Assembly (NCBI GenBank): GCA_964469935.1 | Contig: CAYXZQ010000002.1 | Coordinates: 319-64,318 of the forward strand | Direction: 5' to 3' | Source: an uncultured Methanosarcinales archaeon | GTDB taxonomy: Archaea > Nanobdellota > Nanobdellia > Woesearchaeales > DSVV01 | DNA length: 64,000 bases | Shown here: positions 1 through 64,000 of the stretch, one piece after another | Layout: every line of letters starts with the position of its first letter | How positions within the stretch are numbered: position 1 is the stretch's first letter | Notes under the pieces: generated by a model | What the model was told of the DNA's origin: nothing | Databases searched by the model: none | The model's input: the letters and a program-made list of their open reading frames with translations, nothing else | Position numbers and translations under genes: made by a program

Positions 1-2
1 TG

Positions 3-1940
3 ATGAAAAAGCCGTTATGGAAGATGGCGCTCGACAGGCCTGACCTGACAAGACAGGTATTGGACTTCGCCAAGAGCTCAGGCGTGAAAAAGACAATGGA
101 CGTGGTCAAGAGCAGGCTCGATGTCTGGCACCTCTTAGGCTACAGCTCGGCAGGGACAGTGGTGAAAGCCGGAAAAAACGCAGCAGGCTTCGGAGTCGGA
201 GACAGGGTCGCATGCATAGGCTCTGGCTTTGCAAACCACGCAGAATACGTCGCAGTGCCGAAGACCTTGGCAGCAAAGATACCCAAAGGCCTGAAATTCG
301 ATGATGCAGCATTCTCAGGCATAGGATGCATAGCGCTCCAGTCAATTAGACAACTCCAGCCAGAACTCGGCGAAAACATAGTTGTCATAGGCCTCGGGCT
401 CATAGGACAGATGGTGGCCCAGCTTCTGAGAACGAACGGCTGCAGGGTCATAGGAATAGACATTGACAGGGAGAAGACAGGAAAGTCGTACATCGACGTG
501 GGAATAACCAGAAACACGATAAAGAACGTCATGAATGCAACAGACGGAGCAGGCGCAGACGGCGTCATAATAGCGGCATCCTCGAAAAAGAACCTTGTCA
601 ATGACGCATTCGACATGTGCAGGAAAAAAGGCAGGGTTGTCCTGTTAGGGATATGCAATCTTGATATAGACAGGCAGAAGATGTTCGAAAAAGAGCTGGA
701 CTTCAAAATATCCACTGCATTCGGCGCAGGCTCCCTGGACCAGATCTACGAGCAGGGAAAGGATTACCCTATAGAATACGCAAGATGGACATCCGGCAGG
801 AACCTAAAAGCAGTGCTTGAACTCCTCTCCACAAAGAAGCTCGACATAAGCGAGATGAAAAAAGATGTATTCGACATCAGCGACGCAAAGACAGCCTACA
901 GCGGACTCGAGCAGGGCAAGATGATGACTGCGCTCTTGAGGTACAACCCCAAAGACGAAGCGCAGACAATTGTCGCAGATGAAAAATTCAAAAAGACCGG
1001 AAAGATAAATGTCGCAATAATCGGCGCTGGCCAGTTCGTCAAAGGCTTCATACTGCCGGCGATAAAGAACATAAAGGAATTCTCACTATATGCAATAGCG
1101 ACAAAGAGCGGGCCGAATGCAAAGAAGCTCGCAAGAGAGCACGGGGCGAAGATCGCGAGCACGAGCTATGCAGACATCATAAACGACAAGAATGTCGACC
1201 TGGTGATTATAGGGACCAGGCACGACAGCCATGCAGAGATTGCAGCAGAGGCCCTAAAAAAGGGAAAGCACGTGTTCTCTGAGAAGCCCATGGCGATCGA
1301 TGAGAAATCCTTCCAGTCCCTGGCAAAAGAGATAAGGAAAACCGCCAGGACCTATGCATGCGGGTTCAACAGGAGGTACTCGCCTGTATTCAAAAAGATC
1401 AAATCAATGCTCTCAGACAAGTCTCCGATGATGGTAAATTACGTATTCAACAATACCTTCCTGCCTGCAGACCACTGGGTCAACCAGCCTGATGTGGGCG
1501 GGGGCAGAGTCATAGGCGAGGCATGCCATATCTTAGATATCTTCAATTTCCTCACAGGATCGAAGCCCGTGACAGTCCAGGCAAGCAAGCTCTCTTCAGC
1601 AGGCGGGAATGACGACAACAACATATCAGCTGTCATAAAATACCAGGACGGGAGCGTCTGCACTCTCACATACTCATGCATAGGAAGCTCGGGCGCTGAC
1701 AGGGAATCCTGCACCATAATCCAGGACGCAAACACAATCGAGATGAGCAGCCTCTCGAAGATAAGGCTCAATGGCAAGCCAGTCTACACAGGAAAGGCAG
1801 ACGAGGGCCACGCGCAGGAGATGAGGGAGCTTGCAGCACACCTCACAGGAAAAGAGAACTCGCTCGTGACAGCAGAGGAATGCATAACAGCCACAGAGAC
1901 GACATTCGGCATAGTGAAGTCTGCCAAGGGCAGCAGATAA
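3..1940 (+). CDS. Fused oxidoreductase with an N-terminal MDR/zinc-ADH-like Rossmann domain and a C-terminal Gfo/Idh/MocA domain. Probably a sugar-nucleotide dehydrogenase. The ORF abuts the window start, so the 5' end may be truncated.
   Basis: The first half has 'VVIGLGLIGQMVAQLL' (GxGxxG) and 'GDRVACIGSGFANHAEYVAV', typical of MDR dehydrogenases. The second half has 'KINVAIIGAGQF' and the 'SEKPMA' (EKP) motif of Gfo/Idh/MocA. The ADH GroES-like N-terminus looks shortened. The ORF begins at nt 3. Confidence 0.6.
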   Translation: MKKPLWKMALDRPDLTRQVLDFAKSSGVKKTMDVVKSRLDVWHLLGYSSAGTVVKAGKNAAGFGVGDRVACIGSGFANHAEYVAVPKTLAAKIPKGLKFDDAAFSGIGCIALQSIRQLQPELGENIVVIGLGLIGQMVAQLLRTNGCRVIGIDIDREKTGKSYIDVGITRNTIKNVMNATDGAGADGVIIAASSKKNLVNDAFDMCRKKGRVVLLGICNLDIDRQKMFEKELDFKISTAFGAGSLDQIYEQGKDYPIEYARWTSGRNLKAVLELLSTKKLDISEMKKDVFDISDAKTAYSGLEQGKMMTALLRYNPKDEAQTIVADEKFKKTGKINVAIIGAGQFVKGFILPAIKNIKEFSLYAIATKSGPNAKKLAREHGAKIASTSYADIINDKNVDLVIIGTRHDSHAEIAAEALKKGKHVFSEKPMAIDEKSFQSLAKEIRKTARTYACGFNRRYSPVFKKIKSMLSDKSPMMVNYVFNNTFLPADHWVNQPDVGGGRVIGEACHILDIFNFLTGSKPVTVQASKLSSAGGNDDNNISAVIKYQDGSVCTLTYSCIGSSGADRESCTIIQDANTIEMSSLSKIRLNGKPVYTGKADEGHAQEMRELAAHLTGKENSLVTAEECITATETTFGIVKSAKGSR

Positions 1941-1969
1941 GATATCGCCCCGGGCCATACATACAGAAA

Positions 1970-3124
1970 ATGAAGATACTGAGAACAATCGAGTCATTCT
2001 ACCCGTTCATGTCAGGCCCTGCGAACCAGGCATACATGATAAGCAAAAAGCTCAAAGAAAAAAACATCACTTCCAGCATCTTCACTACAGACTACATGGC
2101 AGAAGAGAGCCCTTCTGAAGAGGATTACAAGGGCATCCCTGTAAGGAGATTCAAAGTCAAAGGGAAGTATCTCAAATACCTCTACACGCCCCAGATGAAG
2201 AAGGAGTTCATCAGATTCCGCCCGGACCTCATCCACGCACACAACTACAGGAGCTACCAGTCGGAAATTGCATACAAGGCTGCAAAGAAGCTGAATATAC
2301 CGTTCATCATCAACACCCACGGAGGGCTGCATGGATATAAGAAAATAACCAAGGGCATAAATAAAGCCCCGTACTGGTCCTACGACCTGTTAGGCGGAAA
2401 AAAGCACATAAAAAGATCAGATGCAGTCATCGTCTCATCGAACCAGGAATATGGCGAGGCGCTTGATTTCGGCGTGAAAAAACAGAAGCTGCACATAGTC
2501 CCCATGGGAATCGATGTCAATGACTACAGGCAAAGCATGAGAAAAAGAGACGACGACAAGATAGTGCTTCTGTTCGTCGGGAGGATCACAAAGGACAGGA
2601 ACCTCATGCCCATGCTCGATGCATTGAAGGATATCGACGACAGAAGAATCAGCCTGAGGATTGTCGGCGGTGAGGCGAGGAGGACTGACACGGACAGGCT
2701 CGGGTATCTTGACCTGCTCAGGCACACAGCTGCAAAATACAGCATAAATTCCGTTTTCACAGGCCCGAAATACGGAAAAGACCTGATAAACGAATACATG
2801 AACGCAGACATCTTCATATACACCTCTGTCTGGGAGAACTTCGGCCAGACATTGCTCGAAGCAGGAGCAGCAGGGCTGCCGATAATATCGACAAGAGTAG
2901 GCATTGCAGAAGACATCGTGAAGGACGAAAAGACAGGCTATCTAGTCAGCCACAACAGCACAAAAGAGATTGAAAAGGCAGTACGCAACCTGATGGACAA
3001 GAAAAAAAGGGAATCATTCGGGAAGAGCATCCACACTCTCGTCAAAAAAGGCTTTGCCTGGGACAGAATCACTGAAAAATATGCAGGGATATACGAACAG
3101 GCACTCAAAAACAAAAAGAGATGA
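1970..3124 (+). CDS. Glycosyltransferase family 4 (GT-B, retaining).
   Basis: The C-terminal motif 'EAGAAGLPIISTRVGIAEDIVKDEKTGYLV' is the typical GT4 E-x7-E region. The likely start is MKILRT at 1970. The upstream ATG at 1880 would overlap the previous gene. Confidence 0.75.
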   Translation: MKILRTIESFYPFMSGPANQAYMISKKLKEKNITSSIFTTDYMAEESPSEEDYKGIPVRRFKVKGKYLKYLYTPQMKKEFIRFRPDLIHAHNYRSYQSEIAYKAAKKLNIPFIINTHGGLHGYKKITKGINKAPYWSYDLLGGKKHIKRSDAVIVSSNQEYGEALDFGVKKQKLHIVPMGIDVNDYRQSMRKRDDDKIVLLFVGRITKDRNLMPMLDALKDIDDRRISLRIVGGEARRTDTDRLGYLDLLRHTAAKYSINSVFTGPKYGKDLINEYMNADIFIYTSVWENFGQTLLEAGAAGLPIISTRVGIAEDIVKDEKTGYLVSHNSTKEIEKAVRNLMDKKKRESFGKSIHTLVKKGFAWDRITEKYAGIYEQALKNKKR

Positions 3125-3131
3125 GTCAGGT

Positions 3132-3926
3132 TCAATCTGAGAGCAGCCTTCTCAGCTTCTTCAGGTTCTCCAGGTCCTCTGAAAGATTCAGAAAATCTGT
3201 CTTGGGAGTCTCGAGCGAAAGATAAGCACCCTCAGGTATCTGCCTGACAAGATCCCTCAGGGGCAGGTCTCCATCGCCCAGGTGCAGATGCTCGTCTACT
3301 TCTTTATCCTTACGGCTGTCGCTGAGATGGAACATATAAGGTCCTAAACCCAGAAAATCCCTGACAAAACCCATCATCTTCCTACCATGCGTATTCGATG
3401 CTGCAATCGCGTGGCCGATGTCAAGGCAGAATCTGCAGCCGGTCTTGTCCAGCACTTCCCTGTATTCTTCAGGCCTGGATATGACCAGAGGGATATTGTT
3501 CTCATAGCCGACCGCAGGCACGTTCTCAAGTATGATGTCAAGCTCAGGCATAAGCCCTTTTATGTTCATGACAAGGCTCTGGACTGTGTCCCTTTTTTTG
3601 TCCAGCACATAGCCGGGGTGGAAGATTATCTTATTTTTGCCGAAAAACTCGGTGAATCTTCTGATTGTCTTGATTGATTCATGATAAGTCATGTCCTTGT
3701 TCGTGATGCTGAAGCCGTGGTTGTAGTTCGGGGCGTGGAATATGACAGGAACATCCTTAAGGATCTCAAGCTTAACGCCGTCGAACGTGCCGGGCACGAT
3801 GTAGAGCTCGACATAATCTATCAGCCCATCACTTAAGAATTCGGCAAGCTTCGTAAAGGACTCCTGGTTGATTGACCATATCTTGAGCCCCAGCCTGACC
3901 CTTTTTTCCCCCATTTGCAGGCCCAT
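3132..3926 (-). CDS. Sugar phosphate isomerase/epimerase, xylose-isomerase-like TIM-barrel family.
   Basis: Length and motifs ('IIFHPGY', 'CLDIGHA', a His/Asp/Glu metal-ligand pattern) fit the AP-endonuclease-2 / xylose-isomerase-like TIM fold. The likely start is MGLQMGEK (alternative starts at 3950 or 3914). Confidence 0.55.
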   Translation of the reverse strand: MGLQMGEKRVRLGLKIWSINQESFTKLAEFLSDGLIDYVELYIVPGTFDGVKLEILKDVPVIFHAPNYNHGFSITNKDMTYHESIKTIRRFTEFFGKNKIIFHPGYVLDKKRDTVQSLVMNIKGLMPELDIILENVPAVGYENNIPLVISRPEEYREVLDKTGCRFCLDIGHAIAASNTHGRKMMGFVRDFLGLGPYMFHLSDSRKDKEVDEHLHLGDGDLPLRDLVRQIPEGAYLSLETPKTDFLNLSEDLENLKKLRRLLSD

Positions 3927-4606
3927 TATCCTATTTCTCTGACCAGGCACAGCGCTTCTGCCAGTTCCAGCCCTGATTCCAGCCCCCTGAACTGCGCCAG
4001 TATCCTTATGCCTTCAAGAGACCTGGGATGGGGATATTTCCGAAGCTCGCTCCTGTACGCCTTCATCGCCTTAAGCTTGTCATCCATCACTCCTGAGATA
4101 TCATAGTAGACATTCGGCCTGAAGACACCCTCGCCCTTCGACTGCCATTCTGTAGACGACAAAGTCTCGAAAGCATATATCTTTTTCACGCAATCCTTTC
4201 CGATCGGCCTAGCCGCTGTCATAGCAGCCTGGAAGCAGATCCTGTGGTCGACATTGAGGTCGTTCTCGTGATGGGTATAGATTATGTCGGGCTTCAGCCT
4301 GTCCATGACCTTCTCGAACCCCTTGACAACATCCAGCAACGGCACTGAATCCATTGCATTGTCAGGGAAGTCGAGGAAGAAGACCTCTTTGAATCCCAGT
4401 ATGTCAGCTGCATTGAGGCTCTCCTTTCGCAGTCTCTTGACATCTGCATCAGTTTTCTTCCCCTTCGCGAGCCGTGAAGTCACGCCCTCGGCAGCGATTA
4501 AGCAGTAGACATCATCACCCGACCTGGCATGCCTCAGGACTGTCCCGCCTATGCCCAATACCTCGTCATCCGGATGGGCAGCTATGACAAGAACCTTATT
4601 CTTCAT
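3926..4606 (-). CDS. PIG-L/LmbE-family N-acetyl-sugar deacetylase.
   Basis: The N-terminus 'VLVIAAHPDDEVLGIGGT' carries the HPDDE zinc-binding signature of the PIG-L family. There is also a conserved 'HxxH'-like region 'YTHHENDLNVDH'. Confidence 0.8.
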   Translation of the reverse strand: MKNKVLVIAAHPDDEVLGIGGTVLRHARSGDDVYCLIAAEGVTSRLAKGKKTDADVKRLRKESLNAADILGFKEVFFLDFPDNAMDSVPLLDVVKGFEKVMDRLKPDIIYTHHENDLNVDHRICFQAAMTAARPIGKDCVKKIYAFETLSSTEWQSKGEGVFRPNVYYDISGVMDDKLKAMKAYRSELRKYPHPRSLEGIRILAQFRGLESGLELAEALCLVREIG

Positions 4607-5321
4607 CTTCCATCACCCTGATCGTCACATGAGCCCTGACTTTCCCGTCCGAAAGCCTGGATCTGGTGAACTCCAGCCTGAGCCTGCCTGATTCGATGAA
4701 CGCAGGCGGATAGCCCTCTCCGTCGAGCATCCTTATCCAGTCATGGACCTTCGATATTGCTGCGTCGTCAGGAATCCTGCTCTCTTCCGGTGTCCTCCTC
4801 TTGAACTCCACTACCTCGCCCTCCTGCTTTTTCGGGGCTGGTCTGTCCCTGATGATCTCTGCCATCATCCGAAATATGATGTCAGAGGCTTTCCTGAATA
4901 TCTCTTCAGCGCTGCCGCTCGAAAGGTCGAGGTCCCTCTTCATGTATATGTCGCCTGCATCAAGCCCCTTCACGACCCTTATCGCCGATATCTTTGTCCT
5001 GTATATCCCTCTTGAGATGAGGTTCTGCAGCGGGCTTCCCCCTCTTCCGAACGGAAGGTCTGTCATGTGGAAGACCACGCACTCGAAATCCTCGTAGACA
5101 TCTTTCGGGATTATCCATGACCAGTGCGGGAAGAACACGTACGCGGGGTTCAGCTCCCTGAGCCTCTCGGATGTCAGGTCTTCCTTCTTGTCTATCAGTG
5201 TCCAGCTGAAGCTGTCGAGCTCCTTCTCGATCTTGTTGAAATTGCCGACATTCCATGACTTGATCGTCACGACTACCATGTTCTTCTTGTCGTCTGTCAT
5301 TGTCTCATTTGCCATGCTCAT
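4596..5321 (-). CDS. Formyltransferase-fold protein (Fmt/ArnA N-domain-like). Putative sugar N-formyl or N-acyl transferase.
   Basis: 'VVFHMTDLPFGRGGSPLQNLISRGIYRTKISAIRVVKGLDAGDIYMK' aligns with the formyl_trans_N core 'H.SLLP..RG..P......G....G.T.H.....D.GDI'. The usual Asn two residues before the catalytic His is Val/Phe here. Confidence 0.6.
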   Translation of the reverse strand: MSMANETMTDDKKNMVVVTIKSWNVGNFNKIEKELDSFSWTLIDKKEDLTSERLRELNPAYVFFPHWSWIIPKDVYEDFECVVFHMTDLPFGRGGSPLQNLISRGIYRTKISAIRVVKGLDAGDIYMKRDLDLSSGSAEEIFRKASDIIFRMMAEIIRDRPAPKKQEGEVVEFKRRTPEESRIPDDAAISKVHDWIRMLDGEGYPPAFIESGRLRLEFTRSRLSDGKVRAHVTIRVMEDEE

Positions 5322-5782
5322 CTTGCATACCTCAACTCGACAAATTCCCCGTGGTCCTTGTGCAGCTTGTATCCGCTCTTCTCGAACGCCCTTACAGATG
5401 CTATGTTCTCGTGCTTGATATTGGCGATGATGTACTGCACGTCGAAATTGTCAAGGTAGAACCTGGCGGATTCTTTCAGCACCCTGGTACCTATGCCCCT
5501 GCTCCTGGACTCCGGGGCGATTGCGATGTCTATCTCTGCATGCCTTCCCTCCCTGTCGAACCTCACCTGGCCGAGCTTGCTGCCTTTACTGTCAGTGACG
5601 ATGAACAAGTTCCTCTTCGGGTTTGAAAGCGAGCTGCCGAACCACTTTACATGGTCTTTCTTCTGCACCTTCTTGGTATTGAATGAGTACTTCCTCGTGA
5701 CCGGGTCGTTTCTCCATCTTAGAAGGTCTTCGGAATCCTCCGGCCCGGCGAACCTGAAATATATCTCGTCAGTCATCGGCAT
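5318..5782 (-). CDS. GNAT-family N-acetyltransferase (PseH-like role).
   Basis: It is 154 aa. 'RSRGIGTRVL' is the acetyl-CoA binding motif (R/Q-x-x-G-x-G/A). It is wedged between NeuB and formyltransferase-like genes with 4-14 nt overlaps. Confidence 0.7.
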   Translation of the reverse strand: MPMTDEIYFRFAGPEDSEDLLRWRNDPVTRKYSFNTKKVQKKDHVKWFGSSLSNPKRNLFIVTDSKGSKLGQVRFDREGRHAEIDIAIAPESRSRGIGTRVLKESARFYLDNFDVQYIIANIKHENIASVRAFEKSGYKLHKDHGEFVELRYAR

Positions 5783-6845
5783 CCCCCTCTCTTATCGGCT
5801 CCTGCAGGCCGATGTCCCTTGATGCTGTCTTGCCGAGAAGATCTTCATAACGGTCGGGCTCAAGCCCTTGCTCTTTTTTTCCCGGCCTGAGCACGCCGAT
5901 GTTCTCCTTCGTGAACCTATCCCCCTTCTTAATTGGCTTGATAGAATATATGAAATGCCTGGCAAAGCTGTGCAGCTCTTTTTCAGCATCGCCCACATGT
6001 TTTTCCCCTGAACCCAGCGCCTGCTCCAGCTTATGGATGCCCGAAACAAGCTCCTTAAGTTCATCAGGCAGTATCGCAAACCCGTGGTCCGGTCCCGGCA
6101 GGCTGTTGTCTGTTGTGAAATGCTTCTCGATTACAGATGCGCCGAGGGCTACTGCTCCAAGAGGGGCGATCAGCGGCTCCCTCGAGTGGTCAGACAGGCC
6201 GACAGGGCATCCGAATTCCTTCATCATCTCCGGTATGACGCTGAGGTTCATGGCTGACATGGGCGCAGGGTATTTTGCCGTGCACTGCAGAAGGATTATA
6301 TCTTCATTGCCGCATTTCCTTATGTAATCCGCTGCTTTTCTTACATCATCCATGTCCGATGCCCCTGTAGAGATTATCATAGGCTTGCCTTTCCCGGCTA
6401 CATGCTTGAGCAGCGGGAAGTCTGTTATGGAGTATGACGCGAGCTTGTAGGCCTCAATCCCCGCTTTCTCCAGCTCGTCGGCAGATGCATTGTCAAACGG
6501 CGTCGCAAGGAACATGATGCCCTTGTCGTCGCAATGCCCCTTCAGCTTCGGCAGCCATTCATAAGGAAGCTCCATCTCCCTGATTATGTCGTATATCTTC
6601 TTTTTCTTGCCTATGTAATCCGCGTGGCCAGCGTCCTTTACATACAGCTTCTCTGCGCGGTAGACCTGGAATTTAACAGCATCTGCCCCGGCTTCAGCAG
6701 CGATGTCGATCAATCTCAATGCCTGCTCATAATTCTTGACCGGGTCGTCGGATATCCTGAAATTCGCGCCAGCCTCGGCTATAAAGTAGCATGGCTCGCC
6801 TTTCCCAACAATTTTTTTCCCGATTCTTGTCTTGGTGTCGACCAT
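5769..6845 (-). CDS. NeuB-family nonulosonic acid synthase (N-acylneuraminate, pseudaminate or legionaminate synthase), copy 1, with a C-terminal SAF domain.
   Basis: The N-terminus 'GKGEPCYFIAEAGANF...AGADAVKFQV' matches the NeuB/PseI/LegI signature. The C-terminus 'RSLVAIKDI'-like SAF region is 'RHFIYSIKPIKKGDRFTKENIGVLRPG'. Confidence 0.8.
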   Translation of the reverse strand: MVDTKTRIGKKIVGKGEPCYFIAEAGANFRISDDPVKNYEQALRLIDIAAEAGADAVKFQVYRAEKLYVKDAGHADYIGKKKKIYDIIREMELPYEWLPKLKGHCDDKGIMFLATPFDNASADELEKAGIEAYKLASYSITDFPLLKHVAGKGKPMIISTGASDMDDVRKAADYIRKCGNEDIILLQCTAKYPAPMSAMNLSVIPEMMKEFGCPVGLSDHSREPLIAPLGAVALGASVIEKHFTTDNSLPGPDHGFAILPDELKELVSGIHKLEQALGSGEKHVGDAEKELHSFARHFIYSIKPIKKGDRFTKENIGVLRPGKKEQGLEPDRYEDLLGKTASRDIGLQEPIREGDADD

Positions 6846-6859
6846 ATGCCATCATCGCC

Positions 6860-7903
6860 TTATACAAACATGCCTTCTTCTAAAAATACGTCTTTTTTGA
6901 CATCAGTCCTGAGTCTCCTGCCAAGGAATTCCTCGTACCTGTCAGCTGTTATGCCTGTGCCCGGCCTCCTGAAATCCAGGTCCTCCAGTTTCAAGACTGC
7001 TCCTTTTTTGAGGTCCTTGATAGCCACAAGGCTCCTCCTTCCCGCAAGCCCGGGCCTGAGCGCGAACACGTCCTCCGGCTTTCCTACAGCCCTCTCTATC
7101 TTGCGGACATTCTCGACAAAACCCTTGAGCTCATGAGGCTCGAGAGACATGTAATGCTCGGCGCTCCTCGTGGTCTTGTCAAGGGTTATTGTCTTCTCGA
7201 TGCAGTCGGCTCCGAAGCCCATGCATGCGTAATCCATCAGGGCGTCGACCGAATGGTCGGAGAACCCGACAGGGCAGTCGAACCTGTCCTTGAGAAATTG
7301 GAGCACAGAGAAGTTTATCTCCTCGTCCCTGCAGGGGTAGCCCGGCGGGCAGTGCATTATCATGATATTGTCGTTCCCATTGCCCCTGCAGACGCTGACA
7401 GCCCTTTCCAGCTCTTCGAGGGTCCCCCTCGCGTCAAGTATGACAGGAAGGCCTGATTTTGCCGCATACCTGATGAGGAAGGTATGGTTTATGTCCGCTG
7501 CTGCAATCTTGATTGCGCATGAGCCGATCTCCTTCAGGAGCTCCACCTCTTCGGGGAAGAACGCGGTGGAGAAGAACAGGATGCCCAGCTCGTCGCAGTA
7601 CTCCTTTAGCTCCTTCCACTGCGCGACAGGAAGCTCCCTCCTCTTGAGTATGTCATATAATCTCTCTGTCACGTCGCCGTCAGCTGTCCCGTATGTGAAA
7701 TCCACGGACTTGTCGCCCATGAGCCTGTCGACGTCCATTATCTGGAACTTGACAGCATCCGCCCCTGAATCGGCAGCTGCCTTGCAGAGCCTCTTTCCGG
7801 ACTCGAGGTCGTATATGGTAGGTCCTGCCTCAAGCACGATGAAGCATGGCTCGCCTTCTCCGACTGTCCTGTTTCCTATCCTCAATTTCCTGGCTTTCTT
7901 CAT
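6860..7903 (-). CDS. NeuB-family nonulosonic acid synthase, copy 2 (paralog).
   Basis: 'GEGEPCFIVLEAGPT...SGADAVKFQI' and a C-terminal SAF-like 'RRSLVAIKDLKKGAVLKLEDLDFRRPG'. It is a distinct paralog, only partly alignable to copy 1. Confidence 0.8.
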   Translation of the reverse strand: MKKARKLRIGNRTVGEGEPCFIVLEAGPTIYDLESGKRLCKAAADSGADAVKFQIMDVDRLMGDKSVDFTYGTADGDVTERLYDILKRRELPVAQWKELKEYCDELGILFFSTAFFPEEVELLKEIGSCAIKIAAADINHTFLIRYAAKSGLPVILDARGTLEELERAVSVCRGNGNDNIMIMHCPPGYPCRDEEINFSVLQFLKDRFDCPVGFSDHSVDALMDYACMGFGADCIEKTITLDKTTRSAEHYMSLEPHELKGFVENVRKIERAVGKPEDVFALRPGLAGRRSLVAIKDLKKGAVLKLEDLDFRRPGTGITADRYEEFLGRRLRTDVKKDVFLEEGMFV

Positions 7904-8580
7904 TTTACTCTCCTGATTAGATATTCTGCCAGCTCGAGGTCGAAAGGCTCGTTTATGTCGACAGTCCTCTTCGGGGGTATGTAGTATCCCACTATCCTCT
8001 CGCCGTAGTATGTCCTGTCCTTCCTGAGCTGGGCTGCTCTTGCGAAAATTATGGAGCCGTCGTGGACAAAGACCTCGGGATTCTTCTGGTCCTGTGTCAG
8101 GTATTCCCTGCCGTAAAGCGGATTGAGAAACCCGTCGCCTCCCTTCTTGAGCGCCCTGAATGGTGAATACCTGTAGTCTGTTACGGACATGAGATAGTCA
8201 GCTCCTGAGGATTCGAACAGCTCGAATGCTTTCCTGATGTCATCACCGGCCCTCAGGGGGCTTGTCGGCAGCAGTATGCAGATTGCCTCTACGGCGAAGC
8301 CCTTCTTTTCATACTTTGATATGGCATCTATGCATACCTGCGGCACAGTCGCGTCGTCGCTTCCGAGCGCGACATCTCTAATAAGCACTTCAGCCCCTAG
8401 TCCTTCGGCGATACCTGCTATCTCTTCATCGTCTGTCGATACGACGATCCTGTCGAATATCGCTGCCTTTTCTGCAGCTTCCACTGCGTATTGGAGCAAT
8501 GGCTTCTTATCCAGAAGAGCTATGTTCTTCCTCGGGAACCTCTTCGAGCCTCCTCTTGCAGGGATTATTGCCATCAGCAT
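7900..8580 (-). CDS. CMP-nonulosonic acid synthetase (acylneuraminate cytidylyltransferase, NeuA/PseF/LegF family).
   Basis: 'AIIPARGGSKRFPRKNI' is the canonical CMP-NeuAc synthetase N-terminal motif. It is 226 aa. Confidence 0.85.
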   Translation of the reverse strand: MLMAIIPARGGSKRFPRKNIALLDKKPLLQYAVEAAEKAAIFDRIVVSTDDEEIAGIAEGLGAEVLIRDVALGSDDATVPQVCIDAISKYEKKGFAVEAICILLPTSPLRAGDDIRKAFELFESSGADYLMSVTDYRYSPFRALKKGGDGFLNPLYGREYLTQDQKNPEVFVHDGSIIFARAAQLRKDRTYYGERIVGYYIPPKRTVDINEPFDLELAEYLIRRVK

Positions 8581-8687
8581 GGCGCAGAGTATTGGATAAG
8601 CATTTAAATAAGTTATGAATTGCAGACTTTAACAGACATTAATAAAATATTTAAATGTTGATTATCAGGTCAAGTGAGGGTGATATA
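8581..8687. promoter_or_regulatory. Divergent promoter region between the CMP-sugar synthetase operon (-) and the amidotransferase operon (+). It has two TATA-like boxes and an SD-like GGTGA before the + start.
   Basis: The AT-rich block reads 'gcatttaaataagttatgaa' and 'aaaatatttaaatgttg'. 'gagggtgatataATG' sits ahead of MRYCARC. Archaeal TATA consensus is TTTAWATA. Confidence 0.45.
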
Positions 8688-9953
8688 ATGAGATATTGTG
8701 CAAGGTGCGTATATCCTGAGAATGCAAAGCCAGCTATAATCTTCGACGAAGAGGGTGTCTGCAGCGGATGCAGGCTTCACGAGTCGAGGCCAAAGATTGA
8801 CTGGGACAAGCAGATGGAAAAGCTCAAGGAGATCCTGAAGGAGTACAGCAAGAAAGCGAGGGCGAACGGGTCGAAATACGACTGCATCATTCCTGTCAGC
8901 GGAGGCAAGGACAGCCATTTCCAGACCTATGTGATAAAGAAGCTGCTCGGGTACAATCCGCTGCTCGTCTGCTATAACCACGGCTTCAATACAAAGAGGG
9001 GAATCAGGAATCTCACTAACATGACAACGCAGTTCGGTACTGACATCCTCAGGTTCACTACCAATCCCGAGAGCGCGAGAAAGCTATCGACGTTCATGGT
9101 AAAGAAGGTGGGCGACCTGACCTGGCATTACCATGCAGGCATAACCACCTTTCCCATCAAGGCCGCGGTGATGTACAGGATCCCACTAATCATCTGGGGC
9201 GAGCACGGGTTTTCCGACATGCTCGGCATGTACAACCAGGAAGACATGCTGGAGTTCTCAAAGAAGGACAGGAGGGACCACAGCATGAGGGGCTTTGAGC
9301 CCGACGACATACTGGAGGACCCGGAAAACCCGGGAATAACCGAAGACGACCTTGACCCCTTCTATTATCCCAGCAACGAGGATATCGAAAAGGTGGGCGT
9401 GAGGGGTATCTTCCTTGCGAATTTCGTCCCCTGGGATGCAAGGAAGCACACTAAGCTGATGATCGACAAGTTCAATTTCGAGACAGCCCAAAAGCGCGAG
9501 AGGACATTCCACCTCTATGACAAGCTGGACGACATCCATGCCAACGGAACGCATGATTACCTGAAGTACCTCAAGTTCGGGTACGGCAGGGCGACAGACG
9601 ATGCGTCCATGGAGATACGCCACGGAAGGATGACAAGGGAGGAGGGCATCGAGATGGTAAAAAAATACGACCACGTGAGGCCGAGCGACCTTGACATCTG
9701 GCTGAAGTTCGTGGGCTGGGACGAGAAGAAGTTCTTGGACATGATAGAGCCAATGCGTGACAGCTCGATATGGGAGAAGAAGAACGGTGTCTGGGTAGCA
9801 AAGGACAGCGTGGCAAATCATGTCCATGACAAGGGCGTTGAAAAGGCAAGGCTCAAGCTCAAAGAGGACAGGAAGCCCATCGCGCCTACGAAAAGCCCGT
9901 ATTACTCCCGGGACGACCATGTCGAGGAGGACAAGGAATACATCTGGTTATGA
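8688..9953 (+). CDS. N-acetyl-sugar amidotransferase (PP-loop ATPase, WbuX/AglX/PseA-like). Acetamidino group formation.
   Basis: N-terminal zinc ribbon 'MRYCARCVYP...CSGC'. PP-loop 'IIPVSGGKDSHFQ' (SGGxDS). Immediately followed by HisH- and HisF-like genes with overlapping stop/start. Confidence 0.75.
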   Translation: MRYCARCVYPENAKPAIIFDEEGVCSGCRLHESRPKIDWDKQMEKLKEILKEYSKKARANGSKYDCIIPVSGGKDSHFQTYVIKKLLGYNPLLVCYNHGFNTKRGIRNLTNMTTQFGTDILRFTTNPESARKLSTFMVKKVGDLTWHYHAGITTFPIKAAVMYRIPLIIWGEHGFSDMLGMYNQEDMLEFSKKDRRDHSMRGFEPDDILEDPENPGITEDDLDPFYYPSNEDIEKVGVRGIFLANFVPWDARKHTKLMIDKFNFETAQKRERTFHLYDKLDDIHANGTHDYLKYLKFGYGRATDDASMEIRHGRMTREEGIEMVKKYDHVRPSDLDIWLKFVGWDEKKFLDMIEPMRDSSIWEKKNGVWVAKDSVANHVHDKGVEKARLKLKEDRKPIAPTKSPYYSRDDHVEEDKEYIWL

Positions 9954-10573
9954 TGATAGCCATCATCGACTACGGGGCGAGCAACCTCAGGTCGGTCGCC
10001 AATGCCCTGGAGGCACTTGGCACTGAATTTTTCATATGCTCTGACCCTTCAGACCTGCCGAAGGCTGACGGCATGATCCTGCCCGGGGTGGGCGCGTTTG
10101 CCGACGGCATGGGCAAGCTTGAGAGGATGGGGATGAAGGATGCCCTGGAATCCGAGGTATTGGAAAAGAAGAAGCCTTATCTCGGGATATGCCTCGGCAT
10201 GCAGTTCCTCGGGGAAGAGAGCGAGGAGCACGGTCTTTGCAGGGGATTCGGCTGGATGAAGGGCCGGGTGAGGAAGATTAAGCACGTGGACGGCTTCAAG
10301 ATCCCTCACATGGGCTGGAACGACACCGAGCTCAGGGAGGACGTGCCGATATTTTCCGGCCTCGGTAAAAGCGGGGTATTCTATTATGTCCACAGCTATT
10401 TCTTTGATGCCGAGGAGAAAGATACGATAATCGCCACCACGTTCCATGCAGAGAAGCTGATCGCCGGGGTGCAGAAGGGCAACATCATAGGGGTCCAGTT
10501 CCACCCGGAAAAGAGCCAGGGCGCAGGGTTGATGCTCCTGAAGAATTTCGTAAGGTTCGTGAAAGATGGTTAA
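9950..10573 (+). CDS. Glutamine amidotransferase subunit, HisH-like (WbuY/AglY-like).
   Basis: 'MIAIIDYGASNLRSV', 'LPGVGAF', catalytic Cys in 'GICLGMQ' and 'VQFHPEKS' make the class-I GATase triad, as in imidazole glycerol phosphate synthase HisH. Confidence 0.8.
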   Translation: MMIAIIDYGASNLRSVANALEALGTEFFICSDPSDLPKADGMILPGVGAFADGMGKLERMGMKDALESEVLEKKKPYLGICLGMQFLGEESEEHGLCRGFGWMKGRVRKIKHVDGFKIPHMGWNDTELREDVPIFSGLGKSGVFYYVHSYFFDAEEKDTIIATTFHAEKLIAGVQKGNIIGVQFHPEKSQGAGLMLLKNFVRFVKDG

Positions 10574-11351
10574 GAACAGGCTCATAGCGTGCCTTCTCTG
10601 GAAGGACGGAATACTCGTGCAGAGCAGGAATTTCAGGCATACCAATGCAGTGGGCAACGCTTTTGTCGCTGTCGAGTTCTTCAACAACTGGGCGATCGAC
10701 GAGATAGTCATACTCAACGTGACCAGGGGGGGCCCGGAAAAGGAGAAGTTCGTGGATTCCATAAATGAGATCTCCAAGAGATGCTTTGTTCCGCTAAGCG
10801 TAGGCGGGTTCATAGATTCAGTCAAGGATATCAGGCTGCTTCTCGCATCAGGGGCGGACAAGGTGGTCATCAACACCATGGCATTCAGGAACAACAGCCT
10901 GGTGACCGAAGGGGCGAAAATGTTCGGGAGCCAGTGTATAGTCGTCTCCATCGATGCAAAGGGTGACGAGGTGTATGTTGCACAGGGATCAGAGGCTACA
11001 GGGCTGAAACCTGCCGCCTGGGCAAAGAGATGCGAGGAGCTCGGCGCAGGCGAGATATTCCTCACTTCTATCGAGCAGGACGGGCAGGGGAAGGGATATG
11101 ATCTTAAATTGATAGGCGAGGTTGCGGAAGCGGTCAGCATCCCTGTAATCGCATCAGGCGGAGTGGGGGAATGGAAGCATTTTGTCGAAGGCATAAAGGC
11201 CGGAGCTGATGCTGTGTCTGCAGCGAACATCTTCCATTATTCAGATCAGAGCACGAAGAAGGCAAAGAATTACATGAAGGAAGCGGGAATAGACGTGAGA
11301 GAGCCTGTATTCTATGACATAAAGACCCCGAGGCGCCCCAGGTATTTCTGA
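10566..11351 (+). CDS. Cyclase subunit, HisF-like (WbuZ/AglZ-like).
   Basis: 'RLIACLLWKDGILVQS', 'VPLSVGGFI', 'GADKVVINT' and 'IPVIASGGVG' form the HisF (beta/alpha)8 signature. It overlaps the HisH-like gene by 8 nt. Confidence 0.8.
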   Translation: MVKNRLIACLLWKDGILVQSRNFRHTNAVGNAFVAVEFFNNWAIDEIVILNVTRGGPEKEKFVDSINEISKRCFVPLSVGGFIDSVKDIRLLLASGADKVVINTMAFRNNSLVTEGAKMFGSQCIVVSIDAKGDEVYVAQGSEATGLKPAAWAKRCEELGAGEIFLTSIEQDGQGKGYDLKLIGEVAEAVSIPVIASGGVGEWKHFVEGIKAGADAVSAANIFHYSDQSTKKAKNYMKEAGIDVREPVFYDIKTPRRPRYF

Positions 11352-11385
11352 TATTGCTAAGTCAGAGTCCGTTTTCTGTCCCGCT

Positions 11386-12513
11386 TCAGAAGAATTCCTT
11401 TATACTGGTGATTATCGTATCAGTTTCCTCATCTGTGAGCCCCGGATAGATGGGTATGCTCAGTATCCTGCCGTAGAATTCCTCTGCTCTCGGGCAGAGC
11501 CCCCTTTCGTAACCGAGTCCCTGGTACAAAGGATGGAGGTACACGGGGATGTAGTGCACCTGGCAGTTTATACCGCTTTTCGACAGGTGCTCGAAAAGGC
11601 CGAGCCTCTTTTTTGGTGTGTCAAGCATTATGATGAATAGATGATATGCATGGGTCCGGTCATTCGGAACTCCGATGAGCTCTATCTCCCTGACCGGTCC
11701 GAGCTCTTTTTGATACTTCCCGGCAATCTTTTGCCTGTCCCTGATGAACCTTTCTGCCTTGGTCAGCTGTCCCAGGCCGAGCGCGCACTGGATGTCAGTC
11801 AGTCTGTAGTTGTACCCGAGCTCCTGGATCTCATGATACCATGGGCCGTCGGGCCTGCCCACAAATTCTTTCGGCTCCTTTGTGATGCCGTGGTTCCTGA
11901 GCTTTTTCAGCCTCTTGTAAATCTTTTCCGAATTGGTCGTTATCATGCCGCCTTCCCCGGTTGTCATGAGCTTGACAGGATGGAAGCTGAATGTGCACAT
12001 GTCAGAGTGCCTGCAATCCCCTATCCTTGAGCCTTTGTACTCTGCCCCTAGCGCGTGGGAGCAGTCCTCTATGACTGTGAGGCCGTGCTTTTTAGCGATA
12101 GCTGAGATTTGCTCCATGTTGCACGGAAGTCCTGCAAGATGCACGGGTATGAGAGCCCTGGTCTTCTTGGTTACAGATTTTTCGACCTCTTCAGGGTTTA
12201 TCAGGCCGTGCTTGTCGATATCGGCGAACACCGGCCTTGCCCCGCAGTAAAGCGCGCAGTTTGCGCTGGCGGCAAATGTTATCGGCGATGTTATGACCTC
12301 CCCTCCCTTCACGCCCGCCGCCAGGCAGGCCAGGTGCAGGGCTGCGGTGCCGTTGCTGACAGCGACTGCGAACCTGGCTCCGACAAACTCCGCGAACCTC
12401 TTCTCGAACCTGTCCACAAGCGGTCCTGTTGTCAAAAAATCGCTCCTGAGCACGTCTGATACTGCCTTTATGTCATCTTCGCCGATTGTCTGCCTGCCAT
12501 AGTTGATCGCCAT
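11386..12513 (-). CDS. DegT/DnrJ/EryC1/StrS-family PLP-dependent sugar aminotransferase (PseC/LegC-like).
   Basis: 'NGTAALHLACLAAG' and 'CTFSFHPVKLMTTGEGGMITT' (PLP-lysine motif SFHxxK) in a 375-aa protein. Confidence 0.85.
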   Translation of the reverse strand: MAINYGRQTIGEDDIKAVSDVLRSDFLTTGPLVDRFEKRFAEFVGARFAVAVSNGTAALHLACLAAGVKGGEVITSPITFAASANCALYCGARPVFADIDKHGLINPEEVEKSVTKKTRALIPVHLAGLPCNMEQISAIAKKHGLTVIEDCSHALGAEYKGSRIGDCRHSDMCTFSFHPVKLMTTGEGGMITTNSEKIYKRLKKLRNHGITKEPKEFVGRPDGPWYHEIQELGYNYRLTDIQCALGLGQLTKAERFIRDRQKIAGKYQKELGPVREIELIGVPNDRTHAYHLFIIMLDTPKKRLGLFEHLSKSGINCQVHYIPVYLHPLYQGLGYERGLCPRAEEFYGRILSIPIYPGLTDEETDTIITSIKEFF

Positions 12514-13812
12514 TCATACAACACCCTTGGACTTTGCGAAATCGCCTATCATCTTCTGGTAATGCCCCTTGTTCTCAAGGACCTTTGGAAAAGTTCTGTA
12601 GCGTGACCTGAAAAAATCGTATTTCCTGATGAAAGGCAGGTACAGTATCATGTAATGGACCATGTTGAATATCACAGTGTTGAGATACAGTCCAGGAGAA
12701 AAGCGCCTCTTCTTAGGCTTGTTCTTCTTCAGGAAACTGTCTATCTTCCGGGCTGTCCGAAACCCGTTCAGACCGTCCAGGTATTCCGATTTCATGCGGA
12801 CGAACCCTTTCCTGAACCCCGACCTGTCGTCGAATGCCTTGATATGTCCATACCTGTAGAATTCGTCGATGTAGGACTGAAGCTCCCCGATGCTGCCTGC
12901 GATGACATTCCCCTCGTGCATCCTGCTATACCATTTGCTGTAGTCCTCTGCCTCGGGGACGACCTGGATGACGGGCTTGCCGAGTATCCACGACTCGACA
13001 GATGTTGTGCTGTCATACACCAGCCAGATGTCTGAGACGTTTATGAGGTCGTAGATGTTCTCCTCGTACTGCATGACGATTGCGTTGTCCAGCTCCGACC
13101 ATTCGTCCAGGATCTCGAGGACCCCTGGCAGGAGGCCCGGATGCTTCTTGAAGATGAACAGGATGTCGGGATTGTCGGCCAGGGCCCTTCCGAGAACGTC
13201 CCTGACGAACTCCAGGTCGAGCTTCCTGCGCTCGACCTCCTCATCTGAATATTCAAAGGGATTCGTCTCCCTTCTTTTCTCGTCGACGAAATAGCTGAAG
13301 TTCCAGCCGGCATAGGTCAAGACCTTGCTGAATCTCGTCTTGCCGTATTTTTTCAGGAGCGTCTTCTTGTCCTTGTATTTCATCCACCTGTACTTGTCAA
13401 AGCCCACTGCCCCTGACACGTCTATCACTCCCTTGTAATCCGGGCAGTCGGCAAGGACGTCTTCTTTTATCTTCCTGTTCCAGACAAACCTCAGGTCGAC
13501 GTTCATCTCCCTCCTGGTGTTGTAGCCCCAGAATGTGTCGAGGACCTGGGACTCGTGGTTGGACTCTGCGCTCAGCGAGACCGTGGTCATTCCGAGTCTC
13601 TTTGCGTACCTGGCGAACATGACCGCGTAAAAATCCCCGTTCGCGTCGGTGAGAAGGAGATATTTCGGCCTGTGCCTGAAGAGGGCGTGCAGGTCGAAAT
13701 GAGGGACGACCTTGACAGAATAACCCCCTCTCTCGAGATAGTACATCACGTTGTACAGGACAAGGGTGTCCCGCTCGACGTATCCCACCTGCGGAACGAG
13801 GATGTCCACCAT
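12514..13812 (-). CDS. TagF/TagB-like CDP-alcohol (glycerol/ribitol-phosphate) phosphotransferase family protein. It may instead be a related GT-B capsule/nonulosonic-acid transferase.
   Basis: 'IFKKHPGLLPG' (KxHP motif) and 'IYDLINVSDIWLVYDSTTSVESWILGKPVIQV' resemble the Glyphos_transf catalytic core ('D...LITDYSS...E...KP.I'). Confidence 0.45.
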   Translation of the reverse strand: MVDILVPQVGYVERDTLVLYNVMYYLERGGYSVKVVPHFDLHALFRHRPKYLLLTDANGDFYAVMFARYAKRLGMTTVSLSAESNHESQVLDTFWGYNTRREMNVDLRFVWNRKIKEDVLADCPDYKGVIDVSGAVGFDKYRWMKYKDKKTLLKKYGKTRFSKVLTYAGWNFSYFVDEKRRETNPFEYSDEEVERRKLDLEFVRDVLGRALADNPDILFIFKKHPGLLPGVLEILDEWSELDNAIVMQYEENIYDLINVSDIWLVYDSTTSVESWILGKPVIQVVPEAEDYSKWYSRMHEGNVIAGSIGELQSYIDEFYRYGHIKAFDDRSGFRKGFVRMKSEYLDGLNGFRTARKIDSFLKKNKPKKRRFSPGLYLNTVIFNMVHYMILYLPFIRKYDFFRSRYRTFPKVLENKGHYQKMIGDFAKSKGVV

Positions 13813-13813
13813 T

Positions 13814-14863
13814 TTACAAGAGTCCCTGGCTCCGGAAGAAATCCTCGGCCTCGTCCCTGCTGATGAGATTGTCCTTCGAGCTGTATTCGTCCATGTCCTT
13901 CTCTGTCATCTTCCTGCCCTTGAAATAAGCAGGCTTCCTGTCGTCTATATACTTCTCTATCTGCGATACTATGATGTAGTTTCCCTTGTATTCGTACGTC
14001 CTGGGCACTTCGCTGGAGTTGATCATCACCTCATGGAGCTTCTCGCCGGGTCTTATGCCGATTACCTCCACGCTGTTTTTGCTCCTGTTCTTGGATTTGA
14101 GTATGTCGATAAGGTCTATTATCCTGAAGGAAGGCAGTCTCGGGACAAAGACCTCCCCTCCTCGGCCTGTCTCGAATGCGTCGAATATGAGCTTGACAGC
14201 CTGCTCAGGGGTGATGATGAAGCGCGTCATGCGCTCGTCGGTCAGGGGTATCTTGTCCCCGTTCCTTATCTTCTCCTCGAAGAACGGGATGACAGAGCCG
14301 GTGCTCTCAAGCACGTTGCCGTACCTCACGCAAAGGAACCTGGTCGGGCACGTGCCCTTGTTGTAATTGCTCTCGATGAATATCCTCTCGCCGACGAACT
14401 TTGATGCCCCGTAGGTATTCACGGGAGAGCATGCCTTGTCAGTCGAGACGAAGACGGCTTTCTCGACCCTGTTTGCGAGGCATGCATTGACCACGTTGAG
14501 CGTGCCGAGGATGTTTGTCTTGATCGATTCCTCCACATTGTACTCGATCATGTCCAGCCTCTTCAGGGCTGCGGCATGGATGACGATGTCTGCGTCCCGC
14601 ATGGCCTTGTGCAGCCTCTCATAATCCCTCACGTCTCCTATCAGGTTCCTGAGCCTCGGGTCATTGCCGAAAAGCTCCTGGGTTCTGTGATGCTTGACCT
14701 CGTCCCTGGAAAAGAGCCTGATGCTCTGGGGCTTTTGCTTGAGCAGCTCTTTTGTCAGGGCGATCCCGAGATATCCCGTGCCCCCTGTTATCAGTATGGT
14801 CTTGTCCTTGAAAATCTTGCTCGCCTCCGGCCGGATATGTATGGAAACAGTGCCCGTCTCCAC
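13814..14863 (-). CDS. UDP-N-acetylglucosamine 4,6-dehydratase (CapD/PseB/LegB family SDR).
   Basis: 'ILITGGTGYLG' Rossmann motif. 'STDKACSPVNTYGASK' matches the CapD/FlaA1 catalytic S-Y-K region. It is 349 aa. Confidence 0.85.
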   Translation of the reverse strand: METGTVSIHIRPEASKIFKDKTILITGGTGYLGIALTKELLKQKPQSIRLFSRDEVKHHRTQELFGNDPRLRNLIGDVRDYERLHKAMRDADIVIHAAALKRLDMIEYNVEESIKTNILGTLNVVNACLANRVEKAVFVSTDKACSPVNTYGASKFVGERIFIESNYNKGTCPTRFLCVRYGNVLESTGSVIPFFEEKIRNGDKIPLTDERMTRFIITPEQAVKLIFDAFETGRGGEVFVPRLPSFRIIDLIDILKSKNRSKNSVEVIGIRPGEKLHEVMINSSEVPRTYEYKGNYIIVSQIEKYIDDRKPAYFKGRKMTEKDMDEYSSKDNLISRDEAEDFFRSQGLL

Positions 14864-14940
14864 GCCAATATGATGCTATGAACCCTGGATGACTTATAAA
14901 TTTTATGCACATCAGGTAAAGCCCGCCCTGCCTTTTGCCT

Positions 14941-16473
14941 TCATGTCCTGAATATGAGGCCCGGGTCGAGCCTGGAAATGTTTGTCCAGATGTCCCTTAC
15001 AAAGATCTTGTACAGCATCGAGATGACCTTTGTCTTCCTGTCGACATAAAAGAGGAGCGGGATGTTCAGTATGCAGAATATCACGTATTTCACAGCCGGC
15101 ACGACGAACGATGCGAGGCCTTCGCCTGCGGAATAGTCGAAGAGGCCGAGCACGTAGAAGAGCAGCGCCATGTAGGCGAAAGGGAAAACGTACATGCCTG
15201 TGGATTTGAGAATGTCCGGGACATTGAATCTCAGCGTCTTCAGGGTGTAGAAGCAGAAAATGAAGAACTCGATGAGATAGGCGATAAGCGTAGCGAGCGC
15301 GACGCCCAGGAGGCCGTAGCCCTGGCTGATGTATATTATGTTGAGGACCAGCACGAAAGCGATCATCATGGTCCTTATGGCGATGATGTTCCATTCGAAG
15401 TTTATCGAGATCAGAAAATTCGTTATCGGGATCTTGGCTGATGCGAAGAAGGCGGCAAACATAAGGATGTACACTATAGGGATCGCGGGTATGTATTTTG
15501 GGACAAAAAAGTTCACGAACGGGTTCAGGAAGAAGAATGCGCCTGCGATGATGAAGGGAATGGAGTAGGCTATGACCGTTGTGGGCACCAGTATGTAGTT
15601 CTTCATCTTCGAGTATGAGTTCCACCTGCCGTACGCCTCGATCTGTCTCGGGAACATGACGCCACCTATGGCCTGCGGTATGTAGCCGACTATCTCGATG
15701 ATGAACACCGCAAAGCCGTAGTATCCCAGCAGGGTCGTTGTGTAGAACCTTATCACCATCCATTTGTCGACTGTCAGGAAGGCTGTGGATATTATGTATA
15801 CCAGGGCAGGGAGGATGCCTGATTTTATCATGAGTGTCAGCGCCTTTTTTCTCATGTTCTTCGGGCTGAAGCTGAATTTATAAGGGGCGATGACGAGTCC
15901 TGTAACCGTTGTTATGATGTATGATATTATGAATGCCGCAAGGACGCCGTCGAGCCCGTATGGTCCGGCCAAAAGCAGCACGAGGATGAGCTTGCTTGCC
16001 GAGAGGACGACATTGAGGATGCCCGCTGCCCAGAATTTCTTGTCGATCCTGAGGAAATTGAGCTGGAAGAAGTTGAAGTGCTGGAAGAGGATGATTGCGG
16101 AGAGCAGCCTCAGCCCTGTCAGGGTCTCATGGCTGTAGTTGAGGATGAATGAGCTGATGAAGGCTCCGACAGCTATCAGGAGCATGATGTAGAACGTCGG
16201 GCCGAAAGTGAGGTCCCTGACCTCCTGGATCTCCTTGTCGCTCCTGCCCCTTCCCCTTATGAAGGGTATCCTCTTGTAGCTTGCGGAGTACAGCGGAAGG
16301 AACGCGAACCTGGTGTATTCGAGCACCAGCATGAGCGCCGAGTACAGCCCGAACAGCGAGACAGAAAGCTGCTTTAGGAGATAGGTCGTGGTGATCACGA
16401 CAAGAAAGAACGACGTGTACTTGCATACAGAGAACACGACCGTATCCTTGATTATCGAATGTTCCTCGCCCAT
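14941..16473 (-). CDS. Wzx-like oligosaccharide/polysaccharide flippase (MOP superfamily).
   Basis: 510 aa, roughly 12-14 predicted hydrophobic helices, no soluble domain. A TATA-like 'tttttata' lies about 30 nt upstream of the ATG. Confidence 0.65.
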   Translation of the reverse strand: MGEEHSIIKDTVVFSVCKYTSFFLVVITTTYLLKQLSVSLFGLYSALMLVLEYTRFAFLPLYSASYKRIPFIRGRGRSDKEIQEVRDLTFGPTFYIMLLIAVGAFISSFILNYSHETLTGLRLLSAIILFQHFNFFQLNFLRIDKKFWAAGILNVVLSASKLILVLLLAGPYGLDGVLAAFIISYIITTVTGLVIAPYKFSFSPKNMRKKALTLMIKSGILPALVYIISTAFLTVDKWMVIRFYTTTLLGYYGFAVFIIEIVGYIPQAIGGVMFPRQIEAYGRWNSYSKMKNYILVPTTVIAYSIPFIIAGAFFFLNPFVNFFVPKYIPAIPIVYILMFAAFFASAKIPITNFLISINFEWNIIAIRTMMIAFVLVLNIIYISQGYGLLGVALATLIAYLIEFFIFCFYTLKTLRFNVPDILKSTGMYVFPFAYMALLFYVLGLFDYSAGEGLASFVVPAVKYVIFCILNIPLLFYVDRKTKVISMLYKIFVRDIWTNISRLDPGLIFRT

Positions 16474-16569
16474 GAGTGCAGAGATTGGGCGTGCAGTATA
16501 AAAATTTTATGAACAGGCGGATTAATCGATGTCATAGGCTGTGTTCTTCAGCGACAGGCTCGATTCAAG

Positions 16570-17517
16570 TTAATTTAGGTTTTTGTATTGTTCCAGACCT
16601 GTTGTTATGGACGAATATCCCTGTTCGAAGAAGGCTTCGTCCTGTTCAAGGAGGCTAATGTATCTTTCCGCGTACTCAGAGGCCTTGGAATTGCCGTTGG
16701 TCACATAGGCATGCAGTGCCTTGACGCTTTCACAGAAACCTGCAGGTATTAGCGAATCAAGGACACTTAATATCGCCATTCCGAATCCCACCTCGTTCAG
16801 CACTGTCTTGTCAGGGTTTTGGATCTCATACAGGTCCCTGTCAATAAGGTTGTCTGTCGCATCAGCCAGGAGCGCTATCGCATGCGCAGGGTCGCCATAC
16901 CTGCTGATATTGTAAATCCTTGAGCTCCGCTTGTACCTCTTGATGGTACATTCATCCAGGATGGCTGCTATGTCGGGATCATCCAGCCTCTTCATGATAT
17001 TCAGGGGCGTCGTATGGATAAGGGCGGACTCGTGAGCGAGCCTGCTATCCTGTGTCGTGCCGTTCTCCCGGAGATGTGTCAGCAGGAGGATGTAATTGTT
17101 GCCGAAGCCCTCGTCCAAGAAATCATGGTTTATCACCGACGTCATCGAACTGTCATAGATCGGATCGTCATGGTCGAGCAGTTCGCCGAGGATCATGCTG
17201 GACCTGTACGGATGTATCGAGTAAGGCCGTTTCAATCCGTATTTGTCAGGATAGTCCCTTTTCGTCTTGCTGAGGCACTGGATATTGGTTATCAGGTCCT
17301 CTATGTGATGGGCAGAGAATATCCTTTCTTTGCCTGAATTTGATATTTTTGCCAGCCACCCCTTCATGGCTTTCTCATATTTCAGAAAACGCTCATGGTG
17401 TGACGGCACTTTCAGGCCATTGTTGAGCATCAGGTCATAATGATACAGGACCGCCAGGAAGTTCTCTTCCTGTATCCTGAGCCAGTCGATAAAATCAGCC
17501 GCTTCCATCCTTATCAA
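16570..17517 (-). CDS. Hypothetical protein (315 aa). No recognisable motif. It sits inside the glycan operon between the flippase and GT4.
   Basis: Soluble, Asp/Glu/His-rich. No Rossmann, P-loop, GT or sulfotransferase PSB signature was recognisable by eye. Position implies a glycan-modifying role. Confidence 0.4.
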   Translation of the reverse strand: MIRMEAADFIDWLRIQEENFLAVLYHYDLMLNNGLKVPSHHERFLKYEKAMKGWLAKISNSGKERIFSAHHIEDLITNIQCLSKTKRDYPDKYGLKRPYSIHPYRSSMILGELLDHDDPIYDSSMTSVINHDFLDEGFGNNYILLLTHLRENGTTQDSRLAHESALIHTTPLNIMKRLDDPDIAAILDECTIKRYKRSSRIYNISRYGDPAHAIALLADATDNLIDRDLYEIQNPDKTVLNEVGFGMAILSVLDSLIPAGFCESVKALHAYVTNGNSKASEYAERYISLLEQDEAFFEQGYSSITTGLEQYKNLN

Positions 17518-17581
17518 ATCAATCTACCAGAACCTCTTTGAATCCAGGGAAAACAGGATATTTATAAAATTAACCGAACAG

Positions 17582-18721
17582 TCATCTGCTGTTTTTCTCA
17601 AGGACACGTTCCATGTCCTCGCAGATCTTCTTCCAGTTGAAATTGTCCTGGACAAACTGCCTTCCCTGCTTGCCGAGCATGTCCCTGAGTATCTGGTCAT
17701 GGTAGAGTGCGCTTATCTGCTTCTCCCATTCCCTCACTGTCGACGCGTAGAGGACCCTGTCGCCGAGCATCGACCTTATCTCGTTCAGCTTCGAGCAGAT
17801 CGCGGGCTTCTCGCAGGAGAGGTATTCGAGGAGCTTGAGCGGGCAAGTGCCGTCAGTAACCCTGTTCTTCCTGAAAGGCACCGTCGTTATGTCCATCCTG
17901 TTGATATAGCGGGGGACATCGGAATAAGGGATATTGCCTGTAAATGTCACGATGCTCTCCATCCTCTCCTTTTTGACGAACTCCTTGTATCTCGGCAGGT
18001 CCTCTTCCCCGCCCACGACAAGGATATTTATCCTGTAGCCCTTGAGGTTCTTCACTGCAAGCAGCATCGGCCTGAGATCGACCCATTCACGCAGGGCGCC
18101 GAGATAACCGACGACAACTCCTTTGTGCTTTGCCTGCAGGGGACGGAACCTCCTCAGGTCCACTCCGTTCGGGATGTAAAGATGCCTAAACCTCTCTAGG
18201 TCGAGATTGCCTATGAGCTCTCTTGCAGACACTGTCACGATTGCTGCTTTGTTGAGGTTCTTCTCAAGCATGATGCTACCGAAATACCCTGCGAACGGCC
18301 GAAGGAATGCTGGTATCTGCGTGCTGCTCCTGAGCATGTCAGGCATGTCGTCTGCAAGGTCGTAGACTGTCTTTATGCCGTGCTTTTTCAGCCTCTTCGA
18401 TATCAGGTAGCTCAGTATAAGGCTGTTGTAAGCGAGATGGACATCCACTTTTTCGAGGTTGATTCCCTTCAGAAGCCTGCTTATGGAGAAATATGCCTTG
18501 CCCTTCTGGAGTATTGGGCTCAGCTCCCTGTCAGTGATATATCGGATCTTGATCTTTTTTATGAGCGCCTGGTTCTGCCTGACCCCCCTGTGCTTCCAGG
18601 AGTCCCTGAGGCTTATCACGATAACCTTGTGGCCTTTTGCAAGAAGATGCTCTATGAAATGATGAAGCCTGGAGTAGGAAGTCTTCTCGAGGTCTATTAT
18701 GGATGTTATCAAAATGTTCAT
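17582..18721 (-). CDS. Glycosyltransferase family 4.
   Basis: C-terminal 'EYLSCEKPAICSKLNEIRSMLGDRVLYAS' and 'VVGGEED' are GT4-like. The likely true start is MNILITS (18721). The ORF-track start at 18829 would overlap the 2-epimerase. Confidence 0.7.
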   Translation of the reverse strand: MNILITSIIDLEKTSYSRLHHFIEHLLAKGHKVIVISLRDSWKHRGVRQNQALIKKIKIRYITDRELSPILQKGKAYFSISRLLKGINLEKVDVHLAYNSLILSYLISKRLKKHGIKTVYDLADDMPDMLRSSTQIPAFLRPFAGYFGSIMLEKNLNKAAIVTVSARELIGNLDLERFRHLYIPNGVDLRRFRPLQAKHKGVVVGYLGALREWVDLRPMLLAVKNLKGYRINILVVGGEEDLPRYKEFVKKERMESIVTFTGNIPYSDVPRYINRMDITTVPFRKNRVTDGTCPLKLLEYLSCEKPAICSKLNEIRSMLGDRVLYASTVREWEKQISALYHDQILRDMLGKQGRQFVQDNFNWKKICEDMERVLEKNSR

Positions 18722-18767
18722 GCAGAAAGGGATTTTTGGTCTATTTAATAATCTTTTGGGGTTTTTT

Positions 18768-19880
18768 TTATTTCTTTTCAGTAGATTCTTTGAGCCAGAT
18801 ATCGATGATCTTCTCGCCTGCCCTGCCATCGCCGAACGGGTTTGACCAGTCTTTTCCGACCTTTAGCATGTGCCTTGCTGACTCGAGTATCCTTTTCGGC
18901 TCAGTCCCTGCAAGGATGTTTATCCCTGCATCGACCGTCTCGGGCCGCTCGGTATTGTCCCTGACTGTCACGCACGGCACTTTCAGTATGCACGCCTCCT
19001 CCTGGAGTCCGCCAGAATCAGTTATTATCAGCTTTGCATTCGCCTCGAGCTGGAGGAACTCGAGGTAGCCCAGGGGCTCGATGAGCCTGACCCCTTCAGG
19101 AGCCTTCAGCCCGAATCTCTTTATGTTGCTTGCGGTCCTCGGGTGCGCAGGGAAGATTACAGGAACCTTAGAGTGCTGCTGGACAAGCATCAGGCCGTCA
19201 AGTATCCCTCTCAGCCGCTTCTCGATATCGACGTTCTCTGCCCTGTGCGCAGTGACGACGATGTAGCCTTTCTTCTTCAGGCCGAGCTCTCCAAGGATAT
19301 CGACCTTGCTTTCAGCGATTTTCAGGTTCTGCTCGACTGCATCCACCACTGTGTTACCTGTCAGGAACACCTTGTTGTCGTTCAATCCTTCATCCTTGAG
19401 GTTCTTGAGCGCCGCCTTTGTCGGCGCGAAGAGGAAGTCGGAAATGTGATCCGTGATTATCCTGTTGGTCTCCTCGAGCATGGTCAGGTCATGGCTCCTG
19501 AGTCCGGCTTCGTGGTGCCCTACGGCTATCTTCAGCTTGTTTGCCGCAAGCGCGCCGGCAAGCACGCTGTTCGTGTCGCCCTGCACGAAGACTATATCCG
19601 GCTTTTCCTTCTCCAGGACAGCCATTATCTCCCTTATCATCATGCCGACCTGCTTCCTGTACTCCTGGCCGCCGACATTGAGGTTGTATCTCGGCTTTTT
19701 GAGCTCAAGCTCCTCGAAGAACTTTTTGTCCATGCCGTAGCTGTAATGCTGGCCCGTATGGAGGATGAAATAATCAAGCTTCTTTTTCTCGCACGCCCTG
19801 ATGAGCGGGGACATCTTTATTATCTCTGGCCGCGTGCCTATGATTATGCATATTTTCATCTTGGTATATCCCTGGCTCAT
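18768..19880 (-). CDS. UDP-N-acetylglucosamine 2-epimerase family (WecB/NeuC/LegG-like). Whether it is hydrolysing or not cannot be decided from sequence.
   Basis: 'MKICIIIGTRPEIIKMSPLIRA' is the canonical epimerase_2 N-terminus. 'HTGQHY' is present. The alternative start MKIC is at 19859. Confidence 0.8.
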   Translation of the reverse strand: MSQGYTKMKICIIIGTRPEIIKMSPLIRACEKKKLDYFILHTGQHYSYGMDKKFFEELELKKPRYNLNVGGQEYRKQVGMMIREIMAVLEKEKPDIVFVQGDTNSVLAGALAANKLKIAVGHHEAGLRSHDLTMLEETNRIITDHISDFLFAPTKAALKNLKDEGLNDNKVFLTGNTVVDAVEQNLKIAESKVDILGELGLKKKGYIVVTAHRAENVDIEKRLRGILDGLMLVQQHSKVPVIFPAHPRTASNIKRFGLKAPEGVRLIEPLGYLEFLQLEANAKLIITDSGGLQEEACILKVPCVTVRDNTERPETVDAGINILAGTEPKRILESARHMLKVGKDWSNPFGDGRAGEKIIDIWLKESTEKK

Positions 19881-20209
19881 TTCTTCTTCTCCTGCCTCAG
19901 TGCGATCTCCCTGGTAAGCTTTGTCATGTCCTGCTCAAGCTTCTCGATCTTGGAATATATCCTGTATACCGAGTAAATCAAAAACACGATGCTCAGGTAC
20001 ACGAGGACGTCCACCCCCCTGCCGATGCCGAATATCTGGGCAGGGATGGCGGTGATCCTCGGGACAAGCACCACGACGACAACCGACACCCACACCACTA
20101 TCCAGAGCAAAAATTCCAGGAGCGATTCCGTGTTCTTCCTGTACCTGAGATACGATCTGCTCAGCGCGAATGCCGCAAACAAAATGATTATTACCTGCAA
20201 CAACATCAT
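19877..20209 (-). CDS. DUF2304-like small membrane protein that partners with a GT2.
   Basis: Two TM helices plus a C-terminal coiled-coil 'IEKLEQDMTKLTREIALRQEKKK'. The start MMLLQV lies 11 nt after the GT2 stop. The long ORF-track N-terminus overlapping the GT2 is rejected. Confidence 0.5.
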   Translation of the reverse strand: MMLLQVIIILFAAFALSRSYLRYRKNTESLLEFLLWIVVWVSVVVVVLVPRITAIPAQIFGIGRGVDVLVYLSIVFLIYSVYRIYSKIEKLEQDMTKLTREIALRQEKKK

Positions 20210-20220
20210 TATCACCTTTC

Positions 20221-20898
20221 TTATTTCATCAACCTTTTCAATATAAGTTTTGCGACTATCCTTATCGCATTGATGCTGCTCTGGCCGTGCCTGAGCGAAT
20301 AGTCCGTGTATATCGCCTTTACCGGCACTTCCCTGAATCTCAGCCTGTTCCTCCCTATCTCCCTTATTATCTCCGAGCTGACCTCCATCCTGTTCGTCCT
20401 GATGTTGATCTTCGCTGCCGCCTCCTTTGAGAACGCCCGAAAGCCTGATTGTGAGTCGGTCGTCCATACGCCGAATAGGAAGTATGTTATGATGTTGAGG
20501 CCGAAATTCCCAGCCCTTCTCAGGAGGGGCATGCCTTTTGGGTTTATCAGCCTTGATCCTATCACCACGTCAGCCCTGCCTTTCAATATCGGCGCTATGG
20601 TCCTGCCAATGTCTTTGGGGTTGTGCTGGCCGTCGGAGTCGAATGTCACGATTATGTCCGCACCATGTCCGAGTGCAGCTGCGATCCCGGTCCCGAGGGC
20701 TCCTCCGAGCCCCCTGTTTATCGCGTGCCTGTAGAGGATTGCACCTTTCTTTTCGACGATAGAGGATGTCCTGTCCTCGCTTCCGTCATCGACGACGATG
20801 ATGTTTGTGTAGCCTTCGTCCATCACGCTGTCTATGACGCGGCCGATCACTTTCTCCTCGTTGAACGCAGGCATCACGATGAATATCTTTTTTTCCAT
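20221..20898 (-). CDS. GT2 polyprenyl-phosphate glycosyltransferase (DPM1/GtrB/AglK-like, soluble catalytic domain only).
   Basis: 'IFIVMPAFNEEKVIG', 'IIVVDDGSEDRT', 'FDSDGQH' and 'DSQSGFRAF' match DxD and the catalytic region of dolichyl-phosphate hexosyltransferases. Confidence 0.8.
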   Translation of the reverse strand: MEKKIFIVMPAFNEEKVIGRVIDSVMDEGYTNIIVVDDGSEDRTSSIVEKKGAILYRHAINRGLGGALGTGIAAALGHGADIIVTFDSDGQHNPKDIGRTIAPILKGRADVVIGSRLINPKGMPLLRRAGNFGLNIITYFLFGVWTTDSQSGFRAFSKEAAAKINIRTNRMEVSSEIIREIGRNRLRFREVPVKAIYTDYSLRHGQSSINAIRIVAKLILKRLMK

Positions 20899-20910
20899 TT
20901 GGATCGCATC

Positions 20911-21765
20911 TCAAATCAGGTACATGAGCACGAAAAGTGCCAGCCCCCACAATATCACAGACACGGAAAGGCCGGGGTCGGCGAATAGCCTTTCAGGCAG
21001 CCTGGGAATGCTTGAGCCCGCGGATATGAGGTAATGGTACCTGTACAGGCCGTAGAGCACTATGGGAAGGGTGTAGATGAGGTTATCCCCTCCTTTAAGG
21101 AATGTATAGAGAGTGTAGGATATCACGAGGATCGCCATTGTGGCTGACAGCTGGCTGTCGAGAAGCGTCACCGAGTATTTTCCCAGCACTTTCCTGTGGC
21201 CTGCTGCGCTCCTGCCCAAAAATACCAGCTCCGACCTCCTCTTTCCGAGAACCATGAACTGGGAGAGGAAGAACGCGCATACAAGAAGCCATGGTGATAT
21301 GTCCACCTTGATTATGAATGCGCCTGAAATCGCCCTGATAACGAAGTTGACGCTGATGATTATCATGTCAAGGTACATGACATCCTTTAATAAAAGAGTA
21401 TATGCGGTGCTCAAAACGAGCAATGCGATGACAGCAAGCATGAAATACAGTGAGAGGACAGAGGCGATGTAGACTGAGATGCATACAAGGAAGAGGCCTG
21501 TCAATCCCGCGGCATGGACAGGAATCCTGCCTGATGCCACCGGCCTGTCCTTCTTCTCAGGATGCAGCCTGTCGCCTCTCCTGTCTGCAATGTCATTGAA
21601 TATGTAGTTTGCCGATGATATGAGGCATAGGGAGACGAATCCTAGAAAGGTAAGCCATAGCTCTCCTGGCATGAAGAGGCCGCTTGTGAAGAATATTGCG
21701 ATGAAGATGATTATGTTCTTGTACCACTGCCTTACCCTCAGGAGCCTGGCAATATCCCTTATCAT
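20911..21765 (-). CDS. UbiA-superfamily prenyltransferase, resembling polyprenyl-phosphate phosphoribosyltransferase (DPPR synthase) type.
   Basis: 'NDIADRRGDRLHPEKKDRPVASGRI' carries NDxxDxxxD plus RPxxSG. It has 8-9 TM helices. It lies next to the GT2 and DUF2304 genes. Confidence 0.6.
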   Translation of the reverse strand: MIRDIARLLRVRQWYKNIIIFIAIFFTSGLFMPGELWLTFLGFVSLCLISSANYIFNDIADRRGDRLHPEKKDRPVASGRIPVHAAGLTGLFLVCISVYIASVLSLYFMLAVIALLVLSTAYTLLLKDVMYLDMIIISVNFVIRAISGAFIIKVDISPWLLVCAFFLSQFMVLGKRRSELVFLGRSAAGHRKVLGKYSVTLLDSQLSATMAILVISYTLYTFLKGGDNLIYTLPIVLYGLYRYHYLISAGSSIPRLPERLFADPGLSVSVILWGLALFVLMYLI

Positions 21766-21884
21766 GGATCAGGGAGGGGTGGGGCTTTTTTTAAATATTG
21801 TGAATCAGACGCCGTATCAGCAGGCAGGCTCAATTGGGTTCCCAAATAGCAATCTTTAAATCTTCCGCCTGAATTACAGCATCC

Positions 21885-22829
21885 ATGGGCAAAGGGATGA
21901 TCAATGCGGTGGTCCTGGAAAAGCCGGGTGTGGGAAAGATCAGGCTTCCAGGCCTGGACTGCAGAAAAGCCACTGGTGAGATTGTAGACGGGATAGCGAA
22001 ATACCTCCTGTCGACCGATGCGGACGGGATCGTCGTCGGCCTGTCCGGGGGTGTCGACTCGTCCCTTACGACCGTGCTGTGCAAAAAGGCAGTCGATGAG
22101 ATAGCCGGAAGGTTCCATGCCCTCATCATGCCGTCGGAAGAGAATTCGCCCAAGGATGCTGAGCATGCTGAAAAGCTTGCAAAAAAGCTGGGGCTTCCGA
22201 AGAAGGAAAAGAGTGTCCTGTCCAAATTTGCCTCAGGATATTCTATAGTTCCCATAGACGGAATCAAGCTGGCTGTGGAAGACGCTCTGGGGCTGGAGGG
22301 TGTTGCCCATGAGAACATGCAGAGCAGGATACGGATGCTCCTCCTGTATGGGATAAAGGAATCCGCTCCGCATTCTAGGGTGGCGGGAACCGGCAACAGG
22401 GACGAGGACTACGGGCTGGGATATTTCACGAAATACGGGGACGGCGGGGTCGACTTCTCGCCGATTGCGATGCTGTCAAAGCGCCTCGTGAGAGCCATGG
22501 CAAGATACAACGGCGTGCCTGATGAGATAGTCGATAAGAGGCCGACTGCAGGGCTGAGGAAAGGCCAGACAGACGCAGACGACCTCGGATGCAGCTATCT
22601 CCAGGCAGAGGTCATCGTCGCAGGGAAAGACCAGGGGCTTGAGAGCAGGAAGATAATTGAGATCAGCAGGTATTCTGCCCAAGACAGCAAGGGGCTGGAT
22701 GAGACCTTCAAAGAACAGTTATCGGGCATCACAGAGGGCATGATAAGGAATGTCCTGTTCCGCCATGAGAATCTCGCACCCCACAAGCTGGAAGCCCCGC
22801 CGGTCATCCGGACGACAGCCTTCAGATGA
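21885..22829 (+). CDS. nadE: NH3-dependent NAD+ synthetase.
   Basis: 'IVVGLSGGVDSSLTTVLC' is the PP-loop SGGxDS. Length and C-terminal region fit NadE. Confidence 0.75.
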   Translation: MGKGMINAVVLEKPGVGKIRLPGLDCRKATGEIVDGIAKYLLSTDADGIVVGLSGGVDSSLTTVLCKKAVDEIAGRFHALIMPSEENSPKDAEHAEKLAKKLGLPKKEKSVLSKFASGYSIVPIDGIKLAVEDALGLEGVAHENMQSRIRMLLLYGIKESAPHSRVAGTGNRDEDYGLGYFTKYGDGGVDFSPIAMLSKRLVRAMARYNGVPDEIVDKRPTAGLRKGQTDADDLGCSYLQAEVIVAGKDQGLESRKIIEISRYSAQDSKGLDETFKEQLSGITEGMIRNVLFRHENLAPHKLEAPPVIRTTAFR

Positions 22830-23664
22830 TGTCTGTCTTCATGCTGAGGTCAAGCGACTTGTAGGAATGGGTCAGCGCGCCAACGGAGATGTAATCCACG
22901 CCTGTTGATGCTGCTTCAGCGATATTGTCTGCCGTTATCCCGCCTGATGCCTCTGTCATCTTCTTCCTGTTTATCAGCTTGACAGCCTTTTTCATGGTCT
23001 GCACATCCATGTTGTCGAGCATTATCCAGTCGCAGCCAGTCGCAATCGCCTCATTGACCTCGTCAAGGGTTGCGCATTCGACTTCGATCTTGACGCCCTT
23101 TCCTGCATTTTTTTCCGCCTCTGCGACCGCTCCTGTTATCGAGCCGTTGACCTTGATATGGTTGTCTTTTATCAGGACCATGTCAAAGAGTCCCATCCTG
23201 TGGTTCTCTCCCCCTCCTGTCTTGACAGAGTATTTCTGCAGGTACCTCATGCCGGGAGTGGTCTTCCTGGTGTCGAGAAGCTTGGTATTCGTATGTCCGA
23301 TCAGTTTCACGTACCTTCCTGTCGTCGTTGCCACGCCGCTGAGGTTCTGCAGGAAATTCAGGAGCGTCCTTTCGACCGACAATATCGGTCTTGCCTGGCC
23401 ATCTATCTCAGCTATGGCATCACCGGGCGAGACAGTGTCGCCGTCTTTCTTCCATAGCCTGACCTTCACGCTGCTGTCCACGATTCGGAACATGAACCCA
23501 ATCAGCTCAAGCCCGCAGATGATTCCCCCGGCTTTTGCGATGATCCTTGCCCTGGCTTTCCTGCCCTCCGGAATGCAGGAAATTGTCGTGATGTCGCCTG
23601 CCCCTATGTCCTCAGAAAGGGCGAGCCGGATTATATTCTCGACCTTTTCGAATTCAAGCCCCAT
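22822..23664 (-). CDS. nadC: Nicotinate-nucleotide (quinolinate) phosphoribosyltransferase.
   Basis: 'LALSEDIGAGDITT', 'VLIKDNHI' and 'IEVECATLDEVNEA...IMLDNM' are NadC signatures. The start is taken at MGLEFEK. The 60-aa upstream extension is rejected. It converges on nadE with an 8-nt overlap. Confidence 0.8.
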   Translation of the reverse strand: MGLEFEKVENIIRLALSEDIGAGDITTISCIPEGRKARARIIAKAGGIICGLELIGFMFRIVDSSVKVRLWKKDGDTVSPGDAIAEIDGQARPILSVERTLLNFLQNLSGVATTTGRYVKLIGHTNTKLLDTRKTTPGMRYLQKYSVKTGGGENHRMGLFDMVLIKDNHIKVNGSITGAVAEAEKNAGKGVKIEVECATLDEVNEAIATGCDWIMLDNMDVQTMKKAVKLINRKKMTEASGGITADNIAEAASTGVDYISVGALTHSYKSLDLSMKTDII

Positions 23665-23773
23665 GCGGAATCGGATGAGGGCGTCATATTTAAATCTATT
23701 TGAAGCATCCGCCCTAAACCTGCTCCCCGATGAGCGATAATTTATTAAATCATGATAGAAATCACCAGATAGG

Positions 23774-24331
23774 ATGGTGTTGATTGATCCGTATGCAATA
23801 GAGGCCTGGGCGCATGGCAGCCGTCTGAAGAAGAAGATAGACAAGCATGAGAGGAATCATGATCTTGATGTTTTCTTCAAGGCATCATACATGATAAGGC
23901 ATTACGGCATCCAGGACCATGTGTCAATCAATTCCATCATTGTCGCCGGGTTCATGCATGACACGCAGAGAAAGGACCATCTCCAGGACCTGGGTCACGG
24001 CTACAGGGCGGCGGTGAAGTTCAGGGAGATCGTCCCGGAGGCCTGGGTCGAGAAAAAGCTGTTATCCGTCGATTCGATAGTATTCGCGCTTGAAAATCAT
24101 GATCTGGATACCTCTCCCGGCAGGGACTGGAACATCGTAAGCAACTATACCATCCCGGCGAGCATCAGACCAGAGGTACCAGCCATAGTATGGGATGCAG
24201 ACAGACTCTGCCTCTACAGGGTCCCTTTCATCAGGAATGTCAGGAACATCCAGCTTAACACCTCGTTCGGCCGGGAGTACGTCAACAGCCGTCAGAACAA
24301 GCTGCACTACAGCAGATTTGACCTTCTCTAG
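23774..24331 (+). CDS. Hypothetical protein with HD-like motifs. Possible metal-dependent phosphohydrolase.
   Basis: 'HYGIQDH...VAGFMHDTQR' and a second 'ENHDLD'. It is 185 aa. Confidence 0.35.
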   Translation: MVLIDPYAIEAWAHGSRLKKKIDKHERNHDLDVFFKASYMIRHYGIQDHVSINSIIVAGFMHDTQRKDHLQDLGHGYRAAVKFREIVPEAWVEKKLLSVDSIVFALENHDLDTSPGRDWNIVSNYTIPASIRPEVPAIVWDADRLCLYRVPFIRNVRNIQLNTSFGREYVNSRQNKLHYSRFDLL

Positions 24332-24408
24332 GGATGAATATTTAGGATATTCCTTTTTAACAGAAAGAAAATTTTAAATATGCTACCTCGCTCCTCTGCA
24401 TTCGGAAA

Positions 24409-25470
24409 GTGGCAAAAAAGGCTTTGATAACAGGAGTGACCGGCCAGGACGGCTCATACCTTTCGGAGTTCCTTCTTGAGAAGGGCTACGAAGTCTACGG
24501 CATGGTCAGGAGAAACTCGATCATAAAGCGCGAGAGGATAGACCATCTTAGGGGAAATAAGAGATTCAGGCTCATGTACGGCGACCTGTGCGATTCGAGC
24601 TCAATCAACAACATCATGCAGAATGTCATGCCTGACGAGGTATACAACCTGGCTGCCCAGAGCCATGTCGCAATAAGCTTCGAGATACCTGAATACACCG
24701 GTGATGCGACCGGCCTTGGCACGACCCGCATCCTTGACGCCCTCAGGATGATAGCCCAGACCTCTGGCAAGAAGATAAGGTTCTACCAGGCATCGACCTC
24801 AGAGCTCTACGGCAAGGTGGTCGAGACTCCCCAGAATGAGAACACACCGTTCTATCCGAGGAGCCCGTACGGATGCGCCAAGCTTTACGCATTCTGGACA
24901 GTCAAGAATTACAGGGAGAGCTACGGCATGTTTGCTGTCAACGGCATACTCTTCAACCATGAGAGCCCGAGGAGGGGCGAGAATTTCGTCACGCGCAAGA
25001 TAACCAAGGGCGTCGCGAGGATCAAGATGGGGGTTGGCAGCTGCCTGGAGCTCGGGAATCTCGACGCAAGGAGGGACTGGGGTCATGCAAGGGACTTCAT
25101 AAAGGGCATGTGGCTCATGCTCCAGCAGGACAGGCCTGATGACTATGTCCTTGCTACCGGAGAGAACCATTCTGTAAGGGAATTTATCGAGGCAGCCTTC
25201 AGCGCGGCTGGGATGAGCGTCAGGAGCAACGGCAGGAAGGGCATAAAGGAGGAATACGTTAGTACTGACACGGGAAAGCCCGTGGTAAGGATAAATCCGA
25301 AATATTTCAGGCCTTCAGAGGTGGACGTACTTCTTGGAGATTCATCGAAGGCAAAAAAAGAGCTCGGGTGGAAGCCAAGGATAGTGTTCAGTGACCTTGT
25401 CAAGGAGATGGTCGGGGCCGATCTTGAGGATGTCGAGAAAGAGCTCTATGGCTGCAACGGAAAAAAATGA
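24409..25470 (+). CDS. gmd: GDP-mannose 4,6-dehydratase.
   Basis: '[35 protein letters not shown]' is near-canonical Gmd. 'YGCAKLYA' is present. Confidence 0.9.
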
Positions 25471-26333
25471 GAAAGGCGCTGGTCACAGGCATCTCAGGTT
25501 TTGTCGGGCCGTATCTCAAGAGAGAGCTCGAGGATAATGGCTACGAGGTGCTTGGTCTTGATCGTCATGGCGGGGGCCAGGGTGTCCTTGTGTGCGATAT
25601 AACTGACTATGCGTCAGTATTCAAGGCTGTTGAAATGACAAAGCCTGACCTTGTTCTCCATCTTGCGGGTTTTAGCTCAGTCTCAAGGAGCTTTGAGGAG
25701 CCTGAGATGTGCCGCAGGATAAATGTCACCGGGACCAAGAATCTCCTGGATGCCATTTCCGGTCTGGGACTGAAGCCGAAAATCCTGGTAATATCCTCGG
25801 CAGATGTTTACGGCGAGCCCGAGCATCTTCCCATTGACGAGAAGCATCCCCTCAATCCGGTCTCCCCCTATGGGAAGTCTAGGGCAGAGCAGGAGAAGCT
25901 CGCCCTATCGTATGAGCTTCCCGTCACCATATCGAGAAGCTTCAACCACACCGGCAGGGACCAGCCAGATTCTTTTGTGATACCCAGCTTCAGGAAGCAG
26001 GTGGAAGAGGCAGAGGACGGCGGCACGATAAGAGTAGGGAACCTTGACATAGTGAGAGACTTCTCTGATGTCAGGGACGTGGTCAGGGCTTATCGCCTCC
26101 TGCTTGAGAAAGGAAAGGCAGGGGAGATATACAATGTCGGCTCAGGCACCGGCCACAGCCTGCGGGATATCCTGGATATGTTCATAAGAGAAACAAAAAA
26201 GAGGCTTGTTGTAAAAGTGGATGATGCAAGGCTCAGGAAAGACGACATCTCCAGGCAGGTCGCAGGGACAGCAAAGATAAGCAGTCTGGGTATCAGCCTA
26301 AGGGACTATTTCTCAGGGCTCAGTACTTCCTGA
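25467..26333 (+). CDS. GDP-4-dehydro-6-deoxy-D-mannose reductase-like SDR (Rmd-like). Would produce GDP-D-rhamnose or a related 6-deoxyhexose.
   Basis: '[17 protein letters not shown]' Rossmann motif. '[10 protein letters not shown]' (YxxxK). It is 288 aa and translationally coupled to gmd by a 4-nt overlap. The N-terminus is unlike Fcl. Confidence 0.6.
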
Positions 26334-27390
26334 ACAGCCTTCCCCATTCGGTCTTTTTGAATTTCCGTATCCTGCTCTTGCCGACTGCCGGGTACCAGAG
26401 GTAGTCATGGTAGAATGCCGAGCCGAAGATGGCGAGCCTGAAGAGTCCTGTGTGGAAGAGCAGGGGCTCAAGGAACGACAATGCCCCCTTCCTGAAGACC
26501 TGATCCCAGAATATGACAGGGCTCCTGCCTGTCTTGAATCCGAAATTGACTTTTGATATGTCTTCCCCTACGATATCGAGCTGCGATACGTCGCCGCAGC
26601 CCGTCCCCCTGTCATGCGACATCTTGATGAACTTGATCTTCATGGGATCGAACCCCATGAGCTTTGCAGACACAGCGTCGATTGCCACCTGGTCGGACGA
26701 GGCCAGTATGTAGTTCTTGACGACCGGATGCATCGTCCTCGGCCCGTTACCGTCCCCGCAGACCGTCCCGTCCATGACAGCGAATATTCCCGGGTGGATC
26801 TCCTTCTGTATCGACATGAGGTCGGCAAGCACCTCGTGTATCATCTTGTGGCTGTGATGCCTCCGCTCAGTTATCAGCCCCCCGAAGGAGTTCTTGATGG
26901 CCCCTGTCATGGTGGTGTGGCCGTGGGTCTTGATTGTCGGCATGTGTATGATGTCCTTGCCGATGAACATCTTCGGTATCATGTGGCCGTCGGGAAAAAG
27001 CCTGTCTAATGCAGGCACGCTTGCTTTTGGGACATATTTGACCCACTCGGTTTCTGTGAGCGGTTCGTAACTTAGATTGTACCTTTTGAGAACGCCGAGC
27101 CACCTGTTTCCCCTTGCCCCTTTCCAGACATCGGTTACTACTGTCTTGTTCTCGACAGGATGGAGCTTTTTGTACCCGTCTTCGGTTAGGGTCCTGACAA
27201 CGCCCTCAAGCTGCCAGGGCTCAGTGGAACAGGCCGGAAAATAAAGGGACCACGAGAGATTCAGCTTTAGCACTGTCTCTCTCTGCTTTGAGATGCTCTC
27301 CCGGTACCCTGCCATGTGCATCAGCCTGGAATAATCCTCCAGGACACTGGAAGGGGAGGTCTTCAGCACCGCGACTTTCGGCTGTGTCAT
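26320..27390 (-). CDS. DUF362-like protein. Cys-pair motifs suggest possible metal or Fe-S binding.
   Basis: About 356 aa from MTQPKVAVLK. Motifs 'CGDGNGP' and 'DRGTGCGD'. The family call is from memory and not verifiable here. Confidence 0.35.
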   Translation of the reverse strand: MTQPKVAVLKTSPSSVLEDYSRLMHMAGYRESISKQRETVLKLNLSWSLYFPACSTEPWQLEGVVRTLTEDGYKKLHPVENKTVVTDVWKGARGNRWLGVLKRYNLSYEPLTETEWVKYVPKASVPALDRLFPDGHMIPKMFIGKDIIHMPTIKTHGHTTMTGAIKNSFGGLITERRHHSHKMIHEVLADLMSIQKEIHPGIFAVMDGTVCGDGNGPRTMHPVVKNYILASSDQVAIDAVSAKLMGFDPMKIKFIKMSHDRGTGCGDVSQLDIVGEDISKVNFGFKTGRSPVIFWDQVFRKGALSFLEPLLFHTGLFRLAIFGSAFYHDYLWYPAVGKSRIRKFKKTEWGRLFRKY

Positions 27391-27391
27391 T

Positions 27392-27781
27392 TTACCTGAA
27401 CGTGAATGCCCTGTGCATGTTGAAGCTGTAGAAGAGGACAAGGAATACAGCTATCGCCTTTGCATAGAGATAAAGGAGGCCGAAATACTCGACCAGGATG
27501 TACATTATCGTCAGGGTTATGCAAAGCCCAACGAAATTCACCATGACATATGTCATCACCTGGTTGATGAGCCTCTTTTCATGCCTCTTGAAGTTGAAAT
27601 ACTTGTTGAGCAAAAAATGCGTCGCCGCACCGCATGGGTACGCAACGATCGTGGAATATATGTAATAGACCCCTAGAATGCTCGTGAACGTAAAGAGGAC
27701 TGAGAAGTCGATGGTGGCGGATATTCCGCCTATGAGGACGTATATGATGAACTGCCTCCTGACCCCTCTGTCGAGGAGCAT
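27392..27781 (-). CDS. GtrA-family membrane protein (polyprenyl-phosphate-sugar translocation).
   Basis: 4 TM helices, about 130 aa, with a 'FNFKRH' motif. Divergently paired with a GT2 in classic GtrA-GtrB arrangement. The start is taken at MLLDRG. Confidence 0.6.
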   Translation of the reverse strand: MLLDRGVRRQFIIYVLIGGISATIDFSVLFTFTSILGVYYIYSTIVAYPCGAATHFLLNKYFNFKRHEKRLINQVMTYVMVNFVGLCITLTIMYILVEYFGLLYLYAKAIAVFLVLFYSFNMHRAFTFR

Positions 27782-27942
27782 CGCCTTGAAAAAATCGACC
27801 GCTTCCACAGGAGCGTGAAAAAAAAATTTGATTATATAAATCTTTTTAAAAATCATCTGGCGGTGCATAGGGAACTGCCTCGGTCAGGCGGTTTTTTCTA
27901 TAGAAGCTTTTATAAATACCGTGCATTTCATTTGGGCTGTCA

Positions 27943-28620
27943 ATGAAAAAAAAGGAAAAGACGACAGTCGTGATACCTGCCTTTAACGAGGAGAAGACCA
28001 TCAGGTCCATGATAAAGAAGGTCAAAAAGCATTGCGATGAGGTCCTCATCGTCCTGTCCAAAAAATCAAAGGACAGGACCCGTTCAATAGTGAAGGAGAT
28101 GGGCGTCCCTTATATCGTCGACCATGGGAAAGGCAAGGGCGAGGCCATCAGGTGTGCGATAAGGTACGTGAAGGAGGGCATCATCGTCTTCATTGATGCT
28201 GACGGCTCGCACAGCCCGGATGATATCCCGCGGCTGACAGGCCATCTGATAGAGAACCGCTATGACATGGTCATCGGCTCGAGGATGACCGGCGGGAGCG
28301 ACGAGTTCAACGGCACCCTGGATGAGTTCTTCCGGCTGATGTTCGGAAGCATCATCACCCTTGTCATCAACATGAGGTTCGGCTCGAGGATATCGGACCA
28401 CCTCAACGGTTTTCGGGCGATAAGGTCAGATGTCGCAAAGAAGCTCGGGCTCAGGGAGAACATAGCGACGATCGAGCAGGAGATGGGCATCAAGTGCCTC
28501 AAGAAAGGATTCAGGATATCAGAGGTGCCCTGCCATGAATATTTCGGCGGCAGATCCACGATCAACATCTGGAGGGACGGCCCAAGGTTCTTCTGGCAGA
28601 TTCTCAGGGACATCTGGTAG
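27943..28620 (+). CDS. GT2 polyprenyl-phosphate glycosyltransferase (DPM1/GtrB-like catalytic domain).
   Basis: 'TVVIPAFNEEKTI', 'IVFIDADGSH' and 'NGFRAIR' are present. Confidence 0.75.
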   Translation: MKKKEKTTVVIPAFNEEKTIRSMIKKVKKHCDEVLIVLSKKSKDRTRSIVKEMGVPYIVDHGKGKGEAIRCAIRYVKEGIIVFIDADGSHSPDDIPRLTGHLIENRYDMVIGSRMTGGSDEFNGTLDEFFRLMFGSIITLVINMRFGSRISDHLNGFRAIRSDVAKKLGLRENIATIEQEMGIKCLKKGFRISEVPCHEYFGGRSTINIWRDGPRFFWQILRDIW

Positions 28621-28640
28621 ATTTCTGAGTAGGGCAGGCA

Positions 28641-29279
28641 TCATTTCCTGCAGACAAATACCAGGTTCATCGACAGGAGCGCCCAATACCTGCCCCTGAC
28701 ATAGGTGCTTGCACCGCCCGGAAGGACGATTTCGCCGAAGAATTCTATCTTGCTGAAACCAGCATCTTCAAAGATCCGGCGCCACTCGGCAGGCTTCAGG
28801 GTTGAGCAGTGGGTCCTGTCCAGGAAGTTGACAAAACCTGTAAAGGCCCTTCCTATAAGCCAGGACTTGTTGGGGAATGAGCCGATGAATATCCCGCCCG
28901 ACCTGAGGGATGCATATACCTTCGATACCACGCTTCGAAAGTCCCTGATATGCTCGAGGATGTTGAAACCTGCAATGACGTCATAATGATCTGCCTTAAG
29001 CCTGACTTTAGAGATGTCCCCTTCCGACACCCTGCCCTTGAACCGCTTTTTTGCATCTTCTACAGCATATCCGGATATGTCGATGCCAGAAACCTCGAAA
29101 TGCTCGCTTGCAACGTCTAGAAACCCTCCCACTCCGCAGCCTATCTCGAAGAGCCTTCCGCCCCTGGTGTATCTGAGTATCTCGCCCAGCCTCTTTTTGT
29201 TCCTCTTCGACCCCTTCCCCTTGCCGACAATTTTGTTGTTGTAGTAATTGCGGTCGTAATATTTCCTGATTATGCTCAT
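28641..29279 (-). CDS. Class I SAM-dependent methyltransferase.
   Basis: 'LFEIGCGVGGF' (motif I) and 'DVIAGFNILEHI' (methyltransferase type 11/12 pattern). Confidence 0.75.
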   Translation of the reverse strand: MSIIRKYYDRNYYNNKIVGKGKGSKRNKKRLGEILRYTRGGRLFEIGCGVGGFLDVASEHFEVSGIDISGYAVEDAKKRFKGRVSEGDISKVRLKADHYDVIAGFNILEHIRDFRSVVSKVYASLRSGGIFIGSFPNKSWLIGRAFTGFVNFLDRTHCSTLKPAEWRRIFEDAGFSKIEFFGEIVLPGGASTYVRGRYWALLSMNLVFVCRK

Positions 29280-29303
29280 CAGAATTGGTGTTCAGCCTCT
29301 CAT

Positions 29304-31187
29304 TTAAATAGGTTGCGTGCTTGGCAGGTTTATCCTGTATATCCTTGCAGCCTCGAGACCCTGGTAATAGAAAGACTTCTCAAGCACCAGGTACTTGTCC
29401 AGCTGGTCGGACCAGGGATGCGTTATGTTGAGCTCCGGCTTGACCAGTAGCGCGTCATACTGCCTGTACTGGTCGCCCCTCAACGCGGGGTCCAGCCATG
29501 TGTGGACCTTCTGGAAGCTGACATTGTATTTCTGAAGGGTCTTCTCGTAGCCGTCCTTGTCGATTATGAGGATAGGGTCGGACAAGCCCACAATCTGCCC
29601 GTTGCCATCGAACTGGTACACGTTGCTCAGCCACCTGAAATGCCAGAACAGGTATCTGACATTGTCCTTCTTCAGAAGCTCAACCCTCTTGCTGTCGTCG
29701 TCACCATGCAGTATCAGGGCCGCGTCCATGTACCTCGAGTCGACGTCCACAAACATGCCGAAATGTGCCCTTCGCGAGGCGAGGAGCTTCCTTCCCGTGA
29801 GGGCATTGAGCATGAACCCGTCCTCGTTGTCTGTCAGGAACACGTCATCGACATTGGTGTTCTGGTCGACCCAGTTAGTTATGTCCTGTAGATATTGGGG
29901 CAGAGGCTGCTCTGCGCTCTGGAAGAACTGGGACTTTGTCTTTGACGCAGTGTACCCAAGGGCTCCTGCCGAGAGGACTATTATGAATATGAGGATGAAT
30001 GCATGCTCGCCGTATCTCTTTATCCGGGCGGACCTTGCCGACAGGGTGTTGTAGAGTATTATCAGCCCGAAGAACGGGACCACGAGCGAGAGGACTGTGA
30101 TAGGGGTGCCTCCCACTGCAGGAGTCAGCTCGGTCTTGAAGAGCGGTTCTGTGACTAGGATATGCGCATATCCTATGACTGCGGCTATGAATAGGAACAG
30201 CATGTATCTTATCTCCTCAGACCTTTTCCTGATGAGGATCATCCCGATGAATCCCACGTCGAACAACATGACGAATATCCCCGTGAGGACATTGCTGAAA
30301 TTTGGGATGAAGAGGTATGCGATGGACGAGTAGATAGATTTGATCTGGAGGAAGAACGTGTCTGCGATCGGGTAGTTGAAATCCTGGAGCCTATTCAGGA
30401 CATGAAGGTGCAGGACGAATATCGGGACGAACCAGTAGATTAGACCTATGCAAAAGCCGATGCAGAACACAGTGAGGAAATAGGAGAGATTTCTTCCAAG
30501 GTTCTTTTTGATTCCTGCTATGTCGATTTTTTTTCTGCCGATGTACTGTATGAATGTCTTGTATACGGCATACATCGCCAGGAGGAACGAAGCCCCGATG
30601 CCGGCAGCTGTGTGGGACAGCATCACAAGGCCGTAGGAGATTCCTGCGAATATGCTGTATTTAAGCTCCTTCTTATGATAGGCGTAGAAGAGGAGCATGA
30701 CGAAGAGCATCGATGTCATGGTCCTTGCTGCATGGTAATGGAAATAGAGGGAGTTGACATAAAGGCTGTAGGCTGCAAGGGTCAGGGCAAGTGTCCTCCT
30801 TTTGAGAAATACGATTCCAAGTAGATAGGACAGCACGCCTATTATGGGTGTCCACAGGATGTTCGAGTAGAAGATGCCCTTGATGAGGCTTATGTCGAAT
30901 ATCCTTGAGAATCCGATGACGATTAGGTGGTACAGCGGCGGAACCCATGGGTATGCGCCTGCTGCCTGGGAATTCTCCCAGATGGATCCCCCGTCGTTGA
31001 TGTGGTTCATCATGCCCAGGTGATAATAGTAGTCCCCGCCGTAAAGCGGGCTCGGGAGCTGTTTCAGCTGGTCCAATATCCCTATCTGGAGGGCCAAAAA
31101 AATCAATATGACGGCGACAAGCACCTTGTCCTGCCAGTTGCCTTTCAGAAAACGCCGGAACCTCTGTCCTTTGGCACTGTCTTTCAT
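29304..31187 (-). CDS. Polytopic GT-C-like membrane protein (627 aa).
   Basis: About 12 TM helices plus a C-terminal soluble domain. Its early loop 'YGGDYYYHLGMM' resembles the STT3 EL1 'DPYxYY' loop, but no WWDYG motif was found. Confidence 0.4.
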   Translation of the reverse strand: MKDSAKGQRFRRFLKGNWQDKVLVAVILIFLALQIGILDQLKQLPSPLYGGDYYYHLGMMNHINDGGSIWENSQAAGAYPWVPPLYHLIVIGFSRIFDISLIKGIFYSNILWTPIIGVLSYLLGIVFLKRRTLALTLAAYSLYVNSLYFHYHAARTMTSMLFVMLLFYAYHKKELKYSIFAGISYGLVMLSHTAAGIGASFLLAMYAVYKTFIQYIGRKKIDIAGIKKNLGRNLSYFLTVFCIGFCIGLIYWFVPIFVLHLHVLNRLQDFNYPIADTFFLQIKSIYSSIAYLFIPNFSNVLTGIFVMLFDVGFIGMILIRKRSEEIRYMLFLFIAAVIGYAHILVTEPLFKTELTPAVGGTPITVLSLVVPFFGLIILYNTLSARSARIKRYGEHAFILIFIIVLSAGALGYTASKTKSQFFQSAEQPLPQYLQDITNWVDQNTNVDDVFLTDNEDGFMLNALTGRKLLASRRAHFGMFVDVDSRYMDAALILHGDDDSKRVELLKKDNVRYLFWHFRWLSNVYQFDGNGQIVGLSDPILIIDKDGYEKTLQKYNVSFQKVHTWLDPALRGDQYRQYDALLVKPELNITHPWSDQLDKYLVLEKSFYYQGLEAARIYRINLPSTQPI

Positions 31188-31191
31188 TTTG

Positions 31192-34100
31192 TTATTTAGC
31201 GTCGATGAGCTTGACTATCTCGTAGCCGTAGGCGGTCTGAAACGGCTTTGAAACGTCTCCTACCTGCAGGCTGAAGACCTGGTCCTCGAATGCCTTCGGC
31301 ATGACCCCCCTTCCGAACCATCCCAGGTTGCACCTGACTGTCTCGTCGCTGCATTCTGAATACTGCTGAGCCAGCTCATCGAAATTGTCAGGGGTTATCA
31401 TGCCGTATATCTTGTCTGCAAGGGCCGATGCCTGCTCATCCGTCCTGTTTGAAGTGCTTATGAGTATATGTTCCACCTTTGCAAGGGTCTTCTCCTGGAT
31501 AGGGTCCTGTGTCGTGTTGCCGGGGGAAACTGCCTGCGAAGTGTCCGTGGTTGCCTGCTCTGTCTGCGATGAGGCAGTGTCGACAGCTGGGGCCTGGCTG
31601 ACGCTTGCATTCCTTCCTGCCCAGTCGACCTTCCACGTGATAATCTTCGCTCCGGTGATGTCCCTTACATTGTTGAAGGAGTCGAAATGGGTGAGTCCCG
31701 CACCCTCGAAATAGAACAGCCTCGTGAACATGCTTCCCGCAAGGTCAGCGTCCATCAGGACCGACTGGTAGGTCCCGCCGGACTCCACGATGGCTGCACC
31801 TAGCGGCCTTCCGTCCTGGGACGTGATGTAGTTGCCTGCGTACTGCTTGACCCTGAACTGCCCGTACTTGTCAATGAATGATATTGCCCTGACATTGAGC
31901 GACGTCCCCTGTACTGACGCCTCTTCGGTCGAGAGGTCGAACTGGAGGCCGTTGCTGCACGAGACTGTGTTATCGCTCACCGTGCACGCTGTGAGATCTC
32001 CTGCATAGCTCGGCCACGGCGCGATCCACTGGTCCGGGTCCGTGGTCTTTATTTGGTTGTAGATGCTGAGGGCTGCAGTGCTGTTCAGGCCAAAATTGTC
32101 CTCAAGGTATGAGACTCCGTCTATCTGGTTCTTGTTGTACACCTTGTTGTACTGCTCGGCTCTCGTGAAATTCCATGCGCCGAAATGCGCCCATACCCCC
32201 GACTTGCCGACCATGTCTTCGCTGGTTATGAAATAGTCTTCGGGCGGGCTGCAGTGGGTGTACTGCAACACGTCCTCTGCCTGCGCGTCTGTAAGGCCTT
32301 TTGAGAGCAGGACGCTCTTTGCAGATGCCCTGTCGAGCACGATTATCTGGTATATCGTATCTATTGTCTTCAGTGAGTCGTTGTCCATGTACGGGAGCAG
32401 TGTGTCGAAGCCCGTGTTGGAGCCGCAGTCGAGGTATCTCAGTATCCCCACTGATTCAGTCTCGTTCCATGTGAGCATGAGCTTGCCCAGCCAGTGGGCT
32501 GCGGGGTTGTTCTGCCTCCCTCCGTCAAGGGTCACCCTCCTGTCTCCGATGGCTGCGAACCAATGGCCGAAGTCCCACCATGAATTGATGATGGCGTCAG
32601 GCTTGGACTGGTCCTTTATCTTGGTCAGCGAGGAATACCAGCTGTCGTCCATCGTTGGCACCTCGTTGAGGGCCGTGGTCTTTGCAGCCGATACAATGTT
32701 GATGGGAAAGAACATGAGCGCGCAGAAGATGGCGATGATTGCGCCGTAGGCGAATATCTTGTTCACCGTAAGCTCCTTTGATATCCATTCCGAGACCTCG
32801 GTGGTGACGATACCGGCTGTTATCCCGCAGGCGATAGAATATGCCGGGACCAGGAGAAGGATGAACCTGACTCCTTTTGAGCTTGCATATATCGTCGAGG
32901 CGAACCAGATGGCAAGTATCAATGAATATCTTATGTCCAGCTCTGTTCCCACGACCATTGTGTACAGGATGTATCCAGCGATAGGCAGAAATATTAGCAC
33001 TGCATAAAGCAGCTGGCTCTTGACCGCGCCCTGTATTATTATTATGAACAGGTACCAAACAGCGCTTATGGCGAGGAAATAGAGGCTGTCCTTCTTTTCG
33101 GATTTGAGATTGCCGAGAGGGAGCACAAGGCCTATGAGAGCGATGAAGTACCATATCTTGCTCCCGAGGCTGATCTGGCTGATCGTCGAGTTGAGCGTGG
33201 CAGGATTCAGCTCGGCCACTGTCGTGTACACGTTCGGCCATATCTTCTGGACTCCCACCTGCTTGAGCTGGGTGAATCCTATGGTGCCCTGGAAGAAGTT
33301 TATGAAATCCCCCCATGATTTGATGAGGGTCACGAACAACGCTGACAGGATGAAGAATGCGGCTGTTATGAGGAGCGCGTTCTTAAGCCTCTCGATCGAA
33401 AGCATTTTTTTCGGATTTTTGAAGATTGCCTTGCGGTTCATTATCCCGTGGTATGCTATGATGCCGAGGAGCATCACGATTACGAAATCAAAGATGAAGT
33501 ACCACGCGGTCCACGCGAAGCTGAACAGCCCCACGCAGAAGGCCGCAAGCCCTGCAAGTATGATGGTCTTTGTCCTGCTCCTGCTGTTGAGGGCCTCGAG
33601 AAGGAGCCATGTTATCATTAGAGGGAAGAAGACGTTGTAGGCGTCGGTGTCTGAGAACCCGCCTATGGTCCTTGAAAGCAATGCAGGGTGGATGGCTATC
33701 AGGACACCTGCGATGAACCCGCCGAAATCACCGGCTATCCTTCTCGTTATGAAAAATGCCGGGATGATTATCAGAGTCCCGAAGATGAGCGGCGTGAAGA
33801 ACACCACGTACATGAGGTCGACGTTGGGATTGAATAGTGCTGCAATCCTGTACATGACATATTGCACCAGGACATGGAAGTGCACGATTCTCTTGTCAGT
33901 GCCCTTGCCCATCGGCTGGCCTGCGAGGACCTTCGTGTCATGATAATACCCGTCAGGGCTCTGGTAGTCCCCTTCAAAGCCGTGGTCGATGACGTCCTCT
34001 GTCATCCTGTAATAATAGTACGGGTCTATGGCAAGAAGATACGTGTGGCCGTAATCATTCTGGAACCTCGACCTGAAATATTCCGAGTTCTGGCTTATGA

Positions 34101-34452
34101 CCTGGGAGATATCTACGTTCTGGCCCTGGATGTTGATCTGTCCTGTCTGGAGTATCTGGCTGAACTGGTCATTGACTATCTGGTTCTTGTTGGTGTCGGG
34201 GAGATTAGGATACTGTGTGGAGACCTGGCTCTTTATTGTCGACTTGATATTGTTGTAGATGGTGTTCTGGGCCCACTGGTCCGTTATCGGCAGGTAAACC
34301 GGCATGGCCCTCAGGTAAATGCTCAGGATGATGGGGATCAGGATCAGTATTACTGTTATGGATTTCTTCATCAGGGCCTTGTTTGAGAAAAACCCTTTCA
34401 GCTTCTTCAGATCAAGGCTCAGTTCCTCTTCCTTCTCCTTACCCTTGGACAA
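31192..34452 (-). CDS. aglB: STT3/AglB-family oligosaccharyltransferase fused to a C-terminal parvulin-type peptidyl-prolyl isomerase domain (1086 aa).
   Basis: EL1 motif 'AIDPYYYYR' and 'SWWDFGHW' (WWDYG variant). A Ser/Thr/Gln-rich linker follows. The C-terminus 'EHILIS...LGWFGRGVMPKAFEDQVFSLQVGDVSKPFQTAYGYEIVKL' aligns with PpiC/parvulin. Confidence 0.8.
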   Translation of the reverse strand: MSKGKEKEEELSLDLKKLKGFFSNKALMKKSITVILILIPIILSIYLRAMPVYLPITDQWAQNTIYNNIKSTIKSQVSTQYPNLPDTNKNQIVNDQFSQILQTGQINIQGQNVDISQVISQNSEYFRSRFQNDYGHTYLLAIDPYYYYRMTEDVIDHGFEGDYQSPDGYYHDTKVLAGQPMGKGTDKRIVHFHVLVQYVMYRIAALFNPNVDLMYVVFFTPLIFGTLIIIPAFFITRRIAGDFGGFIAGVLIAIHPALLSRTIGGFSDTDAYNVFFPLMITWLLLEALNSRSRTKTIILAGLAAFCVGLFSFAWTAWYFIFDFVIVMLLGIIAYHGIMNRKAIFKNPKKMLSIERLKNALLITAAFFILSALFVTLIKSWGDFINFFQGTIGFTQLKQVGVQKIWPNVYTTVAELNPATLNSTISQISLGSKIWYFIALIGLVLPLGNLKSEKKDSLYFLAISAVWYLFIIIIQGAVKSQLLYAVLIFLPIAGYILYTMVVGTELDIRYSLILAIWFASTIYASSKGVRFILLLVPAYSIACGITAGIVTTEVSEWISKELTVNKIFAYGAIIAIFCALMFFPINIVSAAKTTALNEVPTMDDSWYSSLTKIKDQSKPDAIINSWWDFGHWFAAIGDRRVTLDGGRQNNPAAHWLGKLMLTWNETESVGILRYLDCGSNTGFDTLLPYMDNDSLKTIDTIYQIIVLDRASAKSVLLSKGLTDAQAEDVLQYTHCSPPEDYFITSEDMVGKSGVWAHFGAWNFTRAEQYNKVYNKNQIDGVSYLEDNFGLNSTAALSIYNQIKTTDPDQWIAPWPSYAGDLTACTVSDNTVSCSNGLQFDLSTEEASVQGTSLNVRAISFIDKYGQFRVKQYAGNYITSQDGRPLGAAIVESGGTYQSVLMDADLAGSMFTRLFYFEGAGLTHFDSFNNVRDITGAKIITWKVDWAGRNASVSQAPAVDTASSQTEQATTDTSQAVSPGNTTQDPIQEKTLAKVEHILISTSNRTDEQASALADKIYGMITPDNFDELAQQYSECSDETVRCNLGWFGRGVMPKAFEDQVFSLQVGDVSKPFQTAYGYEIVKLIDAK

Positions 34453-34635
34453 ACTATCTTCCCCCGATTTCGGATTTTAAAAAATTACAGGTTGTATATA
34501 AAGATTATGATTGGAGGTGGCAGTAGGATTTTTATCACGGGCTTCGCCGCCGTTTCTTCTCTATGGATGATATGAGAAAGATTTAAATATGATTTCAAGT
34601 TTGCCTCAACCAGCAGTTATGGTAATGACAGTTTA

Positions 34636-36411
34636 TTGCTGACTGAAACGAGCAAAGGGGTGACCATCTTGGTGAAGCATAAGAAGAAGAAGCATTCTGC
34701 CGGTAGATCAGCCTCAGAGAACACTGAGGGGCATGCAAATGCAAAAGAACATGCAAATGTTCATCCGGACAAAAGCCCGCACACCCACAGTGTGCACAAA
34801 AAAGAGCCTAAAAAAGCTCCAAACCCTTGGATATGGGTCGCAGCCGCTGTAGTCCTGATTCTCGCTGTATATGCGATATACAACATTGGTTCCGGGGAGA
34901 TAAAAGAGGACAATACAGGCAACACCGTCGCAACAGGGGCAGTGAATTTTGACCTCTATGTCATGAGCCAGTGCCCCTATGGCACACAGGTTGAGGATTC
35001 ACTCGCACCAGTCCTCAAGACGCTCGGAAACAACGTCGATTTAAGCCTGAACTACATTGCAAATGACAACGGTGACGGTTCTTTCACCAGCCTCCACGGG
35101 AATAATGAAGTGCTGGGCGACATAGTCCAGCTCTGTGCGCAGAAATACAATCCGGACAAGTACATGGATATGATTATATGCCAGAACAAGGACGCGAGTT
35201 CCATTCCTGGGAACTGGGAATCCTGCGCAACGGACAACGGGCTTGACGTCGACAAGATCAAGTCCTGCTACAAGGGAGATGAAGGCAAGCAGCTGCTGAG
35301 TGCAAGCATCAAGGAATCAGAGGACATCGGTGCTACAGGCAGCCCCACTATCTACATCAATAACAACAGCTATTCCGGTGCGAGGGGGCAGAACGATTTC
35401 ATGAGGGCGATATGCAACGCATACACGGGTACGAAGCCCTCGGCATGCGATGACATACCTGCTCCTGCTGAGGTCGACGTCATTGTCATAAATGACAAGC
35501 GGTGTTCAGAATGCGAAACCGGCATGACACAGCTTCTCGCCCAGCTCAAGAGCGTGTTCCCCGGCCTTAAAGTGACATCCTACGACTACAGCCAGCCCGA
35601 GGCAAAGACCCTCATGGCGCAGACAAATGTCAAGCTTCTGCCGGCCGTGCTGTTTGACGACAGCGTCACGAAGGACGAGAATTACGCCAATGTCGAGCAG
35701 TACTTGGTGCCCGCAGGCGATTACACTTCGCTCAGGATAGGTGCTGATTTCGACCCGTCAGCAGAGATATGCGACAATGGCATCGATGACACAGGCAACG
35801 GCCTCATCGATTGCCTGGATCCTGAATGCAACGGGACCATTGTCTGCAGGCAGGAGATTAAAGACGACCTGCAACTCTTCATAATGAGCGACTGCCCGTA
35901 CGGCAAGCAGGCTGTAATCGCCTTGAAGGATGTGATCGGAAATTTCGGAAGCGCTCTGAAATACGACATCCATTACATAGCAAGCGAGACGTCAAGCGGC
36001 TTTTCGAGCCTGCACGGCACCTATGAGGCTGACGAGGATATTGTCCAACTCTGCACAAAGAAGCATTCGCCGGACGTGTGGTTCGACTATGTCTACTGCA
36101 GGAGCGAGGAAGGCATCAAGGGGAATGACTGGCACAACTGCGCAGAGCAGACAGGCGTTGACATAGACGCAGTCGAGGCATGTATCAACGGCACCGAAGG
36201 TCCCTCTCTGCTGAGTCAGGACATAAAGATAGCTCAGGGGCTCTCGATCAGCGCTTCGCCCACATGGCTTGCGAACAACAAGTACATATTCAGCGGAATA
36301 GCTGCAGAGGCAGTCAAGTCGAGCTTCTGCAAGTACAACCCTGACCTCACAGGCTGCAACAACACGCTGTCATCGGCTTCAGGGACAGTTGCTTCAGGCG
36401 CGTGTGGCTAG
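34636..36411 (+). CDS. Membrane-anchored extracytoplasmic protein with a tandem-duplicated Cys-rich domain. Possibly a thiol-oxidoreductase-like fold.
   Basis: A His/Lys-rich N-terminus is followed by one TM helix. Two ~240-aa repeats each carry 'MS[QD]CPYG[TK]Q', 'SLHG...IVQLC' and 'W..C....G.D.D....C' motifs. The linker 'CDNGIDDTGNGLIDCLDPEC' looks like a Ca-binding DxDxDG motif. Confidence 0.5.
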   Translation: MLTETSKGVTILVKHKKKKHSAGRSASENTEGHANAKEHANVHPDKSPHTHSVHKKEPKKAPNPWIWVAAAVVLILAVYAIYNIGSGEIKEDNTGNTVATGAVNFDLYVMSQCPYGTQVEDSLAPVLKTLGNNVDLSLNYIANDNGDGSFTSLHGNNEVLGDIVQLCAQKYNPDKYMDMIICQNKDASSIPGNWESCATDNGLDVDKIKSCYKGDEGKQLLSASIKESEDIGATGSPTIYINNNSYSGARGQNDFMRAICNAYTGTKPSACDDIPAPAEVDVIVINDKRCSECETGMTQLLAQLKSVFPGLKVTSYDYSQPEAKTLMAQTNVKLLPAVLFDDSVTKDENYANVEQYLVPAGDYTSLRIGADFDPSAEICDNGIDDTGNGLIDCLDPECNGTIVCRQEIKDDLQLFIMSDCPYGKQAVIALKDVIGNFGSALKYDIHYIASETSSGFSSLHGTYEADEDIVQLCTKKHSPDVWFDYVYCRSEEGIKGNDWHNCAEQTGVDIDAVEACINGTEGPSLLSQDIKIAQGLSISASPTWLANNKYIFSGIAAEAVKSSFCKYNPDLTGCNNTLSSASGTVASGACG

Positions 36412-36440
36412 AGACTTTTTTTTTTATTTACCTATTTTCT
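36412..36440 (+). terminator. Oligo-T stretch, archaeal-type terminator, between convergent genes.
   Basis: 'gagactttttttttttatttacctatttt' sits immediately after the stop at 36411. Confidence 0.4.
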
Positions 36441-36485
36441 AAACTATTTTCTTTATGTAAGCTAAAACATTGCAGAAAGCGGCGA

Positions 36486-37472
36486 TTATTCTCTCCAGCT
36501 GACCTCGACCTCGTCAGTCCTCTCGTAAGGCCTTATCGCCAGGTCTTTGTCTGATTTCCCTTTCATGCATTTGTGCTTCAGGAGTCCCAGCCATGCAATC
36601 ATCGCGCCATTGTCGACAAGGAACTCATTTTTTGGGACAAGGCATTTCGCACCCCTGTCTTTGCACATTAGCTTAGCCATCTCCTGGAGGCGGATGTTGC
36701 ATGCCACACCTCCGCCCAGGAGGAGCTCCTTTTTGCCCGTATGCGCCATGGCCCTCTCGGAAACCTCGATAAGCATGGCAAAGACGGTCTCCTGGGCAGA
36801 ATAAGCCAGGTCTTCCTTCCTGAACCTCCCTGAACTTATCTTCTGTTTGAGGTTTGTCAGAAGCCCGCCGAACGAGGTATCCATGCCCTTGACAACGTAC
36901 GGCAGCTCGACGTACCTTTTCCCTTTGAGCCCGAGCTCGTATATCTTCGGCCCGCCGGGAAACCCGAGGCCGAGCTCCCTGGCAAATGAGTCAAGGAAAT
37001 TGCCGATCCCGATGTCCAGGGTCTCGCCGAATATCCTGTACCTCCTCCCTTCATATGCGATGACCTGGGTGTTTGCCCCTGAGACATAGAGAAGGACCGG
37101 GTCTTTTGCAGGGAAAAGCATGTTGCCTATCTCAAGATGGGCGATGCAGTGGTTGACCCCTACTATGGGCTTTTTGTGTATCGCATGGATCGACCTTGCT
37201 GCCATGGCGCCAATGCGGAGGGCATGTCCAAGCCCGGGCCCCTGGGAGAAAGATACCAGGTCGATGTCTGAGATTTTCATTCCTGCATCGGAAAGCGCAT
37301 CCTTTATGACGATATTGAATACATCCACATGGTGCTCTGAAACCCTGTTCGGTATCATGCCGCCTTTCTTGGTGGTATAGCTGTCCGTGACATTGGCAAG
37401 GACTTTCCCTTCGTCATCCACGATGCCTGCACCGAATGTGTGGGCTGTGGACTCGATCCCGAGGCAAATCAT
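36486..37472 (-). CDS. kae1: tRNA N6-adenosine threonylcarbamoyltransferase, archaeal Kae1 type.
   Basis: 'MICLGIESTAHTFGAGIV' is the archaeal Kae1 N-terminus with two His. 'SFSQGPGLGHALRIGA' is present. The start is taken at MICLG. The 64-aa upstream extension is rejected. Confidence 0.8.
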   Translation of the reverse strand: MICLGIESTAHTFGAGIVDDEGKVLANVTDSYTTKKGGMIPNRVSEHHVDVFNIVIKDALSDAGMKISDIDLVSFSQGPGLGHALRIGAMAARSIHAIHKKPIVGVNHCIAHLEIGNMLFPAKDPVLLYVSGANTQVIAYEGRRYRIFGETLDIGIGNFLDSFARELGLGFPGGPKIYELGLKGKRYVELPYVVKGMDTSFGGLLTNLKQKISSGRFRKEDLAYSAQETVFAMLIEVSERAMAHTGKKELLLGGGVACNIRLQEMAKLMCKDRGAKCLVPKNEFLVDNGAMIAWLGLLKHKCMKGKSDKDLAIRPYERTDEVEVSWRE

Positions 37473-37556
37473 TGTCGACTGGAAAAAACCGGAATTAAAA
37501 ACATTTTCGATGCACCATCCACAACCTTTATTAACTGTACAAGGATTACTGGACTT

Positions 37557-39473
37557 ATGGCAGACCCCGAGCTTGAGAACCTCAAAAAACAGATACTCGA
37601 ATATAACCCGAAGGCCGACATTGCGCTTGTCGAGAAGGCGTACAAGTACGCGAAGATAGCCCACGAGGGCCAGGTGAGGGAGTCAGGCGAGCCTTATTTC
37701 AACCATCCCATCGGGATTGCTAGGATACTCATAGGGCTCAAGGTTCAGTCGACGACGATATGCGGCGCGCTTCTCCATGACGTCGTCGAGGAATCGAAGG
37801 TCAGCCTCAAGAAGGTGAAGGACGAATTCGGCCCCGAGATAGCCTCTCTCGTTGAGGGCGTCACGAAGATAGACAAGGTCCATTTCGAGAGCAAGCAGGA
37901 CTACACAGCAGAGAATCTCAGGAAGGTGCTGCTCGCGACTGCAAAGGACATAAGGATAATGCTCATAAAGCTTGCCGACAGGCTGCACAACATGCGGACC
38001 CTTAAATCCCTGAGGGAGGACAAGCAGAAGAGGATTGCAGAGGAGACCCTGAACATATATGCGCCCATAGCCCATAAGCTTGGCGTCTGGCACATAAAAG
38101 GAGAGCTTGAGGACCTCTCGCTCCGGTACCTTGACCCCGAGGCGTACCAGATGCTCAGGGACAGGATAAACGAGAAGCGCGAAGAGCGCGAAAAGAAGAC
38201 AAAGGAGTTCATAAGGACCATAAAGAAGAAGCTCAGGGCCCATGACATCGAGGCAGAGGTCAACGGCAGGGCCAAGTACTTCTACAGCATATACAAGAAG
38301 ATGAAGAAGAAGAACGTGGACTTCAGCGAGATATACGACCTGATTGCCATAAGGATAATAACAAAGAGCATCCCTGACTGCTATGCCGCCCTGGGCATAC
38401 TCCACGACACCTGGAAGCCCATTCCCAAGAAATTCAAGGACTACATAGCCACCCCCAAGGCGAACGGCTACCAGAGCCTGCACACAGCGCTTGTCGGGAG
38501 CCACGGCAAGATACTCGAGGTGCAGATAAGGACAGAGGAGATGCACCAGATCGCAGAGGATGGAATCGCGGCTCACTGGAGGTACAAGGGCACAGAGAGG
38601 GACAAGCAGTTCGACAGGAAGATATCATGGATAAAGCAGGTGCTCGACTGGAGGCAGTCGGCAAAGGATGCAGAGGATTTCATGGAGACCCTCAAGATTG
38701 ACCTCTTCGAGAAGGAGATAATAGTATTCACGCCCAAGGGCGACCCGATATCCCTGCCGGAGCACTCGACTCCCGTGGATTTCGCATATGAGATTCATAC
38801 GAACATCGGCAACCACTGCTCAAAGGCGCTGGTGAACGAGAAGCTGGTCACGCTTGACACAGAGCTCATGCCAGGCGATGTCATCGAGATAGTTACGATG
38901 AAGAATGCAAAGCCATCGAGGCAGTGGCTCAAGTTCGTCAAGACCAGCAAGGCCAAGGGCAAGATAAGGGCCATACTGAACATCGAGAAGGAGCATGACC
39001 CGAAGACCAGGAAGGAGGAGGAGCTCCCTGAAAATCGGGCGAAGATGATAGATATCATCGGCAAGGACGTGCCGATAAAGATATCCAAATGCTGCGATCC
39101 CAGGCCGTATGATTATATCGAGGGATTTTATACAAAAGACGGGAAGATAACTGTCCACAAGAAAGGCTGTCCCAATGTCCATTCCCTTGACCAGAACAAG
39201 AAGGCTGTCGTTCACTGGAAAAAGGAATCAGGGGACAGGTTCAAGGAATTCAAGATCATTGCTCAGGATAGGGTGGGGATGATAGCTGAAATACTCAACT
39301 TCCTCGTCGCCTTAAAGCTCAATGTGGAGAAGCTCAACACCAGCACGACAAAGCATGGCAGGTTCATGCTGAACCTGGGAGTCTCTTTGGATAAGGAAGA
39401 GACAGTTGCCGAACTCATAGCAAAGCTCAAGGAGATAAAGGGCGTCTTCGATGTCATGGAGTTCAAGGGCTAG
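37557..39473 (+). CDS. Full-length RelA/SpoT homolog with HD hydrolase, (p)ppGpp synthetase, TGS and ACT domains.
   Basis: HD domain: 'HEGQVRESGEPYFNHPIGIA...LLHDVVE'. Synthetase: 'FYSIYKKM...DLIAIRII...DCYAALGILHDTWKPIPKKFKDYIATPKANGYQSLHT...EVQIRTEEMH...AAHWRYK'. TGS: 'IIVFTPKGDPISLPEHSTPVDFAYEIHT'. There is a C-terminal ACT-like 'IIAQDRVGMIAEI'. Start MADPELENL. Confidence 0.8.
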   Translation: MADPELENLKKQILEYNPKADIALVEKAYKYAKIAHEGQVRESGEPYFNHPIGIARILIGLKVQSTTICGALLHDVVEESKVSLKKVKDEFGPEIASLVEGVTKIDKVHFESKQDYTAENLRKVLLATAKDIRIMLIKLADRLHNMRTLKSLREDKQKRIAEETLNIYAPIAHKLGVWHIKGELEDLSLRYLDPEAYQMLRDRINEKREEREKKTKEFIRTIKKKLRAHDIEAEVNGRAKYFYSIYKKMKKKNVDFSEIYDLIAIRIITKSIPDCYAALGILHDTWKPIPKKFKDYIATPKANGYQSLHTALVGSHGKILEVQIRTEEMHQIAEDGIAAHWRYKGTERDKQFDRKISWIKQVLDWRQSAKDAEDFMETLKIDLFEKEIIVFTPKGDPISLPEHSTPVDFAYEIHTNIGNHCSKALVNEKLVTLDTELMPGDVIEIVTMKNAKPSRQWLKFVKTSKAKGKIRAILNIEKEHDPKTRKEEELPENRAKMIDIIGKDVPIKISKCCDPRPYDYIEGFYTKDGKITVHKKGCPNVHSLDQNKKAVVHWKKESGDRFKEFKIIAQDRVGMIAEILNFLVALKLNVEKLNTSTTKHGRFMLNLGVSLDKEETVAELIAKLKEIKGVFDVMEFKG

Positions 39474-40504
39474 ATAAGCCTTCTTGCAAGCAGGAGCAGG
39501 CTAGGGTGCCTCAGGACAAGCCTTGGCAGGAGCTTTGCAGCCTCATCCCTGCCGTACCTGGAAAAAGCTGTCTTCTCGTCCTTGAGGACCCTTACAAGCC
39601 TGTCATAATCCTTGTCGCTGAACCTGCTGAGCACCTTTCTTATCAGGAGATGCGCGTGCAGCTCTTTGCCTGCTGCCCTGCGCCATCGCTTCTCGTAGTC
39701 CTGCCTGCTGATTATCGAGCCTGCAAGGGCGTGGGCGCATGCTAGGCCCGGGACGATTCCGCCGCCTGTCGATGCCTTTACCTGTCCTGCAGCATCCCCT
39801 ACTATGTAGATGTTTCCCTTCTGTGTCGTCAGTTTCGGGTCATATAGAGGTATCATCCCGGCCTGATAGCCTTCGATCTTCCTGATTTTTAGTCTTTTGA
39901 CGAGTTTCTGAAAAAGAGGCCCGGTATTCCTGTACGATGCGCATCCTATCCTTGCAGTGCTGCTGTCCTCCGGCACTACCCAGGCGAAGAAATCCGGTGC
40001 AACGCTTCCGACATACGCCTTGAAAACCCCTGGCTCGAACTCGCCTCTTACAGTAGCCTGCTTGCCTACCAGAAACGCGGTCTTTTTCCCCGGGTTGAGC
40101 ATGACCCTGACGAAGCTGCCCGGGCCGTCTGCGCCGATGGTTATGCTTCTCGGGTCTATCCTGCTGACCCTCCTGCCGAGAAATATCCTAGCACCCGCAT
40201 CCCTTGCCAAGTCAGCCAGGCTCCTGTCAAAGGCCGCACGGTCGATCACTATGTCATCCACAGGGAGCACGGCTCTCTCATTCGCTGAAATTATCTCGGC
40301 CTTCCTTATCCTGTTCACTGCCACACCTTTTTTTAAGCCAGCATATCTCGTGATGCCTGATGTGACTATGCCTGTGCACTGCACAGGAGACCCTATCTCC
40401 CTATGCTCCTCGTACACCCTGACCCTCTTTCCTGCCTTTGCGAGGGCTTCAGCAGCATAGAGCCCTGCAGGACCGGCGCCTATTATGTTTATCATAGTAA
40501 TCAT
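39470..40504 (-). CDS. Geranylgeranyl reductase family FAD-dependent oxidoreductase.
   Basis: 'IIGAGPAGLYAAEALAKAGKRVRVYEE' (FAD GxGxxG). 'CTGIVTS' matches the GGR family. It is 344 aa. Confidence 0.65.
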   Translation of the reverse strand: MITMINIIGAGPAGLYAAEALAKAGKRVRVYEEHREIGSPVQCTGIVTSGITRYAGLKKGVAVNRIRKAEIISANERAVLPVDDIVIDRAAFDRSLADLARDAGARIFLGRRVSRIDPRSITIGADGPGSFVRVMLNPGKKTAFLVGKQATVRGEFEPGVFKAYVGSVAPDFFAWVVPEDSSTARIGCASYRNTGPLFQKLVKRLKIRKIEGYQAGMIPLYDPKLTTQKGNIYIVGDAAGQVKASTGGGIVPGLACAHALAGSIISRQDYEKRWRRAAGKELHAHLLIRKVLSRFSDKDYDRLVRVLKDEKTAFSRYGRDEAAKLLPRLVLRHPSLLLLARRLI

Positions 40505-40694
40505 GAGGAAACTTGAAATTTATAAAATATGATGCATTTTCTGCATTATTGTCCGCCACCTCCAACCCTTTTGAGAATGGAGAATAAGTAACTACTGCAA
40601 AACAGTAACTAAATCGAAAGATTTATATATGTAATGTACTTACTTTTGATGATTTTGGTGTATAATCTTAAAAATATCAGGGGGTAAATGGAAA

Positions 40695-42005
40695 ATGAAG
40701 TATGTGAAACTGATAATCGTGATGGCACTGGTATTCACTTTGACAGCAGTGAGCCTGGCAAGCGCTTTGCCGGTTACTATTGACAAGGTCAAGATCGACG
40801 GCGATACAATACTGCCGACCAGCGCTGATTTCACCAGGTCTCTTGACAGGGACAATTCTTTCGACATCAAGGTCGAGGTGACGGCCCAGCAGGATGTGAA
40901 GGATGCCCAGATAGAGGTCTATCTCAGGGGCTACGACCATCCGGACCTGATCCAGGACATATCGGATGTATTCAATATGAAGGCCAACAGGACATATGTC
41001 AAGACCTTCACGCTGACATTCCCATACAAGCTGGACAAGGACCAGTACAAGCTGAGGGTAAGGGTCGAGAACCGCGACGGCGACTCTACTGAGCAGAATT
41101 ACGAGCTCGGCATAGAATCCGAGAGGCATGACATGATAATCAAGGACGTCCTGTTCTCACCATCCGATTCTGTCGAGGCAGGCAGGTCTCTTCTGACATC
41201 GATAAGGCTTGAGAACACTGGCATGACTGACCCAGAAGAGGGTGTGAAAGTCATGATAAAAATCCCGTCTCTGGGCATCTCAGCAGCCGACTACATCGAC
41301 AAGATAGATGAGGATGAGTCGACGACCTCTGAAGAGCTCTATCTCAGGATTCCCGAGTGCACAAAACCAGGGACCTATGACGCTGTCATAACTGCGACAT
41401 ACCATGATGGGGACAAGACCGCTTCAGTGGATAAGCAGGTGAAGATTACAGACGGCGATCTCTGCACTTCGGGCCAGCAGCCCACGACTGAGCCTGCAAC
41501 GCCCAAGACCATAATCACGGTCGGGCCGACAGCCCAGGATGTAACCCAGGGCCAGGGCGGAGTCATATACCCGCTTACGATATCCAATGCAGGGACAGCA
41601 GCAAAGACCTATGTGATAACCGCTGAGGGCTATGCTGACTGGGCTGACGTGAGCATGAACCCGGCAAACATCGTCGTGCTTCAGCCGGGAGAGGCAAAAG
41701 TGCTATATGTCTACCTCTCCGCGCATCAGGATGCTTCAGTAGGCCAGCATATGTTCATGATAAGTGTCGCTTCAGGCACAGAGACCCTCAAGCAGTTCTC
41801 GCTGACAGCAAATGTTGTACAGGGACAGCAGCAGACTACGACGACCACGACAGATCTCGGCGGCATCAAGAAGGTGCTTGAGATAGGTCTCGTGGTGCTT
41901 GTTGTGCTTCTGGTCATACTGGGACTGATAATCGGTTTCAGCAGGCTCAGGGGAAGCGACGAGGACATTGAGGACGACGAAGGCAAAAGTGAGACATATT
42001 ATTGA
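40695..42005 (+). CDS. Secreted surface protein with a signal peptide, CARDB/Ig-like repeats, a Thr-rich stalk and a C-terminal TM anchor.
   Basis: N-terminal 'MKYVKLIIVMALVFTLTAVSLASA'. Thr-run 'QQQTTTTTTD'. C-terminal hydrophobic 'VLEIGLVVLVVLLVILGLIIGF' followed by an acidic tail. Confidence 0.55.
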   Translation: MKYVKLIIVMALVFTLTAVSLASALPVTIDKVKIDGDTILPTSADFTRSLDRDNSFDIKVEVTAQQDVKDAQIEVYLRGYDHPDLIQDISDVFNMKANRTYVKTFTLTFPYKLDKDQYKLRVRVENRDGDSTEQNYELGIESERHDMIIKDVLFSPSDSVEAGRSLLTSIRLENTGMTDPEEGVKVMIKIPSLGISAADYIDKIDEDESTTSEELYLRIPECTKPGTYDAVITATYHDGDKTASVDKQVKITDGDLCTSGQQPTTEPATPKTIITVGPTAQDVTQGQGGVIYPLTISNAGTAAKTYVITAEGYADWADVSMNPANIVVLQPGEAKVLYVYLSAHQDASVGQHMFMISVASGTETLKQFSLTANVVQGQQQTTTTTTDLGGIKKVLEIGLVVLVVLLVILGLIIGFSRLRGSDEDIEDDEGKSETYY

Positions 42006-44218
42006 TTTTTTTCATTTACTTTCTCTTTGTCTTTAGTTTCTTGTACTGGAGCCCGGTGTCGCAGATGAGCCTTAAGAAAAGATACGCCTCGTTGATATTC
42101 TCATTGATATTGATTCTTGTATTCTTCTCAGCAGTTTCAGTTGCGACAGCTGGGGACTTCACCGCTTCGTCGAACCATGGGAGAATCACGCTCTGCAGGG
42201 GCGACATGTACCAGGACACTGTCACTGTCACCAGCACGGACCAGGCACCTGGGGCTTTTTCAGTATCGCCCTCCGAGAATTGGGCGCAGGTCGTCCCCCA
42301 GGGTTTCATCCTCGGGCCGGCAGGTGCGCAGGATGTTGTAGATTTCATCAGGCCCCCTCTGCAGGCAGGAACATATGAGCTCAGGACGACCATATCGTCC
42401 GGGACAGTAACAAAGGTCCTGACGCAGACAATAGAGGTCAGGGACTGCGAGAACACGAAGGTCCAGGTATTCCAGCAGGAAGCCACGATCTGCCCGTGCA
42501 CTCCCGCGCTGTACATATTCAACATAACCAATACAGGGACCTTCACCGATACCTATGACCTGGGCATCGATGCTGAACCGACATTCTACACCCTGAGCGA
42601 GAATCCGGTCGTCGTCAGACCCGGCAGGTCCAGGGCGGTCTATGCGTATTTCAACTTTCCCTGCAGCCAGTACGGCAGGGCGAGCATGCATTTCATCACA
42701 GAGGCAAGGCTTTCGGGCGAGAGGACAGAGACCGGCTTTAATATCGACATCAGTAGGGGATGTTACGATTACAGCCTGGATGCAGGGGATGCGTTAAATC
42801 TCAGCACAAACAAGACTTCGGCCAAGTTCGTCCCCTCTGCAAATGCAAAGTACAGCCTCTGTTACGGGACTGATTACGAGATACCTGTCAGGGTCAGGAA
42901 CACCGCGAATGTTAGCAACATATTCAGGTTGTCATCAGACCTCACGATCGACGGGAATAAAATGGAGATGCCTTCAGGGACGACTGCATACACGTATGTC
43001 CTTGTCCAGGGCATGGAGCCCGGATTCTATAACCGTATGATTAATTCAGTGTCCCTCAGGGGCAATATCGTCAAGAGCCTGCCCTTGGCGATAAACATAA
43101 GCCCGTGCGGGAATGCCAGCCTGTTGCAAGGACCCTCTGCGCAGTTCAGCGGGCTGAGAATAGCACTCTTTGTGCTTCTTGCTGTTTTGATTGTGCTTAT
43201 TGTCCTGTTTGCATTGATCTTCCCCAGGGCGAAGAGATGGCTCTGGAAAAGGGAGCAGAAAAGGCTGGCAGATGAAGGGTTGCAAGGCAGGGCAAGAAAG
43301 TTCCTTGCCGTGCATAAGAGACCGGTGACCGCCGTCATTGTCATACTGCTCCTTGTCCTTGTCACGATCGCTTCATATTACCTGCTGAGAAACCTGGGAA
43401 TAGACATGGTCGGGCTGGAATGGGGCATTCTAGGATCGATGTTCGCATTCGCTTCGCAGCATATGCTGTATGTGATTCTTGATATCGTGCTCCTTGCGAT
43501 AATCATCGCCTGCATCCTCTGGTTGCCGAAGCTGCTTGCCATGATGCAGAGAAGATGGAAGGAGAAGAGAGAAAGGGCGGACATCGTCCTTGAGAAGTAT
43601 CCGAAGGAGAGAAGCAGCAGCATGTGGATGTTTGTCGTTGTAATTGTCGTTGTGGTCTTCTTCCTATTGTCCTCGCTATGCTTCTTCACGACAGTCTGCA
43701 AAAATGCCGGCCTGAACATAGAGATAACGCATCCCGCGAACACGACCAACCAGACCCAGCTCAATGAGACTGCTGGTTATATCGTCGAGAATTCCACTGT
43801 CTACATATGGAACAAGAATACTGTAAAGGAGATTGACCTGTCAAGATACATAATCAACCAGGACAATGTTACGCTCCAGTACATATTCACCCCTGTAGAG
43901 AACATGACCGTGCAGATATCCGATCAGGGAATCGTGACACTTACTCCCGACAGGGGCTGGTTCGGCCACAGGGTGATGAACTTCATAATCGACGACGGAA
44001 GGGGGAACAGGGTGATAAGCCCTGATATAGACCTGTACGTTCTCGACGTCAATAGGACCTTTGCAGACCGGCTCACTGATTTCCTCGCTGTATATGTCAA
44101 TTACATCATAATCGGGCTCCTTTTCATTGTCATCGTCGTCATACTTCTGATATTGTTCACCAAGAAGCCGGGCAGGAAGAAAAGGATCCTCGTCAGGCGA
44201 AAGGGCCGGGACAGCTGA
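42002..44218 (+). CDS. Large polytopic surface/membrane protein (738 aa) with Cys-containing extracellular segments and many N-x-S/T sequons.
   Basis: N-terminal TM, then a roughly 330-aa extracellular region, then several TM helices, a second sequon-dense extracellular region ('NTTNQTQLNETAGYIVENSTVY') and a final TM. It overlaps the previous gene by 4 nt. Confidence 0.45.
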   Translation: MIFFIYFLFVFSFLYWSPVSQMSLKKRYASLIFSLILILVFFSAVSVATAGDFTASSNHGRITLCRGDMYQDTVTVTSTDQAPGAFSVSPSENWAQVVPQGFILGPAGAQDVVDFIRPPLQAGTYELRTTISSGTVTKVLTQTIEVRDCENTKVQVFQQEATICPCTPALYIFNITNTGTFTDTYDLGIDAEPTFYTLSENPVVVRPGRSRAVYAYFNFPCSQYGRASMHFITEARLSGERTETGFNIDISRGCYDYSLDAGDALNLSTNKTSAKFVPSANAKYSLCYGTDYEIPVRVRNTANVSNIFRLSSDLTIDGNKMEMPSGTTAYTYVLVQGMEPGFYNRMINSVSLRGNIVKSLPLAINISPCGNASLLQGPSAQFSGLRIALFVLLAVLIVLIVLFALIFPRAKRWLWKREQKRLADEGLQGRARKFLAVHKRPVTAVIVILLLVLVTIASYYLLRNLGIDMVGLEWGILGSMFAFASQHMLYVILDIVLLAIIIACILWLPKLLAMMQRRWKEKRERADIVLEKYPKERSSSMWMFVVVIVVVVFFLLSSLCFFTTVCKNAGLNIEITHPANTTNQTQLNETAGYIVENSTVYIWNKNTVKEIDLSRYIINQDNVTLQYIFTPVENMTVQISDQGIVTLTPDRGWFGHRVMNFIIDDGRGNRVISPDIDLYVLDVNRTFADRLTDFLAVYVNYIIIGLLFIVIVVILLILFTKKPGRKKRILVRRKGRDS

Positions 44219-44277
44219 AAAGCTTAAAGGGAAAAATTAATAAGGAGACAGCCAGTTCTGGATTTTTAGCCGTTTTT

Positions 44278-44427
44278 GGGGGCGTAGTTTAACCTGGCTA
44301 GAATAACTGGCTCCAGTGCTCTGGAGCGATGAGGGGAAGCGATTTCCCGATGACTTTAGGTCTGGTATGGCTCTTTTTTAAGGGCGAGAGATACCAGTTG
44401 ATCTGGGTTCAAATCCCAGCGTCCCCA
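44278..44427 (+). tRNA. tRNA-Trp (anticodon CCA) interrupted by a ~76-nt intron at the canonical 37/38 position (about 44317-44392).
   Basis: Acceptor GGGGGCG pairs with CGUCCCC (one G-U pair). U8 is present. D-arm GUUU/AACCUGGCUA/GAAU. Anticodon stem ACUGG/CCAGU. The anticodon loop C-U-C-C-A-G|intron|A is the canonical tRNA-Trp loop CUCCAGA. The T-arm is CUGGG-UUCAAAU-CCCAG and the discriminator is A. Confidence 0.6.
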
Positions 44428-44510
44428 TTTCACTTCGTTCAATGGGTCCCCGGGATTTGAAATACTCAAAAATCAAAGATTTTTGGCACCGCTCGAGCAA
44501 GCTCTCGTGG

Positions 44511-44526
44511 AATCCCAGCGTCCCCA
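44511..44526 (+). repeat. Exact 16-nt direct repeat of the tRNA-Trp 3' end ('aatcccagcgtcccca'), 84 nt downstream of the gene. Between the two copies lies an inverted tRNA-3'-like fragment at 44444-44461. Possible att-site remnant.
   Basis: 44412-44427 and 44511-44526 are identical. 44444-44461 'gggtccccgggatttgaa' is the reverse complement of a T-loop/acceptor-like 'ttcaaatcccggggaccc'. Confidence 0.5.
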
Positions 44527-44576
44527 CTCATTTCATTCTATCTATAAAATGCATATCCAATAATTTTCAAATAATT

Positions 44577-46508
44577 CTAGAATCCGGGCGGTGAGTTGCC
44601 GTCGTCGCGTTTTTGAGGGGCCTGGGGCATCCTTTGCTGGAGTTTCCTGTGTATCCTGCTGGTTATGACCAGGTTGGAGATGTTGACGACGATGAGGAAC
44701 AGTATGACTGCAAGGTATATTATCTCGTTCGAATGGCTTCTTATGCCCGATATTATGGTTATGATGGGCGATGTGAATGCGCCGTCGACCTTGAGCGGGT
44801 CTAAACCCACGATGTATAGGTCAGTGACCCTGTATGGGCCTGTGCCGTTGACCTTGTACGAGAGGTCCCAGCTGTAGTTTGCAGGCGCTGTGGCGTCAGG
44901 CCCGAACTTCGGCCCGAGGGACGAGTTCATGGTCCCTTTCCATTGTATGTCCCACCTGTAGGACATGCCGTAATAGTCGCTTCCCGGGCTCCCGACCGAA
45001 AGGTTCGAGCAGCCGCTCCCTCCAAGTGCGCACGAGTAGTAAGATGGTGACATGTTCCAGATTCCGAAGTCGTTCGGGACAAAGTCGTACACAGTCACCT
45101 TCTCGAACTGCGGGGTCCAGCCGTTTCCGATATTCTCGACGTGTATCTTGACCTGGTACTGGTCCTCTCCTATGTTGGTTATGTTCTTGGCGATCTGGAG
45201 CCAGTAGCCGTGGACGACGTAGATGTACTTGAGGTATGTGTCATTGCCGCTGACGCTCATTGTGTAGTTTACGATCTGGCCGGACATGTCGGAAATCAGG
45301 TATTCCGGTTTCATCCAGACGATGGGCGGCGGATACGCCGAGCTTGAGCCGTCTGTGTAGTTGAATGTCCATACGTAGCTGGAGTTCCCCCATGGCTTTG
45401 TTATGTTTATCTCCTGGAGCGGCGAGCCTGTGAAATTTTTTCCCAAGAGCCCCCATAGGGTCCCGGCAGTCGTGTTTGTCGGGTCCTGGTTCTGCGTGAC
45501 CCATAGCGAAACCTTGTTGAGATTATAGGATATGTTCACGGGGACTGTCACCCTCGGCGTGATCTCCCAGGTCACATTATGGTTCTGCTCGTTGTCGCTC
45601 GGCTTGATTATCCGCTTGTCGAAGTCGAAATCGACCTGGGAGCTGGCGTTTATGTCGTCTATCGTCAGGTTCGAGAGCAGGGTGTTGACCACCAGGAATT
45701 CAACCCTCTCTTTGAGGGCAAGGTATGTGGCAGTGAACGGGACGCTCAGCGGAGCGGTCATATTGTACCTGATGCTTGTGTTCCTGTGCCATGCAATCGT
45801 CCCGCCGCTGGGTGCCCACCACCAGGAGACATTGGATGTCCCGTTCCCATGGACATTGGCAAAATCCTTGTATGGATACAGGTTATTGAGATAGAAGCTG
45901 AACTGTGTCGAATTCCATACCACGTCTGCGGCAGTCATCGAGATGTTTATGTTCGTTACGCTTACGTTTATCTGGTTGTCGTTTCTCACAGTCTGGTTGA
46001 TTGTCCATTCATGGCCTGAAAGCACCTTCCTGTCGAAACCGTGCTCGAAATTATAGTAGTTAGTTATGACGTTCACAGGCGGGTCGACGCCCATGCACGA
46101 TATATTGTACCTGAATAATGAATTATCGCCCTGTCTCAGTTCAGGTACAAACAGTATTATCTCTGTTCCTGGCTGGCCTGATGTCTGGTTGCCGAACTTT
46201 GTAGTGTTGTCCCAGGTGAAGTTTGTCGAAAGTCCGCCTGTGTTCCTGAATGACACATGTATGTCATAAATTGTCTCATTGTTCGGGTTTGTGATGTTCA
46301 CTGTTCCAAGGCTGTAGCACGATTTCTGCCATTCAGTGAGCGTGAAGTTCTCTGCAAAGCTTGTCTGCTGGAAGACCTGTTCTGTGATGGAGACATTGAT
46401 GTGAGTGCCGAAATCCGCGCTCACGTTGAAGAAGCACATGATGAAGAAGAGTATGGAGCAAAAGAATAGAACGAGCCTGCCCTTATTCCTCTTTTTTAGG
46501 GGATTCAT
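44577..46508 (-). CDS. S-layer-like surface glycoprotein candidate with a signal peptide, about 34 N-glycosylation sequons and a C-terminal TM anchor with a basic tail.
   Basis: N-terminal 'LVLFFCSILFFIMCFFNVSA'. N-x-S/T motifs counted by eye, for example 'NFTWDNTTKFGNQTSG' and 'NVSVTNINISMT'. C-terminal 'IIYLAVILFLIVVNISNLVI' followed by 'RIHRKLQQR'. A TATA-rich region lies upstream at 46509-46594. Confidence 0.6.
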   Translation of the reverse strand: MNPLKKRNKGRLVLFFCSILFFIMCFFNVSADFGTHINVSITEQVFQQTSFAENFTLTEWQKSCYSLGTVNITNPNNETIYDIHVSFRNTGGLSTNFTWDNTTKFGNQTSGQPGTEIILFVPELRQGDNSLFRYNISCMGVDPPVNVITNYYNFEHGFDRKVLSGHEWTINQTVRNDNQINVSVTNINISMTAADVVWNSTQFSFYLNNLYPYKDFANVHGNGTSNVSWWWAPSGGTIAWHRNTSIRYNMTAPLSVPFTATYLALKERVEFLVVNTLLSNLTIDDINASSQVDFDFDKRIIKPSDNEQNHNVTWEITPRVTVPVNISYNLNKVSLWVTQNQDPTNTTAGTLWGLLGKNFTGSPLQEINITKPWGNSSYVWTFNYTDGSSSAYPPPIVWMKPEYLISDMSGQIVNYTMSVSGNDTYLKYIYVVHGYWLQIAKNITNIGEDQYQVKIHVENIGNGWTPQFEKVTVYDFVPNDFGIWNMSPSYYSCALGGSGCSNLSVGSPGSDYYGMSYRWDIQWKGTMNSSLGPKFGPDATAPANYSWDLSYKVNGTGPYRVTDLYIVGLDPLKVDGAFTSPIITIISGIRSHSNEIIYLAVILFLIVVNISNLVITSRIHRKLQQRMPQAPQKRDDGNSPPGF

Positions 46509-46594
46509 GTTGTCTCTACCAATTTAATATATATATTAATATACTAGGATAACATATATTGTCTAATACCTAGTATATAAATGTTTTGTTTTTT

Positions 46595-46936
46595 TCAGCT
46601 GATTCCAACCAAATCCCCTGTTTTCGATTTGGAACCTGATATTACGCCCTTTCTGGCTTCGATTACGTATTTTGCCTTGTTTTTCGACGTGTAGAAAGTA
46701 AACGGCAGGAAATTCTCCTTTAAGTCGACTATCTTCTTATCCCTGTCCAGGAAGATGACATCGATGGGAAAGAACACGAAGAACATGTGAAGGGATATTC
46801 TCCTCTCCTTCTCGAATATGAACAGGAGGCTCTTTTTGGGCGAGAACATGAGCCCCCTTGCCTTCTCGGGAACGCTCCTGCATTCGGTGAATTCCCCTGC
46901 GATGAGCTTTCCGCTTGTCAGATTCATTATCGCCAT
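46595..46936 (-). CDS. DUF192-family small protein.
   Basis: 113 aa. 'GLMF...LLFIF......ISLHM.FV.FPIDVIFLDRDKKIV' matches the COG1430/DUF192 pattern. Confidence 0.5.
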   Translation of the reverse strand: MAIMNLTSGKLIAGEFTECRSVPEKARGLMFSPKKSLLFIFEKERRISLHMFFVFFPIDVIFLDRDKKIVDLKENFLPFTFYTSKNKAKYVIEARKGVISGSKSKTGDLVGIS

Positions 46937-49383
46937 TTTACCAGGTAGGCGACTGTCCTCAGGGTCTCAGGTCGCGAATTGTCGGCGATGAGCCTGAAAT
47001 CATCAAGGCCATAGCCGTCGAGGACCATCAGCCTTATGTACGTGCTGTCAGCGATGTTCTTGTCGACCACGATCGCGTTGTATTTGTCGCTTCTTGGATA
47101 GATAACCATCGTGTATTCTGACTTGCTGTCATAGCTGAACCTGGTCAGGTTCCCGTCGATGAAGAACCAGAGCCCTGCCAGGTCGACATTGTTATGTCCC
47201 GTCCTAGAGTTGGCAGTGACTTGCGTGCTCCCGACACTGCATGTGAACGTATCATTATCCCTGCTGCAGTCGTAGGCTGTGAAGGCCTTGTAGGTCTTCT
47301 GCTCGTCGCTCGGCAGGTCGAAATCCCAGTATGCGTACTCCTGAACAGTATGGAAGCGGGTGAACATGTCGTCTGTCAGCGCGATATAGGTGACAGGGGC
47401 ATCACAGTGGGTGTATCTGGTGATCCGCCTGTCCTGATTGTTCTGGGCCAGGTATTCGTCAGCCTCTGTCTTGTTGAGCTTCAGGATGCTGTCAAGTACG
47501 CCAATCTTCCCGTTCATCGAGAGGTTGCCCTTCACAAGGCTGAGCGCCTTCTTCTCGCCGTTGCATGAAAGCATCCGGATGATGCCTGCGGAAAGGTTCT
47601 CGTCCGGTGTCATCAGGGCCTTGGCCATCCAGTAGGTCCTTGGCATGCTCGGAGCTGCCTTGAGAAGGACGTCCCTGTCAGACAATGCATAGAAGAAATG
47701 GCCTTTGTCCCACCAGGTGAATATCTTGGCATCAGGAGGGCTTACCTCCCCTATCTTCACGGCAGTGTTGTACAATGAGTCGTCCATCCTGGGCTTGATG
47801 CTCCTGACCGAGCTGTAGTCGGCCATGAACTGGCTCCCGATTATGAAGAGCAGAAGGGCTATGACCAGCACATAGGCAAGCGACCTGATGATGGTGTCCT
47901 TCTGGTCTATCCAATGGATGAATCTCGGTATCGAGTCAATTATCAAAAAAAGGCCGAACCCGAAAAGTATGCATATGTATGGGATGGAGAAAGGGAATAT
48001 CCTTATCGCCTTGAAAGCGGCGGGTATCATGATTGCTGCCGCTGTCAGTGCGAGCAATGGGCCGAAGGGTATGTCCTCCGAATCCGCAGCCCTCCAGAAT
48101 GTATAGGCAGCAGCCAGGAGCACTATCGCCAAAAATACCGGCCCTCCGAGCCTCGGGACCATGTCGCTGAAAGGGAGAGGCTGGAGCTCTGAGATTGATG
48201 AATAGCTGTCCGGCCATACCCCCTGCAGGCTGCCAGAGCCAAGATAAAGCTGTATCTTGGCAGGCATGAAGCCTATGAGAAACTTGAGTCCCAGCAGCAC
48301 TGCGATGACGATTATCAGGCAGACCAACACAAGATAAGCGATGCGCCCATTCGTTGTCTTGTCGGCTGTCAGCTTATTGAAGAGCCAGAGGCCGAGATAG
48401 ACAGCTGAGATGGCAGCAAGCAGGCCTATGACTATGTAATACCCTGTCCACGTGAACCTGAAGAGGAGAAGGAGCAGGACCAGTGATGCCCCTGCTATAA
48501 TCCTGTTCCTCAGCTTTTTCTGGAGAATCAGTTCAAGGAACACCCACGATATCGCGAGCATGAAGAATATGTTGATGGTATTGGTATCGCTCATCCCTGC
48601 AAGGCTGTACTTGAGGAATTCAGGGTGTATGGCAAAGGTTGCGGATGCGATTAAGCCTGCCAGGTCTCCTGCAATCCTCCTTGCAATGAAATATATAGGG
48701 AACATGGTCAATGCCACGAATATCAGCGGGATGTAGAAGCTTGTCGTCATCATTGACACGGTTTTGTTGAAAAGGGAGATGAAATTATGGAAGTAATACT
48801 CGAAGAAAGACAGGAAATCCTCGAGTTTCCCGTCCTTTGCGTTCTTGTAGTAGCTGTAGGGGTCTATGCCGTAGAGGTATATCTGCCCCTGCGGATCCCT
48901 GAAGCTGTCCCTGAGGCTTTCGGCCTTCTGGGCGATCTGCGCCTGGTACTGGTCTATCTTTTCCTTGACCTGCTGGTCTATGAGCTTGGTCTTCTGGTCA
49001 TCGCTGTAATAGGGGTACATCTGGTTGACGTCCTGTGTTATCTGCGGCCTGAATGTGGCGTCGGCAGACATCCTAGCCCAGTCATCCATGAGCGGGAGGC
49101 CTGCGTAATGCAGCCTTACGCCTACTGAGAGGATGATGGACAGGATGATGAAGATGACAGGGGCATATCTCCTGAACCAGGCAGGTGTCTTGAAGGCCTT
49201 GTGGTCTTCCCTTGCCTTCTTCTTTTTTGGACTGCGGGAATGTCTCTTCTTCACCTTCGGCTTTGGCTTCGGCTTATTCATCGCCTTTGACGCAATCTCC
49301 TGCTGCTTCTTCCTTATCATGTCTGCGCGCAGCTCGTTGCTGATGTCTGTGTCCCCTATGTTGTCCATGGGAAATGAAATCAT
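46927..49383 (-). CDS. aglB: Second STT3/AglB-family oligosaccharyltransferase paralog (818 aa) with a Lys/Pro-rich cytoplasmic N-terminus.
   Basis: EL1 'YGIDPYSYYK'. 'TWWDKGHFF' is a WWDYG variant. 13 or more TM helices plus a C-terminal soluble domain. The N-terminus reads 'KPKPKPKVKKRHSRSPKKKKARED'. Confidence 0.75.
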   Translation of the reverse strand: MISFPMDNIGDTDISNELRADMIRKKQQEIASKAMNKPKPKPKVKKRHSRSPKKKKAREDHKAFKTPAWFRRYAPVIFIILSIILSVGVRLHYAGLPLMDDWARMSADATFRPQITQDVNQMYPYYSDDQKTKLIDQQVKEKIDQYQAQIAQKAESLRDSFRDPQGQIYLYGIDPYSYYKNAKDGKLEDFLSFFEYYFHNFISLFNKTVSMMTTSFYIPLIFVALTMFPIYFIARRIAGDLAGLIASATFAIHPEFLKYSLAGMSDTNTINIFFMLAISWVFLELILQKKLRNRIIAGASLVLLLLLFRFTWTGYYIVIGLLAAISAVYLGLWLFNKLTADKTTNGRIAYLVLVCLIIVIAVLLGLKFLIGFMPAKIQLYLGSGSLQGVWPDSYSSISELQPLPFSDMVPRLGGPVFLAIVLLAAAYTFWRAADSEDIPFGPLLALTAAAIMIPAAFKAIRIFPFSIPYICILFGFGLFLIIDSIPRFIHWIDQKDTIIRSLAYVLVIALLLFIIGSQFMADYSSVRSIKPRMDDSLYNTAVKIGEVSPPDAKIFTWWDKGHFFYALSDRDVLLKAAPSMPRTYWMAKALMTPDENLSAGIIRMLSCNGEKKALSLVKGNLSMNGKIGVLDSILKLNKTEADEYLAQNNQDRRITRYTHCDAPVTYIALTDDMFTRFHTVQEYAYWDFDLPSDEQKTYKAFTAYDCSRDNDTFTCSVGSTQVTANSRTGHNNVDLAGLWFFIDGNLTRFSYDSKSEYTMVIYPRSDKYNAIVVDKNIADSTYIRLMVLDGYGLDDFRLIADNSRPETLRTVAYLVKWR

Positions 49384-49474
49384 GCAGGGTTATATATAAT
49401 TTTTGCTGGAAAACTTCTCGATTTCCCTCAATAATTCCAAAATATATTTAAATGATGCTTGAGCCCCGGGCATC

Positions 49475-50107
49475 ATGGATGCAATAATAATCGCAGGCGG
49501 CAAGGGGACGAGGCTCGGCGGCAATATCCCCAAAGCCCTTGTGGAGGTCAAAGGAAAGCCCCTGGTGGCCCACCAGATAGATTACCTCCTGCAGTCCGGG
49601 ATTGTCGACAGGTTCATCCTGGCTCTCGGACATAAGTCAGAGATTGTAATGGAATTTGTCAAGAAAAGATATCCAGATGAAAAAATAATTTTTTCAGTCG
49701 AGGAGCAGCCTCTTGGTACAGGTGGAGGGGTAAAAAAGGCGATGAAGCTGGCCAGATCAGATTATGTCATTGCCCTCAATTGTGACGACGTGACCGATAT
49801 CGACGTAAAAAAGCTCGCTGCCATGGGTGAGAACACCATATGCGTCGCACACCCCAGGCTCATATTCGGCCTCGTGATAGAGAAGGACGGATATGCCATA
49901 TTTAACGAGAAGCCCGAGATCAAGGACTGGGTGAACTGCGGATGGTATCTCCTTGACAGGGTTGAGATGCTCAGGATCCTCCCGGACAAGGGAAGCCTGG
50001 AGATTGATGTGTTTCCGAACATCAGGATGAGGGTCTTCAGGCACGAGGGTTTCTGGAAGACCGTGAATACCCAGAAGGACATCGACGAGTTCGACAAAAC
50101 TATCTGA
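49475..50107 (+). CDS. Sugar-1-phosphate nucleotidylyltransferase (NDP-sugar pyrophosphorylase, short form).
   Basis: 'AIIIAGGKGTRLG' is the G-x-G-T-R nucleotidyltransferase motif. It is 210 aa. A TATA-like 'atatatttaaatg' lies upstream. Confidence 0.7.
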   Translation: MDAIIIAGGKGTRLGGNIPKALVEVKGKPLVAHQIDYLLQSGIVDRFILALGHKSEIVMEFVKKRYPDEKIIFSVEEQPLGTGGGVKKAMKLARSDYVIALNCDDVTDIDVKKLAAMGENTICVAHPRLIFGLVIEKDGYAIFNEKPEIKDWVNCGWYLLDRVEMLRILPDKGSLEIDVFPNIRMRVFRHEGFWKTVNTQKDIDEFDKTI

Positions 50108-50698
50108 TCAGCCGAGTTTCAGGCTTTCCAGAAGGTGTCTAGCGCATGTCTCAGCGTCGTCCTTGCCTGAATCAAGGATCATTTCTGGACTCTTGGGTTC
50201 CTCATAAGGTGCGCTGACCCCTGTGAAATCCTTGATCTTTCCTTGTTTTGCCTTCTTGTACATCCCTTTAGAATCCCTCTTCTCGCATTCCTCTACAGGG
50301 CATCTAACATAAATCTCGATAAAGTCATCCCCAATAAGCCCTCTTGCTTTCAGTCGGTCTCTTTCATACGGGCTTATGAAGCAGACCAGCACGAAAATGC
50401 CTGCATCATGAAGAATCCTCGCGACCTCCCCTATCCTCCTTATGTTCTCTTCCCTGTCTTTTGGACTGAACCCGAGTTCCGAATTGAGGCCATGCCTGAT
50501 GTTGTCGCCGTCAAGTATGTAGGTTGGAAGGGCGGCATCATGCATCTTCTTCTCAGCCAGGGCTGCAATCGTGGACTTGCCTGAGCCAGAGAGGCCTGTG
50601 AACCACAGGACCTTGTTTTTCCTTCCGCCGAGAAGCCTTGTCCTGTCCTCTCTTGAGACGAGTCCTCTGTGCCATACAATATTTTTTGATGCCATCAT
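50108..50698 (-). CDS. cysC: Adenylyl-sulfate (APS) kinase.
   Basis: 'VLWFTGLSGSGKSTIA' (P-loop) and 'LDGDNIRHGLN', 'FISPY' are canonical APS kinase motifs. Confidence 0.9.
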   Translation of the reverse strand: MMASKNIVWHRGLVSREDRTRLLGGRKNKVLWFTGLSGSGKSTIAALAEKKMHDAALPTYILDGDNIRHGLNSELGFSPKDREENIRRIGEVARILHDAGIFVLVCFISPYERDRLKARGLIGDDFIEIYVRCPVEECEKRDSKGMYKKAKQGKIKDFTGVSAPYEEPKSPEMILDSGKDDAETCARHLLESLKLG

Positions 50699-50776
50699 GT
50701 CAAGGGTTCACGGAACCTATAGGGTTTATCCGTGCATTTCCGGAACTGCGAGAGCTGTACTGCTGATATCGATCTT

Positions 50777-51571
50777 TTAGCCATTTTTTATTATCTCCAG
50801 GAGCTCATTATGATTCCTGTTGTTGGATGCCAGAAATCCGCTCTTCTTCAATGGGTTTTCCTGGTTGTATATCAATTCTTTTCCATCAAGGTCAGTCATC
50901 CTGCCCCCTGCCTCCTTTATGATGATGTCCATCGCGCATATGTCCCATTCATTGACAGGCCCGAGCCTTGGGTAGAGGTCTGCCTCCCCTTTTGCGACCA
51001 GGCATCCCTTGACAGAGCTTCCTGTCACAACTGCCTCCCTGAACCTTTTCATTAGTTTCCTGAGCTTTTCCGATTGATGTGACCTGCTCACGGCTATCTC
51101 CATGTATTTCGGGTCTGAGGTCGACGATACCTTTATTCCCTGGTCCTGGTAGAATGAGCCTTTTCCCTCAGTAGCATAATAAAGCTCGTCTGTCACCGGG
51201 ACATAGATGACTCCGATGATTGGTCTTCCGTCCTGGACAAGCGCGATGTTGACTGTGAACTCGCCGTTCTTCTTGATGAATTCCTTGGTGCCGTCGAGCG
51301 GGTCGATGATCCACACCATGCTGCTATCCTGCCTCTTCTTGTCATCCTTGCCTTCTTCGGTGAGGATGGGGATGTCCGGGAAACTTTCCTTGAGACCTAT
51401 GACAATCACACTGTTGGCAGCCAGGTCAGCCCTTGTCAGCGGGCTTGTGTTCCCTTCCTGGTCCTTTTTCTCAGTGATGTCGAAATCTTCTGAGTTGTAG
51501 ATTTCGAGAATCTTTTCCCCGGCCATGATGACAAGCTCTTTTGCATTCTCCAGCATTGATGAGATGTCCAT
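50777..51571 (-). CDS. cysQ: 3'(2'),5'-bisphosphate nucleotidase / inositol monophosphatase family (CysQ-like PAP phosphatase).
   Basis: 'WIIDPLDGTKEF' (DPxDGT), 'EEGK' and 'GGRMTDLDG' are IMPase-fold metal-site motifs. Confidence 0.75.
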   Translation of the reverse strand: MDISSMLENAKELVIMAGEKILEIYNSEDFDITEKKDQEGNTSPLTRADLAANSVIVIGLKESFPDIPILTEEGKDDKKRQDSSMVWIIDPLDGTKEFIKKNGEFTVNIALVQDGRPIIGVIYVPVTDELYYATEGKGSFYQDQGIKVSSTSDPKYMEIAVSRSHQSEKLRKLMKRFREAVVTGSSVKGCLVAKGEADLYPRLGPVNEWDICAMDIIIKEAGGRMTDLDGKELIYNQENPLKKSGFLASNNRNHNELLEIIKNG

Positions 51572-51899
51572 ATTCCCATAGATTGCAGGGGATTTTATAT
51601 AATTAATGATTGTCCAGCCTATAGGATATCAAAGGCGACGGGAATTTCCAGGTAGGTCATCTTGCGCCTCAGTAATCAGCCTTTTCCGTTCTTGCCGATT
51701 TTCCAGATTTAACTTTGTCATATAGCACGGAACAACACATTTTAAATATTAGTTCTACACCCTCTGCCTTATTTTAGAGTCACTGCATAGTAAAGAAAAT
51801 GTTCTGGACAGGTGACGCATAGTATAGATTCCGACTTGAGAACCTAATTTAATAATAACATTTATATATTAATATATTAATTACTATAAAGGTATCAAA

Positions 51900-54485
51900 A
51901 TGTCTATTGACGAAGAAGTGAACAGAGAGATTGGAATACTCAGGAAGCTTAAAGATAGGCTTGCGAATACAAAAACAGGAAAAGTCCTTTCAGCGCTCTC
52001 TGTTTTCTGGGCAACTTACACTTTTTCGCCCGGAAGTGTCCAGGAGCTCGTTTCAGTCCTCAATAACAGGATAAACATCACGGACTTTATAGGTTTCATG
52101 CCGGCTGCCAGGGCGCAGGACTTCAGCTTTGCCTGCGACCCAAACAATGAGCCTGACCTGTGGGGCTATAAGATATTCTATGGCAACCACAATGGAGGAC
52201 CATATGATGGGGCAGGAGGTTCAGAGAGCGATTCGCCTGTAGAATTTCCGCTGTCCGGTCTGCCTGACCCGAATAATCCGACATTCCAGATCCACGGACT
52301 TTCAAGCACAAAGAACTGGTATTTTGTCGCAGTTGCGCGTGACATATACGGCAATATAAGCAATTTTTCGAACCAGCTGCAGTGGCTGGGTGGTTCTGCG
52401 GACACGACTCCACCTGTAGTATCAGCCGATGCATTCTCAAGATACGTATCGGGCTCAGTCTTCAGGCGGACAGGGGACATCACGGACGATGTGGAGCTCG
52501 ATGACCCCGAGACACTGGAATTCTGGCTGCAGAAAGATGATGAAGCTGCTTTGGACATCACTGACCAGGTGAATGTGACTGTCGTGAATAACAGCCATTA
52601 TGCTTTCGACACAGGAAATATCACTGTGGGCGAAGGTGATTTTACTCTCACGATCAAGGCCTGGGACTATGAGGGGAACCAGGCTGTATACAGCGATTCC
52701 CAGACCCTCATCGAGAACCCGCCGGTTATCCTTTCAGATGACATGACCGGCGGTTTTTCAGGAGGGACGCTGAATCTTGATATCCCGTTTGAAGGTGTAG
52801 GTGTCTCAGAGGGTCACGCGGTTGTCGGAGGAAGGACTCTGGACCTGGTAATGGGAGACGGAGTCCTGCAGTTCGCAAATCCCATGCTGGTGTCTGATAT
52901 TGCAGAACATTACGGCGCATTGGATATCTCTCTTCACCTGACAAACGGGCTGGGCTCAGAGTTCACCAAGCACGGAGAGATCATCTTCGAATCCGAGACA
53001 GGCTCTCTCAGGCAGTCGCTCCAGAATCCCGTATCCCTGGATTCGATGGACAATTACCTGCTGTGGAACAACAATTATCCGCAGCTTTTCGGCGTCTCGC
53101 AGGACACGGCTGATTTCGTGGAAGGCAGTTCCAGCATGAAGGTGGATTATGCTTACGATCCATCTTACAGCAAAAGATATCTCTGGCGCTGGGTTGACAG
53201 CGGGAAGAGGGACTGGTCGGCAAAGAATGTAATGGACGTCTGGATAAGATCTGACAAGGATGCACGCATCGGCCTTATGGCCAGGAACTCCGGCTCATAC
53301 ACATCTATCAAGTGGATCGACGTTTCCGTAGGCTCCGGGGATTATGCAGTCGACATAAGCGACTGGAGCAGGGAGGACGTGGACAAGCTATATATCAAGT
53401 TCGACGGCCGTGAAGGTTATGACTACCAGATGAGCATCGACGACATCGTGCTGGCCGATGCTATTGTAAATCAATCCTCTGCCCAGAATATCCTAAACAA
53501 GGTCCAGCTGGATTCGATGGACAATTACCTGCTGTGGAACAACATATATCCCCAGCTTTTCGGGGTCTCGTTGGACACGGCTGAATTCGTGGAAGGCAGC
53601 TCCAGCATGAAGGTGGATTATACATACGACCCCTCGTACAACCAGAGATACCTCTGGCGCTGGATAGACAGCGGGAAGAGGGACTGGTCGGCAAAGAATG
53701 TCATGAGCATGTGGGTGAATTCCGACAGGGATGCGCGCATCGGCCTGATGGCCAGGAACTCCGGCTCATACACCTCGATCAGGTGGATCGATGTCAAGAG
53801 CGGCTCAGGCAGATATGTCGTCGACATAAGCGACTGGAGCAGGGCGGATGTGGACAAGCTCTACCTGAAGTTCGACGGCCGTGAAGGATATGACTACCAG
53901 ATGAGCATCGACGACATCTCCCTTGGTGACGGGTTACACGAGACAGGAGGAGGGCTTTTCGACTGGAAGACTCTGGACTCGATGGACAGTCTCCTGGCCT
54001 ATCTGAACAGATACCCTGAATTGTTCCAGCTTTCTGTTGATACTGCGAACAAGGTAGAGGGCTCAGGCAGCCTGAAAGTGGACTTCAGCTACAATCCTTC
54101 ATATTCTCCTGAGAGATACATCCACCGGCCTGTCGATTCAGGGGACCAGGACGAGTCGCAGTACAATGTAATGAGGCTTTGGACAATGGGGACGTTCGCC
54201 CAAGCAGGCCAGGCAGCGCAGATAGGGATAATGGCTCGGAATGCCGGGTCTTATACAGGAATACAGTGGTTTGACGTGGCCTCAGGCAAAAAATGGCAGA
54301 CCATGGACATAAGTCAGATGCCGAGGGACCTTTGGCAGTACCTTTATTTCAAGTTCAAGGGCGATGAAGGCTACGATTACCAGGTGAATCTCGACAGCCT
54401 GCAGCTGGTCGACACCAAAGGGGAGAAGAACGTGTACTTTTCTGATTCCAAGAATTCTGCACTTGTCATCAGATGGGATGACTGA
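51900..54485 (+). CDS. Large secreted or surface protein (861 aa) with an FN3-like N-terminal region and three tandem ~145-aa beta-sandwich/CBM-like repeats.
   Basis: The repeat unit reads 'LDSMDNYLLWNN.YPQLFGVS.DTA.FVEGSSSMKVDY.YDPSY..RYLWRW.DSGKRDWSAKNVM..W..SD.DARIGLMARNSGSYTSI.WIDV..GSG.Y.VDISDWSR.DVDKLY.KFDGREGYDYQMSIDDI'. It occurs three times. Confidence 0.5.
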   Translation: MSIDEEVNREIGILRKLKDRLANTKTGKVLSALSVFWATYTFSPGSVQELVSVLNNRINITDFIGFMPAARAQDFSFACDPNNEPDLWGYKIFYGNHNGGPYDGAGGSESDSPVEFPLSGLPDPNNPTFQIHGLSSTKNWYFVAVARDIYGNISNFSNQLQWLGGSADTTPPVVSADAFSRYVSGSVFRRTGDITDDVELDDPETLEFWLQKDDEAALDITDQVNVTVVNNSHYAFDTGNITVGEGDFTLTIKAWDYEGNQAVYSDSQTLIENPPVILSDDMTGGFSGGTLNLDIPFEGVGVSEGHAVVGGRTLDLVMGDGVLQFANPMLVSDIAEHYGALDISLHLTNGLGSEFTKHGEIIFESETGSLRQSLQNPVSLDSMDNYLLWNNNYPQLFGVSQDTADFVEGSSSMKVDYAYDPSYSKRYLWRWVDSGKRDWSAKNVMDVWIRSDKDARIGLMARNSGSYTSIKWIDVSVGSGDYAVDISDWSREDVDKLYIKFDGREGYDYQMSIDDIVLADAIVNQSSAQNILNKVQLDSMDNYLLWNNIYPQLFGVSLDTAEFVEGSSSMKVDYTYDPSYNQRYLWRWIDSGKRDWSAKNVMSMWVNSDRDARIGLMARNSGSYTSIRWIDVKSGSGRYVVDISDWSRADVDKLYLKFDGREGYDYQMSIDDISLGDGLHETGGGLFDWKTLDSMDSLLAYLNRYPELFQLSVDTANKVEGSGSLKVDFSYNPSYSPERYIHRPVDSGDQDESQYNVMRLWTMGTFAQAGQAAQIGIMARNAGSYTGIQWFDVASGKKWQTMDISQMPRDLWQYLYFKFKGDEGYDYQVNLDSLQLVDTKGEKNVYFSDSKNSALVIRWDD
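53020..54420 (+). repeat. Three in-frame tandem repeats of about 430-470 nt inside the CDS. Copies 1 and 2 are far more alike at the nucleotide level than either is to copy 3.
   Basis: For example, 'ctggattcgatggacaattacctgctgtggaacaac' occurs at 53038 and 53511. Long identical runs are seen through 'gactggtcggcaaagaatgt' and 'gcgactggagcagggcggatgtggacaagct'. Confidence 0.7.
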
Positions 54486-54546
54486 ACACCTGTCTCAGCG
54501 TGCATTTATAATAAAATTTAAATAAAAACCGGTTTCTCGGGTAGTT

Positions 54547-55476
54547 ATGGAATATTCAGTGATTATAGCCACGTACAATGAAGAGCAGAATGTCGAGCCG
54601 CTTTACAGAGAAGTAAAGACCGTCATGGACAAGATTACCGACGATTATGAGATTATCTTCGTCGATGACGGAAGCAATGACAGCACGTTCAGCCGGCTTG
54701 AAAAGCTGAATGCGAGGGACGCCAAAGTCAGGGTCCTGCAGTTCCGCAAGAATTTCGGCCAGTCAGCTGCATGGGATGCGGGCATAAATTTCGCCTCAGG
54801 GAACATTCTGATAACTCTTGACGGCGACCTGCAGAATGATCCTGCCGACATCCCCAAACTGCTCAAAAAGCTGGATGAGGGATATGATGCTGTCTCAGGA
54901 TGGAGATGGAAGAGGAAGGATGGCTTCTCGAAAAGGCTGTTCTCCCGCTTCTCGAAGCATATGCGGCGGCTGATAATCGATGACAAGCTCCATGATTCAG
55001 GATGCTCCCTCAAGGCATACAAGAAGGAGTGTTTCGAGGATTTCCATCTCTACGGCGAACTCCACAGGTATATCGCAGAGATGCTTGCGCTCAACGGGTT
55101 CAGGATAGGCGAGGTCAAGGTGAATCACAGGCCGAGAACCAAGGGCAGGACCAAGTATGGGTTGAAGCGCATATATAAGGGACTTCTGGATCTTTTTCTC
55201 ATCTGGTTCTGGAGAAAGTATTCAGGCAGGCCCCTTCACCTCTTCGGCGGTTTGGGTCTGCTGACTTCATTTATCGGCGCGATATGTTTTTGTTATGTGA
55301 TCTTTCTCAAGATTTTTTCGGACAGAGACCTCTCCAACAATTTCCTGTCCGTGCTGTCCGTATTCCTGGTAATTGTCGGCGTCCAGTTCTTTGTTTCCGG
55401 GATAATGAGCGACCTTCTCATCAAGAACCATTACAGGGATAAGAAGATATACAAGATAGGAAAGATCTTAAAATGA
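54547..55476 (+). CDS. GT2 polyprenyl-phosphate glycosyltransferase with a C-terminal TM pair (GtrB/ArnC/AglK-like).
   Basis: 'YSVIIATYNEEQNV', 'IIFVDDGSNDST', 'LDGDLQNDP' and two C-terminal hydrophobic helices. Confidence 0.8.
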   Translation: MEYSVIIATYNEEQNVEPLYREVKTVMDKITDDYEIIFVDDGSNDSTFSRLEKLNARDAKVRVLQFRKNFGQSAAWDAGINFASGNILITLDGDLQNDPADIPKLLKKLDEGYDAVSGWRWKRKDGFSKRLFSRFSKHMRRLIIDDKLHDSGCSLKAYKKECFEDFHLYGELHRYIAEMLALNGFRIGEVKVNHRPRTKGRTKYGLKRIYKGLLDLFLIWFWRKYSGRPLHLFGGLGLLTSFIGAICFCYVIFLKIFSDRDLSNNFLSVLSVFLVIVGVQFFVSGIMSDLLIKNHYRDKKIYKIGKILK

Positions 55477-56657
55477 GGATATTGGAGATTGCGCCGGAGC
55501 CTGTCTTTGAATCAAGGGGTACGCCATTCAGCGTGTATCACAGGACCCTTGCGCTGAGCAGGCTGGGCCACAGGATCGACCTTGTCTGCTATCACATAGG
55601 AAATGATGTCCGGATAAGGAACACAAGGGTGTTTAGGACCCTGAGGATCCCGTTCATAAGAGAGGTCCCGATTGGCCCGTCCTTCAGGAAGATTTTCCTT
55701 GATATCTTCATATTTTCAAGATCCCTCAGGCTGCTCCTGGCAAACAGGTATGACTATATCCATACCCATGAGGAGGCCGGCCTGTTCGGGGTCATATTCA
55801 GGGGACTTTTCAAAAAAAAGCTGGTCTATGACATGCATTCAAGCATGCCCCAGCAGCTGACGAATTTCAATTTCTCGAAAAGCAAGCCGCTCATCAGGCT
55901 CTTTTCGCGCATCGAGAGGTTCGTCCTGGACCATGCAGACGCCGTGATTGTCATCTGCCCCCATCTGGGTGACACGGTAAGAAAGATAAGCCCGAAAAAG
56001 AAGAGGTTCCTTATCGAGAACACGCCCATGGCCAAGGATGTTAAGTCAGTACCGAAGAAAGATGTCGAGAGGCTGAGAAAAGAGCTGAAGATAAAAGATG
56101 AGAAGGTGATCCTGTACACGGGGACTCTTGAGCCCTACCAGGGCATCGACATGCTCCTCGAATCCATACCTTATGCAATTGCCGGGGAAAAGAATCTGCG
56201 GTATCTCATCGTCGGAGGGAAAAAGGTGCAGGTCGAACATTTCAGATCCCTGGCAAGAAAGCTCGGCGTGGATGCGCACGTGACCTTCACCGGGCAGAGG
56301 CCGATTGAGGAGATGGACGCTTTCATGGGCCTTTCAGACGTACTTGTCTCGCCGAGGTACAAGGGGACGAACACTCCGCTTAAGATTTATTCCTATCTCA
56401 AGTCAGGAATACCGATAATGGCAACAGACATCCTGACGCATACACAGGTCCTGGACAGTTCGGTCGCTGTCCTTGCAAAACCGAGTCCGGAGGATTTCGG
56501 AAAGATGACACTGGAGCTCATCCGGGACAAGTCCCTGCAGGTAAGGCTCGGCAAAAATGCAAAAAGGCTTGCAGAGACCAAGTACAGCTATGAGCAGTTC
56601 CTTGAGAAGACAAAAAACTTGTGCGATTATATCGAAAAGACATCTATACGAGGATAA
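55473..56657 (+). CDS. Glycosyltransferase family 4.
   Basis: 'MRILEIAPEP'. The C-terminal GT4 region is 'FMGLSDVLVSPRYKGTNTPLKIYSYLKSGIPIMATD'. It overlaps the upstream GT2 by 4 nt. Confidence 0.75.
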   Translation: MRILEIAPEPVFESRGTPFSVYHRTLALSRLGHRIDLVCYHIGNDVRIRNTRVFRTLRIPFIREVPIGPSFRKIFLDIFIFSRSLRLLLANRYDYIHTHEEAGLFGVIFRGLFKKKLVYDMHSSMPQQLTNFNFSKSKPLIRLFSRIERFVLDHADAVIVICPHLGDTVRKISPKKKRFLIENTPMAKDVKSVPKKDVERLRKELKIKDEKVILYTGTLEPYQGIDMLLESIPYAIAGEKNLRYLIVGGKKVQVEHFRSLARKLGVDAHVTFTGQRPIEEMDAFMGLSDVLVSPRYKGTNTPLKIYSYLKSGIPIMATDILTHTQVLDSSVAVLAKPSPEDFGKMTLELIRDKSLQVRLGKNAKRLAETKYSYEQFLEKTKNLCDYIEKTSIRG

Positions 56658-56658
56658 A

Positions 56659-58527
56659 GTGTGCGGCATTTGCGGGATATATTCAGGGGAAGGCGGACCG
56701 TCCCATGATCTTGTCAGGTCAATGACAAGGGAGCTCTCCCATCGCGGCCCTGACCAGGACGGGTTCTATTTCGACGACCGCCTTGGCATGGGCATGAGGA
56801 GGCTCTCCATCATCGACCTCAGGACAGGGAAACAGCCCATCTCGAATGAGGAAGGCACAGTATCCGTGGTCTACAACGGGGAGATATACAACTTCCCTGA
56901 GCTCAGGCTTCTGCTGGAGAAGAAAGGGCACCGGTTCGCAACCGACACTGACACAGAGGTCATTGTCCATGCTTATGAGGAATACGGGTTTGAGTGCCTT
57001 AAGCGCTTCAACGGCATGTTCGCATTCTCACTCTGGGATTCCGAAAAGAAGATCCTGTTCATCGCCCGCGACAGGCTGGGTATCAAACCCCTCTATTATC
57101 ATCATGGCCCGCAGCGGTTCGCATTCGCATCAGAGATCAAGTCCATCATCAAGATAGGGGATATCAAGAGGACGATTAATCGCAGGGCACTCTACCATTA
57201 CCTTGGCTATGAGTTCGTGCCTGCGCCGGACTCCATATTCGAGGGGATAAGGAAGCTGCCACAGGGTCATTACCTTGTCTTCGACAGCAGACAAAATTCC
57301 GTCAGGGTGAAAAAGTACTGGGACTGCTCATTCAGGGCCAAAAGATACAGCGAGGACCAGCTTGCAGGGCAACTTCTCGAGAACCTGAAGAGGGCAGTCG
57401 AGAGGAGGCTCATAAGCGACGTGCCGCTCGGAGCATTCCTTTCAGGAGGCATCGATTCGAGCGCAATCGTCGGCCTGATGTCCGGCCTGAAGGAGGACCC
57501 TGTCAGGACCTTCTCTATAGGCTTTGAGGATGCGTCATACAACGAGCTTGCCCACGCGAGAAAGGTTGCCGAGTGTTTCGGGACGGACCACACCGAGAAG
57601 ATGATAACTCCTGACGCGGTCAATCTTACAGGAGAGATAGTGAAATATTTTGACGAGCCCTTTGCAGACATATCCGCAATCCCGACATTTCTTGTCTCTG
57701 AGCTTGCCAGGACAAAGGTCAAGGTGGTCCTGTCAGGGGACGGCGGGGACGAGCTGTTCGCAGGATACGAGAGGTATGTCGCGAGCAGGATTGCAGGGAC
57801 GCTCCCTATTCCGAGGCCTGTCGGCAGGATTGCCGGCAGCCTATTCAAACCCAGGGAGAAGAAGAAAGGGCTCGCGAACATGTTCCAGAGATACAGCGAG
57901 GGCCTGCAATTGCCGGATGACGCAAGGCACATGCGCTGGCAGTATTTCCTGAACAAGAACCTGGAGGACGGCCTGTTCCAGAAAGATTTAAGGGCCCTGG
58001 CTGACAGGACGGATGCATTCGGTCCTCTGAACACCTTCTATGGCAAGAGCGGGCTCAAGGGGAGGCTTGACAGGGAGCAGTACGCAGACATCAAGCTGTA
58101 TCTTGCGGACGACATCCTTGTGAAGGTCGACAGGATGAGCATGGCCCATTCCCTCGAGGCCAGGGTGCCGTTCCTGGACCATACTCTCGTGGAGTTTGCG
58201 ATGACGATCCCCCCCGGACTTAGGCTGAGGAGCCTAAGGACTAAGCACATCCTGAAAAAGGCTGTCAGCGGCCTTCTTCCAAGGGATATCATAAACAGGA
58301 AGAAAGAGGGTTTCAGCATCCCCATCAAGAACTGGCTCAGGACCGATCTCAGGGACCTGATGAAAGAGAAGCTGGAGAGGCCGGCATTTTCACGTGAGAG
58401 ACTCTTCAACCAAAGGTTTATTAATAAACTCATGAAACTCCACATCAGGGGGGATAAGAACTACAGCCACCAGCTATGGGCATTGATGATGTTCGGGATG
58501 TGGTACGAAAGATACATGACAAAATGA
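56659..58527 (+). CDS. Asparagine synthetase B-family glutamine-dependent amidotransferase. Likely a glycan amidotransferase in this context.
   Basis: GTG start giving 'MCGICGI' (Ntn Cys2). 'SGGIDSS' PP-loop. It starts 2 nt after the GT4 stop. Confidence 0.75.
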   Translation: MCGICGIYSGEGGPSHDLVRSMTRELSHRGPDQDGFYFDDRLGMGMRRLSIIDLRTGKQPISNEEGTVSVVYNGEIYNFPELRLLLEKKGHRFATDTDTEVIVHAYEEYGFECLKRFNGMFAFSLWDSEKKILFIARDRLGIKPLYYHHGPQRFAFASEIKSIIKIGDIKRTINRRALYHYLGYEFVPAPDSIFEGIRKLPQGHYLVFDSRQNSVRVKKYWDCSFRAKRYSEDQLAGQLLENLKRAVERRLISDVPLGAFLSGGIDSSAIVGLMSGLKEDPVRTFSIGFEDASYNELAHARKVAECFGTDHTEKMITPDAVNLTGEIVKYFDEPFADISAIPTFLVSELARTKVKVVLSGDGGDELFAGYERYVASRIAGTLPIPRPVGRIAGSLFKPREKKKGLANMFQRYSEGLQLPDDARHMRWQYFLNKNLEDGLFQKDLRALADRTDAFGPLNTFYGKSGLKGRLDREQYADIKLYLADDILVKVDRMSMAHSLEARVPFLDHTLVEFAMTIPPGLRLRSLRTKHILKKAVSGLLPRDIINRKKEGFSIPIKNWLRTDLRDLMKEKLERPAFSRERLFNQRFINKLMKLHIRGDKNYSHQLWALMMFGMWYERYMTK

Positions 58528-59690
58528 GAAAGAAATTACTGGAACTGCTCGCTTGCCCAAGATGCAGGTCCGGGCTCAGGCTCGACATCTTTGAGGAAGG
58601 AGACCAGGTCGAGAGCGGGCTTCTGACTTGCAGCTGCGGTGAATGGTTTCCTGTCATAAAAGGTGTGCCGCGCATCCTCATCGGCGACATGCGGGGGGAT
58701 TACTCGGGCTTCATCTCCGGGTTCAGGAAACATTTTCCAGAGGGAGTCCTGAAGAAGTCACATGCGGGCAAGGGCAGGACCCGACTGAAGAAGAGGACAA
58801 GCAACAGCTTCGGCCTGGAGTGGAAGAAGTACAGCAGGTACGGCTGGCTCGGGAGGGGAAAAGGAGAGAAGCTGGACATCTCTGATTACAGGTCCGCGCA
58901 TCTGGAGCACACCTGGGCCCACACTGTAGAGACTTTCTGGAGAAAGACTTTGCTGGAACCGGGAGAGGTCCGTGGAAAGCTTGTCCTTGACGTCGGCGTG
59001 GGAAACGGGAGATACGCACAGGCTTGCACGGACGCAGGGGCAGAGGTAGTGGGCATCGACCTGAGCGAAGCAGTCGATGTGGCATACGCAAACACGAAAG
59101 GAAAGGTCAACACGGTCCAGTGCGACATATTCAATCTTCCGTTCAAGGAAGGATGCTTTGATGTCATATACAGCATAGGAGTCCTTCATCACACGCCGGA
59201 TACGAAGGCTGCATTTGAATCAGTGCAGAAGCTTGTGAAAAAAAACGGCATAGTTTCCATACACCTGTATCACAAGGGAAATCCCATCTACGAATTCAAC
59301 GATCGACTTATAAGGCTCGTGACGACAAGGCTGTCCCTGGGCCTGCTTTGGTACCTCTGCTATGTCCCTGCTTTCCTGGGAAGGATGGCGTCAGTCTCGA
59401 GGTTCCTGTATGCCGGAGCCAACTCCCTCGTCGTCATCAGGAGCGACCATCACTTCAATTTCGACTGGTACTCGGCTCCGGTTGCTTACCACCACACGGA
59501 AACCGAGGTTGCCGGTTGGTTCAGGGGGCTTGGGTTCAGGAAGATAAGGGGCGATGATCCCTGCAGGTATGCGGGCTCTTATTTTGCAAAGATCTATCCT
59601 GGATTCACGAAGAATGCCGACGGTACGGTTAAGAGGTGGGCTGCGGGCCTGGTCCCGAGATGGGCCCTGACAGTAAGGGGAATAAGATGA
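58524..59690 (+). CDS. Trm112-like zinc-ribbon domain fused to a class I SAM methyltransferase.
   Basis: 'LLACPRCRSGL...LTCSCGEWFPVIKGVPRIL' (Trm112/DUF343-like). 'VLDVGVGNGRYA' is SAM motif I. ATGA overlap with asnB-like stop. Confidence 0.65.
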   Translation: MRKKLLELLACPRCRSGLRLDIFEEGDQVESGLLTCSCGEWFPVIKGVPRILIGDMRGDYSGFISGFRKHFPEGVLKKSHAGKGRTRLKKRTSNSFGLEWKKYSRYGWLGRGKGEKLDISDYRSAHLEHTWAHTVETFWRKTLLEPGEVRGKLVLDVGVGNGRYAQACTDAGAEVVGIDLSEAVDVAYANTKGKVNTVQCDIFNLPFKEGCFDVIYSIGVLHHTPDTKAAFESVQKLVKKNGIVSIHLYHKGNPIYEFNDRLIRLVTTRLSLGLLWYLCYVPAFLGRMASVSRFLYAGANSLVVIRSDHHFNFDWYSAPVAYHHTETEVAGWFRGLGFRKIRGDDPCRYAGSYFAKIYPGFTKNADGTVKRWAAGLVPRWALTVRGIR

Positions 59691-60412
59691 CCAGTTCCCA
59701 GGACAAGAAGAAAGAGAGGCAGGTCTTCGACAGGCTGAGCGAGGATGAATACAGCGAGGCGCATGAGGCGGATTACCAACGCCTGTATGCCAGGTTCTTT
59801 GATGGGTTTGAGGTCAGAAACAAGGAGCTGCTGGATATCGGCTGCGGTCCCGGTATAAATTCTGTCAGGCTTGCGAAGCTAGGCCTTAAGGTCACGGGCA
59901 TGGATCTGTCAGACAGGGCAGTCATCAAGGCCAGGGTATTGTCAAAAAAGGCCGGGGTTGATGTAAGGTTTATCGTAGGTGACGCAGAAAAGACGCACTT
60001 CAGGGACGATTCGTTTGATTTCGTGTTCTGCGGGGCTGTCCTGCATCACTTTCCGAATCTGAAAAAGATATCAAGGGAGATATACAGGGTCACAAAGCCG
60101 GGTGGTATGGTTTTGTCGTACGACCCAAACGCCCACCATCCCTATGGCTTGATAGTGCACAACGTGCTGAACAGGTTCATCAGGCTGAAATATTTCTCTC
60201 CGAATGAGAGGGCCCTCAGGGACAGGGACCTTTTTGTCCCGTTCTCAGAGGCAGGATTCAAAAACTTCAGGTTCTCGTCAATAACCATGCAGACTAAAAA
60301 GAAAGGCCTTGTCAGGAGATGCATCAGGAAGACAGCATATCGTGTCTCTGAGCTGCTTCTTCAGGGCCTTCATAAGAGGCCTTTTTTGGTGATGATCTGT
60401 GAAAAAGAATAA
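59687..60412 (+). CDS. Class I SAM-dependent methyltransferase.
   Basis: 'LLDIGCGPGINS' is motif I. 'FDFVFCGAVLHH'. ATGA overlap with the upstream gene. Confidence 0.75.
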   Translation: MTSSQDKKKERQVFDRLSEDEYSEAHEADYQRLYARFFDGFEVRNKELLDIGCGPGINSVRLAKLGLKVTGMDLSDRAVIKARVLSKKAGVDVRFIVGDAEKTHFRDDSFDFVFCGAVLHHFPNLKKISREIYRVTKPGGMVLSYDPNAHHPYGLIVHNVLNRFIRLKYFSPNERALRDRDLFVPFSEAGFKNFRFSSITMQTKKKGLVRRCIRKTAYRVSELLLQGLHKRPFLVMICEKE

Positions 60413-61358
60413 TAGGACGGCCTACCTGAAATTATTCCTCCGCCTTCTGTTTGCAATCATACTTGTAGCCATCCTGGTGGCCAATCTTGATGTCAGGCAG
60501 ATATATGATATCATAATCAAGATCAACAGCCTGGTTTTCTTGACACTGATAACTATCATAATAGGCACATTGGCGAGTGCACTGAGGCTCAAGGATCTCC
60601 TCAAGCCACATGATGTCAGCCTGTCCCTTCGCAATTCCGTAGACATTTACTTCATCGGGAAATTTTTCAGTGCATTTCTGCCCAGTACAGTCGGCGGTGA
60701 CATTTACAGATTCATGTGGCTGTCGAAGGATAACAGAAAGAGGCTGGGCTCATTCCTCGCTCTGCTGTTCGATAGGGCAAGCGGGGTGTTTGCCGCGTTG
60801 TTGATATCGGTCCTGTCAATGATATTCATCGGTTATTATAAGATAGTGGAATTGAATGCCTCCATAATGAGCGTCCTGATGCTTTTTCTGGCAGTGTTCG
60901 TGGTGTTGACTATCCTCGGGTTCAACCATAGGTTCACTGCGCTCGTTTCAGGGCTTCTCTTACGGATGAGATTGAGATACCTGTCAGAGAAGGCCGGCAT
61001 GGTAATGAAATCATTCCAGACATATAGGGATCACCCGAAAATACTGATGAGCTCGATAATCTATTCCATCATCTTCTATGTTTCGTCAATATTTCAGGTA
61101 TACATTATCTCACGAGCCTTGGGAATACGCCTTGACCTTGTTTTTTTCTTCCTGTTCATCCCGATAATCACCATCATATCCATGATTCCCGTGTCAATAA
61201 ATGCCCTGGGTATAAGGGAAGGTGCTTTCATCTACCTCTTCGGACAGGTTGGCGTCTCCCTGGAAGCTGCCTTTTCGATATCTATCATGACTTTCCTAAT
61301 TTCGCTCATCATCAGCGGATTCGGTGGCATCGTGTTCATTGCCAAGAAGAGGAGATGA
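60399..61358 (+). CDS. Flippase-like integral membrane protein of the lysylphosphatidylglycerol-synthase-TM/UPF0104 family. These are often GT2-associated.
   Basis: About 8 TM helices, 319 aa, no soluble domain. It is the last gene of a coupled GT2-GT4-asnB-MT-MT operon. Confidence 0.45.
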   Translation: MKKNNRTAYLKLFLRLLFAIILVAILVANLDVRQIYDIIIKINSLVFLTLITIIIGTLASALRLKDLLKPHDVSLSLRNSVDIYFIGKFFSAFLPSTVGGDIYRFMWLSKDNRKRLGSFLALLFDRASGVFAALLISVLSMIFIGYYKIVELNASIMSVLMLFLAVFVVLTILGFNHRFTALVSGLLLRMRLRYLSEKAGMVMKSFQTYRDHPKILMSSIIYSIIFYVSSIFQVYIISRALGIRLDLVFFFLFIPIITIISMIPVSINALGIREGAFIYLFGQVGVSLEAAFSISIMTFLISLIISGFGGIVFIAKKRR

Positions 61359-61407
61359 CTGCCGGGCATTGAGTTTCAGGAACAGAGATGGTATCTTGAT
61401 TAAGGGT

Positions 61408-62532
61408 TCACAATCCCGGGCACTCTCTGCATACTTTCGGGGCGTTCGTAAGCAGCCGCTTCCTGAATCTCTTCAGTTTTTTTCCGTTCCATACCTCCTG
61501 GAAGGGCTGCTTGAGGATGTTGCCGTAGGAATATCCTTCACCTTCGTGGGAAAAGTCGCAGTGGCTCGAGACATTGCCGACCCAGTCTTCCCTGGGTAAC
61601 TTGTCGTTCGGAAGGTTTATCATCAGCTTCCACCACATTGTCGAGCAGTTGACCCTCTTCCTTCCTTTCGGCGGGAACCTGGGAGGGAAGACCCTCAGGC
61701 CGAGGGATCTCCCATATGCTACGGCCTCGTCAATCGACTTTATCAGCTCATGGTCCGTCTCCTGTATCACGTTGTCCTTTGAGCATATGGGGTGGTCTAC
61801 GAAATCTACAGGCACAAGGTATGAGAATATGACGTCGTCAGCCCCTATCTCCTTGCACGTGTCCATCAGGTCCTTGTACGTGTGGACATTGGACCTCATC
61901 GCTATGCAGTATATCCCTATCTTGAATCTTCTCTTGTACTTCTTGCGTAGCACGCTAAGCTTCTTGATGTTTCCGATTATCGTCTCCCATTTAGCGCCCC
62001 TGCGTATCTCTTCGAACTCTTTCGGGTCGCCGCTGTCAAGGTTCGTGTTCAGCCTGTTTATGCCGCTCTTTGCGAGGTGCTCCAGATTTTTCGTGACCTG
62101 CCGGTTCATGTTTGTCATGATCGAGCAGGTCATTTTGCTTTTCCTGACGTACTCTATCATGTCGAATATGTCCTTGTTGAGGAGAGGGTCCCCTGTCCCG
62201 CAGAGATGGACATGGGCGATCTTGGTCTTCTTCAGTTCGTCCAAGATCCTTTCAAAATCAGCCAGGGACAGCCTCATGGGCCAGTACGGCCTCTCTGTGA
62301 ATGGAGAATGCCAGAGGCAGTAGATGCATTTCTGCGTACACACGCTCTCAGTCACTATCGTTACGTATGTCGGGTCCCAGGGCACCTGGGTTATGTTCCT
62401 GTTTCTCATGAGCATGTATTTGACAGCGTTTGCGACCTGGCCTAAAGAATGCTCCCTGATGAATTTGATTCCTTCCTGGACGACATAGACATCCGTGTGT
62501 ATGGATGATTTGATATTGAACAGCCTAACCAT
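61408..62532 (-). CDS. Radical SAM enzyme with a C-terminal Cys-rich (SPASM/twitch-like) region.
   Basis: 'CTQKCIYC' (Cx3Cx2C). 'HLCGTGDPLL'. The C-terminus has additional Cys: 'RVNCSTMWW...SSHCDF...KVCRECPG'. Confidence 0.7.
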   Translation of the reverse strand: MVRLFNIKSSIHTDVYVVQEGIKFIREHSLGQVANAVKYMLMRNRNITQVPWDPTYVTIVTESVCTQKCIYCLWHSPFTERPYWPMRLSLADFERILDELKKTKIAHVHLCGTGDPLLNKDIFDMIEYVRKSKMTCSIMTNMNRQVTKNLEHLAKSGINRLNTNLDSGDPKEFEEIRRGAKWETIIGNIKKLSVLRKKYKRRFKIGIYCIAMRSNVHTYKDLMDTCKEIGADDVIFSYLVPVDFVDHPICSKDNVIQETDHELIKSIDEAVAYGRSLGLRVFPPRFPPKGRKRVNCSTMWWKLMINLPNDKLPREDWVGNVSSHCDFSHEGEGYSYGNILKQPFQEVWNGKKLKRFRKRLLTNAPKVCRECPGL

Positions 62533-62582
62533 TCAACCGGTCAAATCATGGAAATTTAATAAAGGTTTCGTTTCTACTTTCG

Positions 62583-64000
62583 CTAACAGAAATAGACATA
62601 GCTGCTCCCGTCCTTATAAGAATATCTCAACTGGCATTCGCTGTCTATGACAGCGATGGTGTCGCAGTTGAACCTGGATGGATATCTATGGTCGAGTATG
62701 AGCCAGATGTTCCCGCTCTTTTGTATCAAGTCCCTGAGTTCGGTGGAATTGATCCATGGCGTCCCTATCTGCTTGTCGGTGCCGGCCTCTTCATCCTCAG
62801 GGTTCTCCTGGTAGAGCTTGAAGCCTATCTCCATGATGTAATAATCGGGCTTCCTGAAGTAATAATCGGTCGCGGCTGGAGAATTCGTGATTATGGTATC
62901 ATTGCTGCTGTAATTGTTCTTTACGAAGTCGTTAATACCCCTATAATCCATCACCCTCATGATTGTCGCCTTATCGTAATATGTGCCTGAAATGTCTCCG
63001 AATGCGAAGGAATTCACGAAAAAAGAGGACATGACCACAAAGAGCAATATGAAAGACGCCAGGTACGTATTTCTGAAAAAGATGTTGTTTCTGAGCATCT
63101 GGTACGTGAAATACAGGCCTGCTGCAGCAGATATAAGGATCAACGGAAGCAGGTTTATTATGTACCTGTCTGATTTCGACCTAACGATGAATGTGAAAAG
63201 AAGAAAGCTCAGGACAAACACCGAATTTATGAAATTCAGCTCTTTTTTCCCGGAGATGATGCCGATGCCGACTGATACGGCGACAAGAAGCAGTATCAGG
63301 ACAGACACCTCTGAGAACAGGAACAGGAACGGCGCCTCGATGTTTGTTATCGCGAATATCTGGCTGCTCGCATCCTGGATGAATGTCGTCTTGGAAAATG
63401 CCTGGAACAGCACGAAGGCGAGCCCAAGGACGAAACAGCTTATCAGGTAAGGCAGGTCGCTTATGAATCTAGCTATGCTGCCCCTGTTCATGAAAGCATA
63501 ATAAAGGAAGCATGACAGCACAAGGAATACGCCTATGGAATGGCTTAGCAGGGTGAGCACCATGATGATGGGATAAGCCAGCTTGAATATTTTTTTCCCG
63601 TTTATAAACCCCTCATAGAATACATACACCGAGAGGATGCTCATCATCATGAAGAGGGAGTACATCCTTGCCTGCCTTGACCACGTGATGGCCCATGACG
63701 AGAACGCGATAAGGGCTGCCGAAAGTATGGCGACGTTCCTGTTGAACCATCTGCCAGCAATGAAGCATACGATCAGGATTGCGGCTGCTCCGAAAATCAC
63801 GCTCGGAATTCTTGCTGTGAGCTCTGATATCCCGAACAGGGAGAAAAACCCTGCGAGTAAATATGAATGCAGCAGTCCGCGAGCGTAGAACAGTCCGCTC
63901 TCGAAGACCGGCAGTCCGTGCTGGAGGATGCCTTTTGCTGCAAGAACGCTTATGAGCTCATCCCCTAGGAAGCCATAGAGGTTCAGCTTAAATGCCCTGA
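62583..64000 (-). CDS. GT-C-fold membrane glycosyltransferase (ArnT/PMT-like, GT83/GT39-type). The N-terminus runs off the window end.
   Basis: The reading frame stays open upstream of the track's GTG 'start' at 63800 all the way to nt 64000. It translates as '...GLPVFESGLFYARGLLHSYLLAGFFSLFGISELTARIPSVIFGAAAILIVCF', typical of the ArnT-like N-terminus. At least 10 TM helices. Confidence 0.6.
   Translation of the reverse strand, partial: RAFKLNLYGFLGDELISVLAAKGILQHGLPVFESGLFYARGLLHSYLLAGFFSLFGISELTARIPSVIFGAAAILIVCFIAGRWFNRNVAILSAALIAFSSWAITWSRQARMYSLFMMMSILSVYVFYEGFINGKKIFKLAYPIIMVLTLLSHSIGVFLVLSCFLYYAFMNRGSIARFISDLPYLISCFVLGLAFVLFQAFSKTTFIQDASSQIFAITNIEAPFLFLFSEVSVLILLLVAVSVGIGIISGKKELNFINSVFVLSFLLFTFIVRSKSDRYIINLLPLILISAAAGLYFTYQMLRNNIFFRNTYLASFILLFVVMSSFFVNSFAFGDISGTYYDKATIMRVMDYRGINDFVKNNYSSNDTIITNSPAATDYYFRKPDYYIMEIGFKLYQENPEDEEAGTDKQIGTPWINSTELRDLIQKSGNIWLILDHRYPSRFNCDTIAVIDSECQLRYSYKDGSSYVYFC

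What the first reader, a model, noticed from the sequence alone, without database searches (positions are those of the whole stretch)
29304..49383. Two STT3/AglB paralogs plus two additional GT-C-like proteins in one locus
Seen in sequence: AglB-1 (31192-34452) and AglB-2 (46927-49383) both have DPY.YY(R/K) and WWD(F/K)G motifs. They differ strongly in length, termini (Lys/Pro-rich N-terminus in copy 2, parvulin in copy 1) and soluble domain. A 627-aa GT-C-like protein with an STT3-like 'GDYYYH' loop but no WWDYG lies at 29304-31187. An ArnT-like GT-C lies at 62583 to the window end. Inference: several OSTs may have different glycan or acceptor specificities (for example two glycans, or N- versus O-linked), as seen in some archaea and Campylobacter-like systems.
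Basis: partly seen in the sequence, partly recalled or inferred. Interest (0 to 1): 0.65.

Follow-up and report, generated by a model that had tools for sequence, protein, structure and literature searches.

The report
Two diverged archaeal N-glycosylation enzymes, one locus
A DPANN (Woesearchaeota-type) archaeon carries, about 12 kb apart, a standard protein N-glycosylating enzyme fused to a protein-folding domain and a rare, anciently diverged second copy that sits next to a surface protein with 35 glycosylation sites, so the cell probably runs two non-redundant glycosylation routes.

Summary
ORFs 31192-34452(-) and 46927-49383(-) are both true STT3/AglB proteins. The 627-aa ORF is a GT-C fold protein, and the ORF at 62583 to the window end is a PMT_2/ArnT-type GT-C.

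The paralogs are old: 24% identical, both under purifying selection. AglB-1 is the mainstream Woesearchaeal type (DTD, TVAE, WWDFG, MxxK) with a C-terminal parvulin domain. It is followed by the 627-aa GT-C, beside a methyltransferase, a small GT2 and GtrA.

AglB-2 belongs to a rare clade with 100/100 bootstrap support. It keeps all acceptor-side catalytic residues but changes donor/metal-side motifs (DTD to DTN, WWDFG to WWDKG, DG lost, MxxK to MxxR). It overlaps a DUF192 gene. In five lineages it precedes a conserved 643-aa membrane-anchored protein with 35 sequons, 27 of them conserved, near PAPS-synthesis genes.

Best reading: two functional OSTs, with AglB-2 specialised in donor use and tied to that glycoprotein. 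The other two GT-Cs lack OST motifs and are more likely lipid-phosphate-sugar transferases.

Multiple AglB paralogs are already known. The AglB-2 motif set, the DUF192 linkage and the AglB-PPIase fusions appear undescribed. All functional claims are inference.

The parts
31192..34452 (-). AglB-1: mainstream Woesearchaeal STT3/AglB oligosaccharyltransferase, 1086 aa. Key residues: D143, D268-T-D270, E414, R529, W625-W-D-F-G629, D643-G-G-R, M747xxK750xxxW754.
   Evidence: Pfam STT3 4.1e-42. More than 1000 homologs, named Woesearchaeota/Nanoarchaeota where named. Motif positions.
31198..31494 (-). C-terminal parvulin-type PPIase domain of AglB-1 (aa 987-1085), joined by a Ser/Thr/Gln/Ala-rich linker. 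It should lie outside the cell, like the AglB globular domain.
   Evidence: Pfam Rotamase 1.5e-19 and Rotamase_3 1.1e-19. PDB parvulins Ess1 and archaeal PpiC at about 8e-11. First His (H995) and Cys (C1034) are kept; the second His is Glu (E1078) in the closest clade.
29304..31187 (-). 627-aa GT-C fold glycosyltransferase of an unnamed family. It starts 5 nt after the end of AglB-1. Invariant EL1 Asp in GGDYYYH (D52). No second DXD and no WWDxG.
28641..29279 (-). SAM-dependent methyltransferase downstream of the 627-aa GT-C.
   Evidence: Pfam Methyltransf_23 3.4e-20. Same position in L011.
27943..28620 (+). 225-aa GT2, the size and type of polyprenyl-phosphate-sugar synthases (GtrB/DPMS/AglD-like). 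Candidate maker of the Dol-P-sugar donor.
   Evidence: Pfam Glycos_transf_2 4.9e-26. Conserved next to GtrA in L011. Function inferred.
27392..27868 (-). GtrA-family small membrane protein, a candidate flippase partner for lipid-P-sugar.
   Evidence: Pfam GtrA_DPMS_TM 2.2e-20. Conserved in L011.
34636..36411 (+). Membrane-anchored protein with two GILT/DsbA-like thioredoxin domains (CPYG motifs), transcribed divergently from AglB-1.
   Evidence: Pfam GILT 8.8e-23 and DSBA 3.4e-10. Sequence. Same divergent position in L011 and L019.
46927..49383 (-). AglB-2: divergent STT3/AglB paralog, probable start at 49368, 813 aa. Key residues: D169, D261-T-N263, E394, R456, W552-W-D-K555-G, M668xxR671xxxV. 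Basic cytoplasmic N-terminal tail.
46595..46936 (-). DUF192 (COG1430) protein, 113 aa, no signal peptide. Its start overlaps the AglB-2 stop by 10 nt.
   Evidence: Pfam DUF192 5.2e-17. Overlap visible. Follows AglB-2 in L001-L006 and in the 34%-identical L014. Precedes the 643-aa protein's ortholog in L016.
44577..46508 (-). 643-aa predicted surface glycoprotein: signal peptide, ectodomain of about 580 aa, C-terminal TM anchor and basic tail. 35 N-X-S/T sequons. An AT-rich TATA-like sequence lies upstream.
   Evidence: 35 sequons against 10.2 expected. Orthologs are 63-86% identical, with 27 sequons conserved in all five. PF27408 AF2028_C is recorded for the orthologs. No hit in the local Pfam, NCBIfam or PDB copies. 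Upstream sequence.
49475..51571 (.). NTP-transferase (49475-50107, +), APS kinase (50108-50698, -) and CysQ-like PAP phosphatase (50777-51571, -): sugar-activation and PAPS genes flanking AglB-2.
   Evidence: Pfam NTP_transf_3 1.6e-14, APS_kinase 1.7e-63, Inositol_P 2.3e-62. The same genes lie near AglB-2 or the 643-aa ortholog in L003, L005/L006 and L016, with a sulfotransferase in L003.
62583..64000 (-). PMT_2/ArnT-type GT-C glycosyltransferase. Its N-terminus is cut by the window end. A GDE loop motif is present.
   Evidence: Pfam PMT_2 1e-12, 49 bits against a cutoff of 26.1. Weak NCBIfam Agl23 hit at 1.3e-8, below cutoff. Sequence.
40695..44218 (+). Two conserved surface or membrane proteins between the two AglB genes: a 436-aa putative S-layer-like protein and a 738-aa sequon-rich protein.
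   Evidence: NCBIfam PACE-CTERM putative S-layer protein 3.1e-31, 108.8 bits against a cutoff of 110. 13 sequons against 4.9 expected in the 738-aa protein. Orthologs in L012 and L013.

Best explanation
The locus is a cell-surface glycosylation island of a Woesearchaeota-type DPANN archaeon. It encodes two functional, anciently diverged, non-redundant N-oligosaccharyltransferases.

AglB-1 is the lineage's general OST. Its extracellular C-terminus carries a parvulin domain. It is co-transcribed with an unnamed GT-C enzyme. That enzyme, together with the adjacent small GT2, GtrA and methyltransferase, most likely adds or modifies a sugar outside the cell from a dolichyl-phosphate-monosaccharide donor. 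This logic resembles the Gtr, ArnT and AglS systems.

AglB-2 keeps the sequon-binding and Asn-activating apparatus but has a rebuilt donor/metal side (DxN, WWDKG, loss of DG). It is translationally coupled to DUF192. It most likely transfers a different lipid-linked glycan, possibly a sulfated one, chiefly onto the adjacent, very conserved 35-sequon membrane-anchored surface protein.

Shown: family membership, motif states, phylogenetic separation, purifying selection and conserved synteny. Inferred: catalytic activity, donor difference, substrate dedication and sulfation.
For: - Both proteins pass the STT3 model. AglB-2 folds as a complete OST.
- The EL1 Asp, first EL2 Asp, EL5 Glu, WWD and the Arg equivalent to PglB R375 are kept in all 263 relatives surveyed, including the AglB-2 clade.
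- The two paralogs are 24% identical and collinear.
- The DxN/DxQ clade is monophyletic in 100/100 NJ bootstraps, and the core WWDKG group in 97/100.
- dN/dS is 0.097 for AglB-2, 0.102 for AglB-1, 0.118 for the GT-C and 0.047 for the 643-aa protein.
- The order AglB-2, DUF192, 643-aa protein is conserved in five lineages. The DUF192 link extends to a 34%-identical relative.
- The 643-aa protein has 35 sequons, 27 of them conserved.
- PAPS genes recur nearby.
- The arrangement GILT, AglB-1-parvulin, GT-C is conserved in three lineages. AglB followed by the GT-C is also seen in L010.
- The GT-C fold of the 627-aa protein is closest to the lipid-P-sugar-dependent AftA and Pmt4.
- AfAglB is active with Asp-His-His as its second DXD motif (PMC8342417).
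Against: - There is no biochemical or glycoproteomic data for this lineage.
- AglB-2 lacks the second acidic residue of DXD and the DG of the DGGK-type motif. That motif is reported as essential in PglB (cited in PMC8342417).
- In one lineage (L016) the DUF192 plus 643-aa pair has no AglB-2 within 6 kb upstream. In L014 an AglB-2-like gene plus DUF192 has no 643-aa homolog nearby.
- Distant homologs of the 627-aa GT-C are not next to AglB.
- The DG(x)(x) motif is loosely conserved even in mainstream Woesearchaeal AglBs, so its loss carries limited weight.
- The tree is distance-based, and dS is saturated.
- The AF2 coordinates could not be inspected, so active-site geometry is unverified.
Confidence: 0.55

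Rival explanations
1. AglB-2 uses the same glycan donor as AglB-1 but differs in when or where it acts. One enzyme would be co-translocational and the other post-translocational, or AglB-2 would be tuned to the densely spaced sequons of one client. This would parallel mammalian STT3A and STT3B.
For: Both have the same basic-type Ser/Thr pocket. AglB-2 alone has a long basic cytoplasmic N-terminal tail, and AglB-1 alone has the PPIase domain. STT3A/B and T. brucei STT3A-C are precedents (PMC3703281).
Against: The motif changes cluster on the side assigned to the metal and lipid-linked donor, not the peptide side (PMC8342417). No unusual sequon context was found in the linked protein. Separate sugar-activation and PAPS genes flank AglB-2.
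Confidence: 0.2
2. AglB-2 is a catalytically inactive pseudo-OST. It would bind sequons or lipid-linked glycans and act as a chaperone or assembly factor for the 643-aa protein.
For: DTD is changed to DTN, a Lys is inserted into WWDxG, and the DG motif is lost. The gene is tightly linked to a single client gene.
Against: Every residue known to activate the acceptor Asn or bind Ser/Thr is invariant: D169, E394, WWD, R456, M/R. dN/dS is about 0.10, the same as AglB-1. A non-acidic metal ligand at the same position exists in active AfAglB. The model shows the full OST fold.
Confidence: 0.08
3. The 627-aa and/or PMT_2 GT-C proteins are themselves protein glycosyltransferases, for example O-OSTs or O-mannosyltransferase-like enzymes. 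The locus would then hold three or four protein-directed transferases.
Against: Both lack WWDxG and the second DXD. The best structural match of the 627-aa protein is AftA, which acts on a glycan, not a protein. Its neighbours (small GT2, GtrA, and UGDH/epimerase in relatives) fit a Gtr/Arn-type glycan-decorating system.
Confidence: 0.12
4. AglB-2 is a dispensable, recently acquired or redundant extra copy with no distinct role.
For: Very few close homologs exist in public data.
Against: The same two-AglB architecture is conserved in at least three lineages whose AglB-2 proteins are only 45-69% identical. The clade is old and well supported. The gene is under purifying selection.
Confidence: 0.05

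Closest known systems
Multiple AglB paralogs in Euryarchaeota (Archaeoglobus fulgidus AglB-L/S1/S2; Methanosarcina mazei AglB-1/2/3)
   Same: Several STT3-family catalytic subunits occur in one archaeal genome. [quoted passage not shown] That rule also holds here, with K and R.
   Different: Here the second copy carries a correlated motif switch (DxN, WWDKG, no DG) and a fixed DUF192 partner. It is adjacent to a hyper-sequon client gene. The first copy is fused to a PPIase. The lineage is DPANN, and the roles of the euryarchaeal paralogs are themselves unknown.
Eukaryotic STT3 paralogs (mammalian STT3A/STT3B; Trypanosoma brucei STT3A/B/C)
   Same: Paralogous OST catalytic subunits with different donor and/or acceptor preferences or timing (PMC3703281).
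   Different: These are single-subunit archaeal enzymes. No accessory subunits are known, and specificity is untested.
Haloferax volcanii and Halobacterium salinarum dual N-glycosylation pathways, and AglS
   Same: Two N-glycans made by separate pathways decorate one S-layer glycoprotein (PMC11407970; PMC6098224). From general knowledge: sulfated glycans occur in Hbt. salinarum, and AglS is a Dol-P-mannose-dependent GT-C that finishes the glycan outside the cell.
   Different: In Hfx. volcanii the second pathway is AglB-independent and its transferase is unknown. Here a second bona fide AglB is present. The 627-aa GT-C is not a detectable sequence relative of a named family.
Gtr (GtrA/GtrB/Gtr-type GT-C) and ArnC/ArnT lipid-P-sugar decoration systems of bacteria; mycobacterial AftA
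   Same: A small GT2, a GtrA-family membrane protein and a GT-C transferase are encoded together. The GT-C is structurally closest to AftA. Relatives sit beside UDP-glucose dehydrogenase and epimerase genes, as in arn operons.
   Different: The setting is archaeal, and the GT-C is co-transcribed with an OST. Acceptor and sugar are unknown. There is no sequence-level family membership.
Extracytoplasmic parvulin foldases (PrsA, SurA) and thioredoxin-type OST subunits (Ost3/Ost6, MagT1/TUSC3)
   Same: A PPIase domain of PrsA/Pin1 type would be exposed outside the membrane. A thioredoxin-fold protein is encoded next to the OST. This matches the idea of coupling glycosylation to folding.
   Different: Here the PPIase is covalently fused to the OST. 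In other Woesearchaeota it is replaced by an FKBP domain at the same position. The second catalytic His is Glu. The thioredoxin protein has CPYG rather than CXXC motifs. No physical association has been shown.

Membership tests
STT3/AglB/PglB oligosaccharyltransferase catalytic subunit | Significant match to the STT3 family model | tested here: met
   AglB-1 scores 145.6 bits and AglB-2 59.3 bits against a cutoff of 24.5. The 627-aa protein has no match.
STT3/AglB/PglB oligosaccharyltransferase catalytic subunit | Overall architecture: multi-spanning GT-C membrane domain plus a C-terminal globular core domain, closest to solved OSTs | tested here: met
STT3/AglB/PglB oligosaccharyltransferase catalytic subunit | First DXD-type Asp in external loop 1 | tested here: met
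   D143 in AglB-1 and D169 in AglB-2. Asp occupies this column in 262 of 263 relatives.
STT3/AglB/PglB oligosaccharyltransferase catalytic subunit | Second DXD motif in external loop 2 (metal ligands) | tested here: inconclusive
   AglB-1 has D268-T-D270, so the feature is met. AglB-2 has D261-T-N263: the first Asp is kept and the third position is Asn, invariant in its clade. AfAglB uses Asp-His-His with the His as a metal ligand (PMC8342417), so a non-acidic third residue is compatible with activity. Asn itself is untested.
STT3/AglB/PglB oligosaccharyltransferase catalytic subunit | TIXE/SVSE motif Glu in external loop 5 | tested here: met
   T-V-A-E414 in AglB-1 and S-I-S-E394 in AglB-2. 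Glu occupies this column in 263 of 263 relatives.
STT3/AglB/PglB oligosaccharyltransferase catalytic subunit | WWDYG motif | tested here: met
   WWDFG in AglB-1 and WWDKG in AglB-2, so Trp-Trp-Asp and Gly are kept. The fourth residue is known to vary (PMC11407970). Lys or Arg there is confined to the AglB-2 clade. The 627-aa protein has TDNEDGF at the equivalent place by eye, so the feature is not met there.
STT3/AglB/PglB oligosaccharyltransferase catalytic subunit | DK or MI motif forming the Ser/Thr pocket | tested here: met
   M747xxK750xxxW in AglB-1 and M668xxR671xxxV in AglB-2. The AglB-2 motif aligns to the C. lari PglB MI motif. It is a hybrid M-x-x-(K/R) form. The position has not been checked in 3D.
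STT3/AglB/PglB oligosaccharyltransferase catalytic subunit | DGGK-type motif after WWDYG (presumed donor binding) | tested here: not met
   This verdict applies to AglB-2, which has L-K-A-A-P with a one-residue deletion. AglB-1 has DGGR. The motif is only DG-x-x in most Woesearchaeal AglBs, so it is a weak criterion in this lineage.
STT3/AglB/PglB oligosaccharyltransferase catalytic subunit | Transfer of a lipid-linked glycan to Asn of N-X-S/T | not testable with these tools
   Needs enzyme assays or glycoproteomics.
GT-C fold glycosyltransferases (lipid-phosphate-sugar dependent) | GT-C membrane fold with a conserved acidic residue in the first external loop | tested here: met
PMT_2 / ArnT-like GT-C (GT39/GT83-type) | Match to the PMT_2 model above its curated cutoff, plus a loop-1 acidic motif | tested here: met
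   49 bits against a cutoff of 26.1 once the ORF is read to the window end. A GDE sequence lies near the N-terminus. The N-terminus is truncated by the window. Specific assignment (ArnT, PMT or Agl23) is not resolved; the Agl23 hit is below cutoff.
Parvulin-type peptidyl-prolyl isomerase | Rotamase domain with active-site His, Cys/Asp and His | tested here: inconclusive
   The domain match is strong (71 bits). H995 and C1034 align with Pin1 H59 and C113, but the Pin1 H157 position is Glu (E1078) in the closest clade and His in other fusions.

The most novel reading that the evidence does not exclude
AglB-2-type proteins may be an undescribed OST subclass. Their signature is DxN/DxQ in place of the second DXD, a Lys or Arg inside WWDxG, loss of DG, and obligate pairing with DUF192. 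In this reading the donor/metal site has been rebuilt to accept a chemically different lipid-linked glycan, for example a sulfated or otherwise anionic one, or one on a different phosphate linkage. The enzyme would serve essentially one hyper-glycosylated surface protein.

In parallel, the mainstream Woesearchaeal AglB would be a minimal OST-foldase machine. It is fused convergently to parvulin or FKBP domains and paired with a thioredoxin-fold protein, which is functionally analogous to eukaryotic OST-oxidoreductase complexes.
Probability: 0.25. Interest if true: 0.75.

Novelty: new variant of a known kind. Interest (0 to 1): 0.55.

Why it matters
What distinct jobs multiple AglB paralogs do in one archaeon is an open question (PMC3703281). 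Here the genome context supplies a concrete, testable pairing. One paralog carries a defined set of active-site substitutions, and it sits beside one candidate client protein with 27 conserved sequons, an uncharacterised partner (DUF192) and PAPS genes.

This could show which residues set donor specificity in OSTs, which is useful for glyco-engineering. It could also give DUF192 its first functional context.

The recurrent fusion of AglB to two unrelated PPIase folds suggests that coupling N-glycosylation to protein folding arose independently in DPANN archaea. Cell surfaces are central to the host-dependent lifestyle of DPANN archaea.

Tried and rejected
- **The 643-aa protein.** The local Pfam and NCBIfam copies gave nothing. 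PDB sequence and profile searches gave nothing. A literature search for 'AF2028' returned only unrelated catalogue numbers.
- **Structure library.** The AFDB50 fold library was unavailable.
- **Extended sequon.** I looked for a pattern such as the bacterial D/E at -2 in the 34 sequons of the 643-aa protein and found none. A different acceptor consensus was therefore dropped.
- **Promoter scan.** The sigma-70 promoter and terminator scan is not meaningful for an archaeon. I used only the visible AT-rich TATA-like boxes.
- **Rooting.** Midpoint rooting made the non-DxD group look paraphyletic. Rooting on AglB-1 showed this to be a rooting artefact, and bootstrap then gave 100/100.
- **Recent duplication or transfer.** Rejected.
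- **Universal linkage.** A metagenome scan from the 643-aa side found only three loci. One (L016) lacks AglB-2 within 6 kb, so I do not claim universal linkage.
- **Other membrane ORFs without Pfam hits.** The 510-aa ORF has 12 TM segments and looks flippase-like. The 432-aa ORFs are soluble. None looked like an additional GT-C, judged from TM counts alone.
- **Literature.** Searches for AglB with parvulin or peptidyl-prolyl, for WWDKG and for DUF192 found nothing relevant.

Full report
**Origin and setting.** The window matches a 64,495-nt NCBI contig. AglB-1 is 100% identical to P0001. Its homologs, where named, come from Candidatus Woesearchaeota, Nanoarchaeota or Nanobdellota. The closest relative (75% identity) lies on a 1.84-Mb chromosome titled 'uncultured Candidatus Woesearchaeota archaeon' (OY970338.1). 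An intron-containing tRNA fits an archaeon. Almost the whole window is a glycan and cell-surface island. It holds two NeuB genes, a CMP-sugar transferase, GDP-mannose dehydratase, epimerases, several GT2 and GT4 enzymes, an AsnB-like amidotransferase, methyltransferases and a 12-TM flippase-like protein.

**Checking the observation.** All four ORFs are present at the stated coordinates.
- AglB-1 (31192-34452, -) scores STT3 4.1e-42 and has a C-terminal parvulin domain at 1.5e-19.
- The quoted motifs are exactly as described.
- The last ORF runs off the window. Read to the end it passes the PMT_2 cutoff with 49 bits.

**How the two AglBs relate.** They are collinear but only 24% identical. I aligned 263 Woesearchaeal-type STT3 proteins taken from two searches.
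- The mainstream form is IDPY / DTD / (T)VAE / WWDFG / DG-x-x / DMxxKxxxW. AglB-1 is a typical member.
- AglB-2 falls in a group of 27 cluster representatives. All have Asn or Gln at the third position of the second DXD. Most have Lys or Arg inside WWDxG. The inner clade has lost the DG motif and uses MxxR.
- This group is monophyletic in 100 of 100 NJ bootstrap replicates. The core WWDKG group is monophyletic in 97 of 100.
- The EL1 Asp, the first Asp of EL2, the EL5 Glu, Trp-Trp-Asp and the Arg equivalent to PglB R375 are kept in every member.
- Against the orthologs in OY970338.1, dN/dS is 0.097 for AglB-2 and 0.102 for AglB-1. dS is saturated, so these are rough values, and saturation would if anything overstate the ratio.

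AglB-2 is therefore an old, constrained paralog. It is neither a recent duplicate nor a decaying gene.

One acidic residue is indeed replaced (D to N263). In the AfAglB crystal structure, however, the second 'DXD' is Asp161-His162-His163, and His163 is a metal ligand (PMC8342417). A non-acidic ligand at this position is thus compatible with activity. The residues proposed to activate the acceptor amide are intact: the first DXD Asp and the TIXE Glu (same paper). I rate the pseudo-enzyme reading as unlikely (0.08) but not excluded.

**DK/MI motif check.** The PglB MI motif (M-x-x-I) aligns with M668-F-T-R671 of AglB-2. The same column in AglB-1 reads M747-V-G-K750. Both paralogs therefore have a hybrid M-x-x-(K/R) motif, which is a basic-type Ser/Thr pocket. 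This agrees with the published rule that paralogs in one organism share the pocket type (PMC3703281). It argues against a different sequon rule. The 34 sequons of the linked client protein show no extended consensus. The differences between the paralogs lie in motifs assigned to metal and lipid-linked donor binding: the second DXD and the DGGK motif (PMC8342417). The WWDxG fourth residue also differs, but I found no stated donor-side role for it. This is why I favour a donor difference. That step is inference.

**Gene neighbourhood of AglB-2.**
- The AglB-2 stop overlaps the start of a DUF192 gene by 10 nt.
- Downstream, after an AT-rich TATA-like spacer, lies a 643-aa protein with a signal peptide and a C-terminal membrane anchor. 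It has 35 N-X-S/T sequons against 10.2 expected.
- The order AglB-2, DUF192, 643-aa protein recurs in all five lineages for which AglB-2 orthologs were found (38-69% identity).
- The 643-aa protein is better conserved than the enzyme (63-86% identity). 27 of its sequons are conserved in all five orthologs.
- An AglB-2-like gene of 34% identity still has DUF192 behind it, but no 643-aa homolog nearby (L014).
- From the other side, a 59%-identical ortholog of the 643-aa protein has DUF192 and PAPS genes directly upstream but no AglB-2 within 6 kb (L016). The linkage is strong but not absolute.
- APS kinase and a CysQ-like phosphatase flank AglB-2 in the window. They recur in L003 (with a sulfotransferase), L005/L006 (the CysQ-like gene only) and L016. 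This suggests sulfated glycans, which is inference.
- DUF192 has no known function. Only structural-genomics entries 3pjy and 3m7a exist.

**Gene neighbourhood of AglB-1.**
- The 627-aa GT-C starts 5 nt after AglB-1. A methyltransferase follows it.
- A 225-aa GT2 and a GtrA-family protein lie next door.
- A membrane-anchored double GILT/DsbA-like thioredoxin protein is transcribed divergently.
- The arrangement GILT, AglB-1-parvulin, GT-C is conserved in the 1.84-Mb chromosome and in a third lineage. In that third lineage AglB-2, the surface proteins and RelA/Kae1 also occupy the same relative positions. An AglB without parvulin is also followed by the GT-C in L010.
- More distant homologs of the GT-C (about 34% identity or less) are not next to AglB. 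L007 and L008 place it beside UDP-glucose dehydrogenase and epimerase genes, and L008 also has a small GT2 and an LPG_synthase_TM protein. L009 shows neither AglB nor these sugar genes.
- Profile comparison detects homology to AglB only over TM3-5. The AglB DTD position has no counterpart in the GT-C, and no WWDxG is present.
- These points, together with the AftA and Pmt4 structural matches, favour a lipid-phosphate-monosaccharide-dependent transferase that decorates a glycan or another acceptor outside the cell. This resembles the Gtr, ArnT and AglS systems. It does not favour a third OST.

**PPIase fusion.**
- About 20 of the top 120 AglB-1 homologs carry the C-terminal parvulin domain.
- Two others (P0090, P0094) carry an FKBP domain at the same C-terminal position. 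Two unrelated PPIase folds have therefore been fused to this OST.
- In AglB-1 the first His and the Cys of the parvulin site are kept, but the second His is Glu. Activity is therefore uncertain.
- No paper in the searchable library mentions AglB together with parvulin, and none of the three hits for AglB with peptidyl-prolyl is relevant.

**Comparison with what is known.** Multiple AglB or STT3 paralogs are well documented: A. fulgidus, Methanosarcina, mammals and T. brucei (PMC3703281). Dual N-glycosylation pathways on one S-layer protein are known in haloarchaea (PMC11407970, PMC6098224). The bare finding of two AglBs plus other GT-Cs is therefore a known kind of arrangement. Three things appear new:
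- the AglB-2 subclass signature (no literature hit for WWDKG);
- its coupling to DUF192 and to a single hyper-sequon client;
- the AglB-PPIase fusions with a thioredoxin neighbour.

I classify the finding as a new variant of a known kind and score its interest as moderate.

**Limits.**
- No function was measured.
- The tree is NJ on a MAFFT alignment, without outgroups from other phyla.
- The AF2 coordinates could not be inspected, so the spatial roles of N263 and K555 are unverified.
- The synteny sample is small, at five to seven lineages.
- The NCBI titles of two related contigs say 'Methanosarcinales', although the gene order of one (L013) matches the Woesearchaeota chromosome.
- Alignment A2 and the GT-C model lack Met1, so their residue numbers are one lower than ORF numbers.

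Noticed in passing
31198-31494 (-); relatives P0090, P0094: Woesearchaeal AglBs carry C-terminal PPIase domains of two unrelated folds. About 20 of the top 120 homologs have parvulin. Two have FKBP at the same position. The fusion looks convergent, and no relevant literature was found.
   Followed up: partly
34636-36411 (+): A membrane-anchored protein with two GILT/DsbA-like thioredoxin domains, with CPYG in place of CXXC. It is transcribed divergently from AglB-1, and the arrangement is conserved in two related genomes (L011, L019). It may be an extracellular thiol-redox partner of the OST-PPIase fusion.
   Followed up: partly
37440-39473 (+): A long RelA/SpoT homolog (HD, RelA_SpoT, TGS and ACT domains) in a DPANN archaeon. 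It is conserved in related genomes (L001, L002, L019). From general knowledge, long RSH enzymes are unusual in archaea.
   Followed up: no
44278-44427 (+): A tRNA spanning 150 nt, presumably intron-containing, found by the Rfam model (47.6 bits). ARAGORN missed it.
   Followed up: no
19877-21765 (-): A UbiA-family prenyltransferase, a GT2 and DUF2304 lie together in the glycan island, and the same module is present in L011. It is reminiscent of polyprenyl-phosphate-(phospho)ribose donor synthesis, which feeds AftA/Emb-type GT-Cs. The 627-aa GT-C is structurally closest to AftA.
   Followed up: no
5769-8580 (-): Two adjacent NeuB paralogs plus a CMP-sugar cytidylyltransferase. This suggests synthesis of one or two nonulosonic acids, which could feed two different glycans.
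   Followed up: no
50108-51571 (-); L003, L016: APS kinase and a CysQ-like PAP phosphatase lie next to AglB-2. The same genes, plus a sulfotransferase in L003, recur next to AglB-2 or the 643-aa protein in relatives. This hints at glycan sulfation.
   Followed up: partly
40695-44218 (+): A 436-aa protein scores just under the cutoff of NCBIfam 'PACE-CTERM putative S-layer protein' (3.1e-31). The neighbouring 738-aa protein has 13 sequons against 4.9 expected. Both are conserved in relatives, between the two AglB genes.
   Followed up: partly
61408-62532 (-): A radical SAM/SPASM enzyme lies directly downstream of the PMT_2-type GT-C on the same strand. An LPG_synthase_TM protein and two methyltransferases lie beyond it, on the opposite strand. 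The purpose is unknown.
   Followed up: no
L013, L014 (related contigs): The NCBI record titles call these MAGs 'Methanosarcinales'. L013 nevertheless shares gene order and 45-65% identical proteins with the Woesearchaeota chromosome OY970338.1. The taxonomic label is probably wrong.
   Followed up: no
51900-54485 (+): An 861-aa protein with no family hit. It contains three internal repeats of about 130 aa (motif DSMDNYLLWNN...YDYQMSIDD), and the N-terminal part looks secreted.
   Followed up: no

What the first reader, a model, noticed from the sequence alone, without database searches (positions are those of the whole stretch)
31192..34452. Oligosaccharyltransferase (AglB/STT3) with a C-terminally fused parvulin-type prolyl isomerase
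Seen in sequence: a single uninterrupted 1086-aa ORF. It has the STT3 hallmarks (EL1 'DPYYYYR' and 'WWDFG'). After the extracytoplasmic C-terminal domain comes a Ser/Thr/Gln/Ala-rich linker and then a domain aligning residue-by-residue with PpiC/parvulin ('GWFGRGVMPKAFEDQVFSLQVGDVSKPFQTAYGYEIVKL'). Established knowledge: OST acts on flexible N-x-S/T sequons and is blocked by Pro at +1. A covalently tethered PPIase at the OST active-site side of the membrane would be a built-in folding or sequon-presentation helper. I am not aware of a characterised OST-PPIase fusion.
Basis: partly seen in the sequence, partly recalled or inferred. Interest (0 to 1): 0.8.

Follow-up and report, generated by a model that had tools for sequence, protein, structure and literature searches.

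The report
Archaeal glycosylation enzyme with tethered foldase
A DPANN archaeon (Woesearchaeota) encodes its protein N-glycosylating enzyme AglB as one chain with a prolyl-isomerase-type folding domain on a flexible outside tether, and related archaea carry a different isomerase or a disulfide-forming domain at the same spot, so glycosylation and folding of exported proteins look physically coupled, as in the eukaryotic ER.

Summary
Window 31192-34452 (-) is one uninterrupted 1086-aa ORF. It has a 13-TM AglB/STT3 core with every catalytic motif intact, a disordered hypervariable 44-aa linker, and a parvulin domain (aa 989-1086).

It is not an assembly artefact. Thirty diverged cluster representatives from independent assemblies share the architecture. 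The parvulin domain is as constrained as the catalytic domain (dN 0.12 / dS 2.0), whereas the linker evolves almost neutrally.

Orthologous Woesearchaeal AglBs carry other tails at the same C-terminal position: an FKBP-type isomerase, a VKOR-type thioredoxin domain, thioredoxin plus parvulin, sequon-rich acidic tails, or nothing.

No hydrophobic segment follows TM13, so the tail lies outside the cell.

There is a caveat for this protein. In its subclade the second active-site His is a conserved Glu, and the Cys at the Pin1-C113 position is paired with a second, clade-specific Cys. PPIase catalysis is therefore unproven.

Best reading: a PrsA-like extracellular folding helper anchored on the OST. 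I found no paper describing it.

Closest analogues are the eukaryotic OST partners MagT1/TUSC3 (thioredoxin fold) and FKBP11.

Verdict: real, a new variant of known kinds, moderately high interest.

The parts
31192..34452 (-). Whole gene: AglB-linker-parvulin, 1086 aa, TTG start, stop codon at 31192-31194
   Evidence: (P0001 identical)
34360..34452 (-). Cytoplasmic N-terminal tail (aa 1-31) holding one copy of the family's repeated motif (LSLDLKKLK, aa 11-19)
32701..34359 (-). Membrane domain, aa 32-584. About 13 TM helices with a long first external loop.
   Evidence: hydropathy; helices in the AF2 model; Foldseek to PglB/AglB/STT3
34006..34032 (-). EL1 acidic motif AIDPYYYYR (D143)
   Evidence: D143 is at least 90% conserved in 71 sequences
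33637..33654 (-). SDTDAY, the second acidic (DxD) motif (D268, D270)
33205..33225 (-). EL5 motif TTVAELN (the TIXE-type motif). T410-E414 are invariant.
31621..32700 (-). Extracellular C-terminal globular domain of AglB, aa 585-944. It ends at ...ITWKVDW.
   Evidence: The in-window paralog ends one residue after this point.
32566..32580 (-). WWDFG catalytic motif (aa 625-629), invariant
31489..31620 (-). Flexible linker, aa 945-988. Rich in Ser, Thr, Gln, Ala and Pro, with sequons at N948 and N979.
   Evidence: pLDDT below 50 for aa 955-984; 8-27% identity to orthologs; dN 0.90 / dS 1.20
31195..31488 (-). Parvulin (PpiC-type) domain, aa 989-1086
   Evidence: Pfam E 1e-19; PDB hits Ess1, NmPin, PrsA at E about 1e-12; pLDDT about 95; Foldseek PrsA 6xd8 TM 0.85; dN 0.12 / dS 1.99
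31330..31353 (-). Cys1034 (at the Pin1 C113 position) and Cys1041, a clade-specific C-x6-C pair and a possible disulfide
   Evidence: The second Cys is present in 17 of 30 fused domains and 2 of 344 other parvulin domains.
31219..31221 (-). Glu1078 in place of the second active-site His (Pin1 H157)
   Evidence: Glu is present in 10 of 30 fused domains (all in the query subclade) and 4 of 344 others.
34453..34635 (.). 183-bp divergent intergenic region shared with the thiol-oxidoreductase gene. It has A/T-rich TATA-like stretches on both sides.
   Evidence: read by eye only
34636..36411 (+). Divergently transcribed, membrane-anchored protein with two GILT/DsbA-like thioredoxin-fold modules
   Evidence: Pfam. 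The position is conserved in six genomes, with 57% identity.
29304..31187 (-). Downstream gene, starting 4 nt after the AglB stop. It encodes an uncharacterised GT-C-fold glycosyltransferase (627 aa) and is probably co-transcribed.
28641..29279 (-). SAM-dependent methyltransferase, third gene of the same-strand run
   Evidence: the same gene order appears

Best explanation
The gene encodes a functional single-subunit oligosaccharyltransferase (AglB) of a Woesearchaeote. Its extracellular C-terminal domain is extended by a flexible, probably glycosylated tether of about 44 residues that ends in a parvulin-fold domain.

**Shown:**
- the fusion is real
- it is conserved
- it is under purifying selection
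- it has no membrane segment after TM13

**Inferred from the known AglB/PglB/STT3 topology:** the parvulin sits outside the cell, on the same face as the OST active site.

**Inferred mechanism:** unfolded proteins leave the Sec channel and are glycosylated by the AglB core. The tethered parvulin then captures proline-containing or hydrophobic stretches of the same chains. It speeds or guards their folding in the way the membrane-anchored parvulin PrsA does in Gram-positive bacteria. AglB serves as both the anchor and the point of spatial coupling.

This is one case of a wider habit in this lineage. Orthologous AglBs carry an FKBP isomerase, a VKOR-type thioredoxin domain, or thioredoxin plus parvulin at the same place.

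Whether this particular domain still turns over prolyl bonds or acts mainly by binding is open, because of His-to-Glu and the Cys pair. I put catalysis at about 50%.
For: **Architecture and fold.**

**Catalytic motifs of AglB are intact and invariant.** D143, D268/D270, TTVAE410-414 and WWDFG625-629.

**Topology.** There are about 13 TM helices. Maximum hydropathy after residue 944 is 0.28, so there is no further membrane segment.

**Recurrence.**
- 20 of the 120 best AglB relatives carry a Rotamase domain.
- 11 of 13 single-domain best hits of the parvulin domain, among 1.8 billion representatives, are AglB-fused.
- 11 of 80 species genomes carry the fusion.

**Selection.**
- The parvulin domain is 79% identical to the closest ortholog, against 73-82% for the core and 27% for the linker.
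- dN/dS is about 0.06 for parvulin and about 0.75 for the linker.

**Interchangeable folding modules at the same site.**
- FKBP_C tails, E 3e-19 and 7e-13.
- VKOR-type thioredoxin tails, E 6e-14 to PDB 3kp8.
- Their scattered distribution on the AglB tree.

**Proline pocket and most network residues are kept.** L1043, M1051, F1055, T1073, H995.

**An unfused relative exists.** A TM-anchored SurA_N+parvulin protein (P0257, 44% identical) lies next to SRP54 on an archaeal contig.

**Conserved neighbourhood.** In six genomes the gene sits next to a secreted 2xGILT/DsbA oxidoreductase and a GT-C glycosyltransferase.

**Literature.**
- PrsA and PpiD are membrane-tethered extracytoplasmic parvulins.
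- The archaeal parvulin NmPin sits on the outer face of the membrane under the S-layer (PMC4922055).
Against: - There is no experiment on any member, and the organisms are uncultivated.
- In the query subclade the second active-site His is Glu. This residue appears in only about 1% of other parvulin domains.
- The Cys at the catalytic position has a clade-specific partner Cys seven residues on. If the two form a disulfide outside the cell, the thiol is not free.
- I could not obtain model coordinates. Neither the Cys-Cys distance nor any docking of the parvulin on the OST could be tested.
- In genomes whose AglB has no tail, no free parvulin, thioredoxin or FKBP gene lies within 10 kb of AglB. 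There is therefore no gene-neighbourhood support for the coupling beyond the fusions themselves.
- The human precedent cuts both ways. FKBP11 sits beside OST-A, but the authors argue it is an adaptor and not a nascent-chain isomerase (PMC12804085).
Confidence: 0.6

Rival explanations
1. The domain is a binding-only holdase. It is catalytically inert and grips unfolded exported chains next to the OST. This delays their folding so that more sequons are glycosylated. The logic is the same as for the thioredoxin subunits Ost3/6-MagT1/TUSC3 in eukaryotic OST, or for the inactive parvulin domains of SurA (P1) and PpiD.
For: - His-to-Glu at the Pin1 H157 position is fixed in all 10 members of the subclade, and the Cys pair is unusual.
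- The hydrophobic pocket is kept, which fits binding.
- MagT1 oxidoreductase activity is needed for glycosylation of Cys-proximal sites (PMC4137057).
- FKBP11 at OST-A is interpreted as non-catalytic.
Against: - Twenty of 30 fused domains, including close relatives with the same Cys pair, keep the canonical His.
- Every Pin1 H157 substitution tested (A, N, S, L, F; Glu was not among them) supported yeast viability, and the two histidines are considered structural rather than catalytic (PMC6983177). Glu therefore need not kill activity.
Confidence: 0.2
2. AglB is only an anchor. The parvulin is a general extracellular foldase that uses AglB as a convenient membrane anchor in a small genome. There is no functional link to glycosylation.
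For: - A free TM-anchored parvulin exists in a relative (P0257), so the foldase function does not need AglB.
- No neighbourhood link appears in unfused genomes.
Against: - A single TM helix is a far cheaper anchor.
- Three unrelated folding catalysts (parvulin, FKBP, thioredoxin) were all recruited to the same terminus of the same enzyme, in several branches.
- Among the recognisable globular tail domains, nothing but folding catalysts was found.
Confidence: 0.12
3. The domain regulates the enzyme in cis. It acts on AglB itself, for example on a proline in the mobile EL5 loop or the C-terminal domain, or it plugs the peptide-binding site as an autoinhibitor.
For: - The tether is long enough to reach back to the active site (44 residues).
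- In human OST-A the active site can be occluded by a client segment.
Against: - Most orthologs work without any tail (28 of the 120 have fewer than 25 residues after the core).
- The thioredoxin and FKBP alternatives do not fit a proline-switch model.
- No conserved docking surface could be tested.
Confidence: 0.05
4. The fusion is an assembly or annotation artefact: two adjacent genes joined by a frameshift or a chimeric contig.
For: None found. Raw reads were not available to me.
Against: - The same in-frame architecture occurs in 30 diverged cluster representatives (38-76% identity) from NCBI, ENA, JGI and Logan assemblies, including a closed 1.84-Mb chromosome.
- Codon-level purifying selection runs across the domain.
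- GC3 is similar in all parts of the gene (0.66-0.76).
Confidence: 0.01

Closest known systems
Archaeal AglB (e.g. Archaeoglobus fulgidus AglB-L, PDB 3WAK/5GMY/7E9S), bacterial PglB and eukaryotic STT3
   Same: It has 13 TM helices plus an external C-terminal domain. The acidic EL1 and DxD motifs, the EL5 TIXE-type motif and WWD[FY]G are all present. Foldseek E-values are 5e-20 to 1e-12.
   Different: It carries a 142-residue C-terminal extension with a folding-catalyst domain. No solved or described OST that I found has a covalently attached PPIase.
PrsA (Bacillus, Staphylococcus, Listeria), a membrane-anchored extracytoplasmic parvulin foldase
   Same: The parvulin fold matches (6xd8 TM 0.85, 35% identity). 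It sits on the outer face of the cytoplasmic membrane and presumably acts on freshly exported proteins.
   Different: PrsA is lipid-anchored, dimeric, and wraps its parvulin in an N/C chaperone domain. Here the anchor is the OST itself and there is no N/C domain. PrsA has Asp where this protein has Cys, and PrsA keeps both histidines.
NmPin and CsPinA, single-domain archaeal parvulins
   Same: These are archaeal parvulins located outside the membrane under the S-layer (PMC4922055). Sequence similarity is E 3.5e-12.
   Different: They are free 10-kDa proteins held on the membrane by a lysine patch. That paper states that all archaeal parvulins known then were single-domain. This one is part of a 1086-aa enzyme.
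Eukaryotic OST-B with MagT1/TUSC3 (yeast Ost3/Ost6)
   Same: A folding catalyst is held at the OST so that glycosylation and folding are coordinated (PMC4137057). The thioredoxin-tailed sister AglBs are the closest parallel.
   Different: In eukaryotes these are separate subunits with a different thioredoxin family. In this window the attached module is a PPIase, not an oxidoreductase.
Human FKBP11 at the Sec61/OST-A translocon (PDB 9N9J, PMC12804085)
   Same: A PPIase-fold protein is positioned beside the STT3 catalytic subunit on the lumenal/external side. Two sister AglBs carry an FKBP domain.
   Different: FKBP11 is non-covalent, binds the ribosome, and is interpreted as an adaptor for CCDC134 rather than an isomerase. 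It is unrelated in descent to the tail studied here.
VKOR-thioredoxin fusion of Synechococcus (PDB 3KP8/3KP9)
   Same: This is the source family of the thioredoxin-like tails on sister AglBs (E 6e-14). It is another case of a folding catalyst fused to a membrane enzyme.
   Different: It is not present in the window protein, and its partner enzyme is VKOR, not an OST.

Membership tests
AglB/STT3/PglB oligosaccharyltransferase (GT66, Pfam PF02516) | Significant match to the STT3 family model | tested here: met
   PF02516 at E 4e-42, 145.6 bits against a cut-off of 24.5. The archaeo_STT3 subfamily model TIGR04154 scores only 53.7 against a cut-off of 450, so the protein is not a member of that particular subfamily.
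AglB/STT3/PglB oligosaccharyltransferase (GT66, Pfam PF02516) | 13-TM GT-C fold plus an external C-terminal domain | tested here: met
   Hydropathy. AF2 pLDDT 89.7. Foldseek top hits are PglB 5ogl at E 5e-20, AglB 7e9s at E 4e-14 and STT3A 8pn9 at E 3e-14.
AglB/STT3/PglB oligosaccharyltransferase (GT66, Pfam PF02516) | Catalytic motifs: EL1 Asp, DxD, EL5 TIXE-type Glu, WWD[YF]G | tested here: met
   D143, D268/D270, T410-E414 and W625-G629 are invariant or at least 90% conserved in 71 sequences.
AglB/STT3/PglB oligosaccharyltransferase (GT66, Pfam PF02516) | Transfers a lipid-linked glycan to Asn in N-x-S/T | not testable with these tools
   This needs an enzyme assay. Context fits: the gene lies in a 26-kb sugar-nucleotide and glycosyltransferase island.
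Parvulin (PpiC-type PPIase, Pfam PF00639/PF13616) | Family model match and parvulin fold (beta-alpha-alpha-beta-alpha-beta-beta) | tested here: met
   71 bits against a cut-off of 21.7. The secondary-structure order is E990-999, H1005-1018, H1024-1031, E1042-1047, H1053-1060, E1071-1073, E1076-1085. Foldseek gives PrsA TM 0.85 and Pin1 TM 0.74.
Parvulin (PpiC-type PPIase, Pfam PF00639/PF13616) | Hydrophobic proline pocket (Pin1 L122, M130, F134) | tested here: met
   L1043, M1051 and F1055.
Parvulin (PpiC-type PPIase, Pfam PF00639/PF13616) | Active-site hydrogen-bond network Cys/Asp-His-His-Thr (Pin1 C113-H59-H157-T152) | tested here: inconclusive
   C1034, H995 and T1073 are present. The second His is Glu1078, conserved in all 10 members of the subclade and rare elsewhere (4 of 344). 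Every Pin1 H157 substitution tested (A, N, S, L, F; Glu was not among them) supported yeast viability (PMC6983177).
Parvulin (PpiC-type PPIase, Pfam PF00639/PF13616) | Measurable prolyl cis/trans isomerase activity | not testable with these tools
   This needs a protease-coupled or NMR exchange assay.
Pin1-type (phospho-specific) parvulin | Long basic beta1-alpha1 loop (K63, R68, R69) and, usually, a WW domain | tested here: not met
   The loop is short (STSNRTDEQ, one Arg) and there is no WW domain. The protein is not a Pin1-type enzyme despite the Cys.
PrsA-type foldase | Parvulin inserted in an N/C chaperone domain (SurA_N-like) with a lipoprotein or TM anchor of its own | tested here: not met
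   No SurA_N or PrsA N/C domain appears in Pfam or NCBIfam. The PrsA models match only the parvulin part, at 42-44 bits against cut-offs of 343-360. It may work like PrsA but is not a member. The free relative P0257 does have SurA_N.

The most novel reading that the evidence does not exclude
Woesearchaeal AglB is a single-chain, modular counterpart of the eukaryotic OST holo-complex. It has an STT3-type catalytic core whose external C-terminus is a docking site for swappable folding catalysts: parvulin, FKBP or a VKOR-type thioredoxin. These act on the same nascent exported chains, so that N-glycosylation, prolyl isomerisation and disulfide formation are coordinated at one membrane machine.

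This would show that OST-foldase coupling arose in archaea independently of the Ost3/6 and FKBP11 partners of eukaryotes. It would also offer a minimal system for studying how glycosylation and folding compete.
Probability: 0.35. Interest if true: 0.75.

Novelty: new variant of a known kind. Interest (0 to 1): 0.6.

Why it matters
Glycosylation by OST needs an unfolded acceptor, so folding and glycosylation compete. How cells manage that race is an open question. In eukaryotes it is handled by accessory subunits (the MagT1/TUSC3 thioredoxins) and by translocon partners such as FKBP11, which was seen beside OST-A only in 2025. Prokaryotic OSTs are regarded as single-subunit enzymes without such helpers.

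A natural, recurrent, covalent OST-foldase chimera would provide three things:
- a minimal and genetically simple system for testing whether a tethered PPIase or oxidoreductase changes site occupancy or folding yield
- the first multi-domain archaeal parvulin, with a new way of anchoring one outside the cell
- a design template for engineered glycosylation hosts, such as PglB or AglB with a fused foldase

The finding rests on sequence and predicted structure only.

Tried and rejected
1. **Artefact hypothesis.** Rejected on recurrence, selection and composition.

2. **Gene-neighbourhood support.** I looked for free parvulin, thioredoxin or FKBP genes next to tail-less AglBs. HMM scans of all ORFs in 80 loci found none.

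3. **Protein search with the parvulin tail.** The search for homologous proteins with the 112-aa tail returned nothing, because the word index found only 2 candidates. The exhaustive representative search had already answered the question.

4. **The 627-aa downstream protein.**
   - I tested whether it is an ortholog of the PMT/PMT_2 proteins that occupy the same slot in three related contigs. BLASTP shows no similarity.
   - The PDB profile search was only marginal (AftA, E 0.19).
   - The GT-C assignment came from AF2 plus Foldseek.

5. **Pin1-type phospho-specific reading.** The Cys suggested it, but the basic loop and WW domain are absent, so I rejected it.

6. **Literature.** Searches combining AglB, STT3 or oligosaccharyltransferase with parvulin, peptidyl-prolyl, rotamase, PpiC, DPANN or Woesearchaeota found no description of the fusion. 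The 2021 survey of archaeal PPIases does not mention DPANN or fused forms. Subscription-only papers were not searchable, for example the 2020 AglB survey by Nikolayev et al., which I recall from memory.

7. **afdb50 fold search.** The library was unavailable.

8. **Source annotation.** The listing of cluster members gave no names or accessions.

9. **Model coordinates.** These are not returned by the tool. The C1034-C1041 distance and any docking of the tail on the core could not be measured.


Full report
**1. Observation**

One search shows one uninterrupted ORF at 31192-34452 on the minus strand (1086 aa, TTG start).
- The same 1086-aa product is already in the public protein collection, from an NCBI contig of 64,495 bp (P0001).
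- The closest ortholog also starts at TTG.
- Pfam finds STT3 (aa 126-565, E 4e-42), a weak STT3/PglB core match (aa 622-672) and PpiC-type rotamase models (aa 987-1085, E 1e-19).
- NCBIfam gives the same two halves.

**2. Anatomy**

Hydropathy gives about 13 membrane helices between aa 32 and 584, with a 165-residue first external loop. Nothing hydrophobic follows. The maximum 19-residue hydropathy after aa 944 is 0.28.

In a 71-sequence alignment the catalytic signatures are invariant or nearly so: D143 (AIDPYYYY), D268/D270 (SDTDAY), T410-E414 (TTVAE, EL5) and W625-G629 (WWDFG).

The AlphaFold2 model built on that alignment has mean pLDDT 89.7 and pTM 0.81.
- Residues 955-984 fall below pLDDT 50.
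- Residues 990-1086 have pLDDT of about 95, with the parvulin order of strands and helices.

Foldseek against the PDB returns two groups of hits:
- For the body: PglB (E 5e-20), human STT3A/B, and A. fulgidus AglB.
- For the tail: PrsA (6xd8, TM 0.85, 35% identity), Pin1 and Ess1.

A second STT3 paralog lies in the same window (46927-49383, 818 aa, WWDKG). It aligns with the protein from aa 54 to aa 944 and then stops. This delimits the 142-residue tail as an add-on.

By the established N-in/C-out topology of AglB, PglB and STT3, the tail is outside the cell. That step is inference.

**3. The fusion is real**

The fusion recurs widely.
- Twenty of the 120 best AglB relatives carry STT3 plus Rotamase, down to 38% identity, from NCBI, ENA, JGI and Logan assemblies.
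- An exhaustive search of 1.8 billion representatives with the parvulin domain alone was also informative. Eleven of the 13 best single-domain hits are AglB fusions or C-terminal fragments of them.
- HMM scans of 80 species-level genome loci find the fusion in 11, including a closed 1.84-Mb Woesearchaeota chromosome, OY970338.1.

Selection acts on the domain and not on the linker.
- Against that 75%-identical ortholog, the parvulin domain is 79% identical, the core 73-82% and the linker 27%.
- Nei-Gojobori estimates are dN 0.12 / dS 1.99 for parvulin, 0.116 / 2.0 for the C-terminal globular domain, 0.167 / 1.44 for the membrane part and 0.90 / 1.20 for the linker. dS is close to saturation, so the ratios are rough.
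- GC3 is similar along the gene.

An assembly chimera or frameshift is therefore excluded for practical purposes.

**4. The wider pattern**

I sorted the sequence that follows the core-end motif (W-K/N-V-D-W) in the 120 relatives and found several tail classes:
- Parvulin only.
- A CxxC domain plus parvulin (P0004, 6, 8, 10, 14).
- The CxxC domain only (P0015, 17, 24, 26).
- FKBP (P0090, P0094).
- Acidic tails of 40-110 residues, rich in N-x-S/T.
- No tail (28 proteins with fewer than 25 residues after the core).

The CxxC domain is the thioredoxin-like domain known from the Synechococcus VKOR fusion (3kp8, E 6e-14). The FKBP tails match FKBP_C at E 3e-19 and 7e-13.

On a rough neighbour-joining tree of the cores, the parvulin-bearing query clade (P0001-P0014) is nested among thioredoxin-only and tail-less proteins. 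In a second clade, parvulin, FKBP and tail-less proteins are interleaved. This points to repeated gain, loss or exchange, but NJ on 120 sequences is not decisive.

Every recognisable globular tail is a protein-folding catalyst. This is the main comparative argument for function.

**5. The parvulin active site**

I aligned the domain with Pin1, Par10 and Par14 (sequences from memory), with NmPin and PrsA, and with 31 relatives.

| Position (Pin1 numbering) | Residue here |
|---|---|
| H59 | H995 |
| C113 | C1034 |
| T152 | T1073 |
| Pocket L122 / M130 / F134 | L1043 / M1051 / F1055 |
| H157 | E1078 |

Across 374 parvulin domains aligned to one HMM:
- Glu at the H157 position is found in 10 of 30 fused domains, all in the query subclade, and in 4 of 344 others.
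- A second Cys seven residues after the first (C1041) is found in 17 of 30 fused domains and 2 of 344 others.

The Glu is therefore a conserved, lineage-specific change and not decay.

Published work on Pin1 shows that every H157 substitution tested (A, N, S, L, F; Glu was not among them) supports yeast viability. The two histidines are regarded as structural, whereas C113 matters for catalysis (PMC6983177). The title of PMC8716364 reports that this cysteine is redox-sensitive in PIN1At.

An extracellular parvulin with Cys rather than Asp at this position is unusual. A C1034-C1041 disulfide is possible, but I could not test it. I put catalytic competence of this particular domain at about one half. 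The fused domains of the second clade are canonical.

The short β1-α1 loop and the absence of a WW domain exclude a Pin1-type phospho-specific enzyme.

**6. Context**

The AglB stop is followed after 4 nt by a 627-aa gene.
- It belongs to a 33-member family seen only in Woesearchaeota-type contigs, with no Pfam match.
- Its AlphaFold model (pLDDT 91.2) is a GT-C glycosyltransferase. Top structural hits are STT3/AglB/PglB at E 3e-10 and AftA at TM 0.58-0.60.
- A GGD motif in its first external loop is invariant.
- A methyltransferase follows.

Upstream and divergent lies a membrane-anchored protein with two GILT/DsbA-like modules.

This arrangement recurs in six genomes: oxidoreductase, then divergently AglB-parvulin, then a large GT-C protein, then a methyltransferase (57% identity for the oxidoreductase). 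In three of the six, the GT-C slot holds a PMT/PMT_2-family protein that is not similar by BLASTP.

The first 26 kb of the window is a sugar island. It contains two NeuB genes, a CMP-sugar transferase, PIG-L, DegT, a 4,6-dehydratase, UDP-GlcNAc 2-epimerase, GDP-mannose dehydratase and GT1/GT4 enzymes.

A free relative of the parvulin, P0257 (44% identical), is a TM-anchored SurA_N+parvulin protein. It is encoded next to SRP54 on an archaeal contig.

**7. Mechanism**

Shown: the architecture, the conservation, a disordered tether, and no further membrane segment.

Inferred:
- The domain lies outside, within roughly 10-15 nm of the OST site. This assumes 44 residues at up to about 3.5 Å each.
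- It meets the same unfolded chains that AglB glycosylates as they leave the Sec channel.
- It assists their folding by prolyl isomerisation and/or binding, as PrsA does.

Rivals:
- A binding-only holdase that raises occupancy (Ost3/6 logic).
- AglB used purely as an anchor.
- Cis-regulation of AglB.
- An artefact.

Isomerisation does not remove the reason why N-P-S/T fails.

**8. Comparison with known systems**

- The protein is a member of GT66 AglB/STT3 and of the parvulin family. One active-site feature is inconclusive.
- It is not a PrsA-family member because it has no N/C domain. It is not Pin1-type.
- Functionally, the nearest known cases are eukaryotic. MagT1/TUSC3 thioredoxins are subunits of the STT3B complex (PMC4137057).
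- FKBP11 was seen next to OST-A in the 2025 translocon structure. Its authors favour an adaptor role there (PMC12804085; PDB 9n9j appeared among my own Foldseek hits).
- The NmPin paper states that all archaeal parvulins known at that time were single-domain. It places NmPin outside the membrane under the S-layer (PMC4922055).
- A 2021 survey of 196 archaeal genomes lists 30 parvulins. It mentions neither DPANN nor fusions.
- I found no paper describing an OST-PPIase fusion. The library lacks most subscription journals.

**9. Verdict**

The feature is real and widespread within one archaeal order, and as far as I could search it is undescribed. I class it as a new variant of known kinds. The interesting point is less this single gene than the pattern of interchangeable folding catalysts on the OST C-terminus. 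Function is inferred and not shown.

| Claim | Confidence |
|---|---|
| Architecture | about 0.97 |
| Outside location | about 0.9 |
| Folding-helper role | about 0.6 |
| PPIase turnover by this particular domain | about 0.5 |

Noticed in passing
window 29304-31187 (-): A 627-aa multi-TM protein starts 4 nt after the AglB stop. It has no Pfam match and belongs to a 33-member family seen only in Woesearchaeota-type contigs. Its AF2 model (pLDDT 91) is a GT-C glycosyltransferase, closest to STT3/AglB/PglB and AftA. It has an invariant P-x-P-x-x-G-G-D motif in the first external loop and no WWDxG. It looks like an undescribed GT-C family that sits within about 7 kb of AglB in 14 of 80 loci, directly downstream in some.
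   Followed up: yes
P0004, P0006, P0008, P0010, P0014, P0015, P0017, P0024, P0026, P0090, P0094 (relatives); L004, L081, L082, L084, L085: Orthologous AglBs carry other folding catalysts at the same C-terminal position. These are a VKOR-type thioredoxin-like CxxC domain (alone or before the parvulin) or an FKBP domain.
   Followed up: yes
window 34636-36411 (+): A membrane-anchored 591-aa protein has two GILT/DsbA-like thioredoxin-fold modules and an acidic double-disulfide repeat. Its motifs read CPYG rather than CxxC. It is divergently transcribed from AglB, and this position is conserved in six genomes.
   Followed up: partly
window 46927-49383 (-): A second STT3-family paralog (818 aa, 24% identical to the fused one). 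It has WWDKG instead of WWDFG, SDTNT instead of SDTDA, and no C-terminal tail. With the 627-aa protein, the 64-kb window holds three GT-C proteins.
   Followed up: partly
window about 34396-34422 (-), aa 11-19; P0025, P0027 and others: The cytoplasmic N-terminus carries a short motif, (D/E)(D/E)-I-S-I-D-F-S-K-I-K-x-F-F. It is repeated 1-5 times in 96 of 120 AglB relatives, often in long Lys/Glu-rich extensions. The query has one copy. Its function is unknown. A docking motif for a cytoplasmic partner is a guess.
   Followed up: partly
P0027, P0029, P0037, P0043, P0044, P0047 and others (relatives): Many tail-less relatives are not truly bare. They end in acidic low-complexity tails of 40-110 residues, packed with N-x-S/T sequons (up to 11 in 110 residues). 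The enzyme would presumably glycosylate these itself.
   Followed up: no
window 1-26333: A large sugar-nucleotide and glycosyltransferase island. It contains two NeuB-type nonulosonic acid synthases, a CMP-sugar cytidylyltransferase, a PIG-L deacetylase, a DegT aminotransferase, a Polysacc_synt_2 dehydratase, UDP-GlcNAc 2-epimerase, GDP-mannose 4,6-dehydratase, GT1/GT4 enzymes and a UbiA prenyltransferase. It probably makes the N-glycan.
   Followed up: partly
window 44278-44427 (+): Rfam calls a tRNA spanning 150 nt that ARAGORN missed. This suggests an archaeal tRNA gene with a long intron.
   Followed up: no
window 37440-39473 (+): A long RelA/SpoT-type ((p)ppGpp synthetase/hydrolase) homologue in a DPANN archaeon. 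The orthologs next to AglB in L084 and L085 carry HD_4, RelA_SpoT, TGS and ACT domains. Such proteins are unusual in archaea.
   Followed up: no
L087 5001-6098 (P0257): A free, TM-anchored SurA_N+parvulin (PrsA-like) protein, 44% identical to the fused domain. It is encoded divergently from SRP54 on an archaeal contig (GCA_042571645.1). It is a candidate unfused counterpart of the tail.
   Followed up: partly
window aa 1002-1004 (NRT), nt about 31441-31449 (-): An N-R-[S/T] sequon sits in the β1-α1 loop of the parvulin domain, the loop that covers the active site in Pin1. A sequon (mostly N-R-S/T) is present at this position in about half of the 32 aligned domains (30 AglB-fused plus P0235 and P0257). 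The domain may itself be N-glycosylated.
   Followed up: no
window 40695-46508: Several large ORFs have no Pfam match or only Ig-like ones: 436 aa with FixG_C/NPCBM_assoc, and 738 aa and 643 aa with none. A similar FixG_C/NPCBM_assoc protein and a similar FAD-binding reductase also lie beside AglB in L086. They may be surface proteins and therefore candidate substrates.
   Followed up: no

Follow-up and report, generated by a model that had tools for sequence, protein, structure and literature searches.

What kind of protein lies beside the oligosaccharyltransferase (OST) gene of this archaeal contig, and how might it work with active-site-like motifs that hold a single cysteine each? The window, by which we mean the whole stretch of 64,000 nucleotides analyzed, carries an open reading frame (ORF) for a membrane-anchored protein with two cysteine-rich repeats, which an initial annotation made from the sequence alone took for possible GILT-like or related thiol-disulfide oxidoreductase modules acting on secreted glycoproteins. 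From homology, residue conservation and a predicted structure we consider it reasonably probable that the protein exchanges thiols and disulfides outside the cytoplasm, as an enzyme of GILT/DsbA fold whose active site is split, and a conserved C-terminal cysteine probably completes the one-cysteine CPYG sites.

Architecture of the encoded protein

Counted from its first TTG, as in all residue numbers given here, the ORF encodes 591 aa; the database copy (P0001, 579 aa) begins at GTG 34672, which is the likely start codon and has an RBS-like GGGGTGA upstream of it at 34657-34663, with a TATA-like TTTAAATA near 34582-34590. The features are as follows.

34636..36411, + strand: whole ORF, 591 aa from TTG (ORF call; database copy P0001)
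34636..34830, + strand: predicted cytoplasmic N-terminal tail, residues 1-65, disordered and Lys/His-rich (pLDDT <50 over residues 1-61; composition and variability across homologs)
34831..34887, + strand: single predicted transmembrane (TM) helix and signal-anchor, residues 66-84, IWVAAAVVLILAVYAIYNI (model helix 65-84; hydropathy 2.34; replaced by a lipoprotein signal peptide in some relatives)
34933..35463, + strand: GILT-like (DsbA-fold) domain A, residues 100-276 (Pfam GILT 51.2 bits; GILT alignments; invariant columns)
34972-34983, + strand: domain A one-cysteine site, C113-P-Y-G
35338-35349, + strand: domain A cis-Pro loop, GSPT
35470..35733, + strand: thioredoxin/glutaredoxin-like domain, residues 279-366 (PDB profile matches 1A8L/1J08; weak TIGR02187 match; CxxC in 57/57 homologs)
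35503-35514, + strand: CxxC of the central domain, C290-S-E-C293
35635-35646, + strand: cis-Pro of the central domain, LLPA
35764..35850, + strand: acidic four-cysteine module, residues 377-405, with C379, C393, C398 and C404 (NF033662 below cut-off; invariant residues)
35857..36360, + strand: GILT-like domain B, residues 408-575 (Pfam GILT 34.7 bits; internal repeat E 3e-34; invariant columns)
35893-35904, + strand: domain B one-cysteine site, C420-P-Y-G
36253-36267, + strand: domain B cis-Pro loop, ASPTW
36361..36408, + strand: flexible C-terminal arm, residues 576-591, NTLSSASGTVASGACG (low terminal pLDDT; tail Cys in 347/403 relatives; covariation; TGA in L088, L089 and L092)
36403-36405, + strand: Cys590 codon, one residue from the C-terminus

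The N-terminal tail is His-rich, as first described (8 His in 65 aa), includes HANAKEHANVHPDKSPHTHSVH at residues 33-54 (34732-34797), and lies on the cytoplasmic side of the TM helix; across relatives it ranges from 0 to 136 aa and is Lys-rich (22%) and often His-rich (10%), and many bacterial members have a lipoprotein signal peptide in its stead. The positive-inside tail followed by a TM helix, or the lipoprotein signal peptide of relatives, points to a type-II membrane-anchored, extracytoplasmic protein.

The tandem duplication proposed in the initial annotation is real and beyond chance, since BLASTP between the two halves returns 56/144 identities (39%, E 3e-34), but the repeated unit is ~170 aa and not ~240 aa, with copies at residues 100-276 and 408-578 whose starts are 307 aa apart. 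Every string that had been quoted is found in the translated ORF 34636..36411, and the paired motifs and cysteine positions hold up: MSQCPYGTQ (residues 110-118) pairs with MSDCPYGKQ (417-425), SLHGNNEVLGDIVQLC (152-167) with SLHGTYEADEDIVQLC (458-473), and WESCATDNGLD (194-204) with WHNCAEQTGVD (499-509). Six further cysteines lie in each repeat (167, 182, 197, 211, 260 and 271 in domain A; 473, 488, 502, 516, 565 and 574 in domain B). Two features had been overlooked, namely the CxxC thioredoxin-like domain between the repeats and the conserved C590, the 21st cysteine of the protein. In the AlphaFold model the domains reach a pLDDT of ~97, and a beta1-Cys-alpha1 geometry appears three times (residues 103-109/114-133, 280-286/291-307 and 411-416/421-440).

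The acidic linker CDNGIDDTGNGLIDCLDPECNGTIVC (residues 379-404) contains a DxDxDG-like motif, and N381, D384, D385, D392 and all four cysteines of the module are invariant across 57 homologs; NCBIfam NF033662 matches it at 31.2 bits, under the cut-off of 41. The module is probably a Ca-binding, disulfide-stapled connector.

Homology to GILT

Pfam GILT (PF03227) matches the whole protein with 81.1 bits (E 9e-23) over profile positions 2-106 of 107, and each repeat alone exceeds the gathering score of 22.4 (51.2 bits for domain A, 34.7 for domain B). A search of the PDB with the family profile recovers mouse GILT (6NWX, E 4.5e-8). The Pfam scores and the 6NWX match thus speak against a fold unrelated to thioredoxin, the outcome that the initial annotation had named as fatal to its GILT-like reading. 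When aligned over the whole domain to a canonical GILT repeat (CPSC, CQHGEKEC; E 7e-16), CPYG falls on CPSC and six of six structural cysteines align, and both repeats show the GILT three-dimensional fold with its conserved structural cysteines. At the N-terminus of helix alpha-1, however, where GILT has CxxC, both have C-P-[YF]-G; of the GILT signature CQHGx2ECx2Nx4C they keep H-G-x2-E-x3-[ND]-x4-C, the first two cysteines being replaced by Ser and Val/Leu, and H154, G155, E158 and C167 are invariant within this region. The repeats likewise have a DsbA-type thioredoxin fold with helical insertion and cis-Pro loop, again with CP[YF]G in place of CxxC, and the Pfam DSBA match is confined to the C-terminal part. 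The central domain is matched in the PDB by the N-unit of the Pyrococcus PDO (1A8L/1J08, E ~1e-5) and weakly by NCBIfam TIGR02187.

Family distribution and conservation

Among 57 full-length homologs (45-82% identity), none varies in the 20 ectodomain cysteines, P114, H154, G155, E158 or the cis-Pro loops; the central CxxC occurs in 57/57, the tail cysteine in 54/57. The CPYG motif was rightly called an atypical one-cysteine site, and it is conserved: C-P-[YF]-G occurs in 55/57 copies of domain A and 56/57 of domain B, the remaining one being CPHG, and over 765 domains the fourth residue of the motif is Gly in 85%, Ala in 10% and Cys in 2.7%.

GILT was described in 2008 as being without known prokaryotic homologs (PMC2398784); the family to which the window protein belongs is large, with relatives in at least 576 species-representative genomes, hosted by DPANN archaea and many Myxococcota. 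The four-domain architecture is near-identical in both groups (44-50% identity), which we read as inter-domain gene transfer of a surface enzyme, and in some Myxococcota the same ectodomain is fused to a cytoplasmic Ser/Thr kinase or to RCC1 repeats. No family member appears to have been characterized so far.

The C-terminal arm

The tail cysteine is found in 347/403 relatives, 14-23 aa (median 16) beyond the last structural cysteine, and single-domain CPYG proteins carry it too. It is missing from 11 of 13 proteins that have a full CxxC in either GILT-like domain vs 42 of 365 others (Fisher 1e-8, uncorrected for phylogeny), a covariation that is inflated by one large CxxG-plus-tail clade and accompanied by tail loss that is common anyway across the divergent part of the tree. 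The CxxC that goes with tail loss belongs to domain A in some lineages, to domain B in others. The window protein has one arm for two CPYG sites, and AlphaFold leaves the arm undocked (pLDDT <50, residues 586-591). A MYXO-CTERM or archaeal C-terminal sorting signal was considered as the reason for the tail cysteine and rejected because no hydrophobic segment follows it.

In-frame TGA at the tail codon of bacterial relatives

In three bacterial lineages (P0206, P0174 from MAG GCA_964488445.1, and P0309, at loci L088, L089 and L092; the window protein is not among them) the tail-cysteine codon is an in-frame TGA followed by the canonical last one or two residues and a stop: ...SGGG-TGA-GG-TAG in L088, ...SGGG-TGA-K-TGA in L089 and ...PGGG-TGA-G-TGA in L092, where the nearest homologs read ...GGCG[KGN] or ...GGGSCG. 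Published constraints on the bSECIS element are an apical loop of 3-9 nt with G in its first two positions, a stem of at least 4 bp, a distance of 16-37 nt from UGA and an energy of at most -7.5 kcal/mol (PMC13188914). In L088 (-13.4 kcal/mol, spacing 23) and L089 (-10.7 kcal/mol, spacing 17) the TGA is followed by hairpins that conform to these, and L092 has a 5-bp hairpin (loop GGUC, spacing 17) at which the contig stops. Taken one by one, the hairpins are unremarkable (z -0.8 to -1.7), 7 of 84 Cys-form control genes also have a conforming one, and an Rfam SECIS search of four TGA loci returned noise and no match. Because TGY to TGA is the sole single-step nonsense change at a Cys codon, these cases could be truncations. 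Decoding of TGA as Gly or Trp in an alternative code is unlikely, since neighboring genes use TGA as a stop normally and the contigs are GC-rich. The arm appears to carry a candidate selenocysteine (Sec) in some bacterial relatives.

Two further loci were left out of the count. L090 (P0281) has a TGA within a Gly run and then an in-frame GGACGKGGACGNK-stop, which is ambiguous between Sec, an error and a recent mutation. In L091 (P0182) the TGA follows ...PPPKP with no canonical tail beyond it, and we regard it as an ordinary stop. At the CPYG cysteine itself, a search of metagenome contigs for [FY][VI]MS[QD]-TGA-P[YF]G gave 4 matches, all of them random and 0 in the family. The family is missing from the 2026 selenoprotein catalogue consulted here and, if the Sec reading is true, would be a new selenoprotein family, a suggestion that we make tentatively and as part of the wider reading given below.

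Proposed mechanism and alternatives

In each GILT-like domain helix alpha-1 still begins with the nucleophilic first cysteine (C113, C420) and the cis-Pro loop is retained, and both have Gly where GILT and DsbA have the second cysteine. If eight structural disulfides take up the remaining 12 cysteines of the GILT-like domains and the 4 of the connector (the predicted pairs being 167-182, 197-211, 260-271, 473-488, 502-516, 565-574 and two within 379-404), the redox-active set would consist of C113, C420, C590 and the CxxC pair. An arm of 16 residues could span some 50 A at most. One could then envision a CPYG thiolate attacking a substrate disulfide to give a mixed disulfide, which the mobile C590 would resolve, ending up bonded to C113 or C420; a substrate thiol could serve as resolver instead, resulting in disulfide shuffling. 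Recycling of the enzyme may fall to the central CxxC domain or to an external thiol. C-to-S mutants of GILT begin reduction and cannot complete it (PMC6060088), and the DsbA-like FrnE regenerates its active-site cysteine with the help of a C-terminal tail cysteine that bonds to it (PMC8945050). Action as a reductase or isomerase on surface or secreted proteins seems to us more likely than de novo oxidation, and the proposed split arrangement of a one-cysteine site and an arm cysteine is so far undescribed for the GILT enzyme family.

The wider reading, which seems to us plausible though short of probable, is that of a prokaryotic GILT branch in which the lone C-P-[YF]-G cysteine is completed in trans by a swinging G-x-Cys-G arm, with Sec in some Myxococcota-type bacteria; the four-domain protein would have been exchanged between DPANN archaea and Myxococcota, and eukaryotic GILT may derive from this prokaryotic family.

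Alternatively, the protein could be a dedicated disulfide-forming oxidase equivalent to DsbA, donating a C113/C420-C590 or CxxC disulfide that some oxidant re-forms to newly exported proteins. DsbA proteins are indeed the next-best structural matches, the membrane-anchored extracytoplasmic placement resembles that of Gram-positive DsbA, BdbD and MdbA, and an oxidizing pathway must exist in the organism if, as predicted, about eight structural disulfides have to form in this very protein. However, GILT, the closest homolog, is a reductase, and one-cysteine motifs and Sec variants, here putative, are as far as we know unusual for dedicated oxidases. Myxococcota, which host many members, probably have oxidative-folding systems of their own. 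No DsbB, VKOR or CcdA partner gene was seen in the window or among the conserved neighbors of 83 related loci, nor did a screen of the 53 window ORFs by ORF, TM and Cys content yield a multi-TM cysteine protein of these kinds. We regard an oxidase as unlikely.

Somewhat more doubtful is a non-catalytic ectodomain whose GILT-like modules bind ligands or capture partners, possibly through a mixed disulfide, in adhesion, sensing or retention. ERp44 is a precedent for partner capture and retention, DPANN archaea attach to other cells, and the kinase and RCC1 fusions of some Myxococcota are receptor-like in architecture. Furthermore, mosGILT, a natural CxxS GILT, has no reductase activity and acts through binding (PMC6060088), and the TRX domain of plant VSR1, which is among the PDB matches, is a GILT-like fold in a receptor (PMC11052993). 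Such a role would leave unaccounted for the near-invariance of the nucleophilic cysteine, cis-Pro loops, central CxxC and tail cysteine; moreover, the tail covaries with CxxC, and a TGA/Sec at the tail position suggests redox catalysis.

We are inclined to set aside a third reading, in which the cysteines handle a metal, metalloid or oxidized small molecule, as in copper tolerance (ScsC), sulfenic-acid repair (DsbG) or peroxide/polysulfide chemistry. Fold comparison places ScsC (suppressor of copper sensitivity) and DsbG-type proteins near the top, H154 and E158 beside the HG hinge never vary, and a related NCBIfam entry, the "DsbG-like" NF041057, is a known selenoprotein family. His-rich tails of archaeal members could be cited in its favor too, but they are cytoplasmic, variable and missing in bacterial members. 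No conserved metal-transport or resistance genes lie near the loci examined, and the multi-domain, PDI-like layout with its CxxC module fits protein substrates better.

The neighborhood of the gene bears on the last alternative. As first noted, an OST gene (AglB/STT3) adjoins the ORF. The two are divergently transcribed across a 183-bp gap, the OST gene encodes an AglB-parvulin fusion, and the window is a glycosylation island. The arrangement recurs in two relatives, 80% and 64% identical, and the loci that show the adjacency besides the window are L001/L005 (one genome) and L007. It is absent at P0053, P0116, P0120 and the other loci among the 83 examined, so that a conserved OST association of the Ost3/Ost6 type is not seen, and the bacterial loci examined show no nearby STT3. 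Clustering of the ORFs of the 83 loci revealed no widely shared neighbor; the two shared best, MetRS (downstream, 9 loci) and a BrkB/YihY membrane protein (upstream, 8 Myxococcota loci), are not redox proteins. Because co-conservation extends to Kae1 and RelA/SpoT in these same few genomes, we consider the OST adjacency ordinary, lineage-specific synteny and reject a functional tie, which makes it very improbable that the protein holds cysteine-containing glycoprotein substrates for AglB in the manner of Ost3/Ost6. The proposed action on secreted glycoproteins, whose sole ground was this adjacency in the window and two related genomes, falls with it.

Comparison with known systems

The genomes of DPANN archaea are small, and the organisms, often anaerobic, live attached to other cells. 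To our knowledge, how the disulfides of their surface proteins are made, shuffled or broken has not been established, and a literature search on DPANN or Woesearchaeota disulfide biology found nothing relevant; the protein described here is a concrete, testable candidate for such chemistry. A second catalytic residue on a C-terminal arm, occurring naturally as Cys or as Sec, would if true be a new active-site design for thioredoxin-fold enzymes and add one more selenoprotein family to the bacterial list.

With GILT the protein shares homology over the whole domain, including six non-active-site cysteines and the H-G-x2-E...C core. In contrast to the soluble lysosomal enzyme, a disulfide reductase that works at acidic pH, it is a prokaryotic, predicted membrane-anchored surface protein in which tandem copies flank a CxxC thioredoxin domain, CP[YF]G stands for CxxC, Ser and Val/Leu stand for the first two signature cysteines, and a C-terminal arm with Cys (or putative Sec) is present. 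The DsbA family (S. aureus DsbA 3BCI, B. subtilis BdbD, ScsC) has the same thioredoxin fold with inserted helical domain and cis-Pro loop and, in Gram-positive bacteria, the same extracytoplasmic membrane or lipid anchoring; the similarity in sequence is weaker than to GILT, and here the DsbA-fold domains lack CxxC and no DsbB/VKOR gene was seen in the window or among the conserved neighbors of the 83 loci.

Several thioredoxin-fold modules in one chain are also found in PDI and in the archaeal PDO (Pyrococcus 1A8L), to whose N-unit the middle domain is related in sequence, and one-cysteine CxxS sites in PDI support isomerization. However, the outer domains here are of GILT/DsbA type and not classical thioredoxin a-domains, and PDO is cytoplasmic with two CxxC sites. 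Mammalian thioredoxin reductase offers a functional analogy at most: its flexible C-terminal Gly-Cys-Sec-Gly arm carries redox equivalents and resembles the G-x-[C/U]-G arm with its Cys and apparent Sec forms among homologs, but the enzyme is a flavoprotein of unrelated fold and its arm has an adjacent Cys-Sec pair. mosGILT and the VSR1 TRX domain are likewise GILT-fold modules without a canonical CxxC, reported or suspected to be non-catalytic binders, whereas the present family keeps an invariant nucleophile, a tail Cys or putative Sec and an additional CxxC domain. The closest parallel to the arm itself is Deinococcus FrnE, whose structures are among the fold matches and in which a cysteine of a flexible tail forms a disulfide with the active-site cysteine of a DsbA fold (PMC8945050); FrnE is cytoplasmic, with a full CxxC and two tail cysteines (CxxxxC), whereas here the single tail cysteine appears to stand in for the missing second cysteine of the active site.

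Domain architecture and relation to GILT

The open reading frame at 34636..36411 (+) encodes 591 aa when read from its first TTG, the version by which residues are numbered here; the public copy (P0001) is 100% identical, begins at GTG 34672 and is 579 aa long. This GTG is preceded, across an 8-nt gap, by a ribosome-binding-site-like GGGGTGA, and a TATA-like TTTAAATA lies ~85 nt upstream. The initial annotation, made from sequence alone, had raised the possibility that a tandem cysteine-rich module here resembles a thiol-disulfide oxidoreductase or GILT, the mammalian lysosomal disulfide reductase. The strings it quoted are all present at the positions it gave, and the internal duplication is much too strong to be accidental (56/144 identities, E 3e-34), but the repeat unit spans ~170 aa (residues 100-276 and 408-578) rather than the ~240 aa it had supposed, and both a CxxC domain and the near-terminal C590 were overlooked. 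The layout was concordant between an AlphaFold model (57 input sequences; mean pLDDT 86.9, ~97 in the folded domains) and profile searches of Pfam, NCBIfam and the PDB.

Domain layout of the product of 34636..36411 (+), by residue
1-65: disordered Lys/His-rich N-terminal tail (N-tail)
66-84: single transmembrane helix
100-276: GILT-like domain A; beta1 (103-109) leads to C113-P-Y-G at the start of helix 114-133
235-238: cis-Pro loop of domain A, G-S-P-T
279-366: small thioredoxin/glutaredoxin-like domain; C290-S-E-C293 opens helix 291-307, cis-Pro at L-L-P-A
377-405: acidic module with four cysteines, CDNGIDDTGNGLIDCLDPECNGTIVC; NCBIfam 'acidic double-disulfide repeat' match, below cut-off
408-575: GILT-like domain B; C420-P-Y-G, A-S-P-T-W
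576-591: C-terminal tail NTLSSASGTVASGACG, low-confidence in AlphaFold, ending in C590-G

Each repeat alone exceeds the Pfam GILT gathering score of 22.4 (51.2 and 34.7 bits) and covers almost the entire model. The best solved structure for the two-repeat profile is mouse GILT (6NWX, E 4.5e-8), the next being that of the plant vacuolar sorting receptor 1 TRX domain, and 6NWX was also the top Foldseek match of the AlphaFold model (E 3e-8, TM 0.78; 189/189 residues aligned). P0245, a canonical eukaryote-type GILT (CPSC, CQHGEKEC) that surfaced in the library search, aligns end-to-end by one repeat with domain A (E 7e-16), pairing CPSC with CPYG and CQHGEKECYGNMVEDC with SLHGNNEVLGDIVQLC, while the six remaining cysteines all coincide. 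From these scores, structural matches and alignment we conclude that the predicted likeness is one of true homology to GILT, with replacements at the second active-site cysteine and at the first two cysteines of the signature. For the middle domain, a family profile picks up Pyrococcus protein disulfide oxidoreductase through its N-terminal unit (1A8L/1J08, E ~1e-5).

Active-site and tail cysteines

Among 57 full-length homologs, all 20 ectodomain cysteines through C574 are invariant, as is the middle CxxC (57/57); the motif C-P-[YF]-G occupies domain A in 55/57 and domain B in 56/57, the remaining one being CPHG. A further cysteine lies 0-3 residues before the C-terminus in 54/57, so that the usual total is 21, an odd number. 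Judging by cysteine positions and homology with GILT, the 12 non-active-site cysteines of the GILT-like domains, together with four from the acidic module, would form eight local disulfides, leaving C113, C420, C590 and the CxxC pair as the putative redox-active set.

A cysteine 14-23 residues (median 16) past the last structural cysteine was found in 347/403 relatives; in 269 of them it lies right at the C-terminus, and in 78 it belongs to a P-x-G-S-C-G-G-G motif that precedes a Lys/Ala/Pro-rich extension. The low-complexity extension of this subfamily (78/403; P0313-P0346 and others) runs 25-70 aa. In the single-domain CPYG members P0195, P0221, P0231, P0225 and P0219, the arm directly follows the lone domain. 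With active-site tetrapeptides extracted by HMM (three cases misassigned by regular expression were hand-corrected), the tail cysteine was absent in 11/13 proteins with a full CxxC in either GILT-like domain and in 42/365 without one (Fisher 1e-8, kinship ignored). A neighbour-joining tree shows ~10 changes of the CxxC state and ~19 of the tail; P0095 and P0101, the only CxxC pair inside a large CxxG-plus-tail clade, have both lost the tail.

A cysteine/selenocysteine (Sec) pair is an established sign of a catalytic redox residue. Three bacterial lineages have a protein that seemingly ends just before the expected tail cysteine, with TGA at exactly that codon; the usual final residues and then a genuine stop follow in frame. 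The nearest relatives end ...GGCG[KGN] or ...GGGSCG.

In-frame TGA at the tail codon
L088 (P0206), 3643-3645: SGGG-TGA-GG-TAG
L089 (P0174), 2137-2139: SGGG-TGA-K-TGA
L092 (P0309), 3496-3498: PGGG-TGA-G-TGA

In L088 and L089 the hairpin after the TGA meets published bacterial SECIS constraints (PMC13188914); L092 has a similar hairpin, cut by the contig end, with loop GGUC and a 17-nt spacing as in L089. A SECIS-type hairpin follows the Cys codon in only 7/84 Cys-form genes (4/35 of the GC-rich ones). The hairpins are individually weak, and an Rfam search of the TGA loci gave no match. Caution is thus called for, the more so because TGA is the sole one-step nonsense change from TGY, but the TGA homologs are probably real selenoproteins. 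A pattern scan of metagenome contigs found no variant with Sec at the CPYG cysteine. In P0281 (L090 3106-3150) a TGA within a poly-Gly run is followed in frame by GGACGKGGACGNK and a stop, duplicating the canonical tail; Sec, a recent mutation and a sequencing error are all conceivable.

Distribution and gene context

The protein database holds >1000 relatives, the best 120 of which are all full-length (45-80% identity), mostly from Woesearchaeota/Nanobdellota, and labelled, if named, 'DsbA family', 'GILT family', 'glutaredoxin' or 'hypothetical'. A one-genome-per-species scan found at least 576 genomes in two groups, one of DPANN archaea (Woesearchaeota, Nanoarchaeia, Nanohalarchaeota, Altiarchaeota) and one of bacteria with 44-50% identity across the whole four-domain protein (many Myxococcota/'Deltaproteobacteria', also Oligoflexales, Spirochaetales, Patescibacteria and Gammaproteobacteria); this distribution implies that the gene has passed between archaea and bacteria. 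An exhaustive search with domain A returned 3032 cluster representatives at E<=1e-3 and 264 at E<=1e-30, mostly tandem, sometimes single-domain and rarely with three or four copies. The N-tail varies from 0 to 136 aa (overall 22% Lys, 10% His); it gives way to a lipoprotein signal peptide in many of the bacterial members, which confirms the predicted location of the cysteine-rich part outside the cell. Archaeal cytoplasmic N-tails are repeatedly His-rich (up to 19 His) and Lys-rich, and the bacterial lipoprotein forms are without such a tail.

Across 83 loci we found no conserved partner gene and saw no DsbB-, VKOR- or CcdA-like gene near the family gene; the commonest neighbours were MetRS, in 9 loci, and, in 8 Myxococcota loci, a BrkB/YihY membrane protein. 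The MetRS gene lies downstream in L031, L033, L041, L056, L060, L068, L071 and L076, and upstream on the opposite strand in L074, in archaea (Altiarchaeota and others) as well as bacteria (Gammaproteobacteria, Patescibacteria); the adjacency may reflect co-transfer or be fortuitous.

Discussion

The conservation of the tail, the arms of single-domain members, the covariation of tail with CxxC and the TGA at the tail codon support a role for the tail cysteine as part of the catalytic machinery. The N-terminal helix would keep the exported protein at the membrane, and each GILT-like domain would attack disulfides through a thiolate placed where helix alpha-1 starts, beside the cis-Pro loop, which is the standard geometry for such attack. 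Because CP[YF]G has no second cysteine, the mixed disulfide would need a resolver outside the motif, a part that probably falls to the mobile C-terminal cysteine, by analogy with the G-C-U-G arm of mammalian thioredoxin reductase. Mutants of GILT lacking the second cysteine begin reduction and never complete it (PMC6060088), and in FrnE, a cytoplasmic DsbA-like protein, a cysteine on the tail pairs with the active-site cysteine in a disulfide and helps to regenerate it (PMC8945050). The central CxxC domain may hand on redox equivalents; alternatively, a substrate thiol could resolve the intermediate, resulting in disulfide shuffling. The main weakness of the tail-partner reading is that one arm would serve two CPYG sites, and AlphaFold does not dock the arm.

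The protein more likely reduces or isomerises surface and secreted proteins than oxidises them de novo, since the closest homolog is a reductase, the sites have one cysteine, putative Sec variants occur and no DsbB/VKOR neighbour was seen; on the same grounds a dedicated DsbA-type oxidase is unlikely. Somewhat less probable again is a non-catalytic ectodomain for binding, sensing or adhesion, comparable to mosGILT, the plant VSR TRX domain or ERp44. It draws support from Myxococcota-type fusions of the same tandem ectodomain to an N-terminal Ser/Thr kinase or RCC1 repeats (P0276, P0310, P0311, P0359 and P0182, the last at L091 1501-4173; P0185 and P0256), architectures that look receptor-like. 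Slightly lower still we rate thiol chemistry on metals or small molecules, of the ScsC or DsbG type.

An oligosaccharyltransferase (OST)-coupled, Ost3/6-like role is very improbable: the minus-strand neighbour at 31192..34452 is indeed STT3/AglB, as had been noted, but among the loci examined this neighbour is limited to the window and two related genomes (80% and 64% identity), and the adjacency is ordinary synteny, given that Kae1 and RelA/SpoT are kept in those genomes and one more. This AglB carries a C-terminal PpiC/parvulin peptidyl-prolyl isomerase (rotamase) domain (residues 987-1085), fusing OST to a folding catalyst, as does that of the related genome L001 (1091 aa). The window also encodes, at 37440-39473 (+), a full-length RelA/SpoT homolog (HD_4, RelA_SpoT, TGS and ACT) in an otherwise archaeal, Woesearchaeota-like genome; it adjoins Kae1 in L001, L007 and L011 as well. 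By ORF size, TM count and related-locus annotation, the upstream half of the window, 1-31187, looks like a glycan-biosynthesis island, with two NeuB-like ORFs, a 12-TM flippase-like ORF, glycosyltransferases, a GtrA-like ORF and a 627-aa 9-TM protein beside AglB.

Certain database entries bear the automatic name 'GILT family protein' already, so bare homology to GILT is not new. A 2008 survey described GILT as without known prokaryotic homologs (PMC2398784). NCBIfam has no model for the family, and a literature search on disulfide handling in DPANN archaea returned nothing relevant. A GILT-type family is absent from a 2026 catalogue of prokaryotic selenoproteins; P0206, P0174 and P0309 are candidates for a new bacterial selenoprotein family with penultimate or near-terminal Sec. 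GILT and DsbA-fold oxidoreductases are homologous to the present protein, which probably works in a like way. One defining feature of GILT, the CxxC, is missing here, and so is half of another, the signature cysteines. Three features of the present protein, not reported together before, go beyond these enzymes: its tandem repeats flank a CxxC thioredoxin domain, their CP[YF]G sites have one cysteine each, and a Cys/Sec arm forms the C-terminus.
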